A DNA stretch of 64,000 nucleotides from Picochlorum sp. SENEW3. Lineage: Eukaryota. Shown here piece after piece: positions 1 through 64,000 of the stretch (position 1 is the stretch's first letter; the number at the start of each line of letters is the position of its first letter). The notes under the pieces were generated by a model. It saw only the letters and a program-made list of their open reading frames with translations, ran no database searches and was not told the origin of the DNA. The stretch spans positions 496,001-560,000 of the forward strand of contig CP120463.1 in NCBI GenBank assembly GCA_034226945.1. Direction: 5' to 3'. Made by a program: the position numbers and the translations under genes.

Positions 1-1279
1 ATGAGATTGACAACAAGAGGGGTTAGTTCCTCATCTTCAATGGACACAGCAACAGCAGCAGCTTCAAAGACAATAGCATGGGCTGCATTGTTCTTGTTCG
101 GGTTTTTGACTGGATCATTCACTGAAAGAATCTGCTTTAATATTGCTCGCAGCCTTTTCAACATCTCAGGGTTTTCTGGCGCAGGAAAGTACTGCAGTGC
201 TCTGAGCACTTTAACTTCTAGCCAAGGAGATGGCAGTCCGTAGTATGTGTAGTCCTGAGGAACGTCTTTCTCCCGCAAACGCTCCAAGATTTCCACTAAT
301 CTTGGTATACATGCTTCATAACCTTCGTAGTTCCTTGACACGATCCCCAATAGCAACGTTGTCAGGCCCAGCAGAACACCAAGGTCTGTCTCTTCTAACA
401 AAGCAGCCATTTTTGATCCCCAATCTTTCGCAGAAAGCAATTGATCATCAGGAGATTTTCTCAACAGTCTCAACAGACAAAGTGCTGCCTTCTTCCGCAC
501 AATAGGTCGGGTTGCCCCGTGCGCCATCACGTTCAGCACGTCTGCAGCAAGTAGTTGCGCAAACTCTGGTCCACCAACTGCAAAGAAGGGAGTATATCAA
601 CAATTGTCCCAAGCCAACATATACATTCATTCAGTAAATAAAAACACACCATTAGCAGTAAAATCCAGTGCTAGGCATTGAAATGCCTCATTCCTTGACA
701 AAAGATCACTTCGGACCGAGTTGATCACCAGTCTGAGCAATTCATCATTCTCACTCAAAAACATGCCGCAGACAACATAGCCAACCTGCTTCTCAGCATA
801 CCTGCATCAATTAATAACCAGATCATATCATATCAGATGTACATCACGTGTACCAAGCTCCAAATCGGCGTACGTTGTAGCTGCCATCATATCCATAGCT
901 TGCTTGTGGCCAAATTCAACATCATAACCGAGCATCTTTGTATACATCAGCTTCCACAGATATTTCCTCTTATCATATGCTGCATGGTATAAGATGATCC
1001 AAGTCAATCCAGCGTAGAAAATCGAATCAAATCCACACAACATCACGTACAGGACAAGGGCTTGTTGGACGTATACTTCTTTCTGATTTTGCCCAGCTCC
1101 TTCTGCACCCGTTCATGCTCTGCATCTTTCGTATTGCAATTTCTTATTTCTTGAATATAGTTCTGCAACAATATGGTGTCCAAACGAATCCGTTACAAAC
1201 CAAGGTGACTCCAAATCACGACGAAATCGAATCAAGAGCAACGCACCTTCAAGCCGCGCTGATTTTCGACCTTTGCCAT
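1..1279 (-). CDS. AP2A: AP-2 complex subunit alpha (alpha-adaptin), 5' part, spliced; runs off the window start
   Basis: Spliced reading MAKVENQRGLK|NYIQEIRNCNTKDAEHERVQKELGKIRKKY...YDKRKYLWKLMYTKMLGYDVEFGH...YAEKQVGYVVCGMFLSENDELLRLVINSVRSDLLSRNEAFQCLAL...VGGPEFAQLLAADV...VRKKAALCLLRLLRK matches the alpha-adaptin N-terminus; ATG at 1279; GT-AG introns. Confidence 0.93.
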
Positions 1280-1737
1280 GATCTATGATTACCTTTATTT
1301 GTGATTACGTAAGAAAATAGATATCAGACTCTTCTGATGCCCAGAGAACTCCGGTTCAAAAGGATTTCTTGTTTCCTTGCTTCACAGCGTGTTGAATTCC
1401 TGGGCTCCGTCACTCTCTGCCACCAAAAACTATTGATTTTACATTTGTTGAAATCATAAAATATCTGCAGTTGGGTATTGCTGACAAATGACACGCTCTC
1501 CTGTCATCTCCTTTCAAGGGGCAACAGATCTTGCCACATGATGATGCCATTGCCAGTTTGATGATCGTATGATCTTCGGTTCCATCATAAAGGGGGCGTA
1601 GAATCACGAATTTTTAGAGCAAGATCGGTGTGTTCACAAGGCTAGTGTAGATGAATCTCGCAGACAAGAAAAGATTGATAAAACATGAAATATGGTATCA
1701 TTCCAGGATTATTCAACCCAGGCCTAGCACATGGGTA

Positions 1738-3867
1738 TCAAGCAGGAAGATTAGACAGTTTCCTATTTGCTGATTTTCCAGTTGTTTGAGAGGGATTGTG
1801 CTCTGAGGCAAAGGTTTTCGCCGTAGGCGCATTCTCTCCACTCGATACCACCACATAGCCTGGCATCGAACGTGCTTTTAATGTTGTGATTGCACCGACA
1901 ATGCAAAGCATCAGAATGCCAGCGATGGCGAACATCATGAAGAGCCAGCGCATATCAAACATATCTGAATCAGATGGGACCAGTGACGAAGGTCTATATA
2001 CCGAGTTTTGGAGCTTGGACACAATCAAGTCAGCAAGGCTGTCTGACTGTGATTCTGCAGATTGTGTGGTACTTCCTGTTGTATCACTATTGTATTCAAA
2101 CATGGAGACCCTGGGCAAACGTGCAGGACTATGGCGATTTTCAGATTCTGAGAAAGATCTAAAGAGCTGCTCAATCATCTCTGGTTCTTCCAGTCCGAGG
2201 AATTCAAGTGCTTCTGTTGAGAGTCCGCCAAATTCCTCAGGGCTCTTCATCTTGATGGCAAGGCTGATTTGGTAAGATTCGTCATCGGGCAAAAAGAATC
2301 TAGCAGCGCCATTCAAAACCTCTTCAAGATCTTCTGTAGCAGAAATAAGGTTTTGCGACTCAGCAGACCTGAACCAGGAGGGATCCGTGGCATATAATGT
2401 GACCTCGTATTGTTCATATGGCAGCACCTCAGCTTCATCTTCTGCCTGAGAGGACAAAGCACTTCTCAACCGCCTTCTTCTTGCAATCTTCTTGTCTTTT
2501 TCTATATATTGGCTATTCGATGAGTCGAATGAAGAAACAGGCTCCATATCCGGAGCATAATTGTCCTCGTATGCATACATGTATGCATCAAAGAATTCCT
2601 CTGGAATGTACACTGGTGCTGTCATTGCTTCAACCAGTGCATTTATAATTGTTGAAAGAACATCATCAATAAGCCCCTCAGCCATTGTGTCATTAGAAAC
2701 AGGAATGAATACAAACGTTGTTGTTTCCACGAAACCTGGGTTTGTCAAATATGCATCCTCCTCTAACCTTGTTCTTCCCTCACTCACATCTGCCTCACCA
2801 GGAAATACAAGATACTCTGGCAACTCGCCTTTGTTTGAGTCAATGACTGAATCTTCTACCAATCGTCGTCCATGAAGCGATTTCATACGTCCATCAGCCA
2901 TATCTATATACTTTTGTCTCGCTTGCTCGGTCTTTTGCCTAATCAACTCTGCAGTCTCTTGTGAAACCCTCAGACCAGTCTCACGCAGAGACTTTATCGC
3001 ATTCAAGCTGCTTTCGGCATTTTGAAGAAGCTTCTCTCTCGAATCTGTCCAATCAATTGCACTCAAAAGCCTCCTTGAAGTATCTTGAGGAAGGTCCTCC
3101 TCCTGATCAAAATCACTAAACACTGTGGTCATATTCCTCAGAAATTCATCAAACAGGGGATCTGATACTCCACTCTCATTCAATGATGCGCTACCATCTT
3201 CAACTAACTCTGGAACAGGCACATCCAGGCCATCAACGGCAGGTTCTGGTGCAGGCACCAATTTTCCCAATCCTTCAGCACCTCCAATGAACCCAGAGAA
3301 TAGGCCCTTTGATCGATCAAAAAATTCTGCAATCTTTCGGTACTGCTCAATCTGCTCTGAAATCTTCTTTCCACTGCTTGCAATATCTGTCAATGCAGAC
3401 CTATCTGTGAGACTATTTAGCAGATCTGCAGTGGATGTTTGGAGTGCACTCTGTGCAGCATTCTGAATGAGACGAACAGCATTTTCAATCTTGCTCTCTG
3501 CTTCCACCTTGGACTCTTCCAACCTTTTTTGCGCCTCTTCTTTCGATGTATCATCATAAATTTGACGAAGTCTCCTCCTCCCAGATCCGTGCTTTGAAAT
3601 CCTGTGCCCTGTCCCTACTACTTTTTCTAAATGAGACAATGCATCAACAGAATGCTTTGATGCCTCCGAAAGATATTCTTCGAATTTCCTTCCACCATGA
3701 TTGCGCCAGTTATATAATGTATCATTCAAACGTGATAATGAGTTCTCCATATGCCTCATGAATGCATCATGATAGTCATGGACGTCAGATTTGGGCAAAT
3801 GCGTCGACGAGGTTGCTTGCACACACGCCAAAGTGGCGACAATGAGCATTAAGTAATAATGCTTCAT
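1738..3867 (-). CDS. Hypothetical type I membrane protein, 709 aa (signal peptide, acidic ectodomain with repeated RRL motifs, C-terminal TM helix)
   Basis: Long intronless ORF; N-terminal MKHYYLMLIVATLACVQA signal-like peptide; hydrophobic WLFMMFAIAGILMLCIVGAITTL near the C-terminus; no recognised family. Confidence 0.8.
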   Translation of the reverse strand: MKHYYLMLIVATLACVQATSSTHLPKSDVHDYHDAFMRHMENSLSRLNDTLYNWRNHGGRKFEEYLSEASKHSVDALSHLEKVVGTGHRISKHGSGRRRLRQIYDDTSKEEAQKRLEESKVEAESKIENAVRLIQNAAQSALQTSTADLLNSLTDRSALTDIASSGKKISEQIEQYRKIAEFFDRSKGLFSGFIGGAEGLGKLVPAPEPAVDGLDVPVPELVEDGSASLNESGVSDPLFDEFLRNMTTVFSDFDQEEDLPQDTSRRLLSAIDWTDSREKLLQNAESSLNAIKSLRETGLRVSQETAELIRQKTEQARQKYIDMADGRMKSLHGRRLVEDSVIDSNKGELPEYLVFPGEADVSEGRTRLEEDAYLTNPGFVETTTFVFIPVSNDTMAEGLIDDVLSTIINALVEAMTAPVYIPEEFFDAYMYAYEDNYAPDMEPVSSFDSSNSQYIEKDKKIARRRRLRSALSSQAEDEAEVLPYEQYEVTLYATDPSWFRSAESQNLISATEDLEEVLNGAARFFLPDDESYQISLAIKMKSPEEFGGLSTEALEFLGLEEPEMIEQLFRSFSESENRHSPARLPRVSMFEYNSDTTGSTTQSAESQSDSLADLIVSKLQNSVYRPSSLVPSDSDMFDMRWLFMMFAIAGILMLCIVGAITTLKARSMPGYVVVSSGENAPTAKTFASEHNPSQTTGKSANRKLSNLPA

Positions 3868-5585
3868 TGTTACGGCTCCTTATTAATCAAATGTCTTCCT
3901 GTATCGATGTTGTAGACGTGCCAAAACTCACGACACCTCGGGAATACTCTGCCCTGAACACAGTTGCTACCCCAATGGACCGTATTTGCTAATGAATTCT
4001 TTACCACACGATAGATGTCTCTAAAAATAACTAATTATTCTACGGCATGTTGTCACGCACGCGGTGAAACGTGTAGATCCGCTCCGGAGCGGTGAACTTG
4101 TTCGTGAGGACGAGGTGTCGACACCCCACCAATCGGCGATATCTTTATGAATCATAATACCAGATGATTTTCAATCATGTCAATACATATGTTCCACGAA
4201 TGGATTGAAACCACAGCAGCCCTATTGAGCATTGCCCAAACGTGTTCTCCCACCTTTGCCCAAGTGCTTTGGGTGGTGGCGCCCTGAAAAAAAGTCAAAG
4301 TCAAAGGAGGCGCCTAATGTCGGTTGACAACTAACTCCTCCACTAGGACACTCCGAGCAGGTAGCGGGTTATACCAGTCTACATCCCCTAGAACACGTAC
4401 GCCGGGAATGAAATCATCATCTAAAGTTAAAGTCAATGCGGATGCTGAGTCACCAAATCCTCTCGTATGTATCGGCGATTGGGGTTTTCACTCTGCACTG
4501 CACGTGTCCCTTCCCACATCATCCATCAGGATGAGTTAGTCATGATATCAATGGCCAATACAGACCCCAATCTATACTATAGAGGAACAACTAGCTTTGC
4601 GCTTCCACCCATGCTCCAATATCCCAGCATCAACAATGTAATGGCCCTCTCCACAAGCCCTTGATGGGTCGCGATGAGCTGCGCTGATCCAACCACGCTA
4701 GTAGTCCCTGAGGAGACCCCATTGCAAGCTACAATTGTTCAATTTCAATATTTAGATATCTTGGTGCATGGGTGATTATTGATATCCACCCACAAATGCC
4801 GCTCACGGTGAATCTTGTCTGGAGCGTGAGCATCGGACACGAACAGATACTCTGATTATCCGTCAACAATCCGCCTTCTAAACCCCTTATATTGATTTTA
4901 AAAATATAATTGATCACTTATGTATGAAGAATTCTCATGTATTCCGCCAACGAGATGCACTTGTCCAACCGAGCTTGTACGAGGCCAGGGCTGGGACGAG
5001 AGACTGATCTCTATACACTAGATTTTGTCCTTCCGCTCCATATATACCATGGCACGGTACTCAAAAACATATCTGAAGATCATCCAGGAGAAATCCATGG
5101 GCAGCTCGAGGCCATCGTGGCGATCTGCCTCCATCTTGGCTTCTCAATTCCCCCTCAAAAATATTCTACTTTATCCCGCATCTTGCAGCTTCATGCTGCA
5201 TTGCAATGTCAAAATGGAGCTGCAATTGCACATATGTAAGAGTGTAGCGCGTAGATCTCGCGGTAACTTGGCCGGCACGAGCACTTGTTGGAGAGTTTGC
5301 CAGAGCCAAGACAGTTCCTTGGTTTAGAGTTTAGACCATAGTTTGTATTGACGCATCACCATCACCAATCTACCTCGAATTCACGCTGCTCTAGTCCCAT
5401 GGCATACACTAGACCAATACCAGACCATTCGCAGTTGAACAATCGATCGTGGAAAGGTATTTCCGTTCATCCGCTTCCCCCATGGGCACCATGGACAAAC
5501 AGGCCGATGAAGCCAACGCGCCGTCCGAGATGAGAGTATCTAGTGATTCGTCGCAACCGGGTAATCCACATTTCTATTTTCCATC

Positions 5586-8131
5586 ATGTCTTTGAGTATG
5601 GATGATCCTCCCAACTCCCGGGTATTCGTGGTAGCCGGGAGGAATACATCGGTACGTTTAGTCTCCATGAGGTTCAGGCTCCTGGCACTCGATTTCTCCG
5701 TGTCTTCAGGGTCAGTCCAATGGTCCATATATCTCACTCTATGCTCCTAATGTTGCAGTCTGAGTACTTGAGGAATGTTTTCGAGCAGTATGGAACGGTA
5801 TCTTTCGTGAAATACCTGCGAGACAAAGGTAAGGTGTCATCTCTCTTCGTGGCCAGCGAGTTTGGCTCTGTTTGTGCTGCGACCGGGGTTCTGGTGAGAT
5901 AGAACGAATGGGTCTCCTCTGTGTGGCCATATGATGCGCTCAATTGCAAATTTGCCCGTGATATTTCTGTGGGTTCGTAGACGGTGACGCAACCGTGGCC
6001 TTGGTTCCTTGTCCCATCAAGGTTCATGAGCGACCGATGGAAGCCGATGTATCTAGAAGGGTGTTGTTTGGGTACATTGGCATCCATTGTTGCATGCATG
6101 ATGGCCAATATTCCTGGTCTGAGCTCACAGTTCAATGTGTATCACTTCCATGACATTGGGCGAGGGTGGACGGTGAACCTGGTTGAGTTGAGTATGTTGT
6201 CATCTGACACAGGAATGCTGACAGGTGTCCTTTTTCTCTGTGTGCAGGCGTGGCCTATGTCAAATATAACAAGGCATCAGCAGCGGCTTTGGCGATAGAG
6301 AATCTTCATGAGGCGACTCTGAATGGTGGACAGGGGCCGAGGCTCAAGGTTATGCTTGCAGAATCTCCCCATGCAAGGTATGTGCTTCATGCAAACACTT
6401 CCATGTTTCAGATGGGTTTGCTGCGATAATTATCGTGGTATGGATGTTGTACTTTTACATATTAATAAATTGGTATTTATTGCTCGTAGGAACATTCCCA
6501 GGGTCCAATATAGTGAGTTTGCAGCAGAAAAGCAACCTTTGCCGGTTTCTGGAATGGACCCAGACAATGTCCCACCCAAGTCTCGTCTTTTCATGGTGGT
6601 TCCTAAGCACGCAAATGGTAGTGAAATAGAAGAGAAGATGAGAGGGTTTCCAGGAATGCAGTATTGCAAGACGGATTTGATTGCATCAAAGGGGATTGTC
6701 TTTGTCAAGTACTCGTCATCATCAGCAGCCCACACTGCTATGGAAGCAGTGCAGGCAGCCGGGGGCATAGCCGGTTATAGGGTGAAAGTAATGCTTGCAG
6801 AGCCTAAATCACAGCGCTTTTCTGGTCCATCCAATGGAATGTATGATCCAAGAGGTGAGCAGCCCTCGCTGATATCCTCCAAGTTCATGGAAAATGATCA
6901 GCGGATCTTTTATTCAGCTAGTCCAAATTACTATGATGGGAATTTGCAAAGTGATTATGGATCTGGATTTGCCCAAGGACTGACGAGTCTCATGGGCACA
7001 TTTTCTGACAAACAAGGAGGGTTTGGTGCAAGGGAGGGTCTAACCATCTCATCTGCAAACAATGTGGATATCTCGTATGGAAGCAAATCACTTGGTGATG
7101 TGTCAGAAGCCATTCATAGCAATCAAGGGAAGAATGTAGATCTGAATGCTGTTCCTCCAGGAAACCGTTTGTTCGTCGTTGTTCACAAAAGTGTGAATGA
7201 GGAAGCTCTTGCAATGGTGTTCCGCTGCTTCCCAGGGATGGAATACCTCGATCTCAAGAGAGATCGTCTTTCTGGTCGAAGCAGAGGCTTTGCGTATGTG
7301 AAATATTATTCCCTGGATAGTGCCAAAACGGCACAGTCCAGCCTCAATGGTATGGAGTTCCCACAAGGGAGTGGCTGCATGCTGAAAGTTTTGTTTGCAG
7401 CACCTCTCAATGTCTCCAGGGCCAGACAAGGAGAGTTTTCTTCGGTAAGCGTGTCATCAACGAATTCTGATGTACAGAACTCGCCAGCAAAGGCTTTCTT
7501 TGACACGCCATCCCAGGATGGGGTATCAGCAGCTACAAACTTTCAGCTCCCTTCCCCAAACACAAGCGATTCAGTGGGCCAGTTTGCATATGGCACGCAA
7601 TACTTGATCAATTCTGCAAGAACAGACTTGTCTTCTGCGTCACACGAGAGTATAATTTCTCCACTCTCTTCTCCACTTAGGGATAGGCATGTGCAGCAAG
7701 ATTGCAATGGAAACAGCAATGGTGAACAATCCTTGGGGGAGTTCAAGCTCGACTTTGGCATTTTTGAAGGTGCTGATGAGAGTCAAGAGGCCACAAATAT
7801 GATGGCTGGACTTTCACTTGGTAAATCAGAAATGGATGCGATCAGGGACTCTGTCGAATCTTCCTATGGATCGTTTTCAGCCGAAACAAAATCTTCAAAG
7901 GCGGAAAACTCGGTATACTCTGTTTTAAAGGAACCTTTGGCAGTGGAAGAGATCGAGGACATGTTCAAAAAATCTGGCCATGTAGAGAATGTGGAACTTT
8001 TTGGCTCAAAGCTGGCAAAGATTCAATTCTCTGATGAACATGCTGCAAAGCATGCCATGAGAATGGCAGATGACCTTGCTGCAGTCGTCTCCATCTCCCA
8101 TCTCTTGCCAGAAAAGACAGCATATGAATGA
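5586..8131 (+). CDS. Multi-RRM RNA-binding protein, RBM45-like; exons ~5586-5651, 5759-5828, 6248-6377, 6490-8131
   Basis: Spliced RRM1 MSLSMDDPPNSRVFVVAGRNTS|SEYLRNVFEQYGTVSFVKYLRDK|GVAYVKY...LKVMLAE; RRM2 PPKSRLFMVV...KGIVFVKY; RRM3 PPGNRLFVVV...RGFAYVKY; degenerate fourth RRM at the C-terminus. Confidence 0.85.
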
Positions 8132-8931
8132 ACTGCGGATGTTCAATGAATATAGAATATAGAATAGACTGGGGACACTCAAAAAGCTGCAATGCTTCAT
8201 TTTGGGACCTTGTATTGTATTGCTGTGCAAGCAATATCCAATTCTGGGCAAGGAGCCTGGAAGGTGTACCTAGTGCAAGAGCAGAATGATGACTCAATGA
8301 AAATGACATTTGAATAAAGAAAGAGAGTATATATATATGTATGTACGTATCCTCACAGGATACACCATCAGGACATGGCCTCAGATTCATCACAAGTCTC
8401 CACTGAGCAAGTGGCAGCGATGTTTCAAGGGGGCCATGCTCTTCCCATATGATTATATTTGATGATGTAACATCTCAATAAAGTTCTTTCTGCTCAGAGA
8501 AACGCATCAATGCATGTGTAGTTGTTCGTCACATACCACGTATGAGTTTGGCTGTATTATTGCCTTTTTGTTGAACTCATGAAATGCATTCTTGCGCTGC
8601 GAGCCCAGATGAGACATGCCTCTCCCTATGTCAACCCTCTCCAAGACGAGATGATCAAGCACATGTCACGAGATTCCTCTCAAGAACCTCAGCATCCTAG
8701 ATGGATCAAAGCAAGCCCAGAGACAAGGACTACTGGGAGTGCCATCAGCCTAGCAAGCATGCATCGATCCCGCAGTCGGTCAACGAGGCCACTGGATAGG
8801 ACCACCTCGTCATTCGGCGCTAGGACAAAATGCGGCGACTACCTACCATGAAATGGCACAATGCGGCATTCTAGTACCGAATCATCGACCATCTCCACGC
8901 ACATTTTTATTGAGAAATAAATTAAAGTACA

Positions 8932-9270
8932 ATGAACCTCCAAACAAGCTCTTTCCGTGGAACGCAGATGGCAACTCGTGTGGGTGTTGCACAACCACGC
9001 GCAGCACAGTCCTTGGTTGTCCGCGCTGCTCAGACGTTGCAGGGCAAAGTTGTATCAGTTAACCAGAATAAAACAACCATAGTTGCTGTTGAGAATATCA
9101 CCGTGCATCCATTGTACAGCAAGCGTGTGAAGCGCACGACAAGGTACACGGCCCATGACGAGCGTGGAGAGTGTCAGATTGGAGATGTCGTGAAATTGGC
9201 TCCTTGCCGTCCATTATCAAAGAAGAAGAGATTCACAGTGGAGGATATTGTGATGAAGGGCAACAATTGA
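8932..9270 (+). CDS. PRPS17: Plastid 30S ribosomal protein S17 (uS17c) with transit peptide
   Basis: LQGKVVS...KTTIVAVE...HPLYSKRVKRTTRYTAHDE...IGDVVKLAPCRPLSKKKRF is the uS17 signature; Ser/Ala/Arg-rich presequence ending VVRA; TGTAA at 9329-9333. Confidence 0.93.
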   Translation: MNLQTSSFRGTQMATRVGVAQPRAAQSLVVRAAQTLQGKVVSVNQNKTTIVAVENITVHPLYSKRVKRTTRYTAHDERGECQIGDVVKLAPCRPLSKKKRFTVEDIVMKGNN

Positions 9271-9357
9271 TGCATTCCCTTTGGCGGTAGTAGTTTCATT
9301 CTTGTATAGTGTCACAGACTTTTAGCAATGTAAAACAATTCCAATGACAACATCATT

Positions 9358-11290
9358 TTACCTAGATTCCCAAGGAATGCTCAGATCTGGTCGCAGCATC
9401 GGGGAGTCGACCAAGTATTTGCCATATTTCTTCACATTGTGGACAATGGCTATTGCCAGGAAGAGAAGCAGCCAGACTTTTTGGATGGCTTCCAGCGTGA
9501 ACACGTCTTGTGTTGAACCCAACAGAACATAATTCTTGTGCGCCAGAACCACCAGGATGGTGGCGAGGATGAAGGGAATTGCAGGGGAGATCCTGATGGA
9601 AGAAGCTGCTCTGGCACCTGCATCAGAAGGATACTCTTTCATGTCTGTATTTTTTGACAACATTGCCGTCTCAGATACACACATACCATCTTTATCTGGT
9701 TTGAATGTTCCAGTTATCAGATCTAATGCATCTTGCTTCCCTCCGTCCTTGAAATTGTTCAGGAAGTATCTTGTCATACTCTTGACACCGTCATCAAGCA
9801 GTCCTGCGAGATCTCTCTTTCCTGTTCTTGTGAATGCAGATTTCATCGCACCAGTACCTGCATACTGCTTTGAAATCTCGTCTCCATGGTCTGCCCAAAT
9901 GATACGGAAGATTTTCTCCAGCTCTGGATAGGCTGTGCTGAATCCCTCCCCTTCTGCAAGGAGACCTTTTGCATGAAGGACCCCCTCCAAGGATTTACGA
10001 GCCAGCATACCCTGTACAACATTCGTTCTATCCAACGTATCAATACAATTCGTTCGAAATACACCAGTCTGCCTGGACGTTGGCGCCTGTCCATTCACTG
10101 TCAAGCACCCAAAGTCTTTGTGCATGGCAGAAATTTGATCCCACAATTTTGACAGATTCTGGTACTTGGTAGATCCGCACTCTTTATGGAAATCAAATGG
10201 AACAAACTTGAAACTTGAGATTTCTCTGCTCACAGCTTCTGCTGCGGATGCATACGCATCACTCAAACGTCCTTCTCTGCCAGTCAGGTTGGCCAGGTTT
10301 ATTGCAGTTACTGCTCCATAATTCTTCGACAGAGACGAGACGTGGCTCTTTAGGACAGCTTCACTCCTTCCAGATGGTCCAATAGATATTGGTATTTTAT
10401 ATTTCAGGTTGGGAGTCTGGCTCCACATGACTGGGATTGAACCTCGCACCTGGACAAACGATGTAATGGAACCATCATGGAATTCCACAATTTGCTCACT
10501 TTCTACAAAATTTGCAACATTAGCATCAGTGTCCGCCCCTCGTCTCCACTGGCGTGTTCCCGGGCGTTTGGCGGATCTTCTCGCGATGATGGTAAGCGTG
10601 GATGACATGTCAGCCCCATTCCTCTTGAACCGTATCCCTTTGATCTGTGAGATAAATCCCTTCATGATTGTTGGCACAAACTTTTCTGCGCCCGCCTCTG
10701 CATCATGTATGAGCACAACCTCATGTAAATAATAATGACTTGTCAACCAAACCAAAGTACACAAAGAACGCACCAATCAAAGGAAGCGCAAGGACCCTAT
10801 TCCATGTCAACCAAGGATCAGCCCTCTGCCATGCAGATGCCGAATCGCCTGCATCCAAGTGCTTCTGAGAACACAACGTAATATCGCCACCAGCAGATAA
10901 AAACATGCCGCCACCATACTTTGATGGATCGACAGCATCCTGCATCGTTCGAATAAGGCTCCTGTCATGTGATGATGCACTTGAACCAGACAACACTCTA
11001 GTCTTTGCTACCAAAAACACAGGAAATCCCCTCAAAATCCCCACTTCTCTTGCATCCGTTACAACAATTAACGAACTTGATTGTTTCATGCGGGAAAATC
11101 CCAGAACACCAAAAACATCAGTGTACGAGTGCGTAATATCCTCCTTGTCAACCAGCTGCAGTGTGCCAGAAGACAAGTCGCACGTAAGGGATTGACCCAA
11201 ACTCTTCCCCTTCCACCATGGTTGTAATACTACAATATCACCCAATCTTTGCATACGCAAAACTGGATAAAAATCAATCTCCCCGATCAT
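9358..11290 (-). CDS. SAC1: SAC1-family phosphoinositide phosphatase, spliced (intron ~10700-10775; probable in-frame intron ~9610-9685), two C-terminal TM helices
   Basis: IARRSAKRPGTRQWRRG, ANFVESEQIV, SFVQVRGSIP, FRTNCIDTLDRTNVVQ (CX5R), WADHGDEISKQYAGTGAMK, C-terminal hydrophobic segments. Confidence 0.93.
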
Positions 11291-11541
11291 CGTGAACCCG
11301 AATCTTGCTTCCTTCCAGGGAATCCGACTTCTTTTTCACCCTTCCAAATGCTGGCTGTCGTAGTGGATCGCGTCTCTTGATCCAAAAGTCTCACTTGTTT
11401 TTCAATCTCCGATTCCGTTTGGCCCAGGATGGAATCAGTCTGTTTATTCTGTCGCAGAGAATACCAGCAAATCGAAGCAACGCCAATTCCCGCACCAAGT
11501 TGAGTCAGGATTTGTCCTATACTTGTTTTCGCGTGAGCCAT
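11287..11541 (-). CDS. Small single-TM hypothetical protein (84 aa from ATG 11541; in-frame upstream ATGs exist), stop overlapping the SAC1 start
   Basis: MAHAKTSIGQILTQLGAGIGVASICWYSLRQNKQ...: one hydrophobic helix then a charged helical tail; TGA 11287-11289 overlaps SAC1 ATG 11288-11290; no ATG in any frame between 11538 and 11291. Confidence 0.55.
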   Translation of the reverse strand: MAHAKTSIGQILTQLGAGIGVASICWYSLRQNKQTDSILGQTESEIEKQVRLLDQETRSTTTASIWKGEKEVGFPGRKQDSGSR

Positions 11542-11771
11542 GTACCTATTACTGACAAATAATTTGCCAGGCAGTCGGTCAGGAGGCTCCATTTGGTCTC
11601 TGTAAAGCATCTTCGCTCCCTGACAAACGAATCCCGTCAAAGCAAGCGGTTGAAAGGCATATATATATGGTCTATATAGAAATATGCGTGTTTGATTTGT
11701 AAAGGACCCTGATCTCTCTGTCATCAATCACCGGACAAAAGATTTCAGATTTCAGTCTTTTGTAAATTGCG

Positions 11772-12371
11772 ATGCCGTCGTCTCCTGTTGACACCTGGTC
11801 GATTCAAGACGTTCAGGTCTACCTCGACGAGTTAGGATTGGGTAATCTGAAAGCCATCTTTCTAAAGAATGGCGGTGCGTTATTTGCCTTGATTATGTAT
11901 TTCTCTACATTACATTGATTGGGATTGTCGATATGTCACAATACTCGTGCAGTTGATGGAAAAGATCTGTCGTCTTTCACCAAGTCAGACTTGACTCAGG
12001 AGTTGGGTGCAACAGAGTTGCAGGCTCGCAAGATTCTGACTGACATCGAATCTCGCAAAAATACCGCATCTACTCAGAGTACCATGGGATATCCAGCTCA
12101 AAGTACAGCACCAGTGCAGCAGCAGAATGTACCAGTGGTTACGACTCACATGGTGACACCAGCACCAGTTGTTGCCACACAGGGGCCTTATCAGTATCAA
12201 TATTACCAGAGGGAGCGATATGTGGGTGGAATCACATGGGTGATTGCCATTTTGTTCTGCTTTCCGTGTATCTTTTGCTGTCCTGTCGATGAACGGCAGC
12301 CTGTGGCACAGATGACTGTTGTGACAACCCAGCCAACAAATCCTCCACAAGCACAGCAGGTGACGCGGTGA
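11772..12371 (+). CDS. SAM-domain protein with P/Q-rich linker and Cys-rich TM module; intron 11875-11952
   Basis: MPSSPVDTWSIQDVQVYLDELGLGNLKAIFLKNG|VDGKDLSSFTKSDLTQELGATELQARKIL is a SAM-domain pattern; ERYVGGITWVIAILFCFPCIFCCPVDER is a Cys-rich hydrophobic segment. Confidence 0.8.
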
Positions 12372-12511
12372 TGCCAACATGTGTATGGATGAGGTGAACA
12401 AATAACAATACCAAGCGTGATACATAAAATTCAGTCGACCTAAATTATAAATTCATCAACCTTTGATTTTACATGTAAGGAATGGAGCTCTGTCATTATG
12501 GCCTGATGTGC

Positions 12512-15500
12512 TCAATGTTTCTCACACCATATTCTTGCGTTTTGGAACATCTTCAGCCACGGGCCAGGCTGTTTTGCATCGAGTCCGAGGTCGCTTGGAT
12601 ACCAAGGATTCTGCCACATTAAGAATGCTCTTTCTGGATGAGGCATCATGGCCAAGTGACGACCATCTTTCGAGCAAAGTGCAGCAACGCCATCGGGAGA
12701 TCCGTTGGGATTGAAGGGATACGTTTCTGTTGGGTTTCCAGCTGGATCGCAGTAGCGTATTGGTGCAAGGTTGCCCTCATCGACGCTTGCTCGCACTGAT
12801 GCATCAGGGAAGATAACTTTTCCTTCACCATGAGCACACCAGACACCAAGGGTTGTACCTTCCATGCCTTCCAACATGACTGCTGGGGATTTTTGAATTT
12901 GGACACTGCTCCATCGACTCTCGAATCTACCTGATGAGTTGTGAATGAACCTTGGCTGCTCAGCATCATCCAAGACACCATTTGTGGCCGGAACCCATCC
13001 TAAAAGGGCCATTAATTGGCATCCATTGCATATTCCAAGAGAGAATGTATCTGGTCTCGAGTAGAAAGCATCAAACTGAGCTCTAAGGGACTCGTTAAAT
13101 CGAATAGTTCCTGCCCATCCCTTTGCAGAGTCCATGACATCAGCATATGAAAATCCTCCAACAAATACGACTCCTTGGAAATTCTCCAGAGAAGCTCTTC
13201 CTTGCAATAAGTCTTGCATAGTAACATCCCAAGGCTCCATACCAGCGTGTGAGATTGCGGCTGCCATTTCTCTGTCACCATTGCTTCCCTCTTCCCTCAA
13301 AATAGCAACTTGTGGCTTGTTGTTCTTCTCTAATATTGCCTTGTCTGTCCACTGTGGTACAAATGGAACTTTCCATAAAGGTGCTTCCCTCGTCATCTGA
13401 ACCGACTCTTCTGATGCAACACACTCTGAGGCACACTGCAGTTTTTCCAATTTGAAGGCTGTGCTCTCCCAAACAGCACGGGATGTTGCCAAATCTTCAT
13501 TCACAACCTGTTCTCCATCAACTGTAATTGATGCGTGTTTATTACTTGTGGTCGATCCAATTGCAATTGCAGGTACACCTGCAGAAGCGTAGGAGCTGAT
13601 GATGTTATCTGCATCGTTCTTGCTCACTTCTACTACCAATCCAAGTTCCTCTGAAAAAAGGGTGGCAAATTTACCCATGGTATCTTTTGTAGGTGACTCT
13701 AAAGTAAGATTTATTCCTCTGTTTCCTGAATACGCCATCTCCAAAGCAGCAACCGCCAATCCTCCATCGGATATGTCATGACCTGCGAGGAGCTTGCCTT
13801 CTTTCAAGAGCGCCTGAGTGACCTTGTATGCACTAGCCAGGGTGGATATCTTGACATCAGGAGAAGAATCTCCAACTTGAGAAAATACCTGAGCCAAAGC
13901 AGAACCCCCGAGTCGTCTGTGGCCTTCGGCAATGTCAACATGAATCAATACGGAATCGTCGCTCTTCAGGTCTGGTGTCACAACCTGAGTGATGTCAGGG
14001 CAGGTCACATATGCAGAGACTACCAAATTTCCTGGTGCCATCACAGTCTCACCTGCAGCTGATGCCGCCATTGAAAGAGAATCTTTTCCTCCATCTACGG
14101 CGATACCCATCTCAACCATTGCATCTCGAAGTGCTGTTGCGGCATCATACATGATAGCTCCTTCAGAAGCCATTTTTGCAGCGTACATCCAATTCACAGA
14201 CGCTTTGATATCCTCCAGTGATGTTGATGCAGCCCATACAATATTTGTAAGAGCTTCTCCTAAAGCCATGCGAGACATTGCACTTGGGTTAATGAAACCC
14301 TTGAGAGGTTGCTCACCAATAGATGTAGCAGCTCCAGTATACCCAGTGTGGCTCTGAGCCATTACGGCAACATCAGAAACAGGGAGCTGTAATGGCCCAC
14401 AGCACTGCTGCTGTGCGACAAGACCTGTGACTGATCTATCAACTTTGGTTGTCAAAAAGCGCTTGGAGCAGACTGATGGGAGTTTCAGCACTCTCTCCAG
14501 TGCTGAACTGATCGTTGTTCCATCTGGAATTGTGAGAGGAATGAGAGTTTCGTCCCGCCTCGAAAATTTGTACGTCTTGTTTGGCATATCTCCAAGAACC
14601 TTCTCCAGGTCCAAATCTACTGGATTCTGTGTGCCTTCTGGGGCTTCCTTGTCAACAAGGACAACCTTTCCGCTTCCATCGATTGACCCAATAATTTGGA
14701 TGTTACACCGCTCTCGAGTGCAAATACGCTCAAGCATCTCTCTCTTGTCTGGTTTAATGAGCAAACAATCATTCTCCTGATATTCTGCACCCCAGATTTC
14801 AAGCACACTCATGGTCTTGTCTCCTAGCTTGATTGCCCGGACATCGATCTCTGCTCCAAGAGGATAAATTATTTCCTTCACCACATTGCAATTTCCACCA
14901 GCACCTTGGTCATGAATCTGTTCAATTGGATTATTTTCTCCCAGCTCAACACAAGCGCGCACAACTCTCCACAATTTTTGGGCTACTTCGGCATCACCTC
15001 TTTGAACAGCATTAAAATCGAGATCAGCTGACAGGGATCCTGATGGAACAGATGATGCAGCTCCACCACCCATACCAATGCGATATGCGGGGCCACCAAT
15101 CTTCACAATCAACATGCCAAGTTCTGGATCATTCTTTTCCAGGTGGTGGTGATCAATTTGCCCGAGTCCAGCACTGAACATGATTGGCTTGATCCACTCT
15201 CGCCTCTCACCATTTGGAAGACGCTGCCCAAACGTCCTCGTGTATCCAGCAATCATTGGCTCTCCGAATTTATTACCGTAGTCTGATGCACCATTAGATG
15301 CATCAATAAGTATTTGCAATGGAGAAGCCAACGTCGATGGGTACTCAAAGTTCTGATCCTCCCACTCCATCTGATATCCATCCATGTTGAGATTTCCCAC
15401 ACAATATCCAGATGTTGATGCTCCCATGATTGATCCAATTCCAGTTGCATGTGTATCACGGATACGTCCACCAGCACCAGTTTCAGCTCCAGGATATGGA

Positions 15501-16609
15501 GCTACAGCACAAGGGAAGTTGTGTGTCTCAGCAGTCAACAAGATGTCCCAATCTCTCTTTGCTCGCGCCAATGGAGATGGCTGCCCAGGAACCGAAGGCA
15601 GCAATGGCTCCACTGGTCCACCTCGGATGGCAGATGAATTATCTTTGAAACCTATGACAGAGTTACGACGGTTCTTATTCCACGTGTCCTTCACAATACC
15701 AAACAAATCCTCAGGCATCTTCTCATCGTCAATGTAAATATCAGCCTTGAAAAACCAATGGCGAGAATGTTCTGAATTACTCTGTGCAATATCGAAGAGT
15801 TCAACGTTTGTTGGATCTCTCTTTAACTCGTCCCTGAACATCTGTGTATAGTAGTCCAAATCCCATTCATCAAAAGCAAAACCCATTTCATCATTGACTT
15901 TCTCCAACGCAGCCCTGCCTTCCTTCATCAAAGGTATGGTCTCCACAGCAGCTGGTACGGTGTCAGTCGCAAAACTTTTCAAAGGCTCCAAGTACCTCTG
16001 CTCTGTCATTCGATCATGCACAAGTGCTGCAAATGCTTCACAATCAGCCTCTGACAGTGGAGACGATGAGCGAACAAGATACCTCCTAGACAACTCAACT
16101 CTTTCAATCGAATCAAGCCCACATGACTGACAAATAGAAATAGCATTCGCAGCCCAAGCTGTACTAAAACTCATCCGAGGACCAACCTCAATCACCACTT
16201 CTGTTGAGTCAGATGCACCCAACACGGTCTCAGATGTGAGATTTTCTGGCTCAAAGGTCTCCTTCAGCAACCATCCAAGGGTCTTTGCTGAATCTGACGT
16301 CAAACCATTATCATCGATCGATATATTAAAGCAGAGCTCTCCCACGACATCAACGATCGCAGGATTCACCTTGTTCTTTGCATTCTCTACCAGAGTTGTT
16401 CGCTGAGACTCTGACAGCCCAGGAGTCCTAAATACCTGCACAACACCCCCAGACACACGTGCCATCTTCTCTTCAGGAGACGCTCGTGCCACGCTCTGGA
16501 CAATCATCCTCCGATGCAATCCAGCACCGACTCTCCCAGTAGGTCGTACGCCCCCAGCAGAAGAACACAGCCGAGCCTCTTCTTGCGGAGCGATGGGACG
16601 ACCCGACAT
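12512..16609 (-). CDS. purL: Phosphoribosylformylglycinamidine (FGAM) synthase, large single-chain type, with organellar presequence; intronless
   Basis: AQSNSEHSRHWFF, AETHNFP, GAETGAGGRIRD, IHDQGAGGN, GGKDSLSM, glutaminase LGICNGCQ and MMPHPER motifs. Confidence 0.97.
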   Translation of the reverse strand: MSGRPIAPQEEARLCSSAGGVRPTGRVGAGLHRRMIVQSVARASPEEKMARVSGGVVQVFRTPGLSESQRTTLVENAKNKVNPAIVDVVGELCFNISIDDNGLTSDSAKTLGWLLKETFEPENLTSETVLGASDSTEVVIEVGPRMSFSTAWAANAISICQSCGLDSIERVELSRRYLVRSSSPLSEADCEAFAALVHDRMTEQRYLEPLKSFATDTVPAAVETIPLMKEGRAALEKVNDEMGFAFDEWDLDYYTQMFRDELKRDPTNVELFDIAQSNSEHSRHWFFKADIYIDDEKMPEDLFGIVKDTWNKNRRNSVIGFKDNSSAIRGGPVEPLLPSVPGQPSPLARAKRDWDILLTAETHNFPCAVAPYPGAETGAGGRIRDTHATGIGSIMGASTSGYCVGNLNMDGYQMEWEDQNFEYPSTLASPLQILIDASNGASDYGNKFGEPMIAGYTRTFGQRLPNGERREWIKPIMFSAGLGQIDHHHLEKNDPELGMLIVKIGGPAYRIGMGGGAASSVPSGSLSADLDFNAVQRGDAEVAQKLWRVVRACVELGENNPIEQIHDQGAGGNCNVVKEIIYPLGAEIDVRAIKLGDKTMSVLEIWGAEYQENDCLLIKPDKREMLERICTRERCNIQIIGSIDGSGKVVLVDKEAPEGTQNPVDLDLEKVLGDMPNKTYKFSRRDETLIPLTIPDGTTISSALERVLKLPSVCSKRFLTTKVDRSVTGLVAQQQCCGPLQLPVSDVAVMAQSHTGYTGAATSIGEQPLKGFINPSAMSRMALGEALTNIVWAASTSLEDIKASVNWMYAAKMASEGAIMYDAATALRDAMVEMGIAVDGGKDSLSMAASAAGETVMAPGNLVVSAYVTCPDITQVVTPDLKSDDSVLIHVDIAEGHRRLGGSALAQVFSQVGDSSPDVKISTLASAYKVTQALLKEGKLLAGHDISDGGLAVAALEMAYSGNRGINLTLESPTKDTMGKFATLFSEELGLVVEVSKNDADNIISSYASAGVPAIAIGSTTSNKHASITVDGEQVVNEDLATSRAVWESTAFKLEKLQCASECVASEESVQMTREAPLWKVPFVPQWTDKAILEKNNKPQVAILREEGSNGDREMAAAISHAGMEPWDVTMQDLLQGRASLENFQGVVFVGGFSYADVMDSAKGWAGTIRFNESLRAQFDAFYSRPDTFSLGICNGCQLMALLGWVPATNGVLDDAEQPRFIHNSSGRFESRWSSVQIQKSPAVMLEGMEGTTLGVWCAHGEGKVIFPDASVRASVDEGNLAPIRYCDPAGNPTETYPFNPNGSPDGVAALCSKDGRHLAMMPHPERAFLMWQNPWYPSDLGLDAKQPGPWLKMFQNARIWCEKH

Positions 16610-17288
16610 CTCAGATGCCCCTTGAAAATACTTTAAACCATCTTTCCTGCGCCATCGTCAAAATATATGCGTGATGAGAGATATTCTCATGAGTCGCAGA
16701 AATGAGAGTTCAAACTGAGATAGGCCACCATCGGGCAACCTACTCCGAATTCAGATATAAAATTATGTATGGAATATACATCACTCACCTGCTTTGCATG
16801 CGAACCCCTCCACAGAGGATATTCCTCTGTGCATGACAGCACGAAGGATGCCGCTGCTGCATAATTCAATTTGATCACTGTCTGTGTACAACAACGATAT
16901 GGTATACCATTAATTACTTTAATATGACTCTCTTGAGTGCGACTAATTGCCTTTCATCGTCAAATTTCCCCCGAGATTGTCTGACATTCAGCATCTCATC
17001 TCATTTCTGTAGTATTGGTCCAGTTCTTAAAAAGATGCCTCATCAGGATGACTCATTGAATCCCCCAGCGACGCCTGATCCACCCACTGATGACCCGTGT
17101 TTGTCGATTGGGCGTTCCAGGGTGATTAGATCCGACAATCTGCTCGGTACCTGAATGACCTATAAAACCTGTTGAGATTGTAGGACAATGTTGGTGGATG
17201 AAACCTTTGATTCTCCATATTCGCGTGGGATAGCACAGAACTGGGTACATTTTATTGTAAATCAAGGTATATCAGAAGTAAGTGGAGG

Positions 17289-18443
17289 ATGATGACTGTT
17301 GTCAGGCAAGGAATAAGGGCAACGATCAGATGCCCTAGGGGTGGTAGGAAATCTCTGGACTTAATAGCGATGAATGCCCATTTTCAGTCACTGATGGGTC
17401 GAATGCCCTTAATTAATGGTCAATGTGGTGGGAAAGGGTTGTTTGGATCCAAGGTGGCGCCATTGACGCGTTGCTACAGCGCGGCAGCGGACCAGCCAGA
17501 CGACCTAGGGGTTGCGCTGGGAGGTAATCCACCACCGCCCAGCGAGAATGACAACGGGGATGATGATGGAAATGGAGGACATGGAGGTGCTGCTTTGGTG
17601 TTGGCAGCAGGGAGGACGCTCGAGTCGTTGCCTCTTGATATTGGGCAAGCTGTCCAAAAGGGGACGATTCCAGCAGATATGTTGAAGCGGTATTTGGATA
17701 TGAGCTCGAACCCTATCATCGCCTGGTTGATGCAGTTTGGTGGGTTTAGGGAACGTTTATTGGCAGATCCAGGATTTTTGGTGAAAGTTGCCATAGAGGT
17801 AGGCATTGGAATTTGCACAAAGACTACTGCAGAGTATGCCAAGCGGGGGGAGCAGTTTGAAAGCCAGTTGGACTTTGTTTTCGCCAATATATGCATGGCA
17901 TTGATTGCCGATTTTATGTTGGTGTGGTTGCCTGCTCCAACGTACGCAGCGAATAAAAGCGTGGCATCCAAGGCTCCAGGTATGCTTTCCAACATCTTTG
18001 CAGGCTGTCCAGACAATGCATTCCAAAAGGTTCCACCTGGGTACGAGCCTTTCACGTTCGTCCAGCGCTGCGGCTCTGTCGTGCGAAATGGAGCTAAATT
18101 GTTTGGTGTTGGCTTCTTTGCAAGTCTTTTGGGGGTTGGCATGACGAACGGCCTTGTTGCAATTCGCGAAATGTTGGATCCATCCTTTGTCCCACTGAAT
18201 GCGCCGCAAGATGTGGCAGTCATGTCTGGGGCATATGGGTTGTACATGGCATCGAGTTCGAACTTGAGGTATCAAATTTTGGCTGGTATTGTCGAGGAGC
18301 GAGGTATTGAAGTTTTGTTCAAGAACAACCCTGCTATCTGCGCAGCCTTGTCCTTTGCTGTCAGAACGGGCAACACATTCCTTGGGTCCCTGCTGTGGGT
18401 TGACTTTTTGAGTATTCTCGGATTGCAAAAGATAGGACATTAA
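17289..18443 (+). CDS. RETICULATA-related (DUF3411) chloroplast envelope protein
   Basis: Transit peptide, Gly/Asp-rich linker, GGFRERLLADPGFLVKVAIEVGIG, PDNAFQ, SSNLRYQILAG, RTGNTFLGS. Confidence 0.9.
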   Translation: MMTVVRQGIRATIRCPRGGRKSLDLIAMNAHFQSLMGRMPLINGQCGGKGLFGSKVAPLTRCYSAAADQPDDLGVALGGNPPPPSENDNGDDDGNGGHGGAALVLAAGRTLESLPLDIGQAVQKGTIPADMLKRYLDMSSNPIIAWLMQFGGFRERLLADPGFLVKVAIEVGIGICTKTTAEYAKRGEQFESQLDFVFANICMALIADFMLVWLPAPTYAANKSVASKAPGMLSNIFAGCPDNAFQKVPPGYEPFTFVQRCGSVVRNGAKLFGVGFFASLLGVGMTNGLVAIREMLDPSFVPLNAPQDVAVMSGAYGLYMASSSNLRYQILAGIVEERGIEVLFKNNPAICAALSFAVRTGNTFLGSLLWVDFLSILGLQKIGH

Positions 18444-18594
18444 TGTTGTTATCGTCTCATGATTTTCCAATACGCTAGTTTTCTTTGCACTGCATTTGTG
18501 TTTCCCAACTTGATGTAACAACAATTGACTATTCATTCTTACAACTCATGATTTCAAAATACTACTTGTGCGTCGAGTGTCCCTGAGGAAATCT

Positions 18595-19787
18595 TCAGAG
18601 ATTGACAATCTTCATCTCAGTTTCTGCTCTCCATGATTCTCCAGGCTTCAAAACAATTGGCTCGGAGAACTGCGCATTTTCTACACAAACAAACTCCTTG
18701 TAGCAATCTGGCATGGCAGTCCAAGGAGACCAGACAACTGTATCCAACCAATTCTTCGAATCGATGGAAATCGCAGCACCAGTACCCACATCCAACTCTA
18801 CGTGACCCGCGGATTTAAGGTATACAGAATCTACGGGACCAGTAAAGGCAATAGAGTCTCTATCTTCTTCCTTCTTGGGAGGGTTATTGGCATCCTCCGT
18901 CTTGTCCAGGTACTCCTACAAGTAAAAAACACTCTCCCATCAGGTAACTCTTTGTAAAAAGACACGGTTTCGTGCTACAACGTACCAATCCTTTGAGACC
19001 ATTAACCCTTGCATTCTCGACACCAGCAACCTCAAAGTATGAGTGGAGAGCTGCTGTGAAATCAAATGCTTCGCTTCCCTTGTTCAACACACGCATATCT
19101 GTTTTCAAAGTCTCCCCATGCAAACTAATAGAATAGGCAACCATAAAATCATGTGGCCACATCTTCTTGGTGTATTCATTATCAATCAATGCAATTTCAA
19201 TCTCGGGGTCGCGATCGTCTGGCTGAGGATCTGCTGAAGATCCCACAACTTCCCAGTCAAGATTGCGAGCAAATCCATGCTGCTGCATCTCTCCAGGCCC
19301 GAATTGGGGAAAGCAGTGTGGAATACCTCCAGAAATTGGCTTTGACTTGTCAAACACTGCATCTGGGCGAATATAAAGCACTTCATCTCCAGATGCCTGC
19401 TTCCATGACGTCACACAACCCCCGAAAAGGGTGATTTCTGCGCTGCTCCCACACGCATGCTTCAGCACCGCTGTCGGCAAACCACCTCTACCCTCCTTAA
19501 ACTCCACATGGCCAAGAATCTCAAATTTAGATGCAAGATCCTTCACCAATTCAGCGGAAGAAGCGGAGGCTATGATCGCTTTCGAGCTCTCTGCTCTATC
19601 CACACGTCGAGAACTAAAACGACTTCCAAAGGCGGTACTCCTGCGTCATTTTACATCATCTGAGCTATCTACAACATTAGATTGGACGATCGCAACGATT
19701 CTCGCACCTGTTGGAACTGGACTGCCTGAAACCATGGGATTTGGTTGGGTACCCAACCGCAATTTTTGGCGAACAAGCTCTCTGCAT
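18595..19787 (-). CDS. D-hexose-6-phosphate mutarotase / aldose 1-epimerase family protein, plastid-targeted; 2 introns
   Basis: GGCVTSWK, KPISGGIPHCFPQFG, QHGFARN, ALHSYF, VVWSPW, FVCVENA; ATG 19787 gives a transit-like exon 1 spliced in frame. Confidence 0.9.
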
Positions 19788-19981
19788 CGTGAGTGTATGA
19801 TTTATGTATTATCAATCGAAAATATCAAATGGAATATCGGTTGAGAGGGGCAGGTGTTGTGCTCAGAGCGCTATTCTCCTTGAATAGATAGTATAAACAC
19901 GTTTAGCCATGCGATGTACATGTACATTCATGCCCCGCCTTGGTACCAATCGTATGCTATAGAAAATAATATGTGATAAAC

Positions 19982-22900
19982 ATGGCGTTGCTGGATGAAT
20001 GGAATCAAGAGATTAGTGGAATCGTTGCAGAGTCAAACGTTTCAGGTTCGAAAAACGGTGCAGAAGCAACAGGTTCACTATTTAGTCTCGATATACGACT
20101 CGATTTTGCCTCTCAGTGCGTTATTTGTATTGCTTCTTAGGTTTACCCGCTGATGTGTCGGACAGTGCTCGGACAACCATAAAGTGCCACTGTCTCATAA
20201 CTCTCTTTGTGTTTTCAGGGGCCGTGGGCATGCGGTGGGACTGGCGTGTTCTTCTAGTAAGATTTTCTTAGCAACCTCGAAGAATTTTCTTATTCGGCAT
20301 GACGAGAATACGGGAAGCATCAGCGAAGTGATGCTGTCAAAGTCTCATGAGTGCAAGATACGCAGGTTGTTTGTGGATCCATGTGGGCATCATATTCTGG
20401 TGCTGATTCAGCAGGGATTATACCTGGAGACGTATTACATAGGGAGTGATTTTTCAAAGCCGGTGCCTTTGAAGGATCTTAAGGGAATCAACGTGACGAG
20501 TGTGGCATGGGGTATGCAGACAGCATTGACGAGGGGTGCAGGATACAGCAGTGCAGTTCTTGGCACGGATACCGGGGAAGTGTATGCGGTCTCAAATATA
20601 ATGGTAAAGAAAATAATAGTAGAGAGGTTATTGGAAATCCCTAGAAAGGGGAAATCTCCGATTTCTGGCATGGTTGCTATTCCTTTGGGTGGATCGACAA
20701 CCGAGGCGCAAAGGCATCTCTTGTTGGTATTGTGTGGCACACATCTTCACATGTTCTTGGGAAGGGGTGAAACAGTGGTTTCGATGCTACAGAAGGCAGG
20801 TCGAGGCGACGTGATAACCAAGTTATTTGATCTCCCAATCGAGAGAGATGCTGCTCAGATACAACTTTTTAGGCCACCTACTATTTCTTCTCGGGAAGCA
20901 GTGCTGGCGGATCCGACGAGTTTTGCAGTACTATCTACATCTGGAATATACTATGGGGGAGTGAATTTGCGGCAACAGACGGATGACCCAATGGACTATC
21001 TGACCTCACACAAACTTTTGCCCTGTGGGGTGTTCAACAGGCAGGGTGTCGAACAGCCAATCTCACTGGCAATGACCCAGTATCACATCGTTTTGTTGTA
21101 TCCCTCTAAACTTCAGTTTATAAATATAGAAAGTAGAGGGACAATTCAGGAGATCCTTGTGGAGTCGTTTGCTTCACCTATGAGAGGGGCAGCAGCTTTG
21201 CCACTGGGCTTGTGCAGGGATGCTGTTGATGGTCAGCTATTGGTTCTGGCTGGAGATGACGTGTATGAGATTGACCATTCCAATGAAGATAGAGATATGT
21301 GGAAAATATTTTTATCAAGGGGCGACTACAAATCTGCTCTACCATTTTGTAGAACAGCATCCCAGAGGAATGCAGCATATTTGCAAGAAGCTGAGCGCTT
21401 GTTTGCCGAGCAGGACTACAAGCAGGCGGCGACGTTGTTTGGTAAGTGCACTTCCCATGTACCAACATTTGATGAAATATCTCTGCGACTCATGGGGCTG
21501 GGGGATGGAGCGGCCATGCGTGCTTTCCTCGAAGCTCGTTTAAGCACCTTGGGCAAGAATGACAGAGTGCAGAGCACGATGGTTTCCACATGGCTTCTTG
21601 AACTGTTGCTTGATAATGCAAACAAAAATGCGCTTTTGAAGAATACAGGCGGTGTTTCTGACCAGGAAGAGAATTCGGAGGACGAGGTTAAGGCTTTCCT
21701 ATGGAAGTTTGTGCGAATACTAGATTCAAAGACGACAATATCAATCTTAGAGGATTATGGACGGCATGATGATCTCATTGAGTATGCTAGGGCTAGAGGA
21801 GATGACGAAGCTGAAGTTGAACTCTTAATGCGCAAAGGGGATGCAGAGCGAGTATTCGAAATTTTACGGAAACCATCTGTTAATCGAGAGCTGGTTTACA
21901 AATATGCCGGCAATCTCCTGGCATTGGCTCCCTCGCAGACAGTATTTTCCTGGATGGATGCGTCTCCTCCTTTAGACCCTCTTCGTCTGCTGCCGTCGAT
22001 ATTGCCTTATGCTGATCAGCGATCCTCTCAGAGTGCTAGGTTTGAAGTAGCCCGATACCTTAAATTTTGCGTGGAGGTTAGAGGAGTAGTCGAGCCAGCG
22101 ATTCACGATTTTTATATCAGTATTCTATGCATCGATGAAAAGAATAGTGCAGAGCTTCTTCAACTCATCAAACAGTCCAAGAATCCATTTGGTGCTCCAT
22201 TATATGATCCAGTGAGGGCCCTGAGGTTATGTTCTCTCTGGCAAAGAAAAGATGCCATTGTCTTGTTGTTATCAGAAGTAGGTATGTGGAATGAAGCAAT
22301 TGATCAAGCTCTAAGTATAAGTACTGAATACGCGAAAGAAATAGCATCAGAATATCAAGGAGATGATGATGATCTCCGTAAAGGCATATGGCTAAAGATT
22401 GTCAAACATTTGATTTCTCAAGAAGGGTCAGAGCAAGGACATTGGACGGTACGTTTCTTGGACAAAACAAGACCTGTTGGAATCTGTTTTTTAAAATATA
22501 TAATATTCATTACGCAGCGAGACCTGGTGGAAAGCATCGGGGGCATTATGGAGGACTCCAATGAGTCAGTTTTGATTGATGATGTTCTGGACTTGTTCCC
22601 TAGTTTGCAGAAAATGGGGGTGTTCAAAAGCCTAATCTGCCAAAATTTAAACAAATATAGTCAAAGCATTGATCAAAAGAAGAGTGAGATGCGGATTGCA
22701 TCTGAGTCAAACAGAAAACTTCGAATGGCAGTTTCACACCTGGGGAAAGCCAAGGTTAGAGCCAGTCCCAAGTCGTCATGCATCAGTTGCGCCAGATTGC
22801 TTACAGAGAGACCACCTACTGCAGCTGGTCCAACAGGGGGCTCCTTACCAAGCATATACACTTTTCCAACTGGGAATATGTATCATGGCGCTTGTTTGTG

Positions 22901-23141
22901 CTTTGAAGCAGCCAAACTGGGGACAGAACAGTCAGCAGCAATTATTAAAAAGCTTTCAAAGCAATTGGCTTTGGCAAAATCGACTTCTGAGGTTGATACA
23001 ATAGTTCGCCTGAAAGCTGAATTAGAGAAACAAATTGCGGTACAAGATCCTTTCTGTAGTGAAAACCTTGCAATGTTAGTGACAAAGCCCTTCACTGATG
23101 ACTCGTGCAGCGAAAGAGCCACCTCGTGGTCTATAAAATAA
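19982..23141 (+). CDS. VPS18: Vacuolar protein sorting 18 (Pep3; HOPS/CORVET core); introns ~20116-20218 and 22449-22517
   Basis: LFVDPCGHH, ISLAMTQYHIVLLY, NEDRDMWKIFL, TWLLELLLD, clathrin-like helical repeats, C-terminal degenerate RING (CISC...YHGAC...DPFC). Confidence 0.93.
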
Positions 23142-23412
23142 AGATAAGAGGTCAATTATTTTCAAATGATTGTTTGTTATTCTTTAAAATGGCTTTAGTG
23201 TGAAGAATATACCATATAGCAGCCCATGAATCGAAAAGTTGTTGAAATGCCCCATGCTTACTTGAATGTGGCCATAACCATGGTTAATTAATCGCCAGGG
23301 TTTGTGCAATCCTCATGCTACTACGCACTATTCGAGTAAGAGATGTATCCTGTAATATGTTTGAATTGATTGTGTTACATTAATGTACCAAAGTCTACTT
23401 CATAAGAAATAA

Positions 23413-24420
23413 TTAGTGTGCTGGATGAGAAACTTTTAGAATGTTTAGCCAGAAAAGCCATACGAGCATAAAGACTATGAATTCGCAGATTACAATCCAA
23501 GCAAGCCTTATCCGCGATCTATCCCGATGGTATTGGGTTTCGGACATCGTTCTCTTCTCTTGGGTTAAGGTTTCGGCCTCTGCTCCGATCCAAGAATGAC
23601 GAGATGACAAAATCGGGTTTTCATGTTCCAATGCCTCCAGACAGCTGCAAGCGGCCTTTGAAGCAACCTGCAAATACTCTGATGCAACAAAATAGTGATT
23701 TGAGTCAATCACAATGCGTTCAAATGAAGATTGGGTGTGTCGTGTCCACCCCTTCATGTAGCCGTTCGGAATGGTGTTGTCCTTGGCCCCGTCAAATGCC
23801 AAAATAGGACAGGAGAGCGGCGTATTCTCAACTGAGTACTCGTACTGTACAGCCATCATTATATCATTAACTGCCATCGGTGCGACGAGATCATATAAAT
23901 CCTTGGATTGCTTCATCTCCTCAATTCCAGCAAAATGTCCAGCCTCAAATGCATGCAAGACATTTTCCTTTGGGAGTGACCTCCAGTCACGTAGATGCGC
24001 GATGACTTCGTCTTTGATGACCCTAAAATTGCCAAAAAGATAATTTCTCTTTGGATTGTAGATTTGCATGATAACGGATGCATATTTATCTGGAGGAGAA
24101 ACTGCTGCTGGTATGAAAAGAAGCGGCATTTTTCTTCCGCATTTCTGCCGCCTTTGAATCATATCGTAACCAATAATAGCTCCGAGGCACGTTCCAAAAA
24201 TTGCATAAGGCATCTCATCAAGAGGAAGTGTCTCAATCAGATGCTCAGACAAAGCTGGCAATGAATCGATGGGTTCTTCGTTCGATCGCCTTCCGCGGCC
24301 AGGGATCTGAACAGGATACACATCTATGCACGATGGGAAAATTTGGTTCCAGTGAGCAAACAGATTTTCGGCAACTCCACCTGCCCAAGGTAGACAAAAT
24401 AGCCTCATTTTTGCCCGAGA
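23413..24420 (-). other. PKS terminus: TEII-like alpha/beta hydrolase with Cys nucleophile plus C-terminal TM helix
   Basis: RLFCLPWAGG, VQIPGRGRR, AIFGTCLGA (GHSxG position), NHYF; LAWIVICEFIVFMLVWLFWLNIL tail. Confidence 0.85.
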
Positions 24421-27400
24421 AGCTGCCACAGGCGCGTTTGCTGCATTTTTTTCAGCCTCAGCCAAAGTGTTGTGGGCTCCGCCTCCATGATGAAGCAGCA
24501 AATCCATCAGAGAAGCAGGGGTATGCGTGATCAACTCGTATGACTCGACAGTCGAAGTCCCCATCAAGTCATCAATCTTTGCTTTCAAGTCTAGCGATGA
24601 TAGAGATTCTAGACCTTGTTCACCCAGGGGCGTTGACGGGTCAGGGCGGTCGATTTGCAGAACAGATTGGAGAATGCGGTCTATGGAACCTTGGTCAACC
24701 GATTTCCCTCTCAATGCATTGCTCTTGGCTTTTGATCCGTTTTCTTCCAAGTTTGGCTCATATTCTAGAACCGGAGTAATTGTTTGCAGTTCCTCATAAA
24801 TATCTTCTAGTTGATTAGATAAATTGGATCCAATGAGCATCTTGATATTTTTCCAATATGACTGTGTTGCAACCATGTACACTGAAGCATTACCGAATCC
24901 GATCACCCACTGCAAGGCCGAGAGCCCATGGCCAACACTAAGCATACCCAGAGATTTCGCTTCTTCATCCGATGCAGCAAATTTAGCAGCCATTCCTGCA
25001 ATGAAAAATTTTTTTCTAGTTATTTGCGAAACTCAGTCTCAGCAATGTCCACAAAGCACGTACCGATTGATCCCCATGCTCCCCATTGTGTTGATGTACA
25101 TGAAAGACCCTCGACTCGGAGCCTAATCGCGAGATTGTCCATGGCGCTGTTCGCGGCGGAGTACGATGCATGATTCTTATTTCCTAAGAAAGCGGATATC
25201 GAGGAGAAGAAGTTTGCACAAAGCGTTGGTCTTGTTCCACGAAACAGTTTCTCTATTGGCTCGAATTTGCCCGAATGCACCCGCCTGCTGATATTCGGTG
25301 CAGTGTGCGGCATGGTGGCAGCTTGTTGGCTACCCGACGTATGCAGAAACACCATTGAGATTGGCATGTCCCTCCTGCAATTATCATGGTAGAGGTCAGC
25401 GTCCGATGATATTGAACCATCAATCTTTTCAATGCGAGTGAATCCTGCTTTGGTCAGCGCATCTCGTGCATGTCCATTGCTAACTCCACTCCTACTGAAG
25501 AGATAAACATGGTTGGCAAATAAAGCCCTCCCCCAAGTTGCAGTCGCCATTCCCAGTGCCCCAGTTCCTCCTGATACCACCAAAGATGCATTAAAAAGTT
25601 GTATCTTGTCTTTTCTATTTTTTTGTACTGTCCTTTTCACCTTTTTCACGACGGGCAATGTCGAATCGTAAAGCATTTCTCTCTTGCTCTTCTCTGAACT
25701 CTGAATGAGGATATTGCTGCTGAATTTCTGAATCGAAACTGTTGGCATCTCCAGATAAACGTTATTTAAATACCCACTGACAATGCCATATTCTTTACCC
25801 AACCTTTTAGACAGTAGGGGCGTCACTGTATTGAAGTTACTCTCATTAACAATGTTTGAGATGATGAGGGATGATTTGGTTTTCGCTGATGCGATCGCTG
25901 AGAGTGCTTCTGCAAGAAGTTGCTCAATGTTTAAGGCTGGCATTTGGAGGTTTGGCTTAAATGTTTTAGAGTTTCTCGGAATCTCATTGGCTGCATGGCT
26001 TGCACTGTTAACATAGGCCTGATAGCGGTACAGGTTCTCAGGATGGTGCATCCCAGTCATTCGGCGCACCAGTCCTTCAATTCGAGTCAATCTGCCTCGA
26101 TCTTCATCAATAATAATTGAAGTTGTTGACGCCCCACAAAATTTGCTGGTGCGGTCTTGGGGTAAATGTAGAGAAGCGACTTGAGCAGCGCAGTTATCCC
26201 CATTTCCTGACAATGTGCAGACTCCAAGCAGGGAGTACACATCAACTAATAAGTCTGACTGAGAGCTAGACGTAGCAATCTGTGCACATGAGGTGTCTGC
26301 TTCAATCCACAGGCTTACTAGAGTATTTGATCTATTAATATGCTGTTTTCTTTCAGAATTTCTCTGAACAAGCCAAGGGGCCACTGTAGCTTCTGCTAGT
26401 GTTGCCTGCTCATTCACAAGCGAGCAAATTCCGTCCTGTGGGACAAAGCGGGCTTTAAACGACCCTTTAAGACTCAATCCTATATTAAACGCGTTTGTGT
26501 TGTGCAACACAATATCGTGTTGATCGCTCCCTTTGTCCCCCCGCTCAGAAGAATGAAGTGATAATGCTACCGCAACCGCTGATTCAATGACGAATAAGAT
26601 CCCACCATTCGATTGGGCCAAAAAAGATCTCATTTCAACTGATTTTAGTTCACGCATTTCGTATAGAATTCCCTCTGTGTGAGTAATAGAGCTAAACTTC
26701 ACCAAAACTAATGGTAAATGTTTGGCTTCAATTCTGTTGAAGAATTCCCAGGCCTGAAAACAAGGAAATTAAAAATACGTGATTTCTCAAGCATTTAGAC
26801 GCGAAAAAGTTAGAGACCATATACATCCTATATGTGGAACCTACATGGTGTATGTTGAGCCCGCGTTTTTGGTCAACTCTTAATTTGTGTATATGAGAGA
26901 ACATTGCATGAGCATTTATGCCGCTCATGCCAAATGAACTAGTTCCAACCACTCCTGGATCCATTGATACTGCTGAATTTTCTCTATTGATATGATGAGA
27001 ACCGTCCGCTTCTGCCATAGATTGCGATATAAATGGATTCAATCCCCGGAGGTGCTGAACAGGTGGCTTGGTGAGGCATCCAAGTAGTGACAAACCACAC
27101 AAAACTCCATTCAGGCCAGCGTTGCCTTCAGCATGGCCAAGGAATGATTTACTAGCCAGCATGCTCAATACAGAATTCTTCGAAAAAACTCGTAGTAATG
27201 CGCTAACCTCGATGGGATCCCCTAAGGCAGTACCTGTCCCATGGGTAGAAACAGCAGTCACCTCGCTTGTGCTGATAGCTGCTTGATCGCAGGCTGATCT
27301 CAAAAGCTTGACTTGGGCAGAGCCATTGGGCGATGTCAAACTACTACTTCTTCCATCTTGATTCATGCAAATTGAGTCGACGTCTGCCACAATCGGTTTC

Positions 27401-30400
27401 TCGTCGATTGCGCCTCTCTCAATCAACTCCATCAGCAAAACAGTTGAGCCTTCGGCTCGGCCATAGCCATCAGCATTTTGGCTGAATGTTTGGCATCTAC
27501 CCGTGAATGAAAGAGCTTTAAGATGACAAATAGCACTGAAAGTATCTGAATTGAGAATTAGGTTTACACCAGATGCAAAATTGGTACCAGAGCCTTGCAT
27601 CATTAAGGAGTTGCCGGACAAATGGCATGCGACAAGCGAAGAAGAGCACGCAGTGTCACTACAAATGGACGGGCCTGCATGTCATAATATATTTGAATAT
27701 GTTTTAATGTCCAGATTTAGAATTGCTGTGGAGAAAATGTATAGCACAACTCACCATTGAGTCCAAACGTGTAAGACACCCGTCCTGCCATGTACGAAGC
27801 CCCATTGCCAATTATCGCATGAGGTGGAGGTTTGGCGCCTCTCTGGGGCAAACTAGTGAGATATTCATGATACATACAACCTATATAGACACCGCTAGCG
27901 ATAGAGGTGTCAGTCGCAAGTATCAAAGTGGCGTGCTCTTCCAAGAGAATTCTCACTTGAGGATCCAACCAACAAGCTTCTTGATGAGTTATTCGAAAGA
28001 TCTCATCATCAAATTTGAAGACATCCTTGCAAAATGCGGCAAATCGTGTGTATGATAACCCAGAAGCAGTGTTAATCGGATCAAAACAACTCTCAATGTC
28101 CCATCGCTCATACGGCACCTGTGCAATGACATCCTTCTCAGGAAAAATGCTTCTTTTAGGATCTAAGCAATATCCTTCAGCCTCAGGGAGTTTGCCAGCA
28201 ATTGACCTGATAACGATCGACTTCTCCCATAATGAGGGTGTTTCACGTAAGTTCAAGGTCTTGGGGTCCATAATGGCTCCGTGCTCATTCAAAATGTGAG
28301 TGCTGAGTGCTGAAATAGAGGGATGATCAAAGGCTACTGTTGGATTGACATCGATACTTAGAGTCCGTGAAAGAGCATTCGCAAGCTCCATACTTCCTGT
28401 AAAAATATTATTGTTGATTAAATCAAAAGTAAGGATAAACGTTTCTTCAAACGCAATGCAATTTTTCCTTTCAACGCACCAATAGAGTCCAATCCAGCCT
28501 CCATGAAACCCTGATCATCCTCTATTTTTTGGCCTAATATTCCTGCAACCACTCCTCTAACAGATTCCAGAATGAAAGAATTTGAAAATTTATTCATTAC
28601 CACTTTCGTCGATATGCGAACAGTGGGCGCCTCGACTGGACTATCGCGATTCAGATTAATTTCAGTAGGTTGCTGTACCAACGCCCCTACAACTGCATTG
28701 TTGAGACAGGCTTGAGAACCCATGATCGCCATTAGAATCTCAAGACCCATTTGAGGATATATTATATCCATTCCTTGTTTCCTCATTGCATCTAAATGGC
28801 GTTTAGCCATGCCCACACTCCAGGGGCCCCACTCAACAGCCAAAAAGTCCAGTCCTTTATACCTGTTTTCCACGCAAACTTCATTCAGGCACGCGTTCGC
28901 TGCACTGTAGTTTGACTGGCCAATGTTGACAAATGAAGCAGCAATAGATGAAAATATAATTGTAGATTTCTGTGGAAGCATTCCATAAGCCTCGGTAAGG
29001 AATCGGAGACCATTTGATTTTGGTGCCACTACACTTCTCACGTGAAACGGTGCCAATCTGGACAATAGGGAATCATGAACGACTCCAGAGGAAAAAATGA
29101 CTGCTTTTGGTGCAGCATAATTTTGCTCAGATTCCTCGTGATTAGTCTGGTCTCTCTTCGATATTGAGTAGAACTCCAGTGATGGATGCTCTCCTCCGGC
29201 ATAACCACTCCTTCCGAACATGTGTATGCCCTTGAAGCATCCGCGGCCATTTTCAGAGATCCAAATACTGATTAGGGACCCTAATGCACCAGTGCCGCCG
29301 ACTATGTCCCATTCTATCGCAATCGTATTGGGCCTGGCTGCAGTTTCTATGAGCACTTCCTCTTTAAGGCGAGCTACACATCGAGCCATACCGATTTGCA
29401 CGTTGTCATGATCATCTTGGATCATGGAACGATTTAAATCCATGGGTTTCTTTGCAAAATCCTTCTGGTGATTGAAAAATGCGTTCACTCCTATTTCAGC
29501 GGCTGAAGACTTGATTAAGCTAATCTCAGGCAACGTTGAAGTTTGCGAGTTATAATGAGAAGATACATTTCGAGATATTCTCCCCATTAATATGCACTCG
29601 TAGTTCTTTTCTTCCTTCATAATCTGCACTAAAGTCAGTAGATCTGAAATTTCAGAAGAGCTTGATCTATCCAAGGAGTACTTTCGGCATATATCCTTTT
29701 TGCTCTGGAATACAACAGCCAAATCCTTGATGAAATCATTGCTTAACAGCCTACTACATGATTCTTTAACAGTGTACTCGATTTGGTAGAACTTTTTATC
29801 TGGCTTCTTGCACCTGTTGGAGTCGTTAGGTAAGCTTGATGGCCGGAACTGCATCCTCTGGATTTTGAATGGGTCTTGCCGTGTCGAAGTTGCCCCGTAG
29901 TCGCAGTGTACTGGATCCGATGCTTCCATGAAGTTTTGAGCATCTACAGCTCCGTGCACCCACTCAATGCTGTTTAAATGTTTTGATACTAGACTAGCTT
30001 CTAATGCTGTGGGATATCGCAGAACTCCCGGTGACTTGGAAAACCCAGTGCATATCTGCAGAGAGCAGTCAATTTGCGGAGGCATGGACGCAAATCCTCC
30101 ATCTGTTATCTGTTGTGGAGCAATATATCCTATGCAAGATCTTGTGGTATAGTTGGGTTTGAATTCCGCTATTTGACGGGCAGCCAAGTTGACTTGTCTC
30201 CAGGGTTCGATGCGTGAGTTGTACCCATATGAAATGGTGCATGAAAACGCCTTCTGGACCCCACCATTCTGTATCGTTCGGATGGCAAGCATTCCATCGT
30301 TGCTTATTTCAACAAATAATTGATTTTCAGTCAGTGAGTTCAAAATCGTGAACTGATGTGCGAGTGCATTCGTGATCCTAGCACTCTTCTCCTGGTACAG

Positions 30401-33400
30401 GAAAGCATAACAGTCGACTGATGCAACAAACAGTGACGCGAAGGGAAGAATAATTTCTGCATTGATCTGGTGTTGAGAGTGCATGCTCAAGGCATTGTCA
30501 GATATGCTGATCTGTATCTCTATTCCTGCCGAACAGGACAAGGATTTGTAATGCTCGCTAACATGGGCAGGCAGGACCCACAGGCTAATGCGTTTGTAAA
30601 TGACTTGGCTCCGCAATTCTCTTTCCATCTTTCTACTCTGAATATCTGCAGATATAATGATGTTTGCATTGGTTCCCTGAAATGCAAATGCACTCACGCA
30701 TGTCGCGATATTCTGGCCTGTTATTGGATTTCCAGATTTCTCCCTGGTGAGAAAAGGTGCAAGTCTTGAACCCAGGGAAACGTGGGGATTTAAGCTTTTC
30801 AAATACTGAATAGGTACATTTTCAATTTTGGAAGATATATACTCAGCAGCAAGACAACCAATATGGCCTGATGCTGGCTCTGCGTGCCCAAAGTTCGTCT
30901 TCGATGCTGATATTGTGGGCAAGGAATATTTCTCAAACACACGTTGGAGAGCACCGATTTCAATTGGGTCCCCCAATGCTGTCCCGGTACCATGGAGGAT
31001 AGCATTAGATAAATCAGAGGGGCTCATTCCTGAATTTATGACGTTCGTGCGTATCAAGCTATGCTGAGCGGTGCCATTTGGCGCAGTCAAGGACGATGAT
31101 CTGCCATCCTGGTTTACGTTGATTGCAAGTATCACCGAGCAATTGGAACTGTGAGCAGTGCTCAGAACTGAAGCAATGCAAGCTTCAGATCTTCCATACC
31201 CATCAGCGCTTGAATCTAAAGCTTTACATCTGCCATCCATTGCCAACATTCCGGATTTCTGAAGTGCCACTGTAGTGTCGCAAGATAATATCATGCTCAC
31301 AGAATCAGCGACAGATGCGACATTTTTTGTCTTAACATAGTCTACACATAGTGAAATTGCCACCAATGCTGACGAGCATGCCGTGTCAACACTCATGGAT
31401 GGTCCAGTGCACCCGAACATGTACGAAAGCCTTCCAGAAGCTGCGCTAAGACTAGTACCAGTACTAGCATAGGAATTGCCTGCTCCATTCATGTATCGCA
31501 TTATCAGTTGCTTATATTCCATATGCTGAATACCAACGTAGAATCCAGATTGTAAATTTGTATTGAATTGAGGCATGGACTGGATGCATCTGTAAGTGAT
31601 CTCTAGTAAGCGCCTGTGCTGAGGGTCCATGCACTGTCCCTCCATGGCAGACACTCTGAATAGCTCCGCATCAAATTGGTCAACGTGATTTAGCCATCCA
31701 GAGAACCGCACTAGCCCTCCCTGAAACAAATTTTAAACCCATAATCGAGCAGATGAAAATAGATTTCAATCATACATACATGGTATCGTACCTCGTATAC
31801 TTCTGAATCCCATCTGTTTGGGGGGACAATTTGTGCATAGTCACTGAAGATTGGATGTGGCTTGGGAGTATCGGCTTCATGAATCATACTCAACGATCCG
31901 GGGCTAGGGTCTGCAATCATATCTAGTTGCTCCTTTTGGGGAATGATATGATCAGCATTAGGAGTTTGGCAAATGAATTTTACCATGGCATCCACAGAGG
32001 GGTAGTCATATATTAATGTTGCTTCCAGCTGCATTCCTGTTTTGGAAGAAAGACTACGGGAAATTTCAACCGCAGTCAATGAGTCGATATCCTGAAAATT
32101 AATTTCTGGATCTTCGTTTTCTAAGGACGAAAGAATTACGTCACGGACTAATTCCTTCACCAGGGCTGGAGACTTTTGAACATATTCTACGGGTTCATAT
32201 CTCTCCTCATGCTGAGATGTAGCTCTGGTGCCGGAGCCATGGTCGAATTCGTCCATTAGTCTCCATTGTCCTCTAAGCGAAAATGCCGACTTCAATAAAT
32301 TGAGATCGAATCTTAAATGCCCTGTAATGGGCGCGCATGACGCAAGGTATAGCCTCCAAATCTCCATGGGAGCAAATGGGCTGATCCCCATTGTCGCAAA
32401 GTGGTTTGCGTACTCTTTGGCAAGACCTTCACTCAAAAATGGTCCCAATCGAAGGCTATAAGATTTCAGACCAAAATCATACCTGATACGAGATAAATGA
32501 TCAAGCATAGAGTTGGCACAGGAATAATATGCACCACCTATTTGACTCCAGATCGATGAAATAGAAGAAAGATATACTTCCGAATATGTCTGACGCCTCA
32601 GAGAGAAATCCACAGAGTTCACCTGCGGTTATTTTGAAATCCAGAAATATATTATCAGAATGACCATCCCTTTGACCATCAGGTGGGCGCATTACGTACC
32701 TTGTGCGAGACTATTTTCCGAAACGTGGTGGTATCCAGTCCACCAATGAGATCGTTTGCACTTATTCCAGTCGCGAAAACTCGCTGCTCAAAGTGAGGAA
32801 ATTCCTCCCTTAATTGTTCCTCGAGGCTGCCATTATCTATATGTAATGTAGAATCCGACAGAATAATCGAAACAATAGAATTAACTTTGCGGAAAGCATG
32901 CACCCTATTTTCTGGCAGGTATCCTTTGCTTGAGGTCACCAACGTGTGCTGACATTCTAGCGACAGTACAGCGCTTTTGATATACTCAAATCCAATACCC
33001 TGAATTGTGTATAATATAAAATGAGAGATTATCTAGAATTAAGGAAAATAGAATCATATCATAGCACACAGTCCTTACCTTCGTTCCACCATACACTAGA
33101 ATGGATGTGGGAACTTTCGGAGCATGCCGAGGCTTATGTCGTCCATTTTGTATCCTAAGTACATAGCACCTCTGGCCGTTCAGCTGGAATTCGTACTCTC
33201 CTGTGCATGTCAACAGATGCCTCAATGTTTCCAGTCCAAGTGCATGTGTGAGCCCTTCCGAGTTGACCAGCTTGATCGAAGGGGCAAACAGTTGTCTTGA
33301 CTCCAGAAAAATTGTCTTTGATAGAGATAATGTCGCCTCATACTGTTTTATAGTCCTCTGATGCGGTTCATGGGGATGGCTTGGGATGATGGAGAGAGGT

Positions 33401-36400
33401 GAGACTGTCAGGCTCCTGTTCCAGTTTATTGACGTCATCATATCATATATTGATATCAGAACATCAGTATCCTGATCACACTTCACACGTTTGCAAGAAA
33501 AATCATTTGTCAGCAATAAATGCGCGATGTCGGAATGCATAAGGGCGCAAATTAGATGCTCAATACTGCTCAGCGACACGTCAAATAAATGAGCCTCGCT
33601 GGGCGCTACCCTTCCGATTCTAAGGCAATCGTTAAATGCTTCGACTTGGCATTTGTCACTTGCTAGAGGTTCAAGCATGAAGAGGCCGATCTTCCCTGAC
33701 TCATTATCACGCCGTTCCGCTTCAGTGATATTTTTTGGCTTCCATAGATGAGTCATCAATTCATTGTTTGTTTTACTGGCCGGCGCCTTAAAGGAGGACT
33801 GACATGAAATACCAAGATTGATAGCAGTGTTAAGAGTTCTGCCTCCGGAATGGTGGCAGACACAACCCTCATGCATCGGTCTATCCCAATCCTCATCCTG
33901 GGCACCTTGAACTGATAAATGATTGAATTCAGTGTCCTCGTGATTTGAAACTAGTCGTCTAAGTTCAATCAGAGACTGTATCGCAGTAGAATTGAGATTA
34001 GATCGATTGCGCTGAATAGTTGCGGTGCAGATATAATTCCTTTGAAAATTTGGGAAGTCAAAAACCTTCTTCCTGGGTTCCTTCAGAATATCCATAGACT
34101 TTTGGGCCATTGCAATTGTGAACTCGAACGACTTTTGTTTTGATGAAGAAAAGGTCAATGAACCATCTGAAATCGATAACGAGACGCAGATCCTCGGCCA
34201 ACTAAATGAGAAGGCTTGATTCTGGCACTGCAGCATTATATGATTGAGGTCGCTGCCTACAGTGCTAACAACCCTAGACTCGCAGACCAGTTCAGCCAGA
34301 GAAAAGCACAAACCTAGCATACTGGAGATCTTAACGTTTTCAATTTTAGTTAGTAGCGTGTCTGCTCTTCTTAGATCGAACTCAAATGTCACACTGGGCC
34401 GCAGTTGTCTGACTTTGCCACAATAGTGTTTCGGAATCGCAGCTGGCCAAAGACTACTGCTTCTGAAGTGGAGACTTTTTACTTCAAGTGTACGATCATT
34501 ATTATTGGCATCTCCTGTCTTTTGGATGATCGATGATGCATTTGTACCACTCATACCGAAAGAACTGGTTTGACCAAGGGAAGCTGCCGCCATACATGTG
34601 CCTTCTCTTGGTATGAACACGGGGCCAAATTTCGTATTATCCTCAAGGGTTTGCACCACAAAAGTATTGGGTGTGACCAGGTGATTTATCAAAGGCACGT
34701 AAGAATCCCGGACAGACACCAAAATCTGTAGGAGGCCGGATAGTCCAGCGGCGCCTTCAGTGTGCCCCGTGATAGATTTGAATGCCGCAATGGACAGACC
34801 ATCTTTGTGGTGACCACTGAAGGCGTTCATTAGTGCATTCACTTCTATTGGATCTCCCAAGGAAGTCCCTGTTCCATGGAGAGAATATGTCGTTATACTT
34901 GATAAAGGCAGCATTCCTTGCTCTGCAGCCCTCAAAATGAGCCTCGACTGGGATGGACCACATGGCGATGTTAAACTGGAGCTCTGTCCATCTTGATTCA
35001 CGTACGATGAGACGATTGCTATACTTGGGCTACCGATTGTATCTTCACTAGACAATATCGTCAGGAGCACTGCCTCGGACCTTCCGTAACCATTTGCCAG
35101 AGAATCCAAAGTTTTGCATCTACCCTCGAAGCTCAGAGCATTGAGCCGGCAGAGGGCCATAGTGACTGCTGGGCTAAGCATGAGATTGACGCCTCCAGCG
35201 ATGCTATCCTTTACTTCTCCTTGCAATATGATTTTACTGGATAAATGGACTGCGACCAATGAAGATGAGCACGCAGTGTCGATTGAAGCTGCCGGTCCAG
35301 TGAGTGCAAAGTGATAGGAGAGCCTGCCTACCATGAAGTTTCCAGAAGTGCCGGTCGCAGAATAGCTGGACATAGAATTTTCTGCTGTCGATAGGACATG
35401 AGAGTAATCGAAGTTCATGCAACCGATGAAATTACCTGCATTCACTGGAAATCTGGTGTGATTATTAATTTTCTGCAAGCAAAGGCATTCATGCAACCTA
35501 CCCAAATCATTCGAGGTTAGAACTTCTCTACATTGGTTGATTGCCTTATATGCGGCATGCAGCAATAGTCTTTGCTGTGGATCTGTGTATGTGGCTTGTA
35601 AAACGCTGATTCCAAAGAGTTCGTTATCGAAATAGGATACAGAGCTCAGGAAGGCTCCAAATCGAGCATATATCCCTGCCGCTGAGATAGTCGAAAAAGA
35701 AGAGTCTGCGTCCCACCGCTCAAATGGAGTCACTGATTGGCATTCCGAGCGGCCTTGCAAAATCTTGAAGGTATCATAATTTCCTCGTTCATCGAAAGGA
35801 AACCTTGAGTCGACACTGGAAATGCGAATTGACTTGTTCACCTCCAGATCAACTTTCAGATGATTGATGGTTTCAGGATGTGTTTTCTCCTCGGATCCGA
35901 TTGAGAAAATGTAATCCGTGATTGCTTCTATTGTGGGATGATCGAAAACCAGAGTATTTGGTAAAGTAATGTGGAATGCGTCTGCTAAAGTGTCTTGAAG
36001 TTCAATGGCTGTAAGTGAATCCAAGCCAGCATTCATTAAGGGTTCTCGGATTGTGATGTCTTTTCCCAGAAGACCTGTTACAATCTGCAGTACCCATCTA
36101 GCGACGCTTTCTCTATGAATCTCGTGTGAATGGTGCACAACAGTCCCTGTTCCAGATGTTAGATTCCTCTCATGATTCTCAAGCAGAGTATTGTCCCGCC
36201 AAAAATCCCCATCGAAGTTGAAAGGGCTTGCAATAACTACTTTGCTCATTTTGCCTGATTGCATCAAGTGAGCCAATGAAGCCAAGCCTGATATAGGGCT
36301 CACAGTGCCTAAGCCATACGCCGATGTCCTCTTCAAAATGTCACCCCTAAATTTTGCCATTCCAATACCGGACCAGGCACCCCAGGCAATACTTGTGACG

Positions 36401-39400
36401 TTACAACCCGAGTTTTGGAGATTTAGCCCGTGCCCTTCAAGATAGTAGTTAGCACTTGCGTAGTTTGATTGCCCAGGGGAGCCAATCAAAGGTGAAATCG
36501 AGGAAAAGAAATACGAGTCGGACGAAGGTGTGAGCTTGAAGATCCCGGATAGACTGTTCAAACTTGCAGACTTGGGCGCAAATACTCGCCTGATTCTGTA
36601 TGGATTCTGGCCACCGATTGCCTTATCATCATTCAATCCACCCGAATGAAAAATGGAGTAGAAGACCTCGCGTCTCCTGACGATTTCCTCCAAATCCCCA
36701 GTAAAACTCATATCCGACTTAAGCAGCGTCCCATCACTCACGGAGCCTGAAGTTCTCAAGCGGCCGGATCTTCCTGTGGCGAGAGTAAGGGAGGAGCCTA
36801 CCCGAATAGATTGGTATCTCAAGGTCAACAGGCCAATGCCATCTGTACCGCCTAAAATAATGCTCGTCTGTTTAGCTTGACTCCTGGGTTTAGTAATAAT
36901 ATTGGTTAATTTGGAAACAGCAAGTTGTGGGCGGAAGATTGCGCCCGCGTTGAGCGCGCAGCCGTCAGTTCCAACTACTTTTCCCATTGTCTTTGGGGCA
37001 TGCTTTGAAGCATGATCTAGTTGTACACTGGTCAAATTAAGCCTTTGACGAGACTCTGACTTTAAAACTCGATATAATGCCCATAACGATCGCTCCTGTA
37101 GGTCTAATGCCCCCTGAATTTTTGGTGTGATCTGGAAAGAGTTGCGTGCATGCAGTTCTAGATGCACAGCTCGTGTGGGTACCTGGGCTGCCAAAGTGGT
37201 GTGATTAATGCATGCCTCCGGTGGAAAAACTTTTGATTCCATCCTCACATTGACATTTCCAAATCCAATATATGTGTATCCAAGTATCTTAGCCCTATGA
37301 TCTGTTGGCAGGTCATCTGCGTGGTACTCGACAGAGTAGAGCTGGTCCTTTTCCATCTGCCCTGTTGATTCAGAGGCATTTCTGATAAATACCGGAGACT
37401 TTGTCTTGATTATTGAGCGTGATAGCTGTGTAGATCTTAGACCCTTCGTTATGACAGCATGGCCTTGTGACAATGATTCTCCAACGATGCTTGAAATCGT
37501 TACTGGACCTGATGTCTCCACACAACCAGATATGCTTGGACTTCTCTCAGTTGTGTCGCTAGAGTTTGAACTCACTGCAATACAAAAATCTAGCTGGGTT
37601 GGAATTGATGCAACAGATTCTTTTGAGATCGCTGCAAGAAGATGAAAATGGGTATCTAACTCAGCGGGGTGGATAGTGTGCCCATCGGCCATACAAGGCT
37701 TTACCGAAGCATTGGCTTTTGGAGACTCCGGAGCTGAGAGAACGTTCGAAATCTTCACTATTCTCTTCGTTTCCATTTTTTTGCCTGTTTGAATACTAGC
37801 AGGACTGTAAGCAGCCTCAAAGTATACGCGATCTGCTTTTTTTGTCTCATTCAGAGTGATTTCTCCAGACCTCAGTTCAATATTTGCCGCGACGACAACT
37901 TCCAAGTCTTTATCCGATAGTATATGAGGTGCTCTGAAAATTGATTTTTGCAGGCCCGAGTGGCCAGCCGTTTTAGTCATATTGATCATTGCGAAGCAGC
38001 AAAGTCCTATGTCAATCCAGAGTGCACCTGGGACGAGAGATCGTCCCTGGACATTGTGGTCGACGAGGTATGAGGCTTGAGGCTTCAAAATTACCAAGGA
38101 AAACTTTACTCCTTCTGGCGATCTCTTGTAAAATCTCATATGGAGGCTTGAAGGAAACAGAGGCCAATACTTTTGTTGCGATAGAAGGATATTGAAGTCA
38201 CTCTTCTTGCTCAAATATTCACCCACCTGATTATGGTGGGAAATGCTTGCATGCGCATTGGTTCCACCCATACCAAATGAGCTCGTTCCAAAGATGTCAT
38301 GTCGCCCTTCCATTCGAAGCGTTAACTCTCTTGAAACGTGGAGACACTCCGATAGCTCGGCAGAATTGAGTGTACTGCTAACATAAGGATTGATTTTTCG
38401 GAGATTTGCTACCGCAGAACTGTTCCTTGAGCCTAGGGACTTAGCACAAAGCAAGAGCCCTGTGAGCCCTGCTGCGCCTTCGGTGTGCCCTAAAATTGAC
38501 TTCGACGATGATATAGTCATTTTAAGTGTTTTAGAGTAGGCAATACTGCTAATGGCTTTGACCATTGCACTTACTTCGATCGGATCTCCCAACTCCGTGC
38601 CAGTGCCGTGGCATGAGTGCAGTGAATAATCCCCATCACCGGCTCTCTCCAAACTTCTCATAATCAACTCGGACTGCGAGTTACCGTTAGGGGCAGTTAT
38701 TCCATTGCTACGTCCATCCTGATTGATTAGTGAGCTACGTAACAAGGCAACGCTTTGATGCTTCGCGTCGAACTCTGCCAGAAGCATGGACACAATTCCT
38801 TCACCTCTGCCATATCCATCAGCAGTCGAGTCAAACGTTTTGCACCTCGCTGATTCAGAAAGTGCACCCATCTGACATATGCTAATTGTTGTAGACTGTA
38901 AAATAATGCTATTGACACCTGAAACGACTGAGTTTTGCAGTGCATCGTGCTGGATACAACGAGCGCCCTCATGGAGCGATACCAATGAAGAAGAGCAGGC
39001 TGTATCTGCACCAAGACTCGGTCCTTTGAAGTTGAAAGTATAAGAAATTCGAGCTGGTAGGTAGCTCAGTCCATTCCCAGTTATTAGGGATGCTGTTATG
39101 TTGGACCCGTGCGAGTATTGTAACTGAAGGTACTCTTGGTACATACATCCCACAAACACACCCGTGTTGAGGGCGATTTTTGATTGACTGGCAAATGATT
39201 TCCTTTGCAGGAACAAAACCTCTTCCATAAGAAGTCTCTGTTGTGGATCTATGTTTCCAGCTTCATGATCGGAAATGGAAAATAGCTCAGCGTCGAATAA
39301 ATCTATGGTTTTGAGGAACTTTCCAATCGCAACATAGGAGCATCTGGGTCCGCATTCGCTTCTAGGGGCGTAAATTGCATCATTATCCCATCTCTGCAGA

Positions 39401-42400
39401 TGACATATATAGTAAAAAGATATTTAGTGGTATAAATCATTCAAAAAGCTCTCCTGGGATGATAATTTAGTGCACACACCTGGTGAGGGACTGCAGAGCA
39501 GCCTTCATTGCTCAAGATGAAAGGATCACCCTCGCTGAAATCGCTTCCATCCCCAGCGTATCTGAAACAATAGCCTGTTATTTCAACGGTCGATTTACTG
39601 TCGTCCTCATGACTTCGGGAGACTAGAATATTGGGTTTAATATCTGGAGCATCTTGAGTTTGTGTTAAGTCTGTAGTGGGAAGGGTTTCAGTGATCAACG
39701 CAGCGATGGCGTCGATAGTTGGCGCATCATAGAGCAAAGTTGCAGGTAGATTCAGTCCAAAGCGAGCATTTATCTGGTCAACAATGTCCAAAGATACAAG
39801 CGAATCAACACCGGCTTCGAACAAAGGTAGATTATTAGGTACCTCCGCTCCAAGGATATTCTTCACCGTAGCAGAAACAGTTATCACAATCTCAAGTCTG
39901 CCTTGGTCGATCCCATGTGGCGTGCGGCTTATAGAAAGAGATTTACTTTTGCTTTGCAGAGTATCGATCTGCTTGAGAGACTTAACGACAAAATTTGACA
40001 TGAACACGAATACAACTTTTTCCTGTCCCTCCAGTCTCATGTCCGATGAAATTTCCTCTTCTGAATACGCTGACTCGCTGCAGCATGTCAAGACATCTTC
40101 GGAGACTCTATCCTGACGCTGATATTTCGCAGATTCGAGCATCGTAGGAAGGAAAAGGGAATCATTTGGCTTCATTCCTCCAGCCAGAACATGTGAAGCC
40201 GCATCGAGTACATTGGGACCGATTTCTTCTGGTGTCGTCGACTTTTGAGTACATCCTATGGGCATTAGGGTTCGGCGATCTGATAAAGCCGATAAAAACA
40301 TAATCCCCAGTGATCTCCGCGCGCCTCTGATGAAATGAGCGTACAACCTGTCCTTAACTGACATCTTTTTCTTGCTCAAACTGTTCTGCTCAAGATGCGA
40401 AGCAACAGTGGCTTCGGAAATGTTTGCTCCCTTGCCAATAAGCAACACTTGATTCTGTTTCACAACTATATCCAGCAGATTATGGGGCGAGCTTGAACCA
40501 ATGGTCATCGCCCTGTGGATCGCAAGATTTTGGATCACAAGGGAGAAGTTGCTGTTGTTGGAGACCGCGTCAATTGCTGCAAAAGAAGCCATTATCATGG
40601 CAGCAGCAGGGAAGACTATCTTGTCTCGCACAATATGTTCCAATATATAGGAAAATTTTGCTGTCAAGGCACAGGTGAAAGTCGCTGTGTCGCTTTCATT
40701 AGTTGCACAGACGCTTAAGAGTCTGTTACTTGCAACAGCATACCAGAATCTTGATTTCCTCCATTGAAACATGTATTCAGATTTCCGACAGTATCCCTTA
40801 GACGTCGATATAATGATGTGCGAGTTGGTTCCTTGGAAAGCAAAAGCGCTCACTCCTTGGTAAGCATCAGTAGCGTTGGTTAGAAGGATTGCTGATTGTC
40901 GTTGTATCTTTGGTAACGACTTATCAACGGACTCATCCTTTGCAATATATCGATTTAGACTCTTTAGGTGCTGTACTGGGGAGGCTTGCTCAAACTTAAG
41001 TTGAATTGCGGCATGGTACAAACCAACAAAGCCTGATGCAGGCTCTAAGTGCCCATGAATAGATTTTGCTGCGGAGGCCGTTTTATTCGACATGGCCTCT
41101 TTAAACACGTTCTGCAGTGCTCTCGTCTCAATTGGATCCCCCAGCGCAGTACCTGTTCCATGCAGCTGCAAGGCCTTAATGCTGCTATGGCTTGCTGTGC
41201 CTGCCGCAAGTGCCCCGAGGATAACTTTTTGCTGGCTTGGTCCGTTCGGAGCAGTGAGCGTATTTGTTCTACCATCCTGGTTCACAAAAGAAGAAACCAT
41301 TAAAAACTTGTCACCGAAGCAAAGTGAGATCTCATCATTGACTATCTTGGACCTTTCCATCGCCAGCGCCGCGACACCTTCGGCTCGAACATATCCGTCA
41401 GCAGAGGAGTCAAAGGTTTTGCAACGACCATCTTTAGAGAGCATACCGGAAACATTGGTACTTCGAGTGGTGTCCGATGAAAGCATCATATTCACAGTCG
41501 AGGAAATTGCGCCCGAACTTCGTGCATTCAGGATGTCTTGTCGCCCAAGATGTGCTGCACAAAGAGCAGAAGAGCATGCAGTGTCCACACTCATTGATGG
41601 GCCCTTTAATGAGAACGTGTACGATATTCTCCCAGCAGCAACACTGAAAGCACTGCTTGTTGCTGAAAAAGCATTCATCTCTCTATTGTGTAGAGCATAT
41701 AGATGAATGTATTCAGCATGTTGCATGCCGACATACACGCTAGTATTAGTGTTAGTTGCTTCCTTGAAGTCTCGTTCGCTGCAGGCTTCAAAAACTAGTT
41801 CTAACATCGCTCGATGCTGTGGATCCAGTACACGTGCTTCATTGGTGGACATTGAGAATGCCATGTTATCGAAGTATTCTATGGAGTCGAGCCAAGATCC
41901 GAAGGGAATAGAGGAGCCTTCATCAAATGCGAAGGCACATCTATACACAGGGCCGCAGGTCACAGCATCATTGTTGACTGTCTGGGGAAGACGAGCGTAC
42001 AGCGAGGCAATGACCAAGTTCTTCTCCGTGTCGACCTCTGTAGCAATTCCAACGGTCTCCTCATGGAAAGATGTGCGTTTTGAGCCAAACTGTCGATCTA
42101 GATAGTCTACAAGGGCTATGAATGTAGGGTAATCGTACAATAGAGTGGCCGGAAGAGCGACACCCATCAGCTCGGACAATTGATTTGATACCTCGACCAC
42201 GGTCAGTGAATCGAGGCCTACTAACTCCGCACTCTCCCCAGATTCTCCTATTGTTCCATGCAATGCACTATTTACCACCTCAATGATAGAGGCCCTGGTC
42301 ATTCTCTTGACCCCTTCCAACTCAGCACAGGTTCTTTGCTTATCTGGATGTCTCTCTGACACCCTTCTATCTGCTGCCACATCACCTGGAACCTCCGCGG

Positions 42401-45400
42401 GGAGCATATCGAGCAATCCAATGCTCCCTCTATGCGTTAAGTGGTTCACAAGATGCCTCTCGCTAATTTTGGCATAGACAATGGTGGCACACGCACCGCA
42501 AGCCTGAAAACCTTTAACCAGTGCACTAGGACGCAGCGCGCCCAGGCCCAATAATCTCATCTCACCGCTGCATTTGCAAGTCAGGGTCATAAATTTAGGA
42601 ATTAACTACCTAGAGATAGCTCATATCGATTCATCCGTACCTATAATCTGCAGCCATTCCAATTTCAGCGAAGGGGCCAAAAGCCACCGCCTTGACATTT
42701 CGCCCGACCGATGTGTGCCACTCTGCTGTCTTTAACTGGAAAACTGAGGCTGCTGCATAATGAGAGCCACCACTCTGTGACCAAATGCCAGAAATAGAGG
42801 ATATTATCATTGTTTTAATCACAGGGAATTCCATCGAGCAAGTCAAACTGTGTACTTTACAGGATGTTGTCTCATTGAAACAATGTTCATCCATATCTAC
42901 AATATAGCGTGGCACCATCATTCCAGCAGCATGGACCACAATATGAACAGGTGGCATATTCTCAGCAATCCATAAAAAGAGTTGATTAACTGACTCTGGT
43001 ACAGACCAGTCACAAATTCGAACTATTACTGAGTGAGCTTTTTTATTTAGTTCTAACAATGCATCTTTTTCAATCACTCCCGACAAAGAAGTCAGCAAAA
43101 GCACGCATTCTTTCTGTGCAAATTGCTTTGCAGCAAAGAGTCCCAATCCGCGGGTGCCTCCAGATATGACTATACATCGGGTTGTACTGCTGAGTGTGTG
43201 ACGAGACCGCTCAGCTCTTCTTGGCTGCGTCGATCTCACAAGGCGGTCCGTGGATATGCAATTCTCGTGAACATCGATTGAAAACTCCGAGGATATACTT
43301 AGAGCTGCCTTTATCATTGTTGTCGAGATACAATTCGATCGTATATTTATCATTGGTTGATGAAAATCTCGTCTGCACTCCAACATAGCAGTCATTGAGA
43401 CGCCTTGGGCAAGAGCCGCACATGGCAAATGGCTGGTTCGGTTATCCATCTCTGGAAGAGATACAAGGCTGTGCTTTACTTGAATATCAAGTAAACCACA
43501 CAACTCATAAAACCAGATCATGCTTGACTTATATGGGCTGAGAATATTCTTGTTTTCATCCACTAGGCCAAACACGTGCGTCGAATCGGATAAAGAGCAA
43601 ACAGCCATCATCTGATCCAAGCTAGACACCGCGATCTCTGGTACATCTGTAAAAGATGCCTTCAACTCGCAGGAAACACCGATTTTTAAATGCTTTATAT
43701 CTCCTGATGTTGGAGTGGGCTCAAGAGGATCCCCCAAACTTCGATGTCCCTGCTGCTCGAAGGACAGGACCTTAAGGATTCCTTCTGTAATTGCTGGCCT
43801 CATCCTGATATGTCTGGAGACATACTCTGCCTCTGAGACATGGTTATTTGTGGCCCCTGCCAAGTGCATACTAAATGATTCTGCTCTTATCGTTTGGATA
43901 TCGTGTCTAAAACTTTTTGCGATGTGTGAACAGGCAATCGCACAATAATCGAAGGGAATAGAAAGTTGTGTTCCAAGAGGTATTCTGCTGCTGCAATTTT
44001 CATAGAAATAGAGTGCAGACGATGCCTCCAAGACATTTAAAGATTTTTCAGTGCCAATAACATGGCACATATCTGCAATGAGAGGCCTGCCGGAATCTAA
44101 TACGTCGATACTCAGCTTCCAGCCAAGCGCTTTATTCTTAGGCATAGGTTGATTTTGTGACCCGGCAAGAGAATGCAAGCACTGTAACTTATTCTGCAGC
44201 AAATGCTCCCCTAATCTGACTTCGCAGACACCGTATATATCAAAGGAAATGCTATTCACATGATCTTCAGTATCCTGCACTGTTCTGCGGCCCACATTCC
44301 TGCAGAAAACCAATTTTGCCGAGGCAGAAAATTCTTGGAATGTCTCTGAAATCATGGCAAAGGATGTCATTTCTGGCACCTGAAGACAGTTTATCGGATA
44401 AAAAAAATTCATTGCAGTATAGTGGACTGAGGTTTTGCGTATGGAGAGGACTTTATAGACGTTAGCCATGGGAGGGATTGTGGAAAGTACTGCCTTCTTC
44501 CATGCGGCATCATCCAGTTTCCGAGCCATTTGACCAAAAGAACTTGCTTGGCATACAGTATGAGCATTTGTACCCTATATAGTAATATTAGTTATCATTA
44601 ATTAGTTTTCGTAATAGTCTCATATAGCATTTTGGACAAGCATGGTAATATTTTATGGCGCACCTGGAACGCGAAGGAACTAGCTCCCAGAAGACGTTGG
44701 TCACAATGCCTAGCAATTGGGGCATCTTGTCTGGCCTGGAATACGTTTGATCCCTGATTTTCCAGCATACGATCTATGTAACTATTTATGAACCTTAAAT
44801 GACGGATTTGCTGAACAGAATTTCTGCGCGGCTGCTGTACAACATTTACCACTGACAAGAGCCCAGCCGCTGTTTCACAGTGGCCATAATCTGTTTTCGA
44901 CGCCGAAAAGGTTATATACTTGCTGGGAGAGGTTTGAAGAATTGATCCATATTCGATTGGATCCCCTAACTCTGTGCCAGTTCCATGCATTTCGATATGG
45001 AACTCAACCGCCGATATTTTTGAGTTCTCCAAAGCAGAGAGGATCACTCTTTGCTGGGCGGGACCGTTTGGTGCTGTCAAACTGCCGCTCTTCCCATCTT
45101 GCCCCACGGAGGTTCCGAATACTGCGCCTAAATTTTCCTCCTGCATATAGGTCAGCAGCATGGAGGTACATGATTCCGAGCGTACGTATCCATTTGCCTC
45201 AGCATCTAGAGTTTTGCACCTCCCGTCAAGTGACAACATCCCTGAAAGCGAGAAAAGCATTGTCTTTGTGGGAGTCAATATTGCATTCACCCCTGAAGCA
45301 ATACCTTCCTGGTATCTAGACCATTTCATTTCATTGTATGCATAATGGAGTGCTACCATGGAGGAAGAGCATGCTGTATCAATACTTGCACAAGGACCAT

Positions 45401-48400
45401 TCAGATCAAACAAGTATGATATTCGGCCGGAAGCAACACTATTTGCGCAACCTGAGGCGGAGTATACGTTCGCATCGATCCAAGTGACATGATATTGGTA
45501 GTCTGGGGCGCCGATGCCTACCATGACTGAACAACTTTTCGAAACGGCGACAGATTGTGATATTTCAAGAGAATTCTCCAATAAAAGTCTTTGTTGTGGA
45601 TCGATACTAAGAGCCTCGGTCAGTGATAATTTGAACAGAAGATGGTCAAATGCAAACAAATCTCTCAAAAACACTCCAAACCTTACTATGAGCTTATGGT
45701 TGACGACTGGGTCATCGTTGGTGTTCCATCGGCAAATCGGTGTGCCAATAACTTTATCTGTATTTTCTGTGACTGATTTGTCTATGGTGGCCTTTTGTGC
45801 AATGTACCGTATAAAAACAGGCTTTGACGTATCATTAAGGCCATTCTGCATTGATGTTCGAATCTTGTTTTGTTCGTTTCCGGTTTTATTGCCTTCGAAA
45901 TTTAAGAGAACATGACCACTCAAAGCTCGGACTGTTGGATAGTTTAGAATTTCAGTTGCATCTATATTGTAAGGATAAACCTTATTGAGGGAATTCTGCA
46001 GTTCGACCAGACCCAAAGAATCCACACCAACATCCATGAATGGATCGTCCAACCCTATGGGTGCACCTGTGATTCCTTCTGCAATCTTTTGAATAGACAT
46101 TTGAATGCTATCGATATCCTCATACCTTGGGATATCTGAACGAGATCGAATGGCATTATTATTGGCTGCGAGGACTCCAGCAGTTTCTTCATGGATCTCA
46201 GCCAGGAAGTATGGAACAGAACCCACAAGTGTAAAGGTTCTCTTCCATTCCATTTTGAAAATAGGAACGGATGATATAGATAAAAAGTTCGCGTTCAGAA
46301 GCACGGATTTTAAACAATCTACAGCTTCCCAAGGCTCAAGAAATACAACCCCAGACCTGCTGGCTGCCTTACGCACAGCCTGCGTAGATGCCATTCCTTG
46401 TGACCAGGCGCCCCATTGAATCGACAAAGCGAGAATGCCTGTGGATCGGCATTCGCTCGAAAAGGCATCTAGAGCTCCATTAGCTGCACAATAATTGAGC
46501 TGACCCGCGGATCCGATCAAGGAGGCAATCGAAGAGAACAAGATGCATTTTTGCAACGGCAGGATACCTGTAGCACCTCGAAGGGATAGCTTTGGTGCTA
46601 GAACTTGGCGTATGCTCGACATATTTTGTGATTCAATAGCAGAATCTTTGGTTATACCTGCGGAATGAACTACACCAGTGATCGTCCTTCCATAGGAGTT
46701 TTCAATAATCAGATCCCAGTCTTCTCTAAATGACAAATCACATCCCAGGTGGGTAACTTCGCTTGATGTTTCTGACAAATGACCAAGTCTTTTAGGCTTT
46801 CTATTTATCAACTTTATCGTTTTCATCCCATACGAGATCAGAAAATCTGTTGCTACGACTCCAAGGTCGCCTGCTCCCCCTGTAATCAGCCATGGGTTGG
46901 CTGATTCTTCCCCCAGGGGTTTGGCATTTTTAATCATCAATTTCCCTACATGATTGGTATTGGAATATGCTTTCATCGCTGTTTGCACTGAAGAAATATA
47001 ATACTGGGTGTAATGCGGAAGTCGAACTCGCTGTTTTGCAAACAAAGTCCCTACTTCCTTGAGCAGGTTGTGAATGGTGCCCGGGCTAGCGTAATCAAGC
47101 GCCACAGTGTGCATCAAGACATCTGGCCTTTCTTGTGACATTCGGTGGCAACTCCAGATATTTCTTTTCCCCACTTCCAGAAAGGACCCTGAGAAAGCCA
47201 TGACAGCGGCTGACGCAGCAACCATTCCAGGGGACGTCAAGGAATTTATGACTCTGTCTACTTCTGATACTGATAAGGATATATCATCCACGAAAGTGGT
47301 CTTTCTCGAGTCTCCCAACGAGCGGCATCGGTAATTTTTCCTGACTACATGCCTCTTGTGACATGAACTTGCAGTAACAAACGAAGTACAATTTGCTGAC
47401 TGCGCCACTTCCAATAGAGCCATTCCAAGAGCCCCCGACCCTGCGTGTACCAAGATGCGGTCTCCACTTTTAACACCCTGAATGCACATCAAAGCCGTGC
47501 AATAGACCGTTGGCAGAGTGCATGCCTCGTCCAGTGACAGGGACCCAGGTACTTTGAGCAACATCTCTGGATGGCTTATGCCAACATGTCCACCCAAGCA
47601 GCCAGGTACAAATCCAAACACTCTGTCTCCTTGCTTCAGACCTGATTTTGAGCCAGACATAATCACACCTGAACAGTCAGATGCAATAGGCTGTGGATTT
47701 CCTGGATATAGACCCATAGCATTTAATACATCTCGGAAATTCAAGCCAACAGCATGAACACGCAGCGTTAAATCTGTATCACTCTTGTCTGAAGAGGGGT
47801 AGAAGTGCATATCAGTACTGGATCTTTGCAAAGTGAAAGACGATGGGATACTATCGTCCAAACTTTTTTCTAGCCTCGAATCAATTATGACAGAAGCAGA
47901 TATATGCCTTCCAAATTGACCAAACCGCTTTGAATCCTCACTATGGACTTTATGTGTAGATGTATCGCTCGTAAACGTCATGCACACATCTACTTCTCTC
48001 TCAGTTGCAACAGCCTTTACCATACCATGCAGAGCTCCACTCTTCAAGTTGATTTCATTAGCTCTATACGGATACTCCATTGCCATTGAGTGCTTCACTT
48101 CGCTGAAATAAAATCCCTTTCCTAACTGTAGTATTGATTTAATCTGCTGCAGTTTTGCCCCCAGATATTCAGGTATGCTGTGTGTCGCATCACTAGCCAG
48201 GCTGACTGCTCCTGTGCGGTCACCACCGACAGGGGCGGAAACCTCTTCCTTGACGCAGTAATTGAAATTATGTTCTTGGAGACCCACAGAAGGGTCGTAT
48301 CTGCGATAAAACGGTTTTAGCGTCACTTCATTCATTGTCAACTGACTAATCAATTCAGCTTTTAACTTCATGCTCGAAGCTGCAGCCAAGGCGTGTATCT

Positions 48401-51400
48401 CGCGACAGTTTGATGGACGTTGCCTGGCATGGACGCCCATGAAAGAAGTTGGTACCGCAAGATTTGTTTCTCCAAACCTGAAAATAGACAATGCTGATGC
48501 GGTATGCATGGAGCTATCTGCATAGAAGGGATCTATAGAGTGCGATTGCCTAGCTGAGTTGGCGGACGATATTCTGGCAATATTTGCGGTGGCAATTTCT
48601 TCTTTCCTCATGTCATAGATGCAAGGGGCGAATATCAATGAACAAAAATTCATATGCCGTCGTTTTGTAGGATATCGAGACATCCGCAGTGGTAGAACCT
48701 CGGAGGTGTCGGAGGAACAGCGCTGTCCTGTTCCTGACAAAATATTTAATCGTCCCTGCACTAGACTGAAGGAACATTGGATGTCCAAGTCAGCCACAGA
48801 GCTCAAAAGAAGCGGTGAAGTAATAACGGCTGATATTGCAGACTTTCTTTGCTTGTTATCCTCTATACCCAAGTCAATGCAGCTAGAGCAAATATCCAGA
48901 AACCCTGTCCCAGGAAATATTGGCTGTCCTCGCACTGTATGCTGGTATAAATCGGGTACTTTTGAAAGCGAGATTTGGAACAAGACAACATCGGTAGATA
49001 TCGACAATACTTTTCTTGTTAATGTTCTGTGGATCGCCGGAAGCCAGTATTGGTCTCTAACAAAAGGAAGACGCCTAGAATTAAAGGGTCCGCCCCTACC
49101 TGCCTGGCAAGAGAACACAGCGTGTGCGTTGACGCCGCTCATTCCGAAAGAGCTCGTGGAGGCAAAGCCAGTCTCAGTTGCAATGCTACCAGAAAGTTCC
49201 CTTGGGAACGACTGCGACCCAGCACTGTCATTTCCCCCTTCATTCGTTAACAGTTTTGAGATGTGAGGGTTTAGGCCGATTAAATGTGTTATGGGTGCAA
49301 CGGACATTCCTTTCAAGTGGGACAACGCCAATATACCTCCAGCAAGTCCTGCGCTCCCCTCCGTATGCCCAACCATCGACTTGGAGGACAGAATATATTT
49401 TGGAGGAGCGTGTTCAACCCCATAGCCCTTCATGATTGCGCCAACTTCAATGGGGTCTCCCAAAGATGTCCCAGTTCCATGAGATGAGATGGATGAAATA
49501 TCACCTCCTTGAAGTGATGCTTCGCGAAGAGTTTGTCTAATAAGAGCCGCCTGCGAAAGGCCATTTGGAGCAGTTAATCCACTTGATCTACCTGAGTGAT
49601 TGAATGAAGTTCCACGAATAATGCCTATGCTGCTATTGCTTGGTTTCTTGTCTCTGCCAAGAGCCATTGTAGTAACCCCTTCACCTCTACCGTAGCCATT
49701 AGCTACGGAAGAGAAGGCTTTGCACCTTCCATCTGGGGAAAGCGCATTAAGCTGACCTATTGCATTCATTGTATCCGAGAATGTTATCGTAAAAACCCCT
49801 GCAACCACTGAGCTCTGACAGTCCCGATCCTGAAGTGCTCTCCTCCCCAAGTGCATTGCGACAAGCGATGAAGAGCAAGCAGTATGCGTCGACACACAAG
49901 GTCCAACAAGGGAGAAAGAGTACGAAATCCTCCCTATGAGAAAGTCCATTCCATTTCCTGTTGTTATTGATGGCTGGATTGGAACTCCCTCTCGGGAAAG
50001 ATACTGTATGTATTCCATGTGCATGACACCAACGAACCTGCAACGCAATACACCGAGAGGACTCAATCGCAACACCAGATGAACGCCAATCATCAATATC
50101 ACTCTCTTACAATCCTGTGGAATTTCTCGAGGATGAATTCCAGTCAGTTTCGACCAAGACGCCCAAGGTCTCTTCGAGCAAAAGCCTCCCCTGGGGATCT
50201 AGTCCTTTGGCTTCGGAAGGTGCAATTTTGAACATCTCTGGATCGAAAGCTTCCAGATTTTCAAAATACCGTCCCATATAGTACGAATTACCACCTGAAT
50301 AGGGAGATGCACTTAGTTGATTGATACACGCTGTCTTTGAAGGTAATACAAGAGAGTATGCACATACCTTCAAAAAGGTGCATCCTTTGTTCCCTGTCCC
50401 ACCGGTTCAGCGGGACAGTCCTCACATTATCAACTTCTGATGGTGAGGCACAATTAAAGTTGTACAAAGTTCGCATTGCATTGTTAGGGAAAGAGTATGA
50501 TACAGAGAGTATTTCGGTGTTCACCATGTCCCCCGAGCTTTCCCCAGGAACCAATGAAATTATGCCAACACCATTAGGTTCCGGAGCGAAACTAGATGCA
50601 ATTCCATCTGCTAAAGCACGTGCGTCTGCATAGTCAAAAAATTGTGATACAGGTATATCAAAATCAAACCTTGCACGAATCTTTTCAGACAATGCCTGTA
50701 AATTCATTGAGTCCAGTCCGGCCGAGAACATAGGTTGATCTGGGGCGATGCTCAATCCCAAGGACTCTATGATGTCTTGTAGCTCTTGTAGAACTTCAAA
50801 CGCTGTCATCACTTTTTTTCTGGGTTTGGGTACACCATGGATGGGCTGTTTCTCAATCACAATTCTCAAGATGTCTGGGATTGTCTTCATCGAACTACCA
50901 ATCTTTATCCAATCAAAAGTGTTGATCATCAATGTTGAGGCCCTCGGGCCTTCTTTGATATCATTTGCTATTGCCAGTAAGAGATTGTTCATCTCATCAA
51001 GCGCATTGTCGGGCTGTATCAGGGCTAGCCCCATCTGAGACATTTTCTGAACGAACCCCTTGTCCTCAGCTGCCATACCCCTTCCTCCCCAATTGCCCCA
51101 CTGAACAGCAATGCTTGGGATTCCGATCATACTTCCATAATCTCCCCATTCATCTAGTGCCCCATTGGCGGCAGCATATACTGACTGTCCGTGCACACCA
51201 CTAAAAGCAGCGATTGACGAGAACATCTGCAACGCATCAATTGGTAGAGCAGTGGACAATCCATAGATTATGCTAGCTCCCCTCACTTTCCCTGCAAAAA
51301 CATTTCGAATACTTTGAACAGTTATATTTGGAATTAATTTGGAGTCTAACTGCCCTCCAGCATGCATTACACCTGTCACTGGGCTATCCCTGGAAGCATA

Positions 51401-54400
51401 AAAAACCCCAGCAAGGTCTTCTCTCTTGGACGAATCGGCCATTGACAAAATGATTCTAGAACAAAACAGTTCGTGCATGAAATTGAACTTTTCGGAAGGC
51501 TTAAATTTTCCAGTTCTTCCAAGGAAAACTCCGGAACTAAGGTTGAAGACGGCTATCCATAGGGAGATCAGACTTCCTATGGCTCCCATTCCACCGGTTA
51601 CCACAAGTTCTTGACGAGGCCTCAGAAACTCTTTGGCTCGATGTGAATAGAACATATCAGTGTTTGGGACCAGTACAGGGTGCTTGATACAATTCCCTTC
51701 CACCCAAGACTCGAATTTAGTCCCGTTTACATTGTGTTGGTATCCGTTTTGACTTTTGGCTTGGCCTATCTGAGATGAAATGTACCCTGCTGTATCGGGA
51801 GCCTCGTTGCGCAGCACGCGTAGGAAAGACTCAAACTCTCTCGACGGTCCGATCATTTTAAATCCATGTAGATAAAACGAACATGCGTTGGCCTGTGCGA
51901 AAATAGGCAGGGAAAAGGACAAGCCTTCCAATTTTTTGCCAGTTTTCTGCCAAGCCACCTGGAGAGCTTCGCTTAACCAGGAAGTTGCGCTCTGCTCTGA
52001 CTCAGGCCGCCTCTTGATCTGAAATTCTGTCTCAAACTGTAAAGTCAAATTCTGGAATCTATGACCACCAATTTTTTGATGACTATCGGGTAGTTCTGTC
52101 TGATATGATATGGAGTAGCGGTCTGTCAACCGACCTTCGATTTGCCTCTCCTGCACCAATTCTTTGGACTCTAAATCCGATATTTTGTGGTCTAACATAT
52201 TTTTTGAGTTTTGTTTTATTCCCCAGTGATCTGTGTGGATTATGTGTTTGCCAAACGTCTTGAATACAGATGCATACATTGCTTGCGATTTTGGTTCGTC
52301 ATTTAGCATCAACCTCTTCACTGATACAACAGCTCTTGGCCTCTGAGTAGCTCCTTTGGTATATGATGTGGCTGGTCCTAGATGAATTGAGCAGTCTAAA
52401 GATGCAGGATAACGCTCAGACTTTTCACAGATGATTTGTCCGAAGCTAGCTCTGTGGGGTTGCAACCATGCATCTCTGATTTGTAGAGCACTCTCAATTT
52501 TTGAAAGTCTGCCTTCTTCTGGCCTTTGCTCCCGTATTATTGCGTTCACTTTAGATGAATAGTGGTTGATTCTCTGCATTTGGTTCAGAGAGGAGAGATG
52601 GACCAATCCGGAGGATACATTAATTTCAAACCTCAACAACAGAAAGGCCTCCAGCAGCACTGGATTCATAATCACGGCATCCCCGAGCACAAGGCGGGAA
52701 CTGGCAGCACTTAACATAGATGCAACAACATCTTTGGATAGAGAAAACATTCCTGAACCTGGCATTATAGAGCGTGATCCAACAACATGGTCCCACATGT
52801 ATGAGTCCTCAGGCCTTAACATGCTTTCCACTACCGTCGTGGATCGCTGAGGGGGATATCCTCCAAAAACGAAGCGATTGGTTAGTATCACGGGCCAGTT
52901 GATTTTTCTATAAAGTGAAGTATCGGTACCCGGAAGCATACTCTCCTCTATGCCTTCTAGTGCGATGCAGGTATTGGTTCCACTCATTCCGTAGGAACTC
53001 ACGGTGCTGATGTTGACATTTCTGCAAAGACTGCCTCCAGATTGCCTTTGAGGCAGAAATTTCTTCCCTCGATGGTTGAAAATATTTTGAATAAATGGGT
53101 TCAAATGCCTCAATGAGTGGAATCGAAGGTTGCGGAGTTGCAAAATTGATGAGAGTGCCCCCGCTATTCCATGAGCACCAGCAGTTCCCTCCGTATGTCC
53201 AATTGCAGATTTCAGCGAGACTACACATCAGGAAGAATTCAACGAAGTTGACTAACATGTATACATATATTCAGCACATATGACATACCCAGATATTTGA
53301 CTGAGGCTATCGAGTCGTACACCGTGTCAAGTGCCCCAATCTCAATTGGGTCACCCAAGGCAGTCCCGGTTCCATGCAGGTTGATGGACAAAATATCGTC
53401 TCTAGCCACCATCGACTCTTGTAAAAGCTTGAATATCAATGAAGCTTGAGAAGGTCCATTGGGGGCGGTAAGAGAACTGCTTCTTCCGTCTTGATTGCAC
53501 TCGCATCCTTTGACATACCCAATAATGTCCGATGGGTGACTCTCTGCTTTTCCGACCACGATGGCAACACAGCCCTCCCCTCTGCCGTAACCATCAGCCG
53601 TGGAGTCTAAAGTTTTGCATCTTCCGCTCACAGAAAGTGAGCCTAAGACCGCCAGATTTAGCGTCGTCGTGGGAAGAAGCATGAGATTTGTTCCTCCGGA
53701 CACGCCATGCCCAATAGTCCCACGGCGCAATCCATTGATTGCCAGGTATACTGCAACAAGCGACGAAGAACAGGCTGTGTCGATCCCAATACATGGTCCC
53801 TTGAAGTTAAATGTGTAAGGAATTATTCCTGATGCGAAGTTCAATCCACTGCCTGTTAGATGGGCAAGGTCTGGTGCAAGAACAGTATTGCTCAGAAACC
53901 CAGGAAACTCATTCCAGACACAGCCGACATATGTTCCAACAGGATAGATAGATGAATCTAGCGAAATAGTCCTTTTGATTGCAAGTAAGGTCGATTCGAG
54001 CATTAATTTTGCCTGAGGGTCAAGCCACAGTGAGTCCCGTGCAGAGATCTTTAGGCTTTCACTATCAAAGCAATCAATGTGCTGTATCCAGCAGCCATGG
54101 GTCAGCAGGCTTTCACTATTCGCTATTTTTGACACATACTCCTCAGAAATATGAAATCTGTCTACCGGAGCTCTGTTCGTATGCTCTTTATCATCCGCAA
54201 GGAACGCCAGTATACCCGGCTCGAGAAGAGGCCCAGGGCTCCTCGAGTAACCACCAGACGTACCCTCAACGCTTAATATTGTAAAACCTGAGGATGAGGC
54301 AGCTGGATGAATTAATAAACTTTTATCATTCGTAAACGTGCCAATTTGTCGTAACTTTTGGACTATAAATCCAGTGAGCGAAGCCACATCAGCGTAATCA

Positions 54401-56923
54401 AATGCTATTGTGTCTGGCAGCTGTAGGCTGAAAGCATCCTGCAGTGCCTGCTTGAGCTCGATTGACGTAATCGAGTCCAGACCAATGTCAGCAAAGTAGA
54501 GGTCTGATATGTTACCATCAACTTCCAGAACGTTATGAATTGTCTTCTCCACAATATTTTGTACCTCTTCGTCACTGAAAGCAACATTGTCATTGTGCTC
54601 AAAGTTCTGATCATATACATCAGATTCCTTCACGTGCGATGCCATACGTCCGCTTTCAAGATATTGTATGCTATGAATAGATGTTTCAAATCCCAAGTAA
54701 AGGTCTCTCTTCGTGCGGGAGCATGTGGTTCTCCTCATGGGGGCGGCTGCATCTGAATGGTTCAGCATATCTGATGACAGCGTCCTGGTTGCATCAACCG
54801 ATGCAGACAAACCCCTCGATTGGAGTGAGACTTCAGAAAAGAGTTCTTTCCACATTTCCGAGCCAATACATAGGCCTATTGGATCCAAATCGAGGAGATC
54901 TGGGTGAGACAAGTTTTTTGATGGAATCATCAATCCTTGCCATCTATCGTGGCCCTCACACCTGCTGCTGCTCTGTGTCAAATGTTTCCCAATACATCCA
55001 GCAGCCACAACTTCCGCATTTACTAGGCTGTCTGATTTAATCTCCATTAAAAACGATGGACGTATACAGCTGAACTTGGCGCAGATTTCAGTGTTCAACG
55101 CGCCTGATACACTGCCTAGAACAAGGTCCAACAGAGAGGTTTTGATCTGCAGAGCATGGGTGCAGATCTTGGAGGCAAGGCATGCGAGTAAGACAGAAGG
55201 CAATGTGGGCGTGTTGTGAATCGATTGACTCAGAATCCAAGATGAATTTGAATCGATTCTTCCAATGAAAGCAAGATTTCCATGTCCTGTTGTTGGCTGC
55301 ATGGAAACGCGCGCAAATATGCTGATGTGCAATGCCATCCACCAGCATGGCTCCATTTTCCAAGCGGGGCCAATGCCCTTTCGTTGTTCTCCGTCTAAGC
55401 TTTCATGAATTCTTTCCACAATAATATGAGAATTTGTTCCCTGAAACGCGAATGAACTGATAGATGCTGCCGAAACGCTGTTGTGCACAGCAGAAAAGCA
55501 GCCTGGGCTTCTGAGAAAGCCAAAGACAGCCTTTTGATTCGGTCTCGCTTCCAGCACCCTGATCACATACGGGTTTATCTGAACAAGATTCTTGAAGTCA
55601 AGTCCAATATTAAATTGCAACCGCTCCATTGCATGAAACAGCCCGACCGCACCAGCTGCAGGTTCAGCGTGCAGTACGGTGGCCTTTGCTGCCTGTACTT
55701 CAAGGGTCATGTCCTTGGCAAAAACGGAGGTCGCAGCACCAATTTCGATAGGATCACCTAGTGCAGTTCCTGTACCATGCATTTCAAGAATTTCAATTCC
55801 CTCAGGCATAACTTTCCCAGCAATTAGGGCGCCCCTAATGACTTCTTGCTGCGCTGGGCCATTTGGAGCAGTGAGACTTGAACTTCTACCATCTTGCCCA
55901 ACAGCAGTTCCTGAGATATATACACTTGAACTGCTGCCCTTAGTATCTTTCTTTTTCATCAAGTGCACAATGCAGCTCTCAGCTCTACCATATCCATCTG
56001 CTCTGCCATCCAAAGTCTTACATCTTCCATCAGCTGAGAGCATGCTGGCTGCTTTCAGAACCCACGAAGTCTCGTGACTGATAAGTAGATTTACCCCAGA
56101 AGCAATTGAGAAATTCCAACCTTGAGACATTGAGCTAGTGATGGACAAGTGTATTCCAACCAATGATGAGGAACACGCTGTATCAATGCTTGAGGATGGT
56201 CCTCTCAAATTGAATGTGTAGGACACCCTCCCAGACAAGACACTGAGCGTTCCGGATGTCGCCATAAGGGCATTCTTCTCCAGATGTAACAGATTCAAGA
56301 AATATTCATTATATGACACGCCCACTGTTATGGAACAGGATGAAGGGTCGAGTAGACCCTGGGCATCGTGCAGACATGCTCCAACTGACTGCAGCAATAA
56401 TCTTTGTTGTGGATCCATATACGAAGCCTCTTTCCTGCTAATACCGAACGCATCTTTATCAAACAAATAAATATCGCTAATAAAGGCTCCAAAGCGCTGT
56501 GGCATGGTGTTTCCTGATATGCGCTCAGCAAACCCAATATCCCATCGTTGGAGTGGTACCTGAACACGCATCACCCAGTCCATTAACATATTCGTGGATG
56601 CAAACAACCAGACCATCACCGACGTACCATATTGCAAAAGTCACCATCTATGGAAAAGGGTTTTTGCCACTCAGATGATAGAATCTCGGCCTTGATATGC
56701 GAATCATGGGAAGGTATATTTGGAGACATACAAATCGGCATCTGCAGGAATGGTACGTTGATCAATACACGATCATACAACAAAGAAACATGATGGGACG
56801 TACGTCATACAAGGACTCATCGTCAGATGAATAGATTTCTGCGTATTCTTCCGGCAAAAGGCGAAAACCGACCGCTTTTGAAGTGCCCGACTCCCCGTGA
56901 ATGTCCAGCTCGCGGTTTTCCAT
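23413..56923 (-). CDS. Giant AT-less type I modular polyketide synthase (9 modules + Cys-type TE + TM anchor), multi-exon, roughly 10,500 aa
   Basis: Consecutive minus-strand ORFs joined in frame by short GT-AG introns (e.g. GSIG|MAAK at ~25060/24995, GGTK|GIG at ~33078/33000, AFQ|GTN at ~44663/44576); nine TACSS/HGTGT KS sets, nine ACP Ser motifs, KR GGxGxxG/YxxxN, DH HxxxGxxxxP, one ER; no AT motifs seen. A few junctions (~26700-26800, ~44380-44460) were not resolved. Confidence 0.9.
24500..28280 (-). other. PKS module 9: KS9-(no recognisable DH)-KR-ACP9
   Basis: DTACSS/STHGTGT/HAEGNAG; KR GGTGALG, HASYSAAN; ACP GLESL. Confidence 0.78.
28290..31960 (-). other. PKS module 8: KS8-DH-KR-ACP8 (ACP split by an intron)
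   Basis: DTACSS/ILHGTGT/HAEPASG; DH QHQINAEIILP, DCSLQ; KR GGTGALG, VHD, QSNYSAAN; ACP GLDSIG|SMEL. Confidence 0.82.
31970..35890 (-). other. PKS module 7: KS7-(DH0)-KR(A-like)-ACP7
   Basis: DTACSS/SLHGTGT/HTEGAAG; KR GGTK|GIG, SSISSIWSQIGGAYY; ACP DIDSL. Confidence 0.8.
35900..39680 (-). other. PKS module 6: KS6-DH-KR(B-like)-ACP6
   Basis: DTACSS/SCHGTGT/HTEGAAG; DH DHNVQGRSLVP; KR GGTDGIG, LNDD, QSNYASAN; ACP GLDSL. Confidence 0.85.
39690..42080 (-). other. PKS module 5: KS5-DH-ACP5 (no KR)
   Basis: DTACSS/QLHGTGT/HLEPASG; DH EHIVRDKIVFP, DAASH; ACP GVDSL. Confidence 0.82.
42090..45890 (-). other. PKS module 4: KS4-(DH0)-KR(A-like)-ACP4
   Basis: DTACSS/EMHGTGT/HCETAAG; KR GGTRGLG, no LDD, SSISGIWSQSGGSHY (Trp motif); ACP GLDSL. 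Confidence 0.8.
45900..50580 (-). other. PKS module 3: KS3-DH-ER-KR-ACP3 (only fully reducing module)
   Basis: HTACSS/SSHGTGT/HTEGSAG; DH QHTVRGQPIFP; ER GLNFRDVL, HAGSGALG; KR GGAGDLG, QLNYCAAN; ACP GVDSL. Confidence 0.87.
50590..54340 (-). other. PKS module 2: KS2-DH-KR(B-like)-ACP2
   Basis: DTACSS/NLHGTGT/HTEGTAG; DH DHVVGSRSIMP; KR GGMGAIG, GQLDS, QSVYAAAN; ACP GLDSM. Confidence 0.85.
54350..56923 (-). other. PKS module 1: KS1-(DH0)-ACP1; no loading domain
   Basis: DTACSS, EMHGTGT, HAEPAAG, SSFAFQGTN; DH-like SQSIHNTPTLP lacks the catalytic His; ACP GLDSI. Confidence 0.8.
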
Positions 56924-57108
56924 CTTGGATGGCAAAAGACCTGTCACGGATATAAAGTTTTCTCCTTGATTAATATTCCAGTAAGAAATATATCACGGAA
57001 CTCGTTGTTCCTCAGATGTATCACGGGCTTTCTGTGGACACGTGCCCAGTCCAGGGTACTTGTCACTGTGGGTTCAACGAACAAACTTCCTTGCAAAAAA
57101 ACTGGATA

Positions 57109-57124
57109 AAGGAAATATTTCCTT
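57109..57124. repeat. Perfect 16-bp palindrome AAGGAAATATTTCCTT upstream of the PKS start
   Basis: Seen directly; ~190 nt upstream of the putative PKS ATG. Confidence 0.85.
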
Positions 57125-57295
57125 GTAAAACAAGAATATTTCTTAAACTATTCTGTCTAACATCGCTGCGAATGTCGCTACACGGTATGGACCGAGATTC
57201 CCGTACCAAGTCAACAATAGTTGACTGGGTCAGGGCATTGGTCACATCAAGTACAAGTTGACAGGTTACATGCGATTCACTTTATACATACAATA

Positions 57296-58387
57296 TTATT
57301 TCTTATGACGAGATACACGAATAGTCCAATCTGTTCGAGGATTGTTTCTAGTTCTATATCCTTTGGTTGGTTTTCCCCAAGGAGTTTGAGAAATCCTACC
57401 CTTTGATTTACCTCTACCACCGCCATGAGGGTGATCGACGCAATTCATTGCTACTCCTCGAACCTTGGGTCTCCTTCCTAACCAACGCGATGCCCCAGCT
57501 TTGCCCAACTTGCGATTCTTGTGCTGAGGATTCGACAACACGCCTATTGTTGCCATGCAATCCAGCAACACCAACTTTTGCTCACCTGATGGCAGCTTCA
57601 CAACCGCATACCCATCCGTTCCTTTTTTGACCAACGTACACGCTGTTCCAGCAGATCGACCGAGCTGACCGCCCCTACCAGGCTGCATCTCTACATTATG
57701 GACTTGCATCCCAATAGGAATTTCCCTCAGAGGCAGTGCATTCCCTGTCTTGATCGCCGCATCATGTCCTGAACTTAATGTATCCCCGGGTGACACATTT
57801 TGCGGAGCTAAAACATACGAATATGATTTACTAACGGGCGTTCCTTCCGGCAAAGACTGGTGATGAAGCAATGCAATCCTAGCTGATCTATTCGGGTCAT
57901 ACTCTATGCGCTGAACAATACCATCGACAGTCGTCTCAGGATACCTCGCAAAGTCAATTTTTCTATAAGCACGCTTATGACCACCACCACGATGTCTAGA
58001 CGTAATGCGACCGTGGTTATTTCTTCCTCCGCTACGAGTAAGCCCCTCAGTCAAAGGCTTGAACGGCCCTCCCTTCCATAAACCTTTCCTGCTGGTAATT
58101 ACCCGACCCCTCATACCAGGAGTCATAGGTTTATACTTTTTCAAGCCAGAATCGAGCAACGATGACGCATATCGAACAAAATCCCTCTGAAACAAGGACT
58201 GTGTGGACTCCCCAACACTCTGACGCACGCACGATACTCCCTCAGCCGCAGCTGATATGCTCTATAGACATATATTCACAGTAAATAGGTAACTAATGAA
58301 CAAAGATGGGCTGATTCTTGTCGCAGGTCGTACCTTGTCAGATGACAGCACTCGACGAGCTGCCGACAACAGAGCGCTCCTAAACAT
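57296..58387 (-). CDS. RPL2: Mitochondrial ribosomal protein uL2 (nucleus-encoded); one intron ~58262-58333
   Basis: GGRNNHGRITSRHRGGGHKRAYR, IEYDPNRSARIAL, RPKVRGVAMNCVDHPHGGG; presequence MFRSALLSAARRVLSS; TGTAA downstream of stop. Confidence 0.92.
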
Positions 58388-58423
58388 TCTATTATACTCC
58401 AGTATCTATCCCAATAATTGATA

Positions 58424-58428
58424 TTACA
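58424..58428 (-). promoter_or_regulatory. TGTAA green-algal polyadenylation signal immediately after the SBDS stop
   Basis: Minus strand TGA-ttt-TGTAA; the same pentamer follows the PRPS17, SAM, RETICULATA and RPL2 stops. Confidence 0.6.
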
Positions 58429-58431
58429 AAA

Positions 58432-59809
58432 TCATGCCTTTTTATGGTACGCAAGAGCCATCCGCCGAGCGACAGCATATGATCCCACTTTTTCCCCAGA
58501 AGGAGAGAAAAACACTGCATCCACCACAGAACCATTCCCCTTTTGTTTCAACTGCACCGTCCATCCAGGCTGAAGTTCATCAATTTCAGAGAATCTATCC
58601 CGACGGGATGCGAATTCATCAGGAATATCCGCGATCGGGCCTCTCTGAAACACAACTGTTTGCTCTGATGCGCTCAACGTCTGTACAGGGGCAACAATCC
58701 TTGGTCGCTCTGGTTCTGATGGCACAGCAGCTTCTGCAGGCAAGGAGATGTTTTCCAGCGACTCGACGACGTCCTCCGCGCTATCATCATGTGGTCCTTC
58801 TACAAATGCATTCAATGACACGACTTCCAAGCGACCATGCTGCCCTTCATCTTGAACAAAACCATGGATTTGCCTGTATGCCCCAGGATCTATGCAGCAC
58901 TCTACAACCACCCCATCATCTTCTATGTTTTGCTCCATCACCGCTGCATGATGTTCTTTCAGAATCTTTTCTAGATCTTGAAATGATGATACAGGAATAG
59001 TTATCTTCAGCTGCATCTGTGCCCGCTCAATGGGGAAGACAGCCTTGAGCAAGGGGAGCGCCTGGAAATGAAAAAAAATACACCTTGGCACACGCAAGAC
59101 TTTGGGACACCAACAAGAATACACACGCACCTCCACCGCCTGAAGTTTTGCTGGCTTTTTTGGATCTACTGAGAAATGGATATCTTTCAACGCTCTCTCC
59201 AGCACGCCTATGGTATAGGGCTTTTTTGACTTTGGATTGACACACTTTTCACTGAGTATTGCTGCCACATCACGAAATAACGTGTCCAATTCAACCTTTC
59301 GCTCCTTATCGGAAACCTGCATCTCTCCATCCGCTAAAATCTTGATGCATATCGTATGCTCATCGTCTGTACCGAAAACCTGAATTAAATCCTCCCTCTT
59401 GGCCAACACACCTTTTGACACATTACTAAACACTGTCGTTGTTTGCAACACTTCATCCAAATCCTTCTCTCTGCACAGAAGGAACATGTGAAATAGATCA
59501 CATCAGACATCCTGCCTCACAAACAACACCAGCAACAAACGCACATGCCATTCCTCCAGTTCAAAATCTTATTCTTGTAACACGCAATTTCAAACCGTTT
59601 ACCAAACTTTTTATACCTCACAACAGCCACGTTTGTCAACCGCTTTTGCCCTGAAACATATCATTTAAAAACACTGTAGTTACATATATAGGGTTTCCGT
59701 GCATGTCGCCATCATATATACACGCGACAGTAGTTGAGAAGTGAAACACAATGCCACATGGCATGCAGACATGTGACATACCGATTGGTTGAAATACAGA
59801 CTGAGACAT
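58432..59809 (-). CDS. SBDS: Ribosome maturation factor SBDS/Sdo1 with C-terminal MBD-like extension; 3 introns
   Basis: [37 protein letters not shown]...EKDLDEVLQ...[22 protein letters not shown]. Confidence 0.95.
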
Positions 59810-60002
59810 TGCAATATTCTCTGAAGTGGTATATCAAAATTTCAGACTGATTGCTGTTTTATCTATTACCAATCAATGAACCATGGCTGATCAGCCATCT
59901 TATAAGATGATGACTAGGAAATCTGAGACTCGTCTTCCCTGCCTTGCAGGGAGATTATTCAAATCTCATTGAGGTATATTGCCATTTATATTTGGATTTA
60001 CA

Positions 60003-61043
60003 ATGATTGGTAAAATAATTATGAATGTGAGATTGAGCCGACGGTGTTATTTGCATACATTATACTCAGACTGTTGCCATGTGAACAGACCATTCCAACG
60101 TGACCGATACGGCGTATTCCATGTGGGCAGATCGACTCTCGCACCAGATCAGAAGAATCTATATCATACAAATTTGACATGTGCTGCGGGTGAGGGTTCT
60201 TCCGTGTCGTTGGAGAGTGCAAAACTTGGTGTGATTGGGTTTGGGCAGATGGGTGGAGCCTTGGTCCGGGGGTTTATCAATTCCGGGATTATCGATCCGA
60301 GTGATGTGGGTGCGTCGGTCAAGTCCCCAGAGAGGAAGCAGTCTTTGTTGGATATGGGGGTGGAGCATGTGTTTGGAGATGCGACGCATGGAGGGGCTGA
60401 GGAGATTGCAAAGTTCAGTGACATTGTGCTTGTTGGTGTGAAGCCACAGGTGATCAAGCCAGTCTTGCAGTCGCTGTCTCCGTTCCTAGAGCCAAGGCAT
60501 TTAGTTGTTAGTATTGCTGCTGGTATCAAGCTGAATGAATTGGAAAGTCATTTGGGAAAGGGAGTGAGGGTGATTCGGGTGATGCCGAATACTCCAGCCT
60601 TGGCACAGCAAGGTGCATCGGCGTATGCATTGGGTTCGTATGCAGGGGATAAAGACGCCGAGGTTGTTCATACATTGTTATCCAAAGTAGGGTTGGCTAT
60701 TCGAGTTCAGGAAAAGATGATGGATGGTGTGACGGGTGTGAGCGGGAGTGGGCCTGCGTATGTGTATATGATGATTGAGGCTATGGCTGATGGAGGTGTG
60801 GCAGCAGGATTGCCGCGCGAAACGGCTCTTGCTTTGGCAGCGCAGACGGTGAAAGGGGCGGCAGAGATGGTGTTGCATGGAGACGAAGATACTTTAACGC
60901 ATCCTGGAGTTTTGAAAGATAGAGTCGCGAGTCCAGCTGGCACCACAATCGCGGCAATAGCAGAGTTGGAGAATGCTGGGGTTAGGAATGCGTTTATTCG
61001 CGCAGTGTTGGCCTCTGCATCCCGTTCAGAGGAGCTCGGGTAA
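60003..61043 (+). CDS. proC: Pyrroline-5-carboxylate reductase with N-terminal presequence (start 60003 or 60021)
   Basis: GVIGFGQMG, VKPQ, SIAAG, RVMPNTP, TGVSGSGPAY, VASPAGTT. Confidence 0.95.
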   Translation: MIGKIIMNVRLSRRCYLHTLYSDCCHVNRPFQRDRYGVFHVGRSTLAPDQKNLYHTNLTCAAGEGSSVSLESAKLGVIGFGQMGGALVRGFINSGIIDPSDVGASVKSPERKQSLLDMGVEHVFGDATHGGAEEIAKFSDIVLVGVKPQVIKPVLQSLSPFLEPRHLVVSIAAGIKLNELESHLGKGVRVIRVMPNTPALAQQGASAYALGSYAGDKDAEVVHTLLSKVGLAIRVQEKMMDGVTGVSGSGPAYVYMMIEAMADGGVAAGLPRETALALAAQTVKGAAEMVLHGDEDTLTHPGVLKDRVASPAGTTIAAIAELENAGVRNAFIRAVLASASRSEELG

Positions 61044-61077
61044 AAAGAAATAAAGAATCGCATGATGATTATTATTA

Positions 61078-62288
61078 CTATGTTTCTGTATTGGGAAATA
61101 ATGCATCAACAAAAGAAACTGGATCAAATGGCTGCAAGTCCTCGACTGATTCTCCTACCCCAACCATTTTGATTGGCAAACCAAGGCTATCAACAACACT
61201 GACCACAGCACCTCCCCGTGATGTTCCGTCCAATTTGGTCAGGATAATTCCTGAAAGCTGAACGGATTCATTGAATTCTTTTGCCTGATTGAGCATGTTC
61301 ATCCCCGTTGTCCCATCCAGCACAAGCAAGGTCTCATGTGGTGCTCCATCCAATCTCTTGCCAATGCTTTTTTTGCATTTGGCAAGCTCTTCCATCAGAC
61401 TCCAATTTGTATGCAGCCTTCCACTTGTATCACACAGAACTAAATCAATTCCCTTCTCCATAGCTGAGCCGACTGCCTTGTATAACACAGTATCTGGTCT
61501 AGTTTTCTCATTTTCAGCCATGACTATTTCTGCTGAACTCCTTTGTGCCCACTGCTCTAATTGCTCTCCAGCAGCAGCCCTGAACGTATCACCCGCGGCG
61601 AGCATGACGGACGCCCCTTCTTGGGAAAATTTATATGCTAATTTACCAATTGTTGTCGTCTTACCTCCACCATTGACTCCTACAATGAGCAGGACAGATG
61701 GTTTCTCGTTGCTGAGGTTGAGCTCGCTCCCATTCCCACGATTTGACAAGATATCGACGATCAATCCTTTCATCGCATCTCGTATTTCCCCACCAGTTTT
61801 TAATTCCCCGGTCTGGACTCTTTCCCGGATTTGATCGACGATCTTGAACGCAGTCGTGGGGCCGAAATCAGCCATCTACAATGTCAGATACACAATTCAT
61901 GAGTTACTGAATACGTCATTGTGCACGAATATTCCAATGTAAACGCACAATTAATGCATCTTCGAGCTCTTCTAATTCATCATCTGCATCTTCTAGGTTC
62001 CAATATGTAAATAGCTCTTCGAGAACACCCAACTTTGCCCTCGTCTTTTCTGTCCCTTTGACAATCCTGTCAAAATCTTGCGAAGCCTTTTCCTTGACAA
62101 CTCTAGCCATTTTCTGAAGTACATTGGGACTTGAATGGACCTAAAATATATAAAGGATGACATATAAAAGAATAATCATCATTGAAAAGGCCAAGATGAA
62201 TTGTAAGACGCACAATGTGGGTTGTTCGACTGCTTCTCCGACAGTGATACAAAGGTCTTCCTGTGGTAGCTGCGGATTTTGACCACAT
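61078..62288 (-). CDS. ftsY: Chloroplast SRP receptor cpFtsY; 2 introns
   Basis: GVNGGGKTTTIGKLA, DTFRAAA, DTSGRLHTN, DGTTG, TKLDGTSRGG, GVGESVEDLQPFD; transit-like exon 1. Confidence 0.95.
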
Positions 62289-62386
62289 TTTGCTTTGAAT
62301 ATATCTATAGATGAATAAAATTCAATTTCGACTGTCCTTGCTTGACTCTGGGTAGTGACCAGTGTCCACAGTACATTTCCTTATCC

Positions 62387-62406
62387 AGATGACGGATCCG
62401 TCATCT
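62387..62406. repeat. Perfect 20-bp palindrome AGATGACGGATCCGTCATCT
   Basis: Reads identically on both strands; lies in the kinase-cpFtsY spacer. Confidence 0.9.
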
Positions 62407-62602
62407 CTTTGGAGGATTGCGGAGACACATGTGCAGATCTAGGGACAAGCTTCTAGAGACAAGTCTCGGATGCGCTGGTATCAGGTCTAGATTGAATTCC
62501 ACAGTCTTACATATGCATTGGTTTGTCAAGTCATGACACGAGATGGCAATTATTGTACAAAATAGGGACAGAAACATGTCTCTGTATTGGCATTTTATTG
62601 CC

Positions 62603-64000
62603 TTAGGAATCTGGAATCTGGAATCCTGAAATTTCCTTTATGGCCCTTTTACTCTTATCCATCCAGCAATTGATTGCGTCAATGTCAGATGCAGGCACCG
62701 CTGTATCATTGGCAGGGTCCACTTTTCCAAGCACAGACACAACCTTTTCAAAACGTTGATATGGCAGCCGTGCATCAAAATGTCTATACAGCATTTGCAT
62801 AAATTCGTCTCTTTTAGTTTCCGACCGATTAAGGGCAGCACAGATGCATTCCTCTGGTGACAATGCACGGATTTTCGCCTGGGAGAATTTGCTCAGATGC
62901 TCTTTAACTTTGGTAGATACTGTCATGTTATTCTTCGCCATCAATGTCCCCACGTCCTCGCTAGTCAATAGATGTCCCGTATTTTTTACCTCTTGCACCA
63001 CCAAATCACACATCTCAGTGGTTGCACCTGCTTCCATTGCTTGCCTCGAGGTGAACATTGCCTCACGATGCACCCTTGTGTTGCTTGCAAATCTGCGTAA
63101 ATTTTGCAATACTGATGGATCTAAAGGATGATGTGGAGCCGCCTCATTAAGCCATCGGTGGCGGAGAATATACTGAGTGTCTGGCCTTTTGTCGGGATTC
63201 TTTTGAAGCAATTGCTTTATCAAGCCCTTGGCTGGCTTCGAAATGGATGGCCATGGGGTGGCACTAAAGTCTGGCTCTGAATACAAAATCTTGTCAAATG
63301 TGCTCCCACCATCCCGCTCATCAAAAGGAGGGTACCCAGCAAGCATGACATATAAACATACTCCGAGACTCCATACATCCGCTTTAGGACCATAGTTTCT
63401 GTTCAATACCTCTGGTGCCACGTAATATTCAGACCCAACAACTGATTTGAAGTTTTTCCCAGTTGTGAAAAACTGGGAGAGTCCAAAATCAGCCGCTTTT
63501 ACTTTTGCATTCTTCTCCTTAGAAGAGAATAAAAAGTTTTCAGGCTTAATGTCGCGATGTGCGATGCCCAGTGTATGGCAATGATGAACCAGTTCAACCA
63601 TTTGTCTAAACACCCTGGATATGTAATGCTCAGTCACACTCCCCATATCAATGAATCTATCAAAAATCTGCCCTCCATCGCACAACTCAAGGATCAAATA
63701 TACTGCCTCATTGTCCTCATAGACTTTGCATAGAGCAGCCACGGACGGGTGAGAACTCAGTAACTGCATTCAAATGGACCCAGGAGATGAGCTTTCGTTA
63801 TACACAAATTGCATGCAAGAAAGATATACACAGTGCATACCATGAGAATTTGAACCTCCCGTCGGATGTCTTCAACATCCGCCTTTCGCTTCATTTGACC
63901 CTTTTCAATCTTTTTGCACGCGAATACTTCTCCAGTAGCCCTATTTCTACAACGTGTCACAACACCAAAGGCTCCCTCACCAAGCAACTCTCCAATCTCA
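62603..64000 (-). CDS. CDPK-family Ser/Thr kinase with degenerate calmodulin-like domain; 5' end outside the window; intron ~63770-63840
   Basis: LGEGAFG, FACKKI, EDIRREVQI, HRDIKPENFLF, DFGLS, GSEYYVAPEVL, DVWSLGV, junction LQNLRRF. Confidence 0.88.

What the first reader, a model, noticed from the sequence alone, without database searches (positions are those of the whole stretch)
23413..56923. 33-kb single-gene, AT-less nine-module PKS embedded among housekeeping genes of a tiny algal genome
Seen: KS1-DH0-ACP / KS-DH-KR-ACP / KS-DH-ER-KR-ACP / KS-DH0-KR-ACP / KS-DH-ACP / KS-DH-KR-ACP / KS-DH0-KR-ACP / KS-DH-KR-ACP / KS-KR-ACP / TE-TM. No AT, adenylation or loading domain was recognised, and there are no tailoring genes nearby (flanked by VPS18 and uL2m). 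Known: chlorophytes carry giant AT-less type I PKSs; Chlamydomonas PKS1 is needed for zygospore wall maturation. Inference: a >1 MDa assembly line making a partly unsaturated, hydroxylated long acyl chain, needing a trans-acting AT and a starter supplied from elsewhere. Its retention in such a streamlined genome suggests an important role, such as a wall polymer precursor or a cryptic sexual stage.
Basis: partly seen in the sequence, partly recalled or inferred. Interest (0 to 1): 0.85.

Follow-up and report, generated by a model that had tools for sequence, protein, structure and literature searches.

The report
Giant AT-less polyketide synthase gene, Picochlorum
This is a real, expressed 33-kb gene of a tiny green alga (Picochlorum) that encodes one 1.2-MDa, nine-module polyketide assembly line without built-in acyltransferases: a known kind of green-algal enzyme whose product is still unknown.

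Summary
The minus strand from 56923 (ATG) to 23413 (stop) reads as one frame of 10,767 aa (1.175 MDa) after 16 short GT-AG introns are removed. Most introns cut through domains, so the pieces belong to one gene.

The domain order is KS-?-ACP / KS-DH-KR-ACP / KS-DH-ER-KR-ACP / KS-?-KR-ACP / KS-DH-ACP / KS-DH-KR-ACP / KS-?-KR-ACP / KS-DH-KR-ACP / KS-?-KR-ACP-TE-TM. I found no acyltransferase, ligase or methyltransferase domain in the gene, and no acyltransferase in the 64-kb window.

The organism is a Picochlorum close to P. renovo. That genome's annotation splits the ortholog into six co-regulated models that respond to salinity and are expressed in vegetative cells.

AT-less giant PKSs are already described as typical of chlorophytes, so this is a new member of a known kind. 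Three particulars stand out:
- There is no N-terminal ligase.
- The last module is reducing.
- The terminus is a type-II-like thioesterase with Cys in place of the Ser nucleophile, followed by a C-terminal membrane helix. This arrangement recurs in the closest relatives.

Product, trans-AT and starter remain untested.

The parts
23413..56923 (-). Whole CDS of the PKS gene: 17 exons, 16 introns, 10,767 aa, 1.175 MDa
   Evidence: No in-frame stop remains after splicing.
56560..56923 (-). N-terminal 78-aa leader on exons 1 (56923-56804) and 2 (56741-56628), with introns 56803-56742 and 56627-56560
   Evidence: Read from the sequence. Both introns appear as joints in one spliced contig of run X18, which reaches 56930 (record 15). 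No Pfam hit and no hit to the gene's own ACP HMM at E<=100.
54316..56556 (-). Module 1: KS1 (55618-56556), unassigned stretch X1 (54574-55431), ACP1 (54316-54573)
   Evidence: KS1 keeps Cys/His/His. X1 scores 0.27% probability against the DH profile. The single-sequence fold had pLDDT 29.6 and is unusable.
50552..54207 (-). Module 2: KS2, DH2, KR2, ACP2. Intron 53288-53221 lies inside KS2.
   Evidence: DH2 has His and Asp. KR2 has an LxD-type Asp.
45861..50274 (-). Module 3: KS3, DH3, ER3, KR3, ACP3. Introns 50367-50295 and 50110-50038 split the N-terminus of KS3.
42051..45731 (-). Module 4: KS4, unassigned X4 (43618-44454), KR4, ACP4. Intron 44663-44575 sits at the end of KS4 and intron 42640-42568 at the end of KR4.
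   Evidence: X4 scores 0.05% probability against the DH profile and has no usable Atlas hit.
39651..41906 (-). Module 5: KS5, DH5, ACP5 (no KR)
   Evidence: DH5 has the motif HIVRDKIVFP plus DAASH. There is no room for a KR between DH5 and ACP5.
35860..39393 (-). Module 6: KS6, DH6, KR6, ACP6. It is preceded by intron 39479-39394 at the ACP5/KS6 boundary.
31924..35763 (-). Module 7: KS7, unassigned X7 (33562-34434), KR7, ACP7. The probable in-frame intron 35501-35436 lies in KS7. Introns 33078-33000 and 32699-32623 lie inside KR7.
   Evidence: The KR7 motifs read continuously across both junctions. X7 scores 0.43% probability alone and 1.2% with one ortholog.
28260..31705 (-). Module 8: KS8, DH8, KR8, ACP8. 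Intron 31791-31721 comes before KS8 and intron 28479-28397 lies inside ACP8.
   Evidence: DH8 has the motif HQINAEIILP plus DCSLQ.
24448..28223 (-). Module 9: KS9, unassigned X9 (26034-26735), KR9, ACP9. Intron 27754-27675 lies inside KS9, intron 26844-26754 after KS9 and intron 25063-24996 after KR9.
   Evidence: X9 scores 0.51% probability alone and 0.06% with four orthologs.
23638..24405 (-). C-terminal thioesterase domain of the type II thioesterase kind, with a Cys-Asp-His triad (GTCLG in place of GxSxG)
   Evidence: Pfam PF00975 at E 3e-16. RifR is the best solved relative (E 2e-23), and the Cys aligns with the Ser of its GHSMG. The model has pLDDT 89.3. Foldseek matches ClbQ, RedJ and RifR at E about 1e-19.
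23434..23514 (-). C-terminal hydrophobic helix, a putative membrane anchor
   Evidence: Highest Kyte-Doolittle 19-mer of the protein, 2.42. It is part of a long helix, residues 288-340 of the TE model. It recurs in 14 of the 17 closest representatives.

Best explanation
A single nuclear gene of a Picochlorum green alga encodes a 10,767-aa non-iterative, highly reducing type I polyketide synthase of the chlorophyte AT-less ('trans-AT') kind.

Shown:
- There are nine modules, each with an intact KS (Cys/His/His) and an ACP serine.
- Module by module, the reductive sets are: none / DH+KR / DH+ER+KR / KR / DH only / DH+KR / KR / DH+KR / KR.
- The protein ends in a type-II-like thioesterase with a Cys nucleophile, followed by a C-terminal hydrophobic helix.
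- The gene is transcribed and spliced.

Inferred:
- A free-standing acyltransferase encoded elsewhere malonylates all nine ACPs.
- KS1 is primed directly, or from a separate ligase/carrier protein or upstream PKS, with an acyl starter.
- Nine colinear extensions add 18 carbons. Counting from the carboxyl end, this gives 3-OH, a 4-ene, 7-OH, an 8-ene, 11-oxo, 13-OH, saturated C14-C15, a 16-ene and 19-oxo.
- The Cys-thioesterase, held at a membrane by the tail helix, releases the chain into or at that membrane. The product would be a lipid-like compound with a conserved physiological role.
For: One gene:
- 16 GT-AG introns of 62-91 nt restore one frame of 32.3 kb.
- Most introns lie inside KS, KR or ACP domains, and the motifs read through them.
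- Two of the 8 introns in the laid stretch appear as joints in a spliced contig of run X18.
- The six consecutive P. renovo fragments NNA_007538-007543 share logFC values of -2.0 to -3.0.

Architecture.

Catalytic residues:
- 9 of 9 KS have Cys/His/His.
- 9 of 9 ACP have the serine.
- 7 of 7 KR have the glycine-rich motif and Lys/Ser/Tyr. The LDD-position Asp is present in KR2, 3, 6 and 8, which are exactly the modules with both a DH and a KR, and absent in KR4 and KR9.
- DH His and Asp are present in modules 2, 3, 5, 6 and 8.

No AT.

Green-algal affiliation: 9 of 9 KS fall in a 44-row clade (support 89) made only of green-algal and unnamed AT-less rows. Bacterial cis-AT and bacterial-type AT-less rows lie apart.

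Conservation:
- P0122 (6,735 aa) is colinear with model aa 4286-10788 at 36% identity, and P0002 with aa 4229-7296 at 38%.
- KS5 to KS9 each pair with the ortholog's KS in the same position, at support 96-100.

Terminus.

The kind is in print: PMC4661987 (abstract, section 7) and PMC7073580 (passages).
Against: - No acyltransferase partner, ligase or phosphopantetheinyl transferase was identified, because the genome is not held.
- Six of the 8 introns in the laid stretch were seen neither spliced nor unspliced in RNA.
- Run X18 is only guessed to be RNA.
- Colinearity of algal PKSs has never been shown chemically, and no product is known for this enzyme class (PMC7073580 passage).
- Module 5 (DH without KR) and module 1 (no reductive domain) do not give a simple prediction. 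A trans-acting KR or a different role for DH5 would change the product.
- The roughly 280-aa unassigned stretches in modules 1, 4, 7 and 9 may hold functions that I cannot see.
- Membrane insertion of the tail helix is inferred from hydrophobicity alone.
Confidence: 0.75

Rival explanations
1. The protein is not self-sufficient. It would be the downstream subunit of a larger split assembly line. A separate ligase-ACP or another PKS polypeptide, encoded on another chromosome, would hand a pre-built chain to KS1, and the acidic 78-aa N-terminal leader would serve as a docking element.
For: - KS1 is a normal condensing KS with no loading domain before it.
- The Chlamydomonas and Chlorella megasynthases start with a ligase or adenylation domain, which this gene lacks (PMC4661987 figure legend passage; PMC7073580 passage).
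- PMC7073580 states that in some chlorophytes the megasynthase is split over polypeptides and contigs.
- P. renovo has further PKS-like models on Contig10F, Contig02F and Contig12F, and they shift the same way with salinity.
Against: - No partner was seen here.
- The leader matches no family.
- The other loci could be independent PKSs.
- This reading overlaps with the best explanation rather than excluding it.
Confidence: 0.3
2. The gene is the Picochlorum ortholog of Chlamydomonas PKS1 and builds a resting-cell or zygote wall component, used only in a cryptic sexual or dormant stage.
For: - PKS1 is reported as needed for zygospore maturation. I know this only from citations of Heimerl 2018 in PMC7073580 and PMC12633428. 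The paper itself is not held.
- The P. renovo paper reports meiotic genes among the differentially expressed genes (PMC6811619 passage).
Against: - The architecture differs from the described conserved megasynthase, which has an N-terminal adenylation domain, 10-11 modules and two non-reducing last modules (PMC7073580 passage). Here there is no ligase, there are 9 modules, and the last module has a KR.
- Transcripts of all six ortholog fragments are present in vegetative cultures at logCPM 1.0-3.2.
- No Chlamydomonas sequence was available for testing orthology.
Confidence: 0.12
3. The locus is several separate genes, as annotated in P. renovo, or a decaying pseudogene.
For: - The P. renovo annotation has six models over the orthologous locus.
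- The raw frame is broken 15 times.
Against: - Every break is bridged by a canonical short intron that keeps the frame.
- The introns bisect domains.
- All 9 KS, 9 ACP and 7 KR active-site motifs are intact.
- Three of the 'introns' in the P. renovo model delete conserved KS or ACP sequence and so look like annotation errors.
- The fragments are co-regulated.
- The frame is kept in strains that differ by in-frame 3-nt indels (table 4).
Confidence: 0.03

Closest known systems
Chlorophyte multimodular AT-less ('trans-AT') type I PKSs: Chlorella variabilis CvaPKS1/2 at 1.2 MDa, the Ostreococcus and Micromonas PKSs, and Chlamydomonas PKS1 (Shelest et al. 2015, PMC4661987; O'Neill 2020, PMC7073580)
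   Same: - It is a single giant polypeptide with many KS-(DH/ER/KR)-ACP modules, no integrated AT, no methyltransferase and a C-terminal TE.
- It contains stretches of unknown function, like those marked '?' in the published Chlamydomonas scheme.
- All of its KS domains fall in a green-algal clade.
   Different: - It has no N-terminal ligase or adenylation domain.
- It has 9 modules rather than 10-12.
- Its last module is reducing (KR), whereas the last two modules described for Chlamydomonas are non-reducing.
- Picochlorum was not among the species in either survey: 'Picochlorum' occurs 0 times in PMC4661987.
- The Cys nucleophile and tail helix are not mentioned in the passages I read. I could not read Heimerl 2018.
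Bacterial trans-AT PKSs (bacillaene PksJ/PksL and similar)
   Same: Both have AT-less modules. In both, a short post-KS flanking region stands where an AT would be. Here that region gives weak PF16197 hits after 8 of the 9 KS domains, and the gap from KS to DH is only about 85 aa.
   Different: - The KS domains do not group with the bacterial-type AT-less rows in the tree.
- No KS lacks the His of HGTGT.
- No beta-branching or methyltransferase domains were found.
- In PDB searches KS6 is about equally similar to cis-AT and trans-AT KS domains.
- The link between KS clade and incoming substrate, known for bacterial trans-AT systems (recalled), did not hold across green-algal proteins.
Type II thioesterases of PKS/NRPS pathways (RifR, RedJ, ClbQ, BorB, TesA)
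   Same: The alpha/beta-hydrolase fold is the same, and the Asp and His of the triad are kept.
   Different: - Here the domain is fused to the end of the synthase as the releasing domain.
- The nucleophile is Cys instead of Ser.
- A membrane helix follows it.
Cys-nucleophile thioesterases ObiF and SulM (beta-lactone and beta-lactam forming; PMC6668435 and PMC11298585, search listing and abstracts only)
   Same: Both have Cys in the nucleophile position. ObiF1 is a weak sequence hit (E 6e-4) and a fold hit (rank 28). The chain that arrives here is a beta-hydroxy thioester.
   Different: - Those are NRPS type I TE domains acting on amino-acid-derived substrates.
- The relationship is distant.
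- Other Cys-TE relatives follow fully reduced or enoyl-forming last modules, so Cys does not by itself imply lactone formation.

Membership tests
Chlorophyte AT-less multimodular type I PKS | Several KS...ACP modules on one polypeptide | tested here: met
   9 KS and 9 ACP in one spliced frame.
Chlorophyte AT-less multimodular type I PKS | No integrated acyltransferase domain | tested here: met
   No PF00698 hit at E<=1 in 38 exon windows. The AT HMM gave a best E of 1.2 in 1,249 six-frame pieces, against controls at E<=1e-187. The gaps from KS to DH are only about 85 aa.
Chlorophyte AT-less multimodular type I PKS | No methyltransferase domain (stated as typical in PMC4661987 section 7) | tested here: met
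   No methyltransferase family among the hits.
Chlorophyte AT-less multimodular type I PKS | KS domains group with green-algal PKS KS domains | tested here: met
   FastTree of 96 KS rows: 9 of 9 fall in a 44-row clade (SH-like support 89) together with Bathycoccus, Monoraphidium, Tetraselmis and unnamed AT-less rows. No Chlamydomonas, Chlorella or Coccomyxa rows were available. The maximum-likelihood run did not finish.
Chlorophyte AT-less multimodular type I PKS | A free-standing AT encoded elsewhere that serves all modules | not testable with these tools
   No genome is held for the window. There is no AT in the 64-kb window. No fabD or transacylase annotation appears among the differentially expressed P. 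renovo genes (that list holds only genes that changed).
Conserved chlorophyte megasynthase of the Chlamydomonas PKS1 type | N-terminal adenylation or ligase domain | tested here: not met
   No PF00501 hit. The protein starts with a 78-aa leader and then KS1. The next gene upstream is ribosomal protein L2, 373 nt away.
Conserved chlorophyte megasynthase of the Chlamydomonas PKS1 type | 10-11 modules, with the last two lacking reductive domains (PMC7073580 passage) | tested here: not met
   There are 9 modules. Modules 8 and 9 carry DH+KR and KR.
Bacterial trans-AT PKS | KS domains in the bacterial trans-AT clades, with non-elongating KS0, beta-branching or MT domains common | tested here: not met
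   The KS domains lie apart from the bacterial-type AT-less rows. All 9 KS have Cys/His/His. There are no such accessory domains.
cis-AT modular PKS | An AT in every module | tested here: not met
Type II thioesterase family (PF00975) | alpha/beta-hydrolase fold of the RifR/RedJ type | tested here: met
   (target-normalised TM-score 0.7-0.83).
Type II thioesterase family (PF00975) | Ser nucleophile in GxSxG | tested here: not met
   GTCLG: the Cys aligns with the Ser of RifR's GHSMG. Of the 150 best representatives, 66 have Cys and 74 have Ser at this position.
   hhalign probability is 0.05-1.2% for X1, X4, X7 and X9, against 92% for the DH8 control. There is no Pfam hit. The X1 fold was unusable at pLDDT 29.6. 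Only the size fits a DH.

The most novel reading that the evidence does not exclude
The conserved ending of this algal PKS clade is a beta-hydroxy-forming last module, then a Cys-nucleophile thioesterase, then a tail-anchor helix. This ending could be a membrane-bound off-loading device that does not simply hydrolyse the chain. It would instead transfer the long oxygenated chain onto an acceptor in the membrane, by ester linkage into an algaenan- or cutin-like polymer or a lipid head group, or close it to a lactone. That would make the enzyme a vegetative-cell builder of a protective surface layer, tuned by salinity.
Probability: 0.15. Interest if true: 0.7.

Novelty: new member of a known kind. 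Interest (0 to 1): 0.4.

Why it matters
The giant AT-less PKSs of green algae are widespread, but none has a known product. The one functional study concerns the Chlamydomonas zygospore.

Picochlorum grows fast, has a genome of about 13-14 Mb, and can be engineered in both its nuclear and chloroplast genomes (PMC6811619 section heading and passage). It expresses this gene in ordinary vegetative cultures. A correct full-length model therefore makes knockout plus lipidomics a practical route to the product. The model offered here replaces the six fragments of the P. renovo annotation, three of whose introns delete conserved sequence.

The Cys-thioesterase with a membrane tail, shared by the nearest relatives, points to where and how the chain is released, and it can be tested. 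Otherwise the finding is an expected member of a described class.

Tried and rejected
- **Whole-genome search for a trans-AT, ligase or partner PKS.** No genome is held and there are no earlier notes on this genome.
- **The 'DH0' regions as decayed DH domains.**
  - Single sequences and ortholog-supported profiles show no similarity to the DH profile.
  - The ESM Atlas gave no usable hit for X4.
  - The single-sequence AlphaFold model of X1 had pLDDT 29.6, so it was not searched.
  - The label is therefore neither supported nor excluded.
- **The N-terminal leader as an ACP.** There was no hit to the gene's own ACP HMM at E<=100.
- **KS subclades as predictors of the upstream beta-carbon state, as in bacterial trans-AT PKSs.**
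  - Within this gene the split fits 8 of 8. KS2, 3, 6, 7 and 9 follow keto- or enoyl-forming modules. KS4, 5 and 8 follow hydroxy-forming or saturating modules.
  - In the other green-algal proteins I counted at least 5 contradictions, in P0007, P0020, P0040 and P0089. I dropped the idea.
- **Other in-frame, stop-free introns.** Only the one at 35501-35436 stood out. The next candidates lie in conserved domain cores or are kept in the P. renovo protein.
- **Maximum-likelihood tree.** It did not finish within the time limit, so FastTree was used.
- **RNA evidence for the other six introns of the laid stretch.** No joints were listed, and contigs cannot show absence. Run X20, an oligo-dT RNA library from sediment, covered 9 of 30 bins with 15 contigs. 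The tool warns that this does not show transcription.
- **The joint 49481 to 55847.** It has a 26-nt side and appears in runs X9 and X18. I treat it as sequence from another locus or organism, because the two places share no repeat longer than 7 nt.
- **Heimerl 2018.** The paper could not be read.

Full report
**What is in the sequence**

The minus strand between 23413 and 56923 holds a chain of long open frames that change phase 15 times. Every break is bridged by a short intron with GT at its start and AG at its end. The donors resemble GTAYGT or GTGNGT, the acceptors are YAG, and the introns have 28-49% G+C.

Two of the breaks needed extra small exons. KS3's N-terminus lies on a 184-nt exon between introns 50367-50295 and 50110-50038. 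The gene starts with two small exons, 56923-56804 and 56741-56628.

With 15 introns removed, the CDS is 32,370 nt and has no internal stop. A 16th intron, in frame and free of stops (35501-35436, 66 nt), is probable for three reasons:
- It was the best candidate in a scan with splice matrices trained on the other 15 introns (score 16.2).
- It is an insertion relative to the other eight KS domains.
- The P. renovo protein lacks exactly these 22 residues.

The final model has 17 exons, 10,767 aa and 1.175 MDa.

**Is it one gene?**

Most introns lie inside domains: within KS2, KS3 (two), the end of KS4, the end of KR4, KS7, KR7 (two), ACP8 and KS9. The family motifs read continuously across the chosen junctions. 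For example, GGTK|GIGF and SHK|VNSV in KR7 read through.

I laid contigs of four public runs on 37401-57400. Run X18, which the tool only guesses to be RNA, holds a 303-nt contig that skips both 5' introns at the predicted borders and reaches 56930, 7 nt upstream of the ATG. That accounts for 2 of the 8 predicted introns in the laid stretch. For the other six, no joint was listed, and contigs cannot show absence.

Runs X9 and X17 behave as DNA of related strains and cover all 30 bins. They differ from the window by many substitutions and by in-frame 3-nt indels only (tables 3 and 4).

In P. renovo the orthologous locus is annotated as six consecutive models, NNA_007538 to NNA_007543. NNA_007538 is 'GrsT-like', which is the TE. 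All six have logFC -2.0 to -3.0, where positive means more transcripts at 35 g/L, and logCPM 1.0-3.2. I saw these rows in supplementary file 3 of PMC6811619. Shared regulation of neighbouring fragments is what a single transcript would give.

**Domains and catalytic residues**

Pfam was run on 38 in-frame windows of the exons at E<=1. HMMs built from the gene's own domains were run as well. Both give the same order:
- Module 1: KS1-X1-ACP
- Module 2: KS2-DH-KR-ACP
- Module 3: KS3-DH-ER-KR-ACP
- Module 4: KS4-X4-KR-ACP
- Module 5: KS5-DH-ACP
- Module 6: KS6-DH-KR-ACP
- Module 7: KS7-X7-KR-ACP
- Module 8: KS8-DH-KR-ACP
- Module 9: KS9-X9-KR-ACP-TE, followed by a hydrophobic tail

The motif readings below rest on recalled textbook motifs (C/H/H for KS, HxxxGxxxxP and DxxxQ/H for DH, GGxGxxG, K/S/Y and LDD for KR, GxDS for ACP).
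- All nine KS domains keep the Cys of TACSS, the His of HGTGT and the second His. Nothing marks a decarboxylating or non-elongating KS.
- All nine ACPs keep the serine. ACP9 reads LESL rather than LDSL.
- All seven KRs keep the glycine-rich motif and the Lys/Ser/Tyr residues.
- The Asp at the LDD position is present in KR2, KR3, KR6 and KR8, which are exactly the modules with both a DH and a KR. It is absent in KR4 and KR9. KR7 is ambiguous. This internal consistency speaks for a working, colinear line.
- DH2, DH3, DH5, DH6 and DH8 keep the His and the Asp. In DH5 the Gly of the motif is replaced by Asp, and in DH8 by Ala.

KS pairwise identities are 27-40%, so the modules are old and not recent duplicates.

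**The 'DH0' regions**

That is the size a DH would have, given the spacing in the DH-bearing modules. The tests gave no support for a DH:
- None of them has a Pfam hit.
- Against a profile of the five DH domains, hhalign gives probabilities of 0.27, 0.05, 0.43 and 0.51%.
- With orthologs added, X7 (2 sequences) reaches 1.2% and X9 (5 sequences) 0.06%. DH8 with its orthologs scores 92% (E 6e-7) against the other DH domains.
- The Atlas search gave no usable hit for X4.
- A single-sequence fold of X1 was unusable at pLDDT 29.6.

The published Chlamydomonas scheme also marks '?' domains of unknown function (PMC7073580 figure legend). I therefore call these stretches unassigned.

**No acyltransferase, ligase or methyltransferase**

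None of the 38 windows hit PF00698, PF00501 or a methyltransferase family at E<=1. The gap between the end of KS and the start of DH is about 85 aa in modules 2, 3, 5 and 6, which leaves no room for an AT.

An HMM built from five AT domains of database hits found nothing in 1,249 six-frame pieces of the entire 64-kb window (best E 1.2). It scored E<=1e-187 on three AT-bearing controls and gave no hit on two AT-less relatives.

The neighbouring genes are housekeeping genes: adaptin, an RRM protein, a SacI-domain phosphatase, FGAR amidotransferase, a RETICULATA-related protein, aldose epimerase, Vps18, ribosomal protein L2, SBDS, P5C reductase, an SRP54-type GTPase and a kinase. None is a tailoring or loading enzyme.

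**Organism and relatives**

The best database hit is eukprot jgi/Picre1/32194/NNA_007540.t1 of Picochlorum renovo. It maps to model residues 3252-7950 with 57 mismatches in 4,568 aligned positions. The window is therefore a Picochlorum close to, but not identical with, that strain.

Three gaps in the P. renovo model remove conserved KS4, ACP6 and KS7 sequence and look like annotation errors.

Unnamed metagenome proteins are colinear orthologs:
- P0122 (6,735 aa) aligns in one piece with model residues 4286-10788 at 36% identity.
- P0005 aligns with 6517-10788 at 35%.
- P0002 aligns with 4229-7296 at 38%.

I built a FastTree of 96 KS domains. The rows came from this gene and from 23 proteins that I picked among the 120 listed hits and the cluster members.
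- All nine KS domains fall in a 44-row clade (support 89). That clade holds only Bathycoccus, Monoraphidium, Tetraselmis, one eukprot protein and unnamed AT-less proteins.
- The clade is separate from 14 actinomycete and myxobacterial cis-AT rows, 27 bacterial-type AT-less rows, and the dinoflagellate and second eukprot rows.
- KS5 to KS9 each pair with the KS in the same position in P0122 and P0002, at support 96-100. The module order therefore predates the split of these organisms.

**The terminus**

The TE belongs to the type II thioesterase family.
- RifR is the best solved relative (E 2e-23).
- An AlphaFold model built with 39 relatives has pLDDT 89.3.
- Foldseek ranks ClbQ, RedJ, RifR, BorB and TesA first, at E 1e-19 to 1e-15 and target-normalised TM-scores of 0.7-0.83.

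The nucleophile position reads GTCLG. The Cys aligns with the Ser of RifR's GHSMG, and the Asp and His of the triad are kept.

About 40 residues after the domain comes the only strongly hydrophobic segment of the protein. It forms part of a long predicted helix.

I searched 1.84 billion representatives with ACP9-TE-tail. This gave 41 hits at E<=1e-30.
- Among the 17 closest hits, 14 have FGTCLGA and 3 do not cover the site.
- Of those 17, 14 end in a hydrophobic tail. Two of the three exceptions are truncated about 50 residues after the nucleophile.
- Among all 150 listed hits, 66 have Cys, 74 Ser and 3 Gly, and 7 are not aligned at the site.

A second Cys group (FGHC[LM]GA) sits at the end of cis-AT proteins of the form KS-AT-(DH-ER)-KR-ACP-TE-TE, without a tail helix. 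I scanned 5 of these, and all 5 showed this architecture.

**How it most likely works**

The following is inference. A free-standing AT loads malonyl units on the nine ACPs. KS1 receives an acyl starter, either directly or from a separate protein. Nine colinear extensions follow.

Counting from the carboxyl end, the domains predict 3-OH, a 4-ene, 7-OH, an 8-ene, 11-oxo, 13-OH, saturated C14-C15, a 16-ene and 19-oxo, and then the starter's chain. Modules 1 and 5 are the weak points, because a trans-acting KR would change them. The tail-anchored Cys-TE then releases the chain at a membrane.

The colinear conservation at 35-38% identity, the membrane tail, the vegetative expression that responds to salt, and the absence of tailoring genes all fit a lipid-like or surface compound with a physiological role better than a lineage-specific toxin. 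None of this is shown.

**What is known**

- Shelest et al. 2015 (PMC4661987; abstract, section 7 and further passages read) report that MDa-sized, multimodular PKSs without integrated AT predominate in chlorophytes. Their examples include two 1.2-MDa enzymes in Chlorella. Picochlorum was not in their set.
- O'Neill 2020 (PMC7073580, passages read) describes a conserved chlorophyte megasynthase with an N-terminal adenylation domain, 10-11 modules and two non-reducing last modules, whose product has not been isolated.
- The P. renovo paper (PMC6811619, passages and supplement rows read) lists 'ppsA, ppsC, pks1, pks15' as salt-responsive genes. Three of these names belong to fragments of this gene's ortholog.
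- PMC6141220 (passages) reports an expanded PKS family in P. costavermella.
- PMC12366059 (passages) merely scores 'polyketide' clusters in Picochlorum.
- My searches listed no paper that describes this gene's architecture, or a Cys-TE with a membrane tail in algal PKSs.
- Heimerl 2018 is not held and may bear on that point. I saw no supplements of PMC4661987.

**Verdict**

It is a new member of a known kind, with a corrected full-length gene model and a conserved, unusual release end as the modest additions.

Noticed in passing
window 23413-56923, compared with P0001: The P. renovo annotation cuts the ortholog into six gene models. Within NNA_007540 it removes three stretches that are conserved KS4, ACP6 and KS7 sequence (model aa 3759-3779, 6789-6853 and 6862-6886). 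Published names such as 'ppsA', 'ppsC' and 'pks1' in that species are pieces of one gene.
   Followed up: partly
window 49441-49883 and 55847-55872: Runs X9, X17 and X18 hold contigs that leave the window sequence at 49441 and 49883 with the same loose-end letters. A joint from 49481 to 55847 has depth 600 in X18. The two places share no repeat longer than 7 nt, so the contigs probably come from another KS-bearing locus or another organism that is abundant in those runs.
   Followed up: partly
window 50835: All four laid runs carry an extra CAT behind this base. It is an in-frame one-codon difference in the KR2-ACP2 linker. Other 3-nt indels at 38295, 50057, 57095 and 57268 occur in some runs. 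The indels listed are all multiples of three, including the two upstream of the ATG.
   Followed up: no
proteins P0142, P0146, P0155, P0156, P0160: A separate group of PKS termini has Cys at the TE nucleophile (FGHC[LM]GA). They are cis-AT proteins of the form KS-AT-(DH-ER)-KR-ACP followed by two thioesterase-like stretches, with no tail helix. Of the 150 best representatives, 66 have Cys at this position, so Cys-TEs of this family are common and, as far as I saw, little discussed.
   Followed up: partly
KS domains of the gene: The nine KS domains split into two green-algal subclades that match the predicted beta-carbon state of the incoming chain in 8 of 8 cases. The rule fails in at least 5 cases in other green-algal proteins, so the match is probably chance or local.
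   Followed up: yes
P. renovo Contig10F, Contig02F and Contig12F (supplement rows): Further PKS-like gene models (NNA_004484, 004485, 004487, 001254, 005608) exist at three other loci in P. renovo. All are lower at 35 g/L salt, like this gene. One of them may be the partner or the PKS1 ortholog.
   Followed up: no
window 1738-3867 (-) and 9358-11290 (-): A 709-aa ORF has no Pfam family. A SacI-domain gene is split over two overlapping frames, presumably by another short intron.
   Followed up: no
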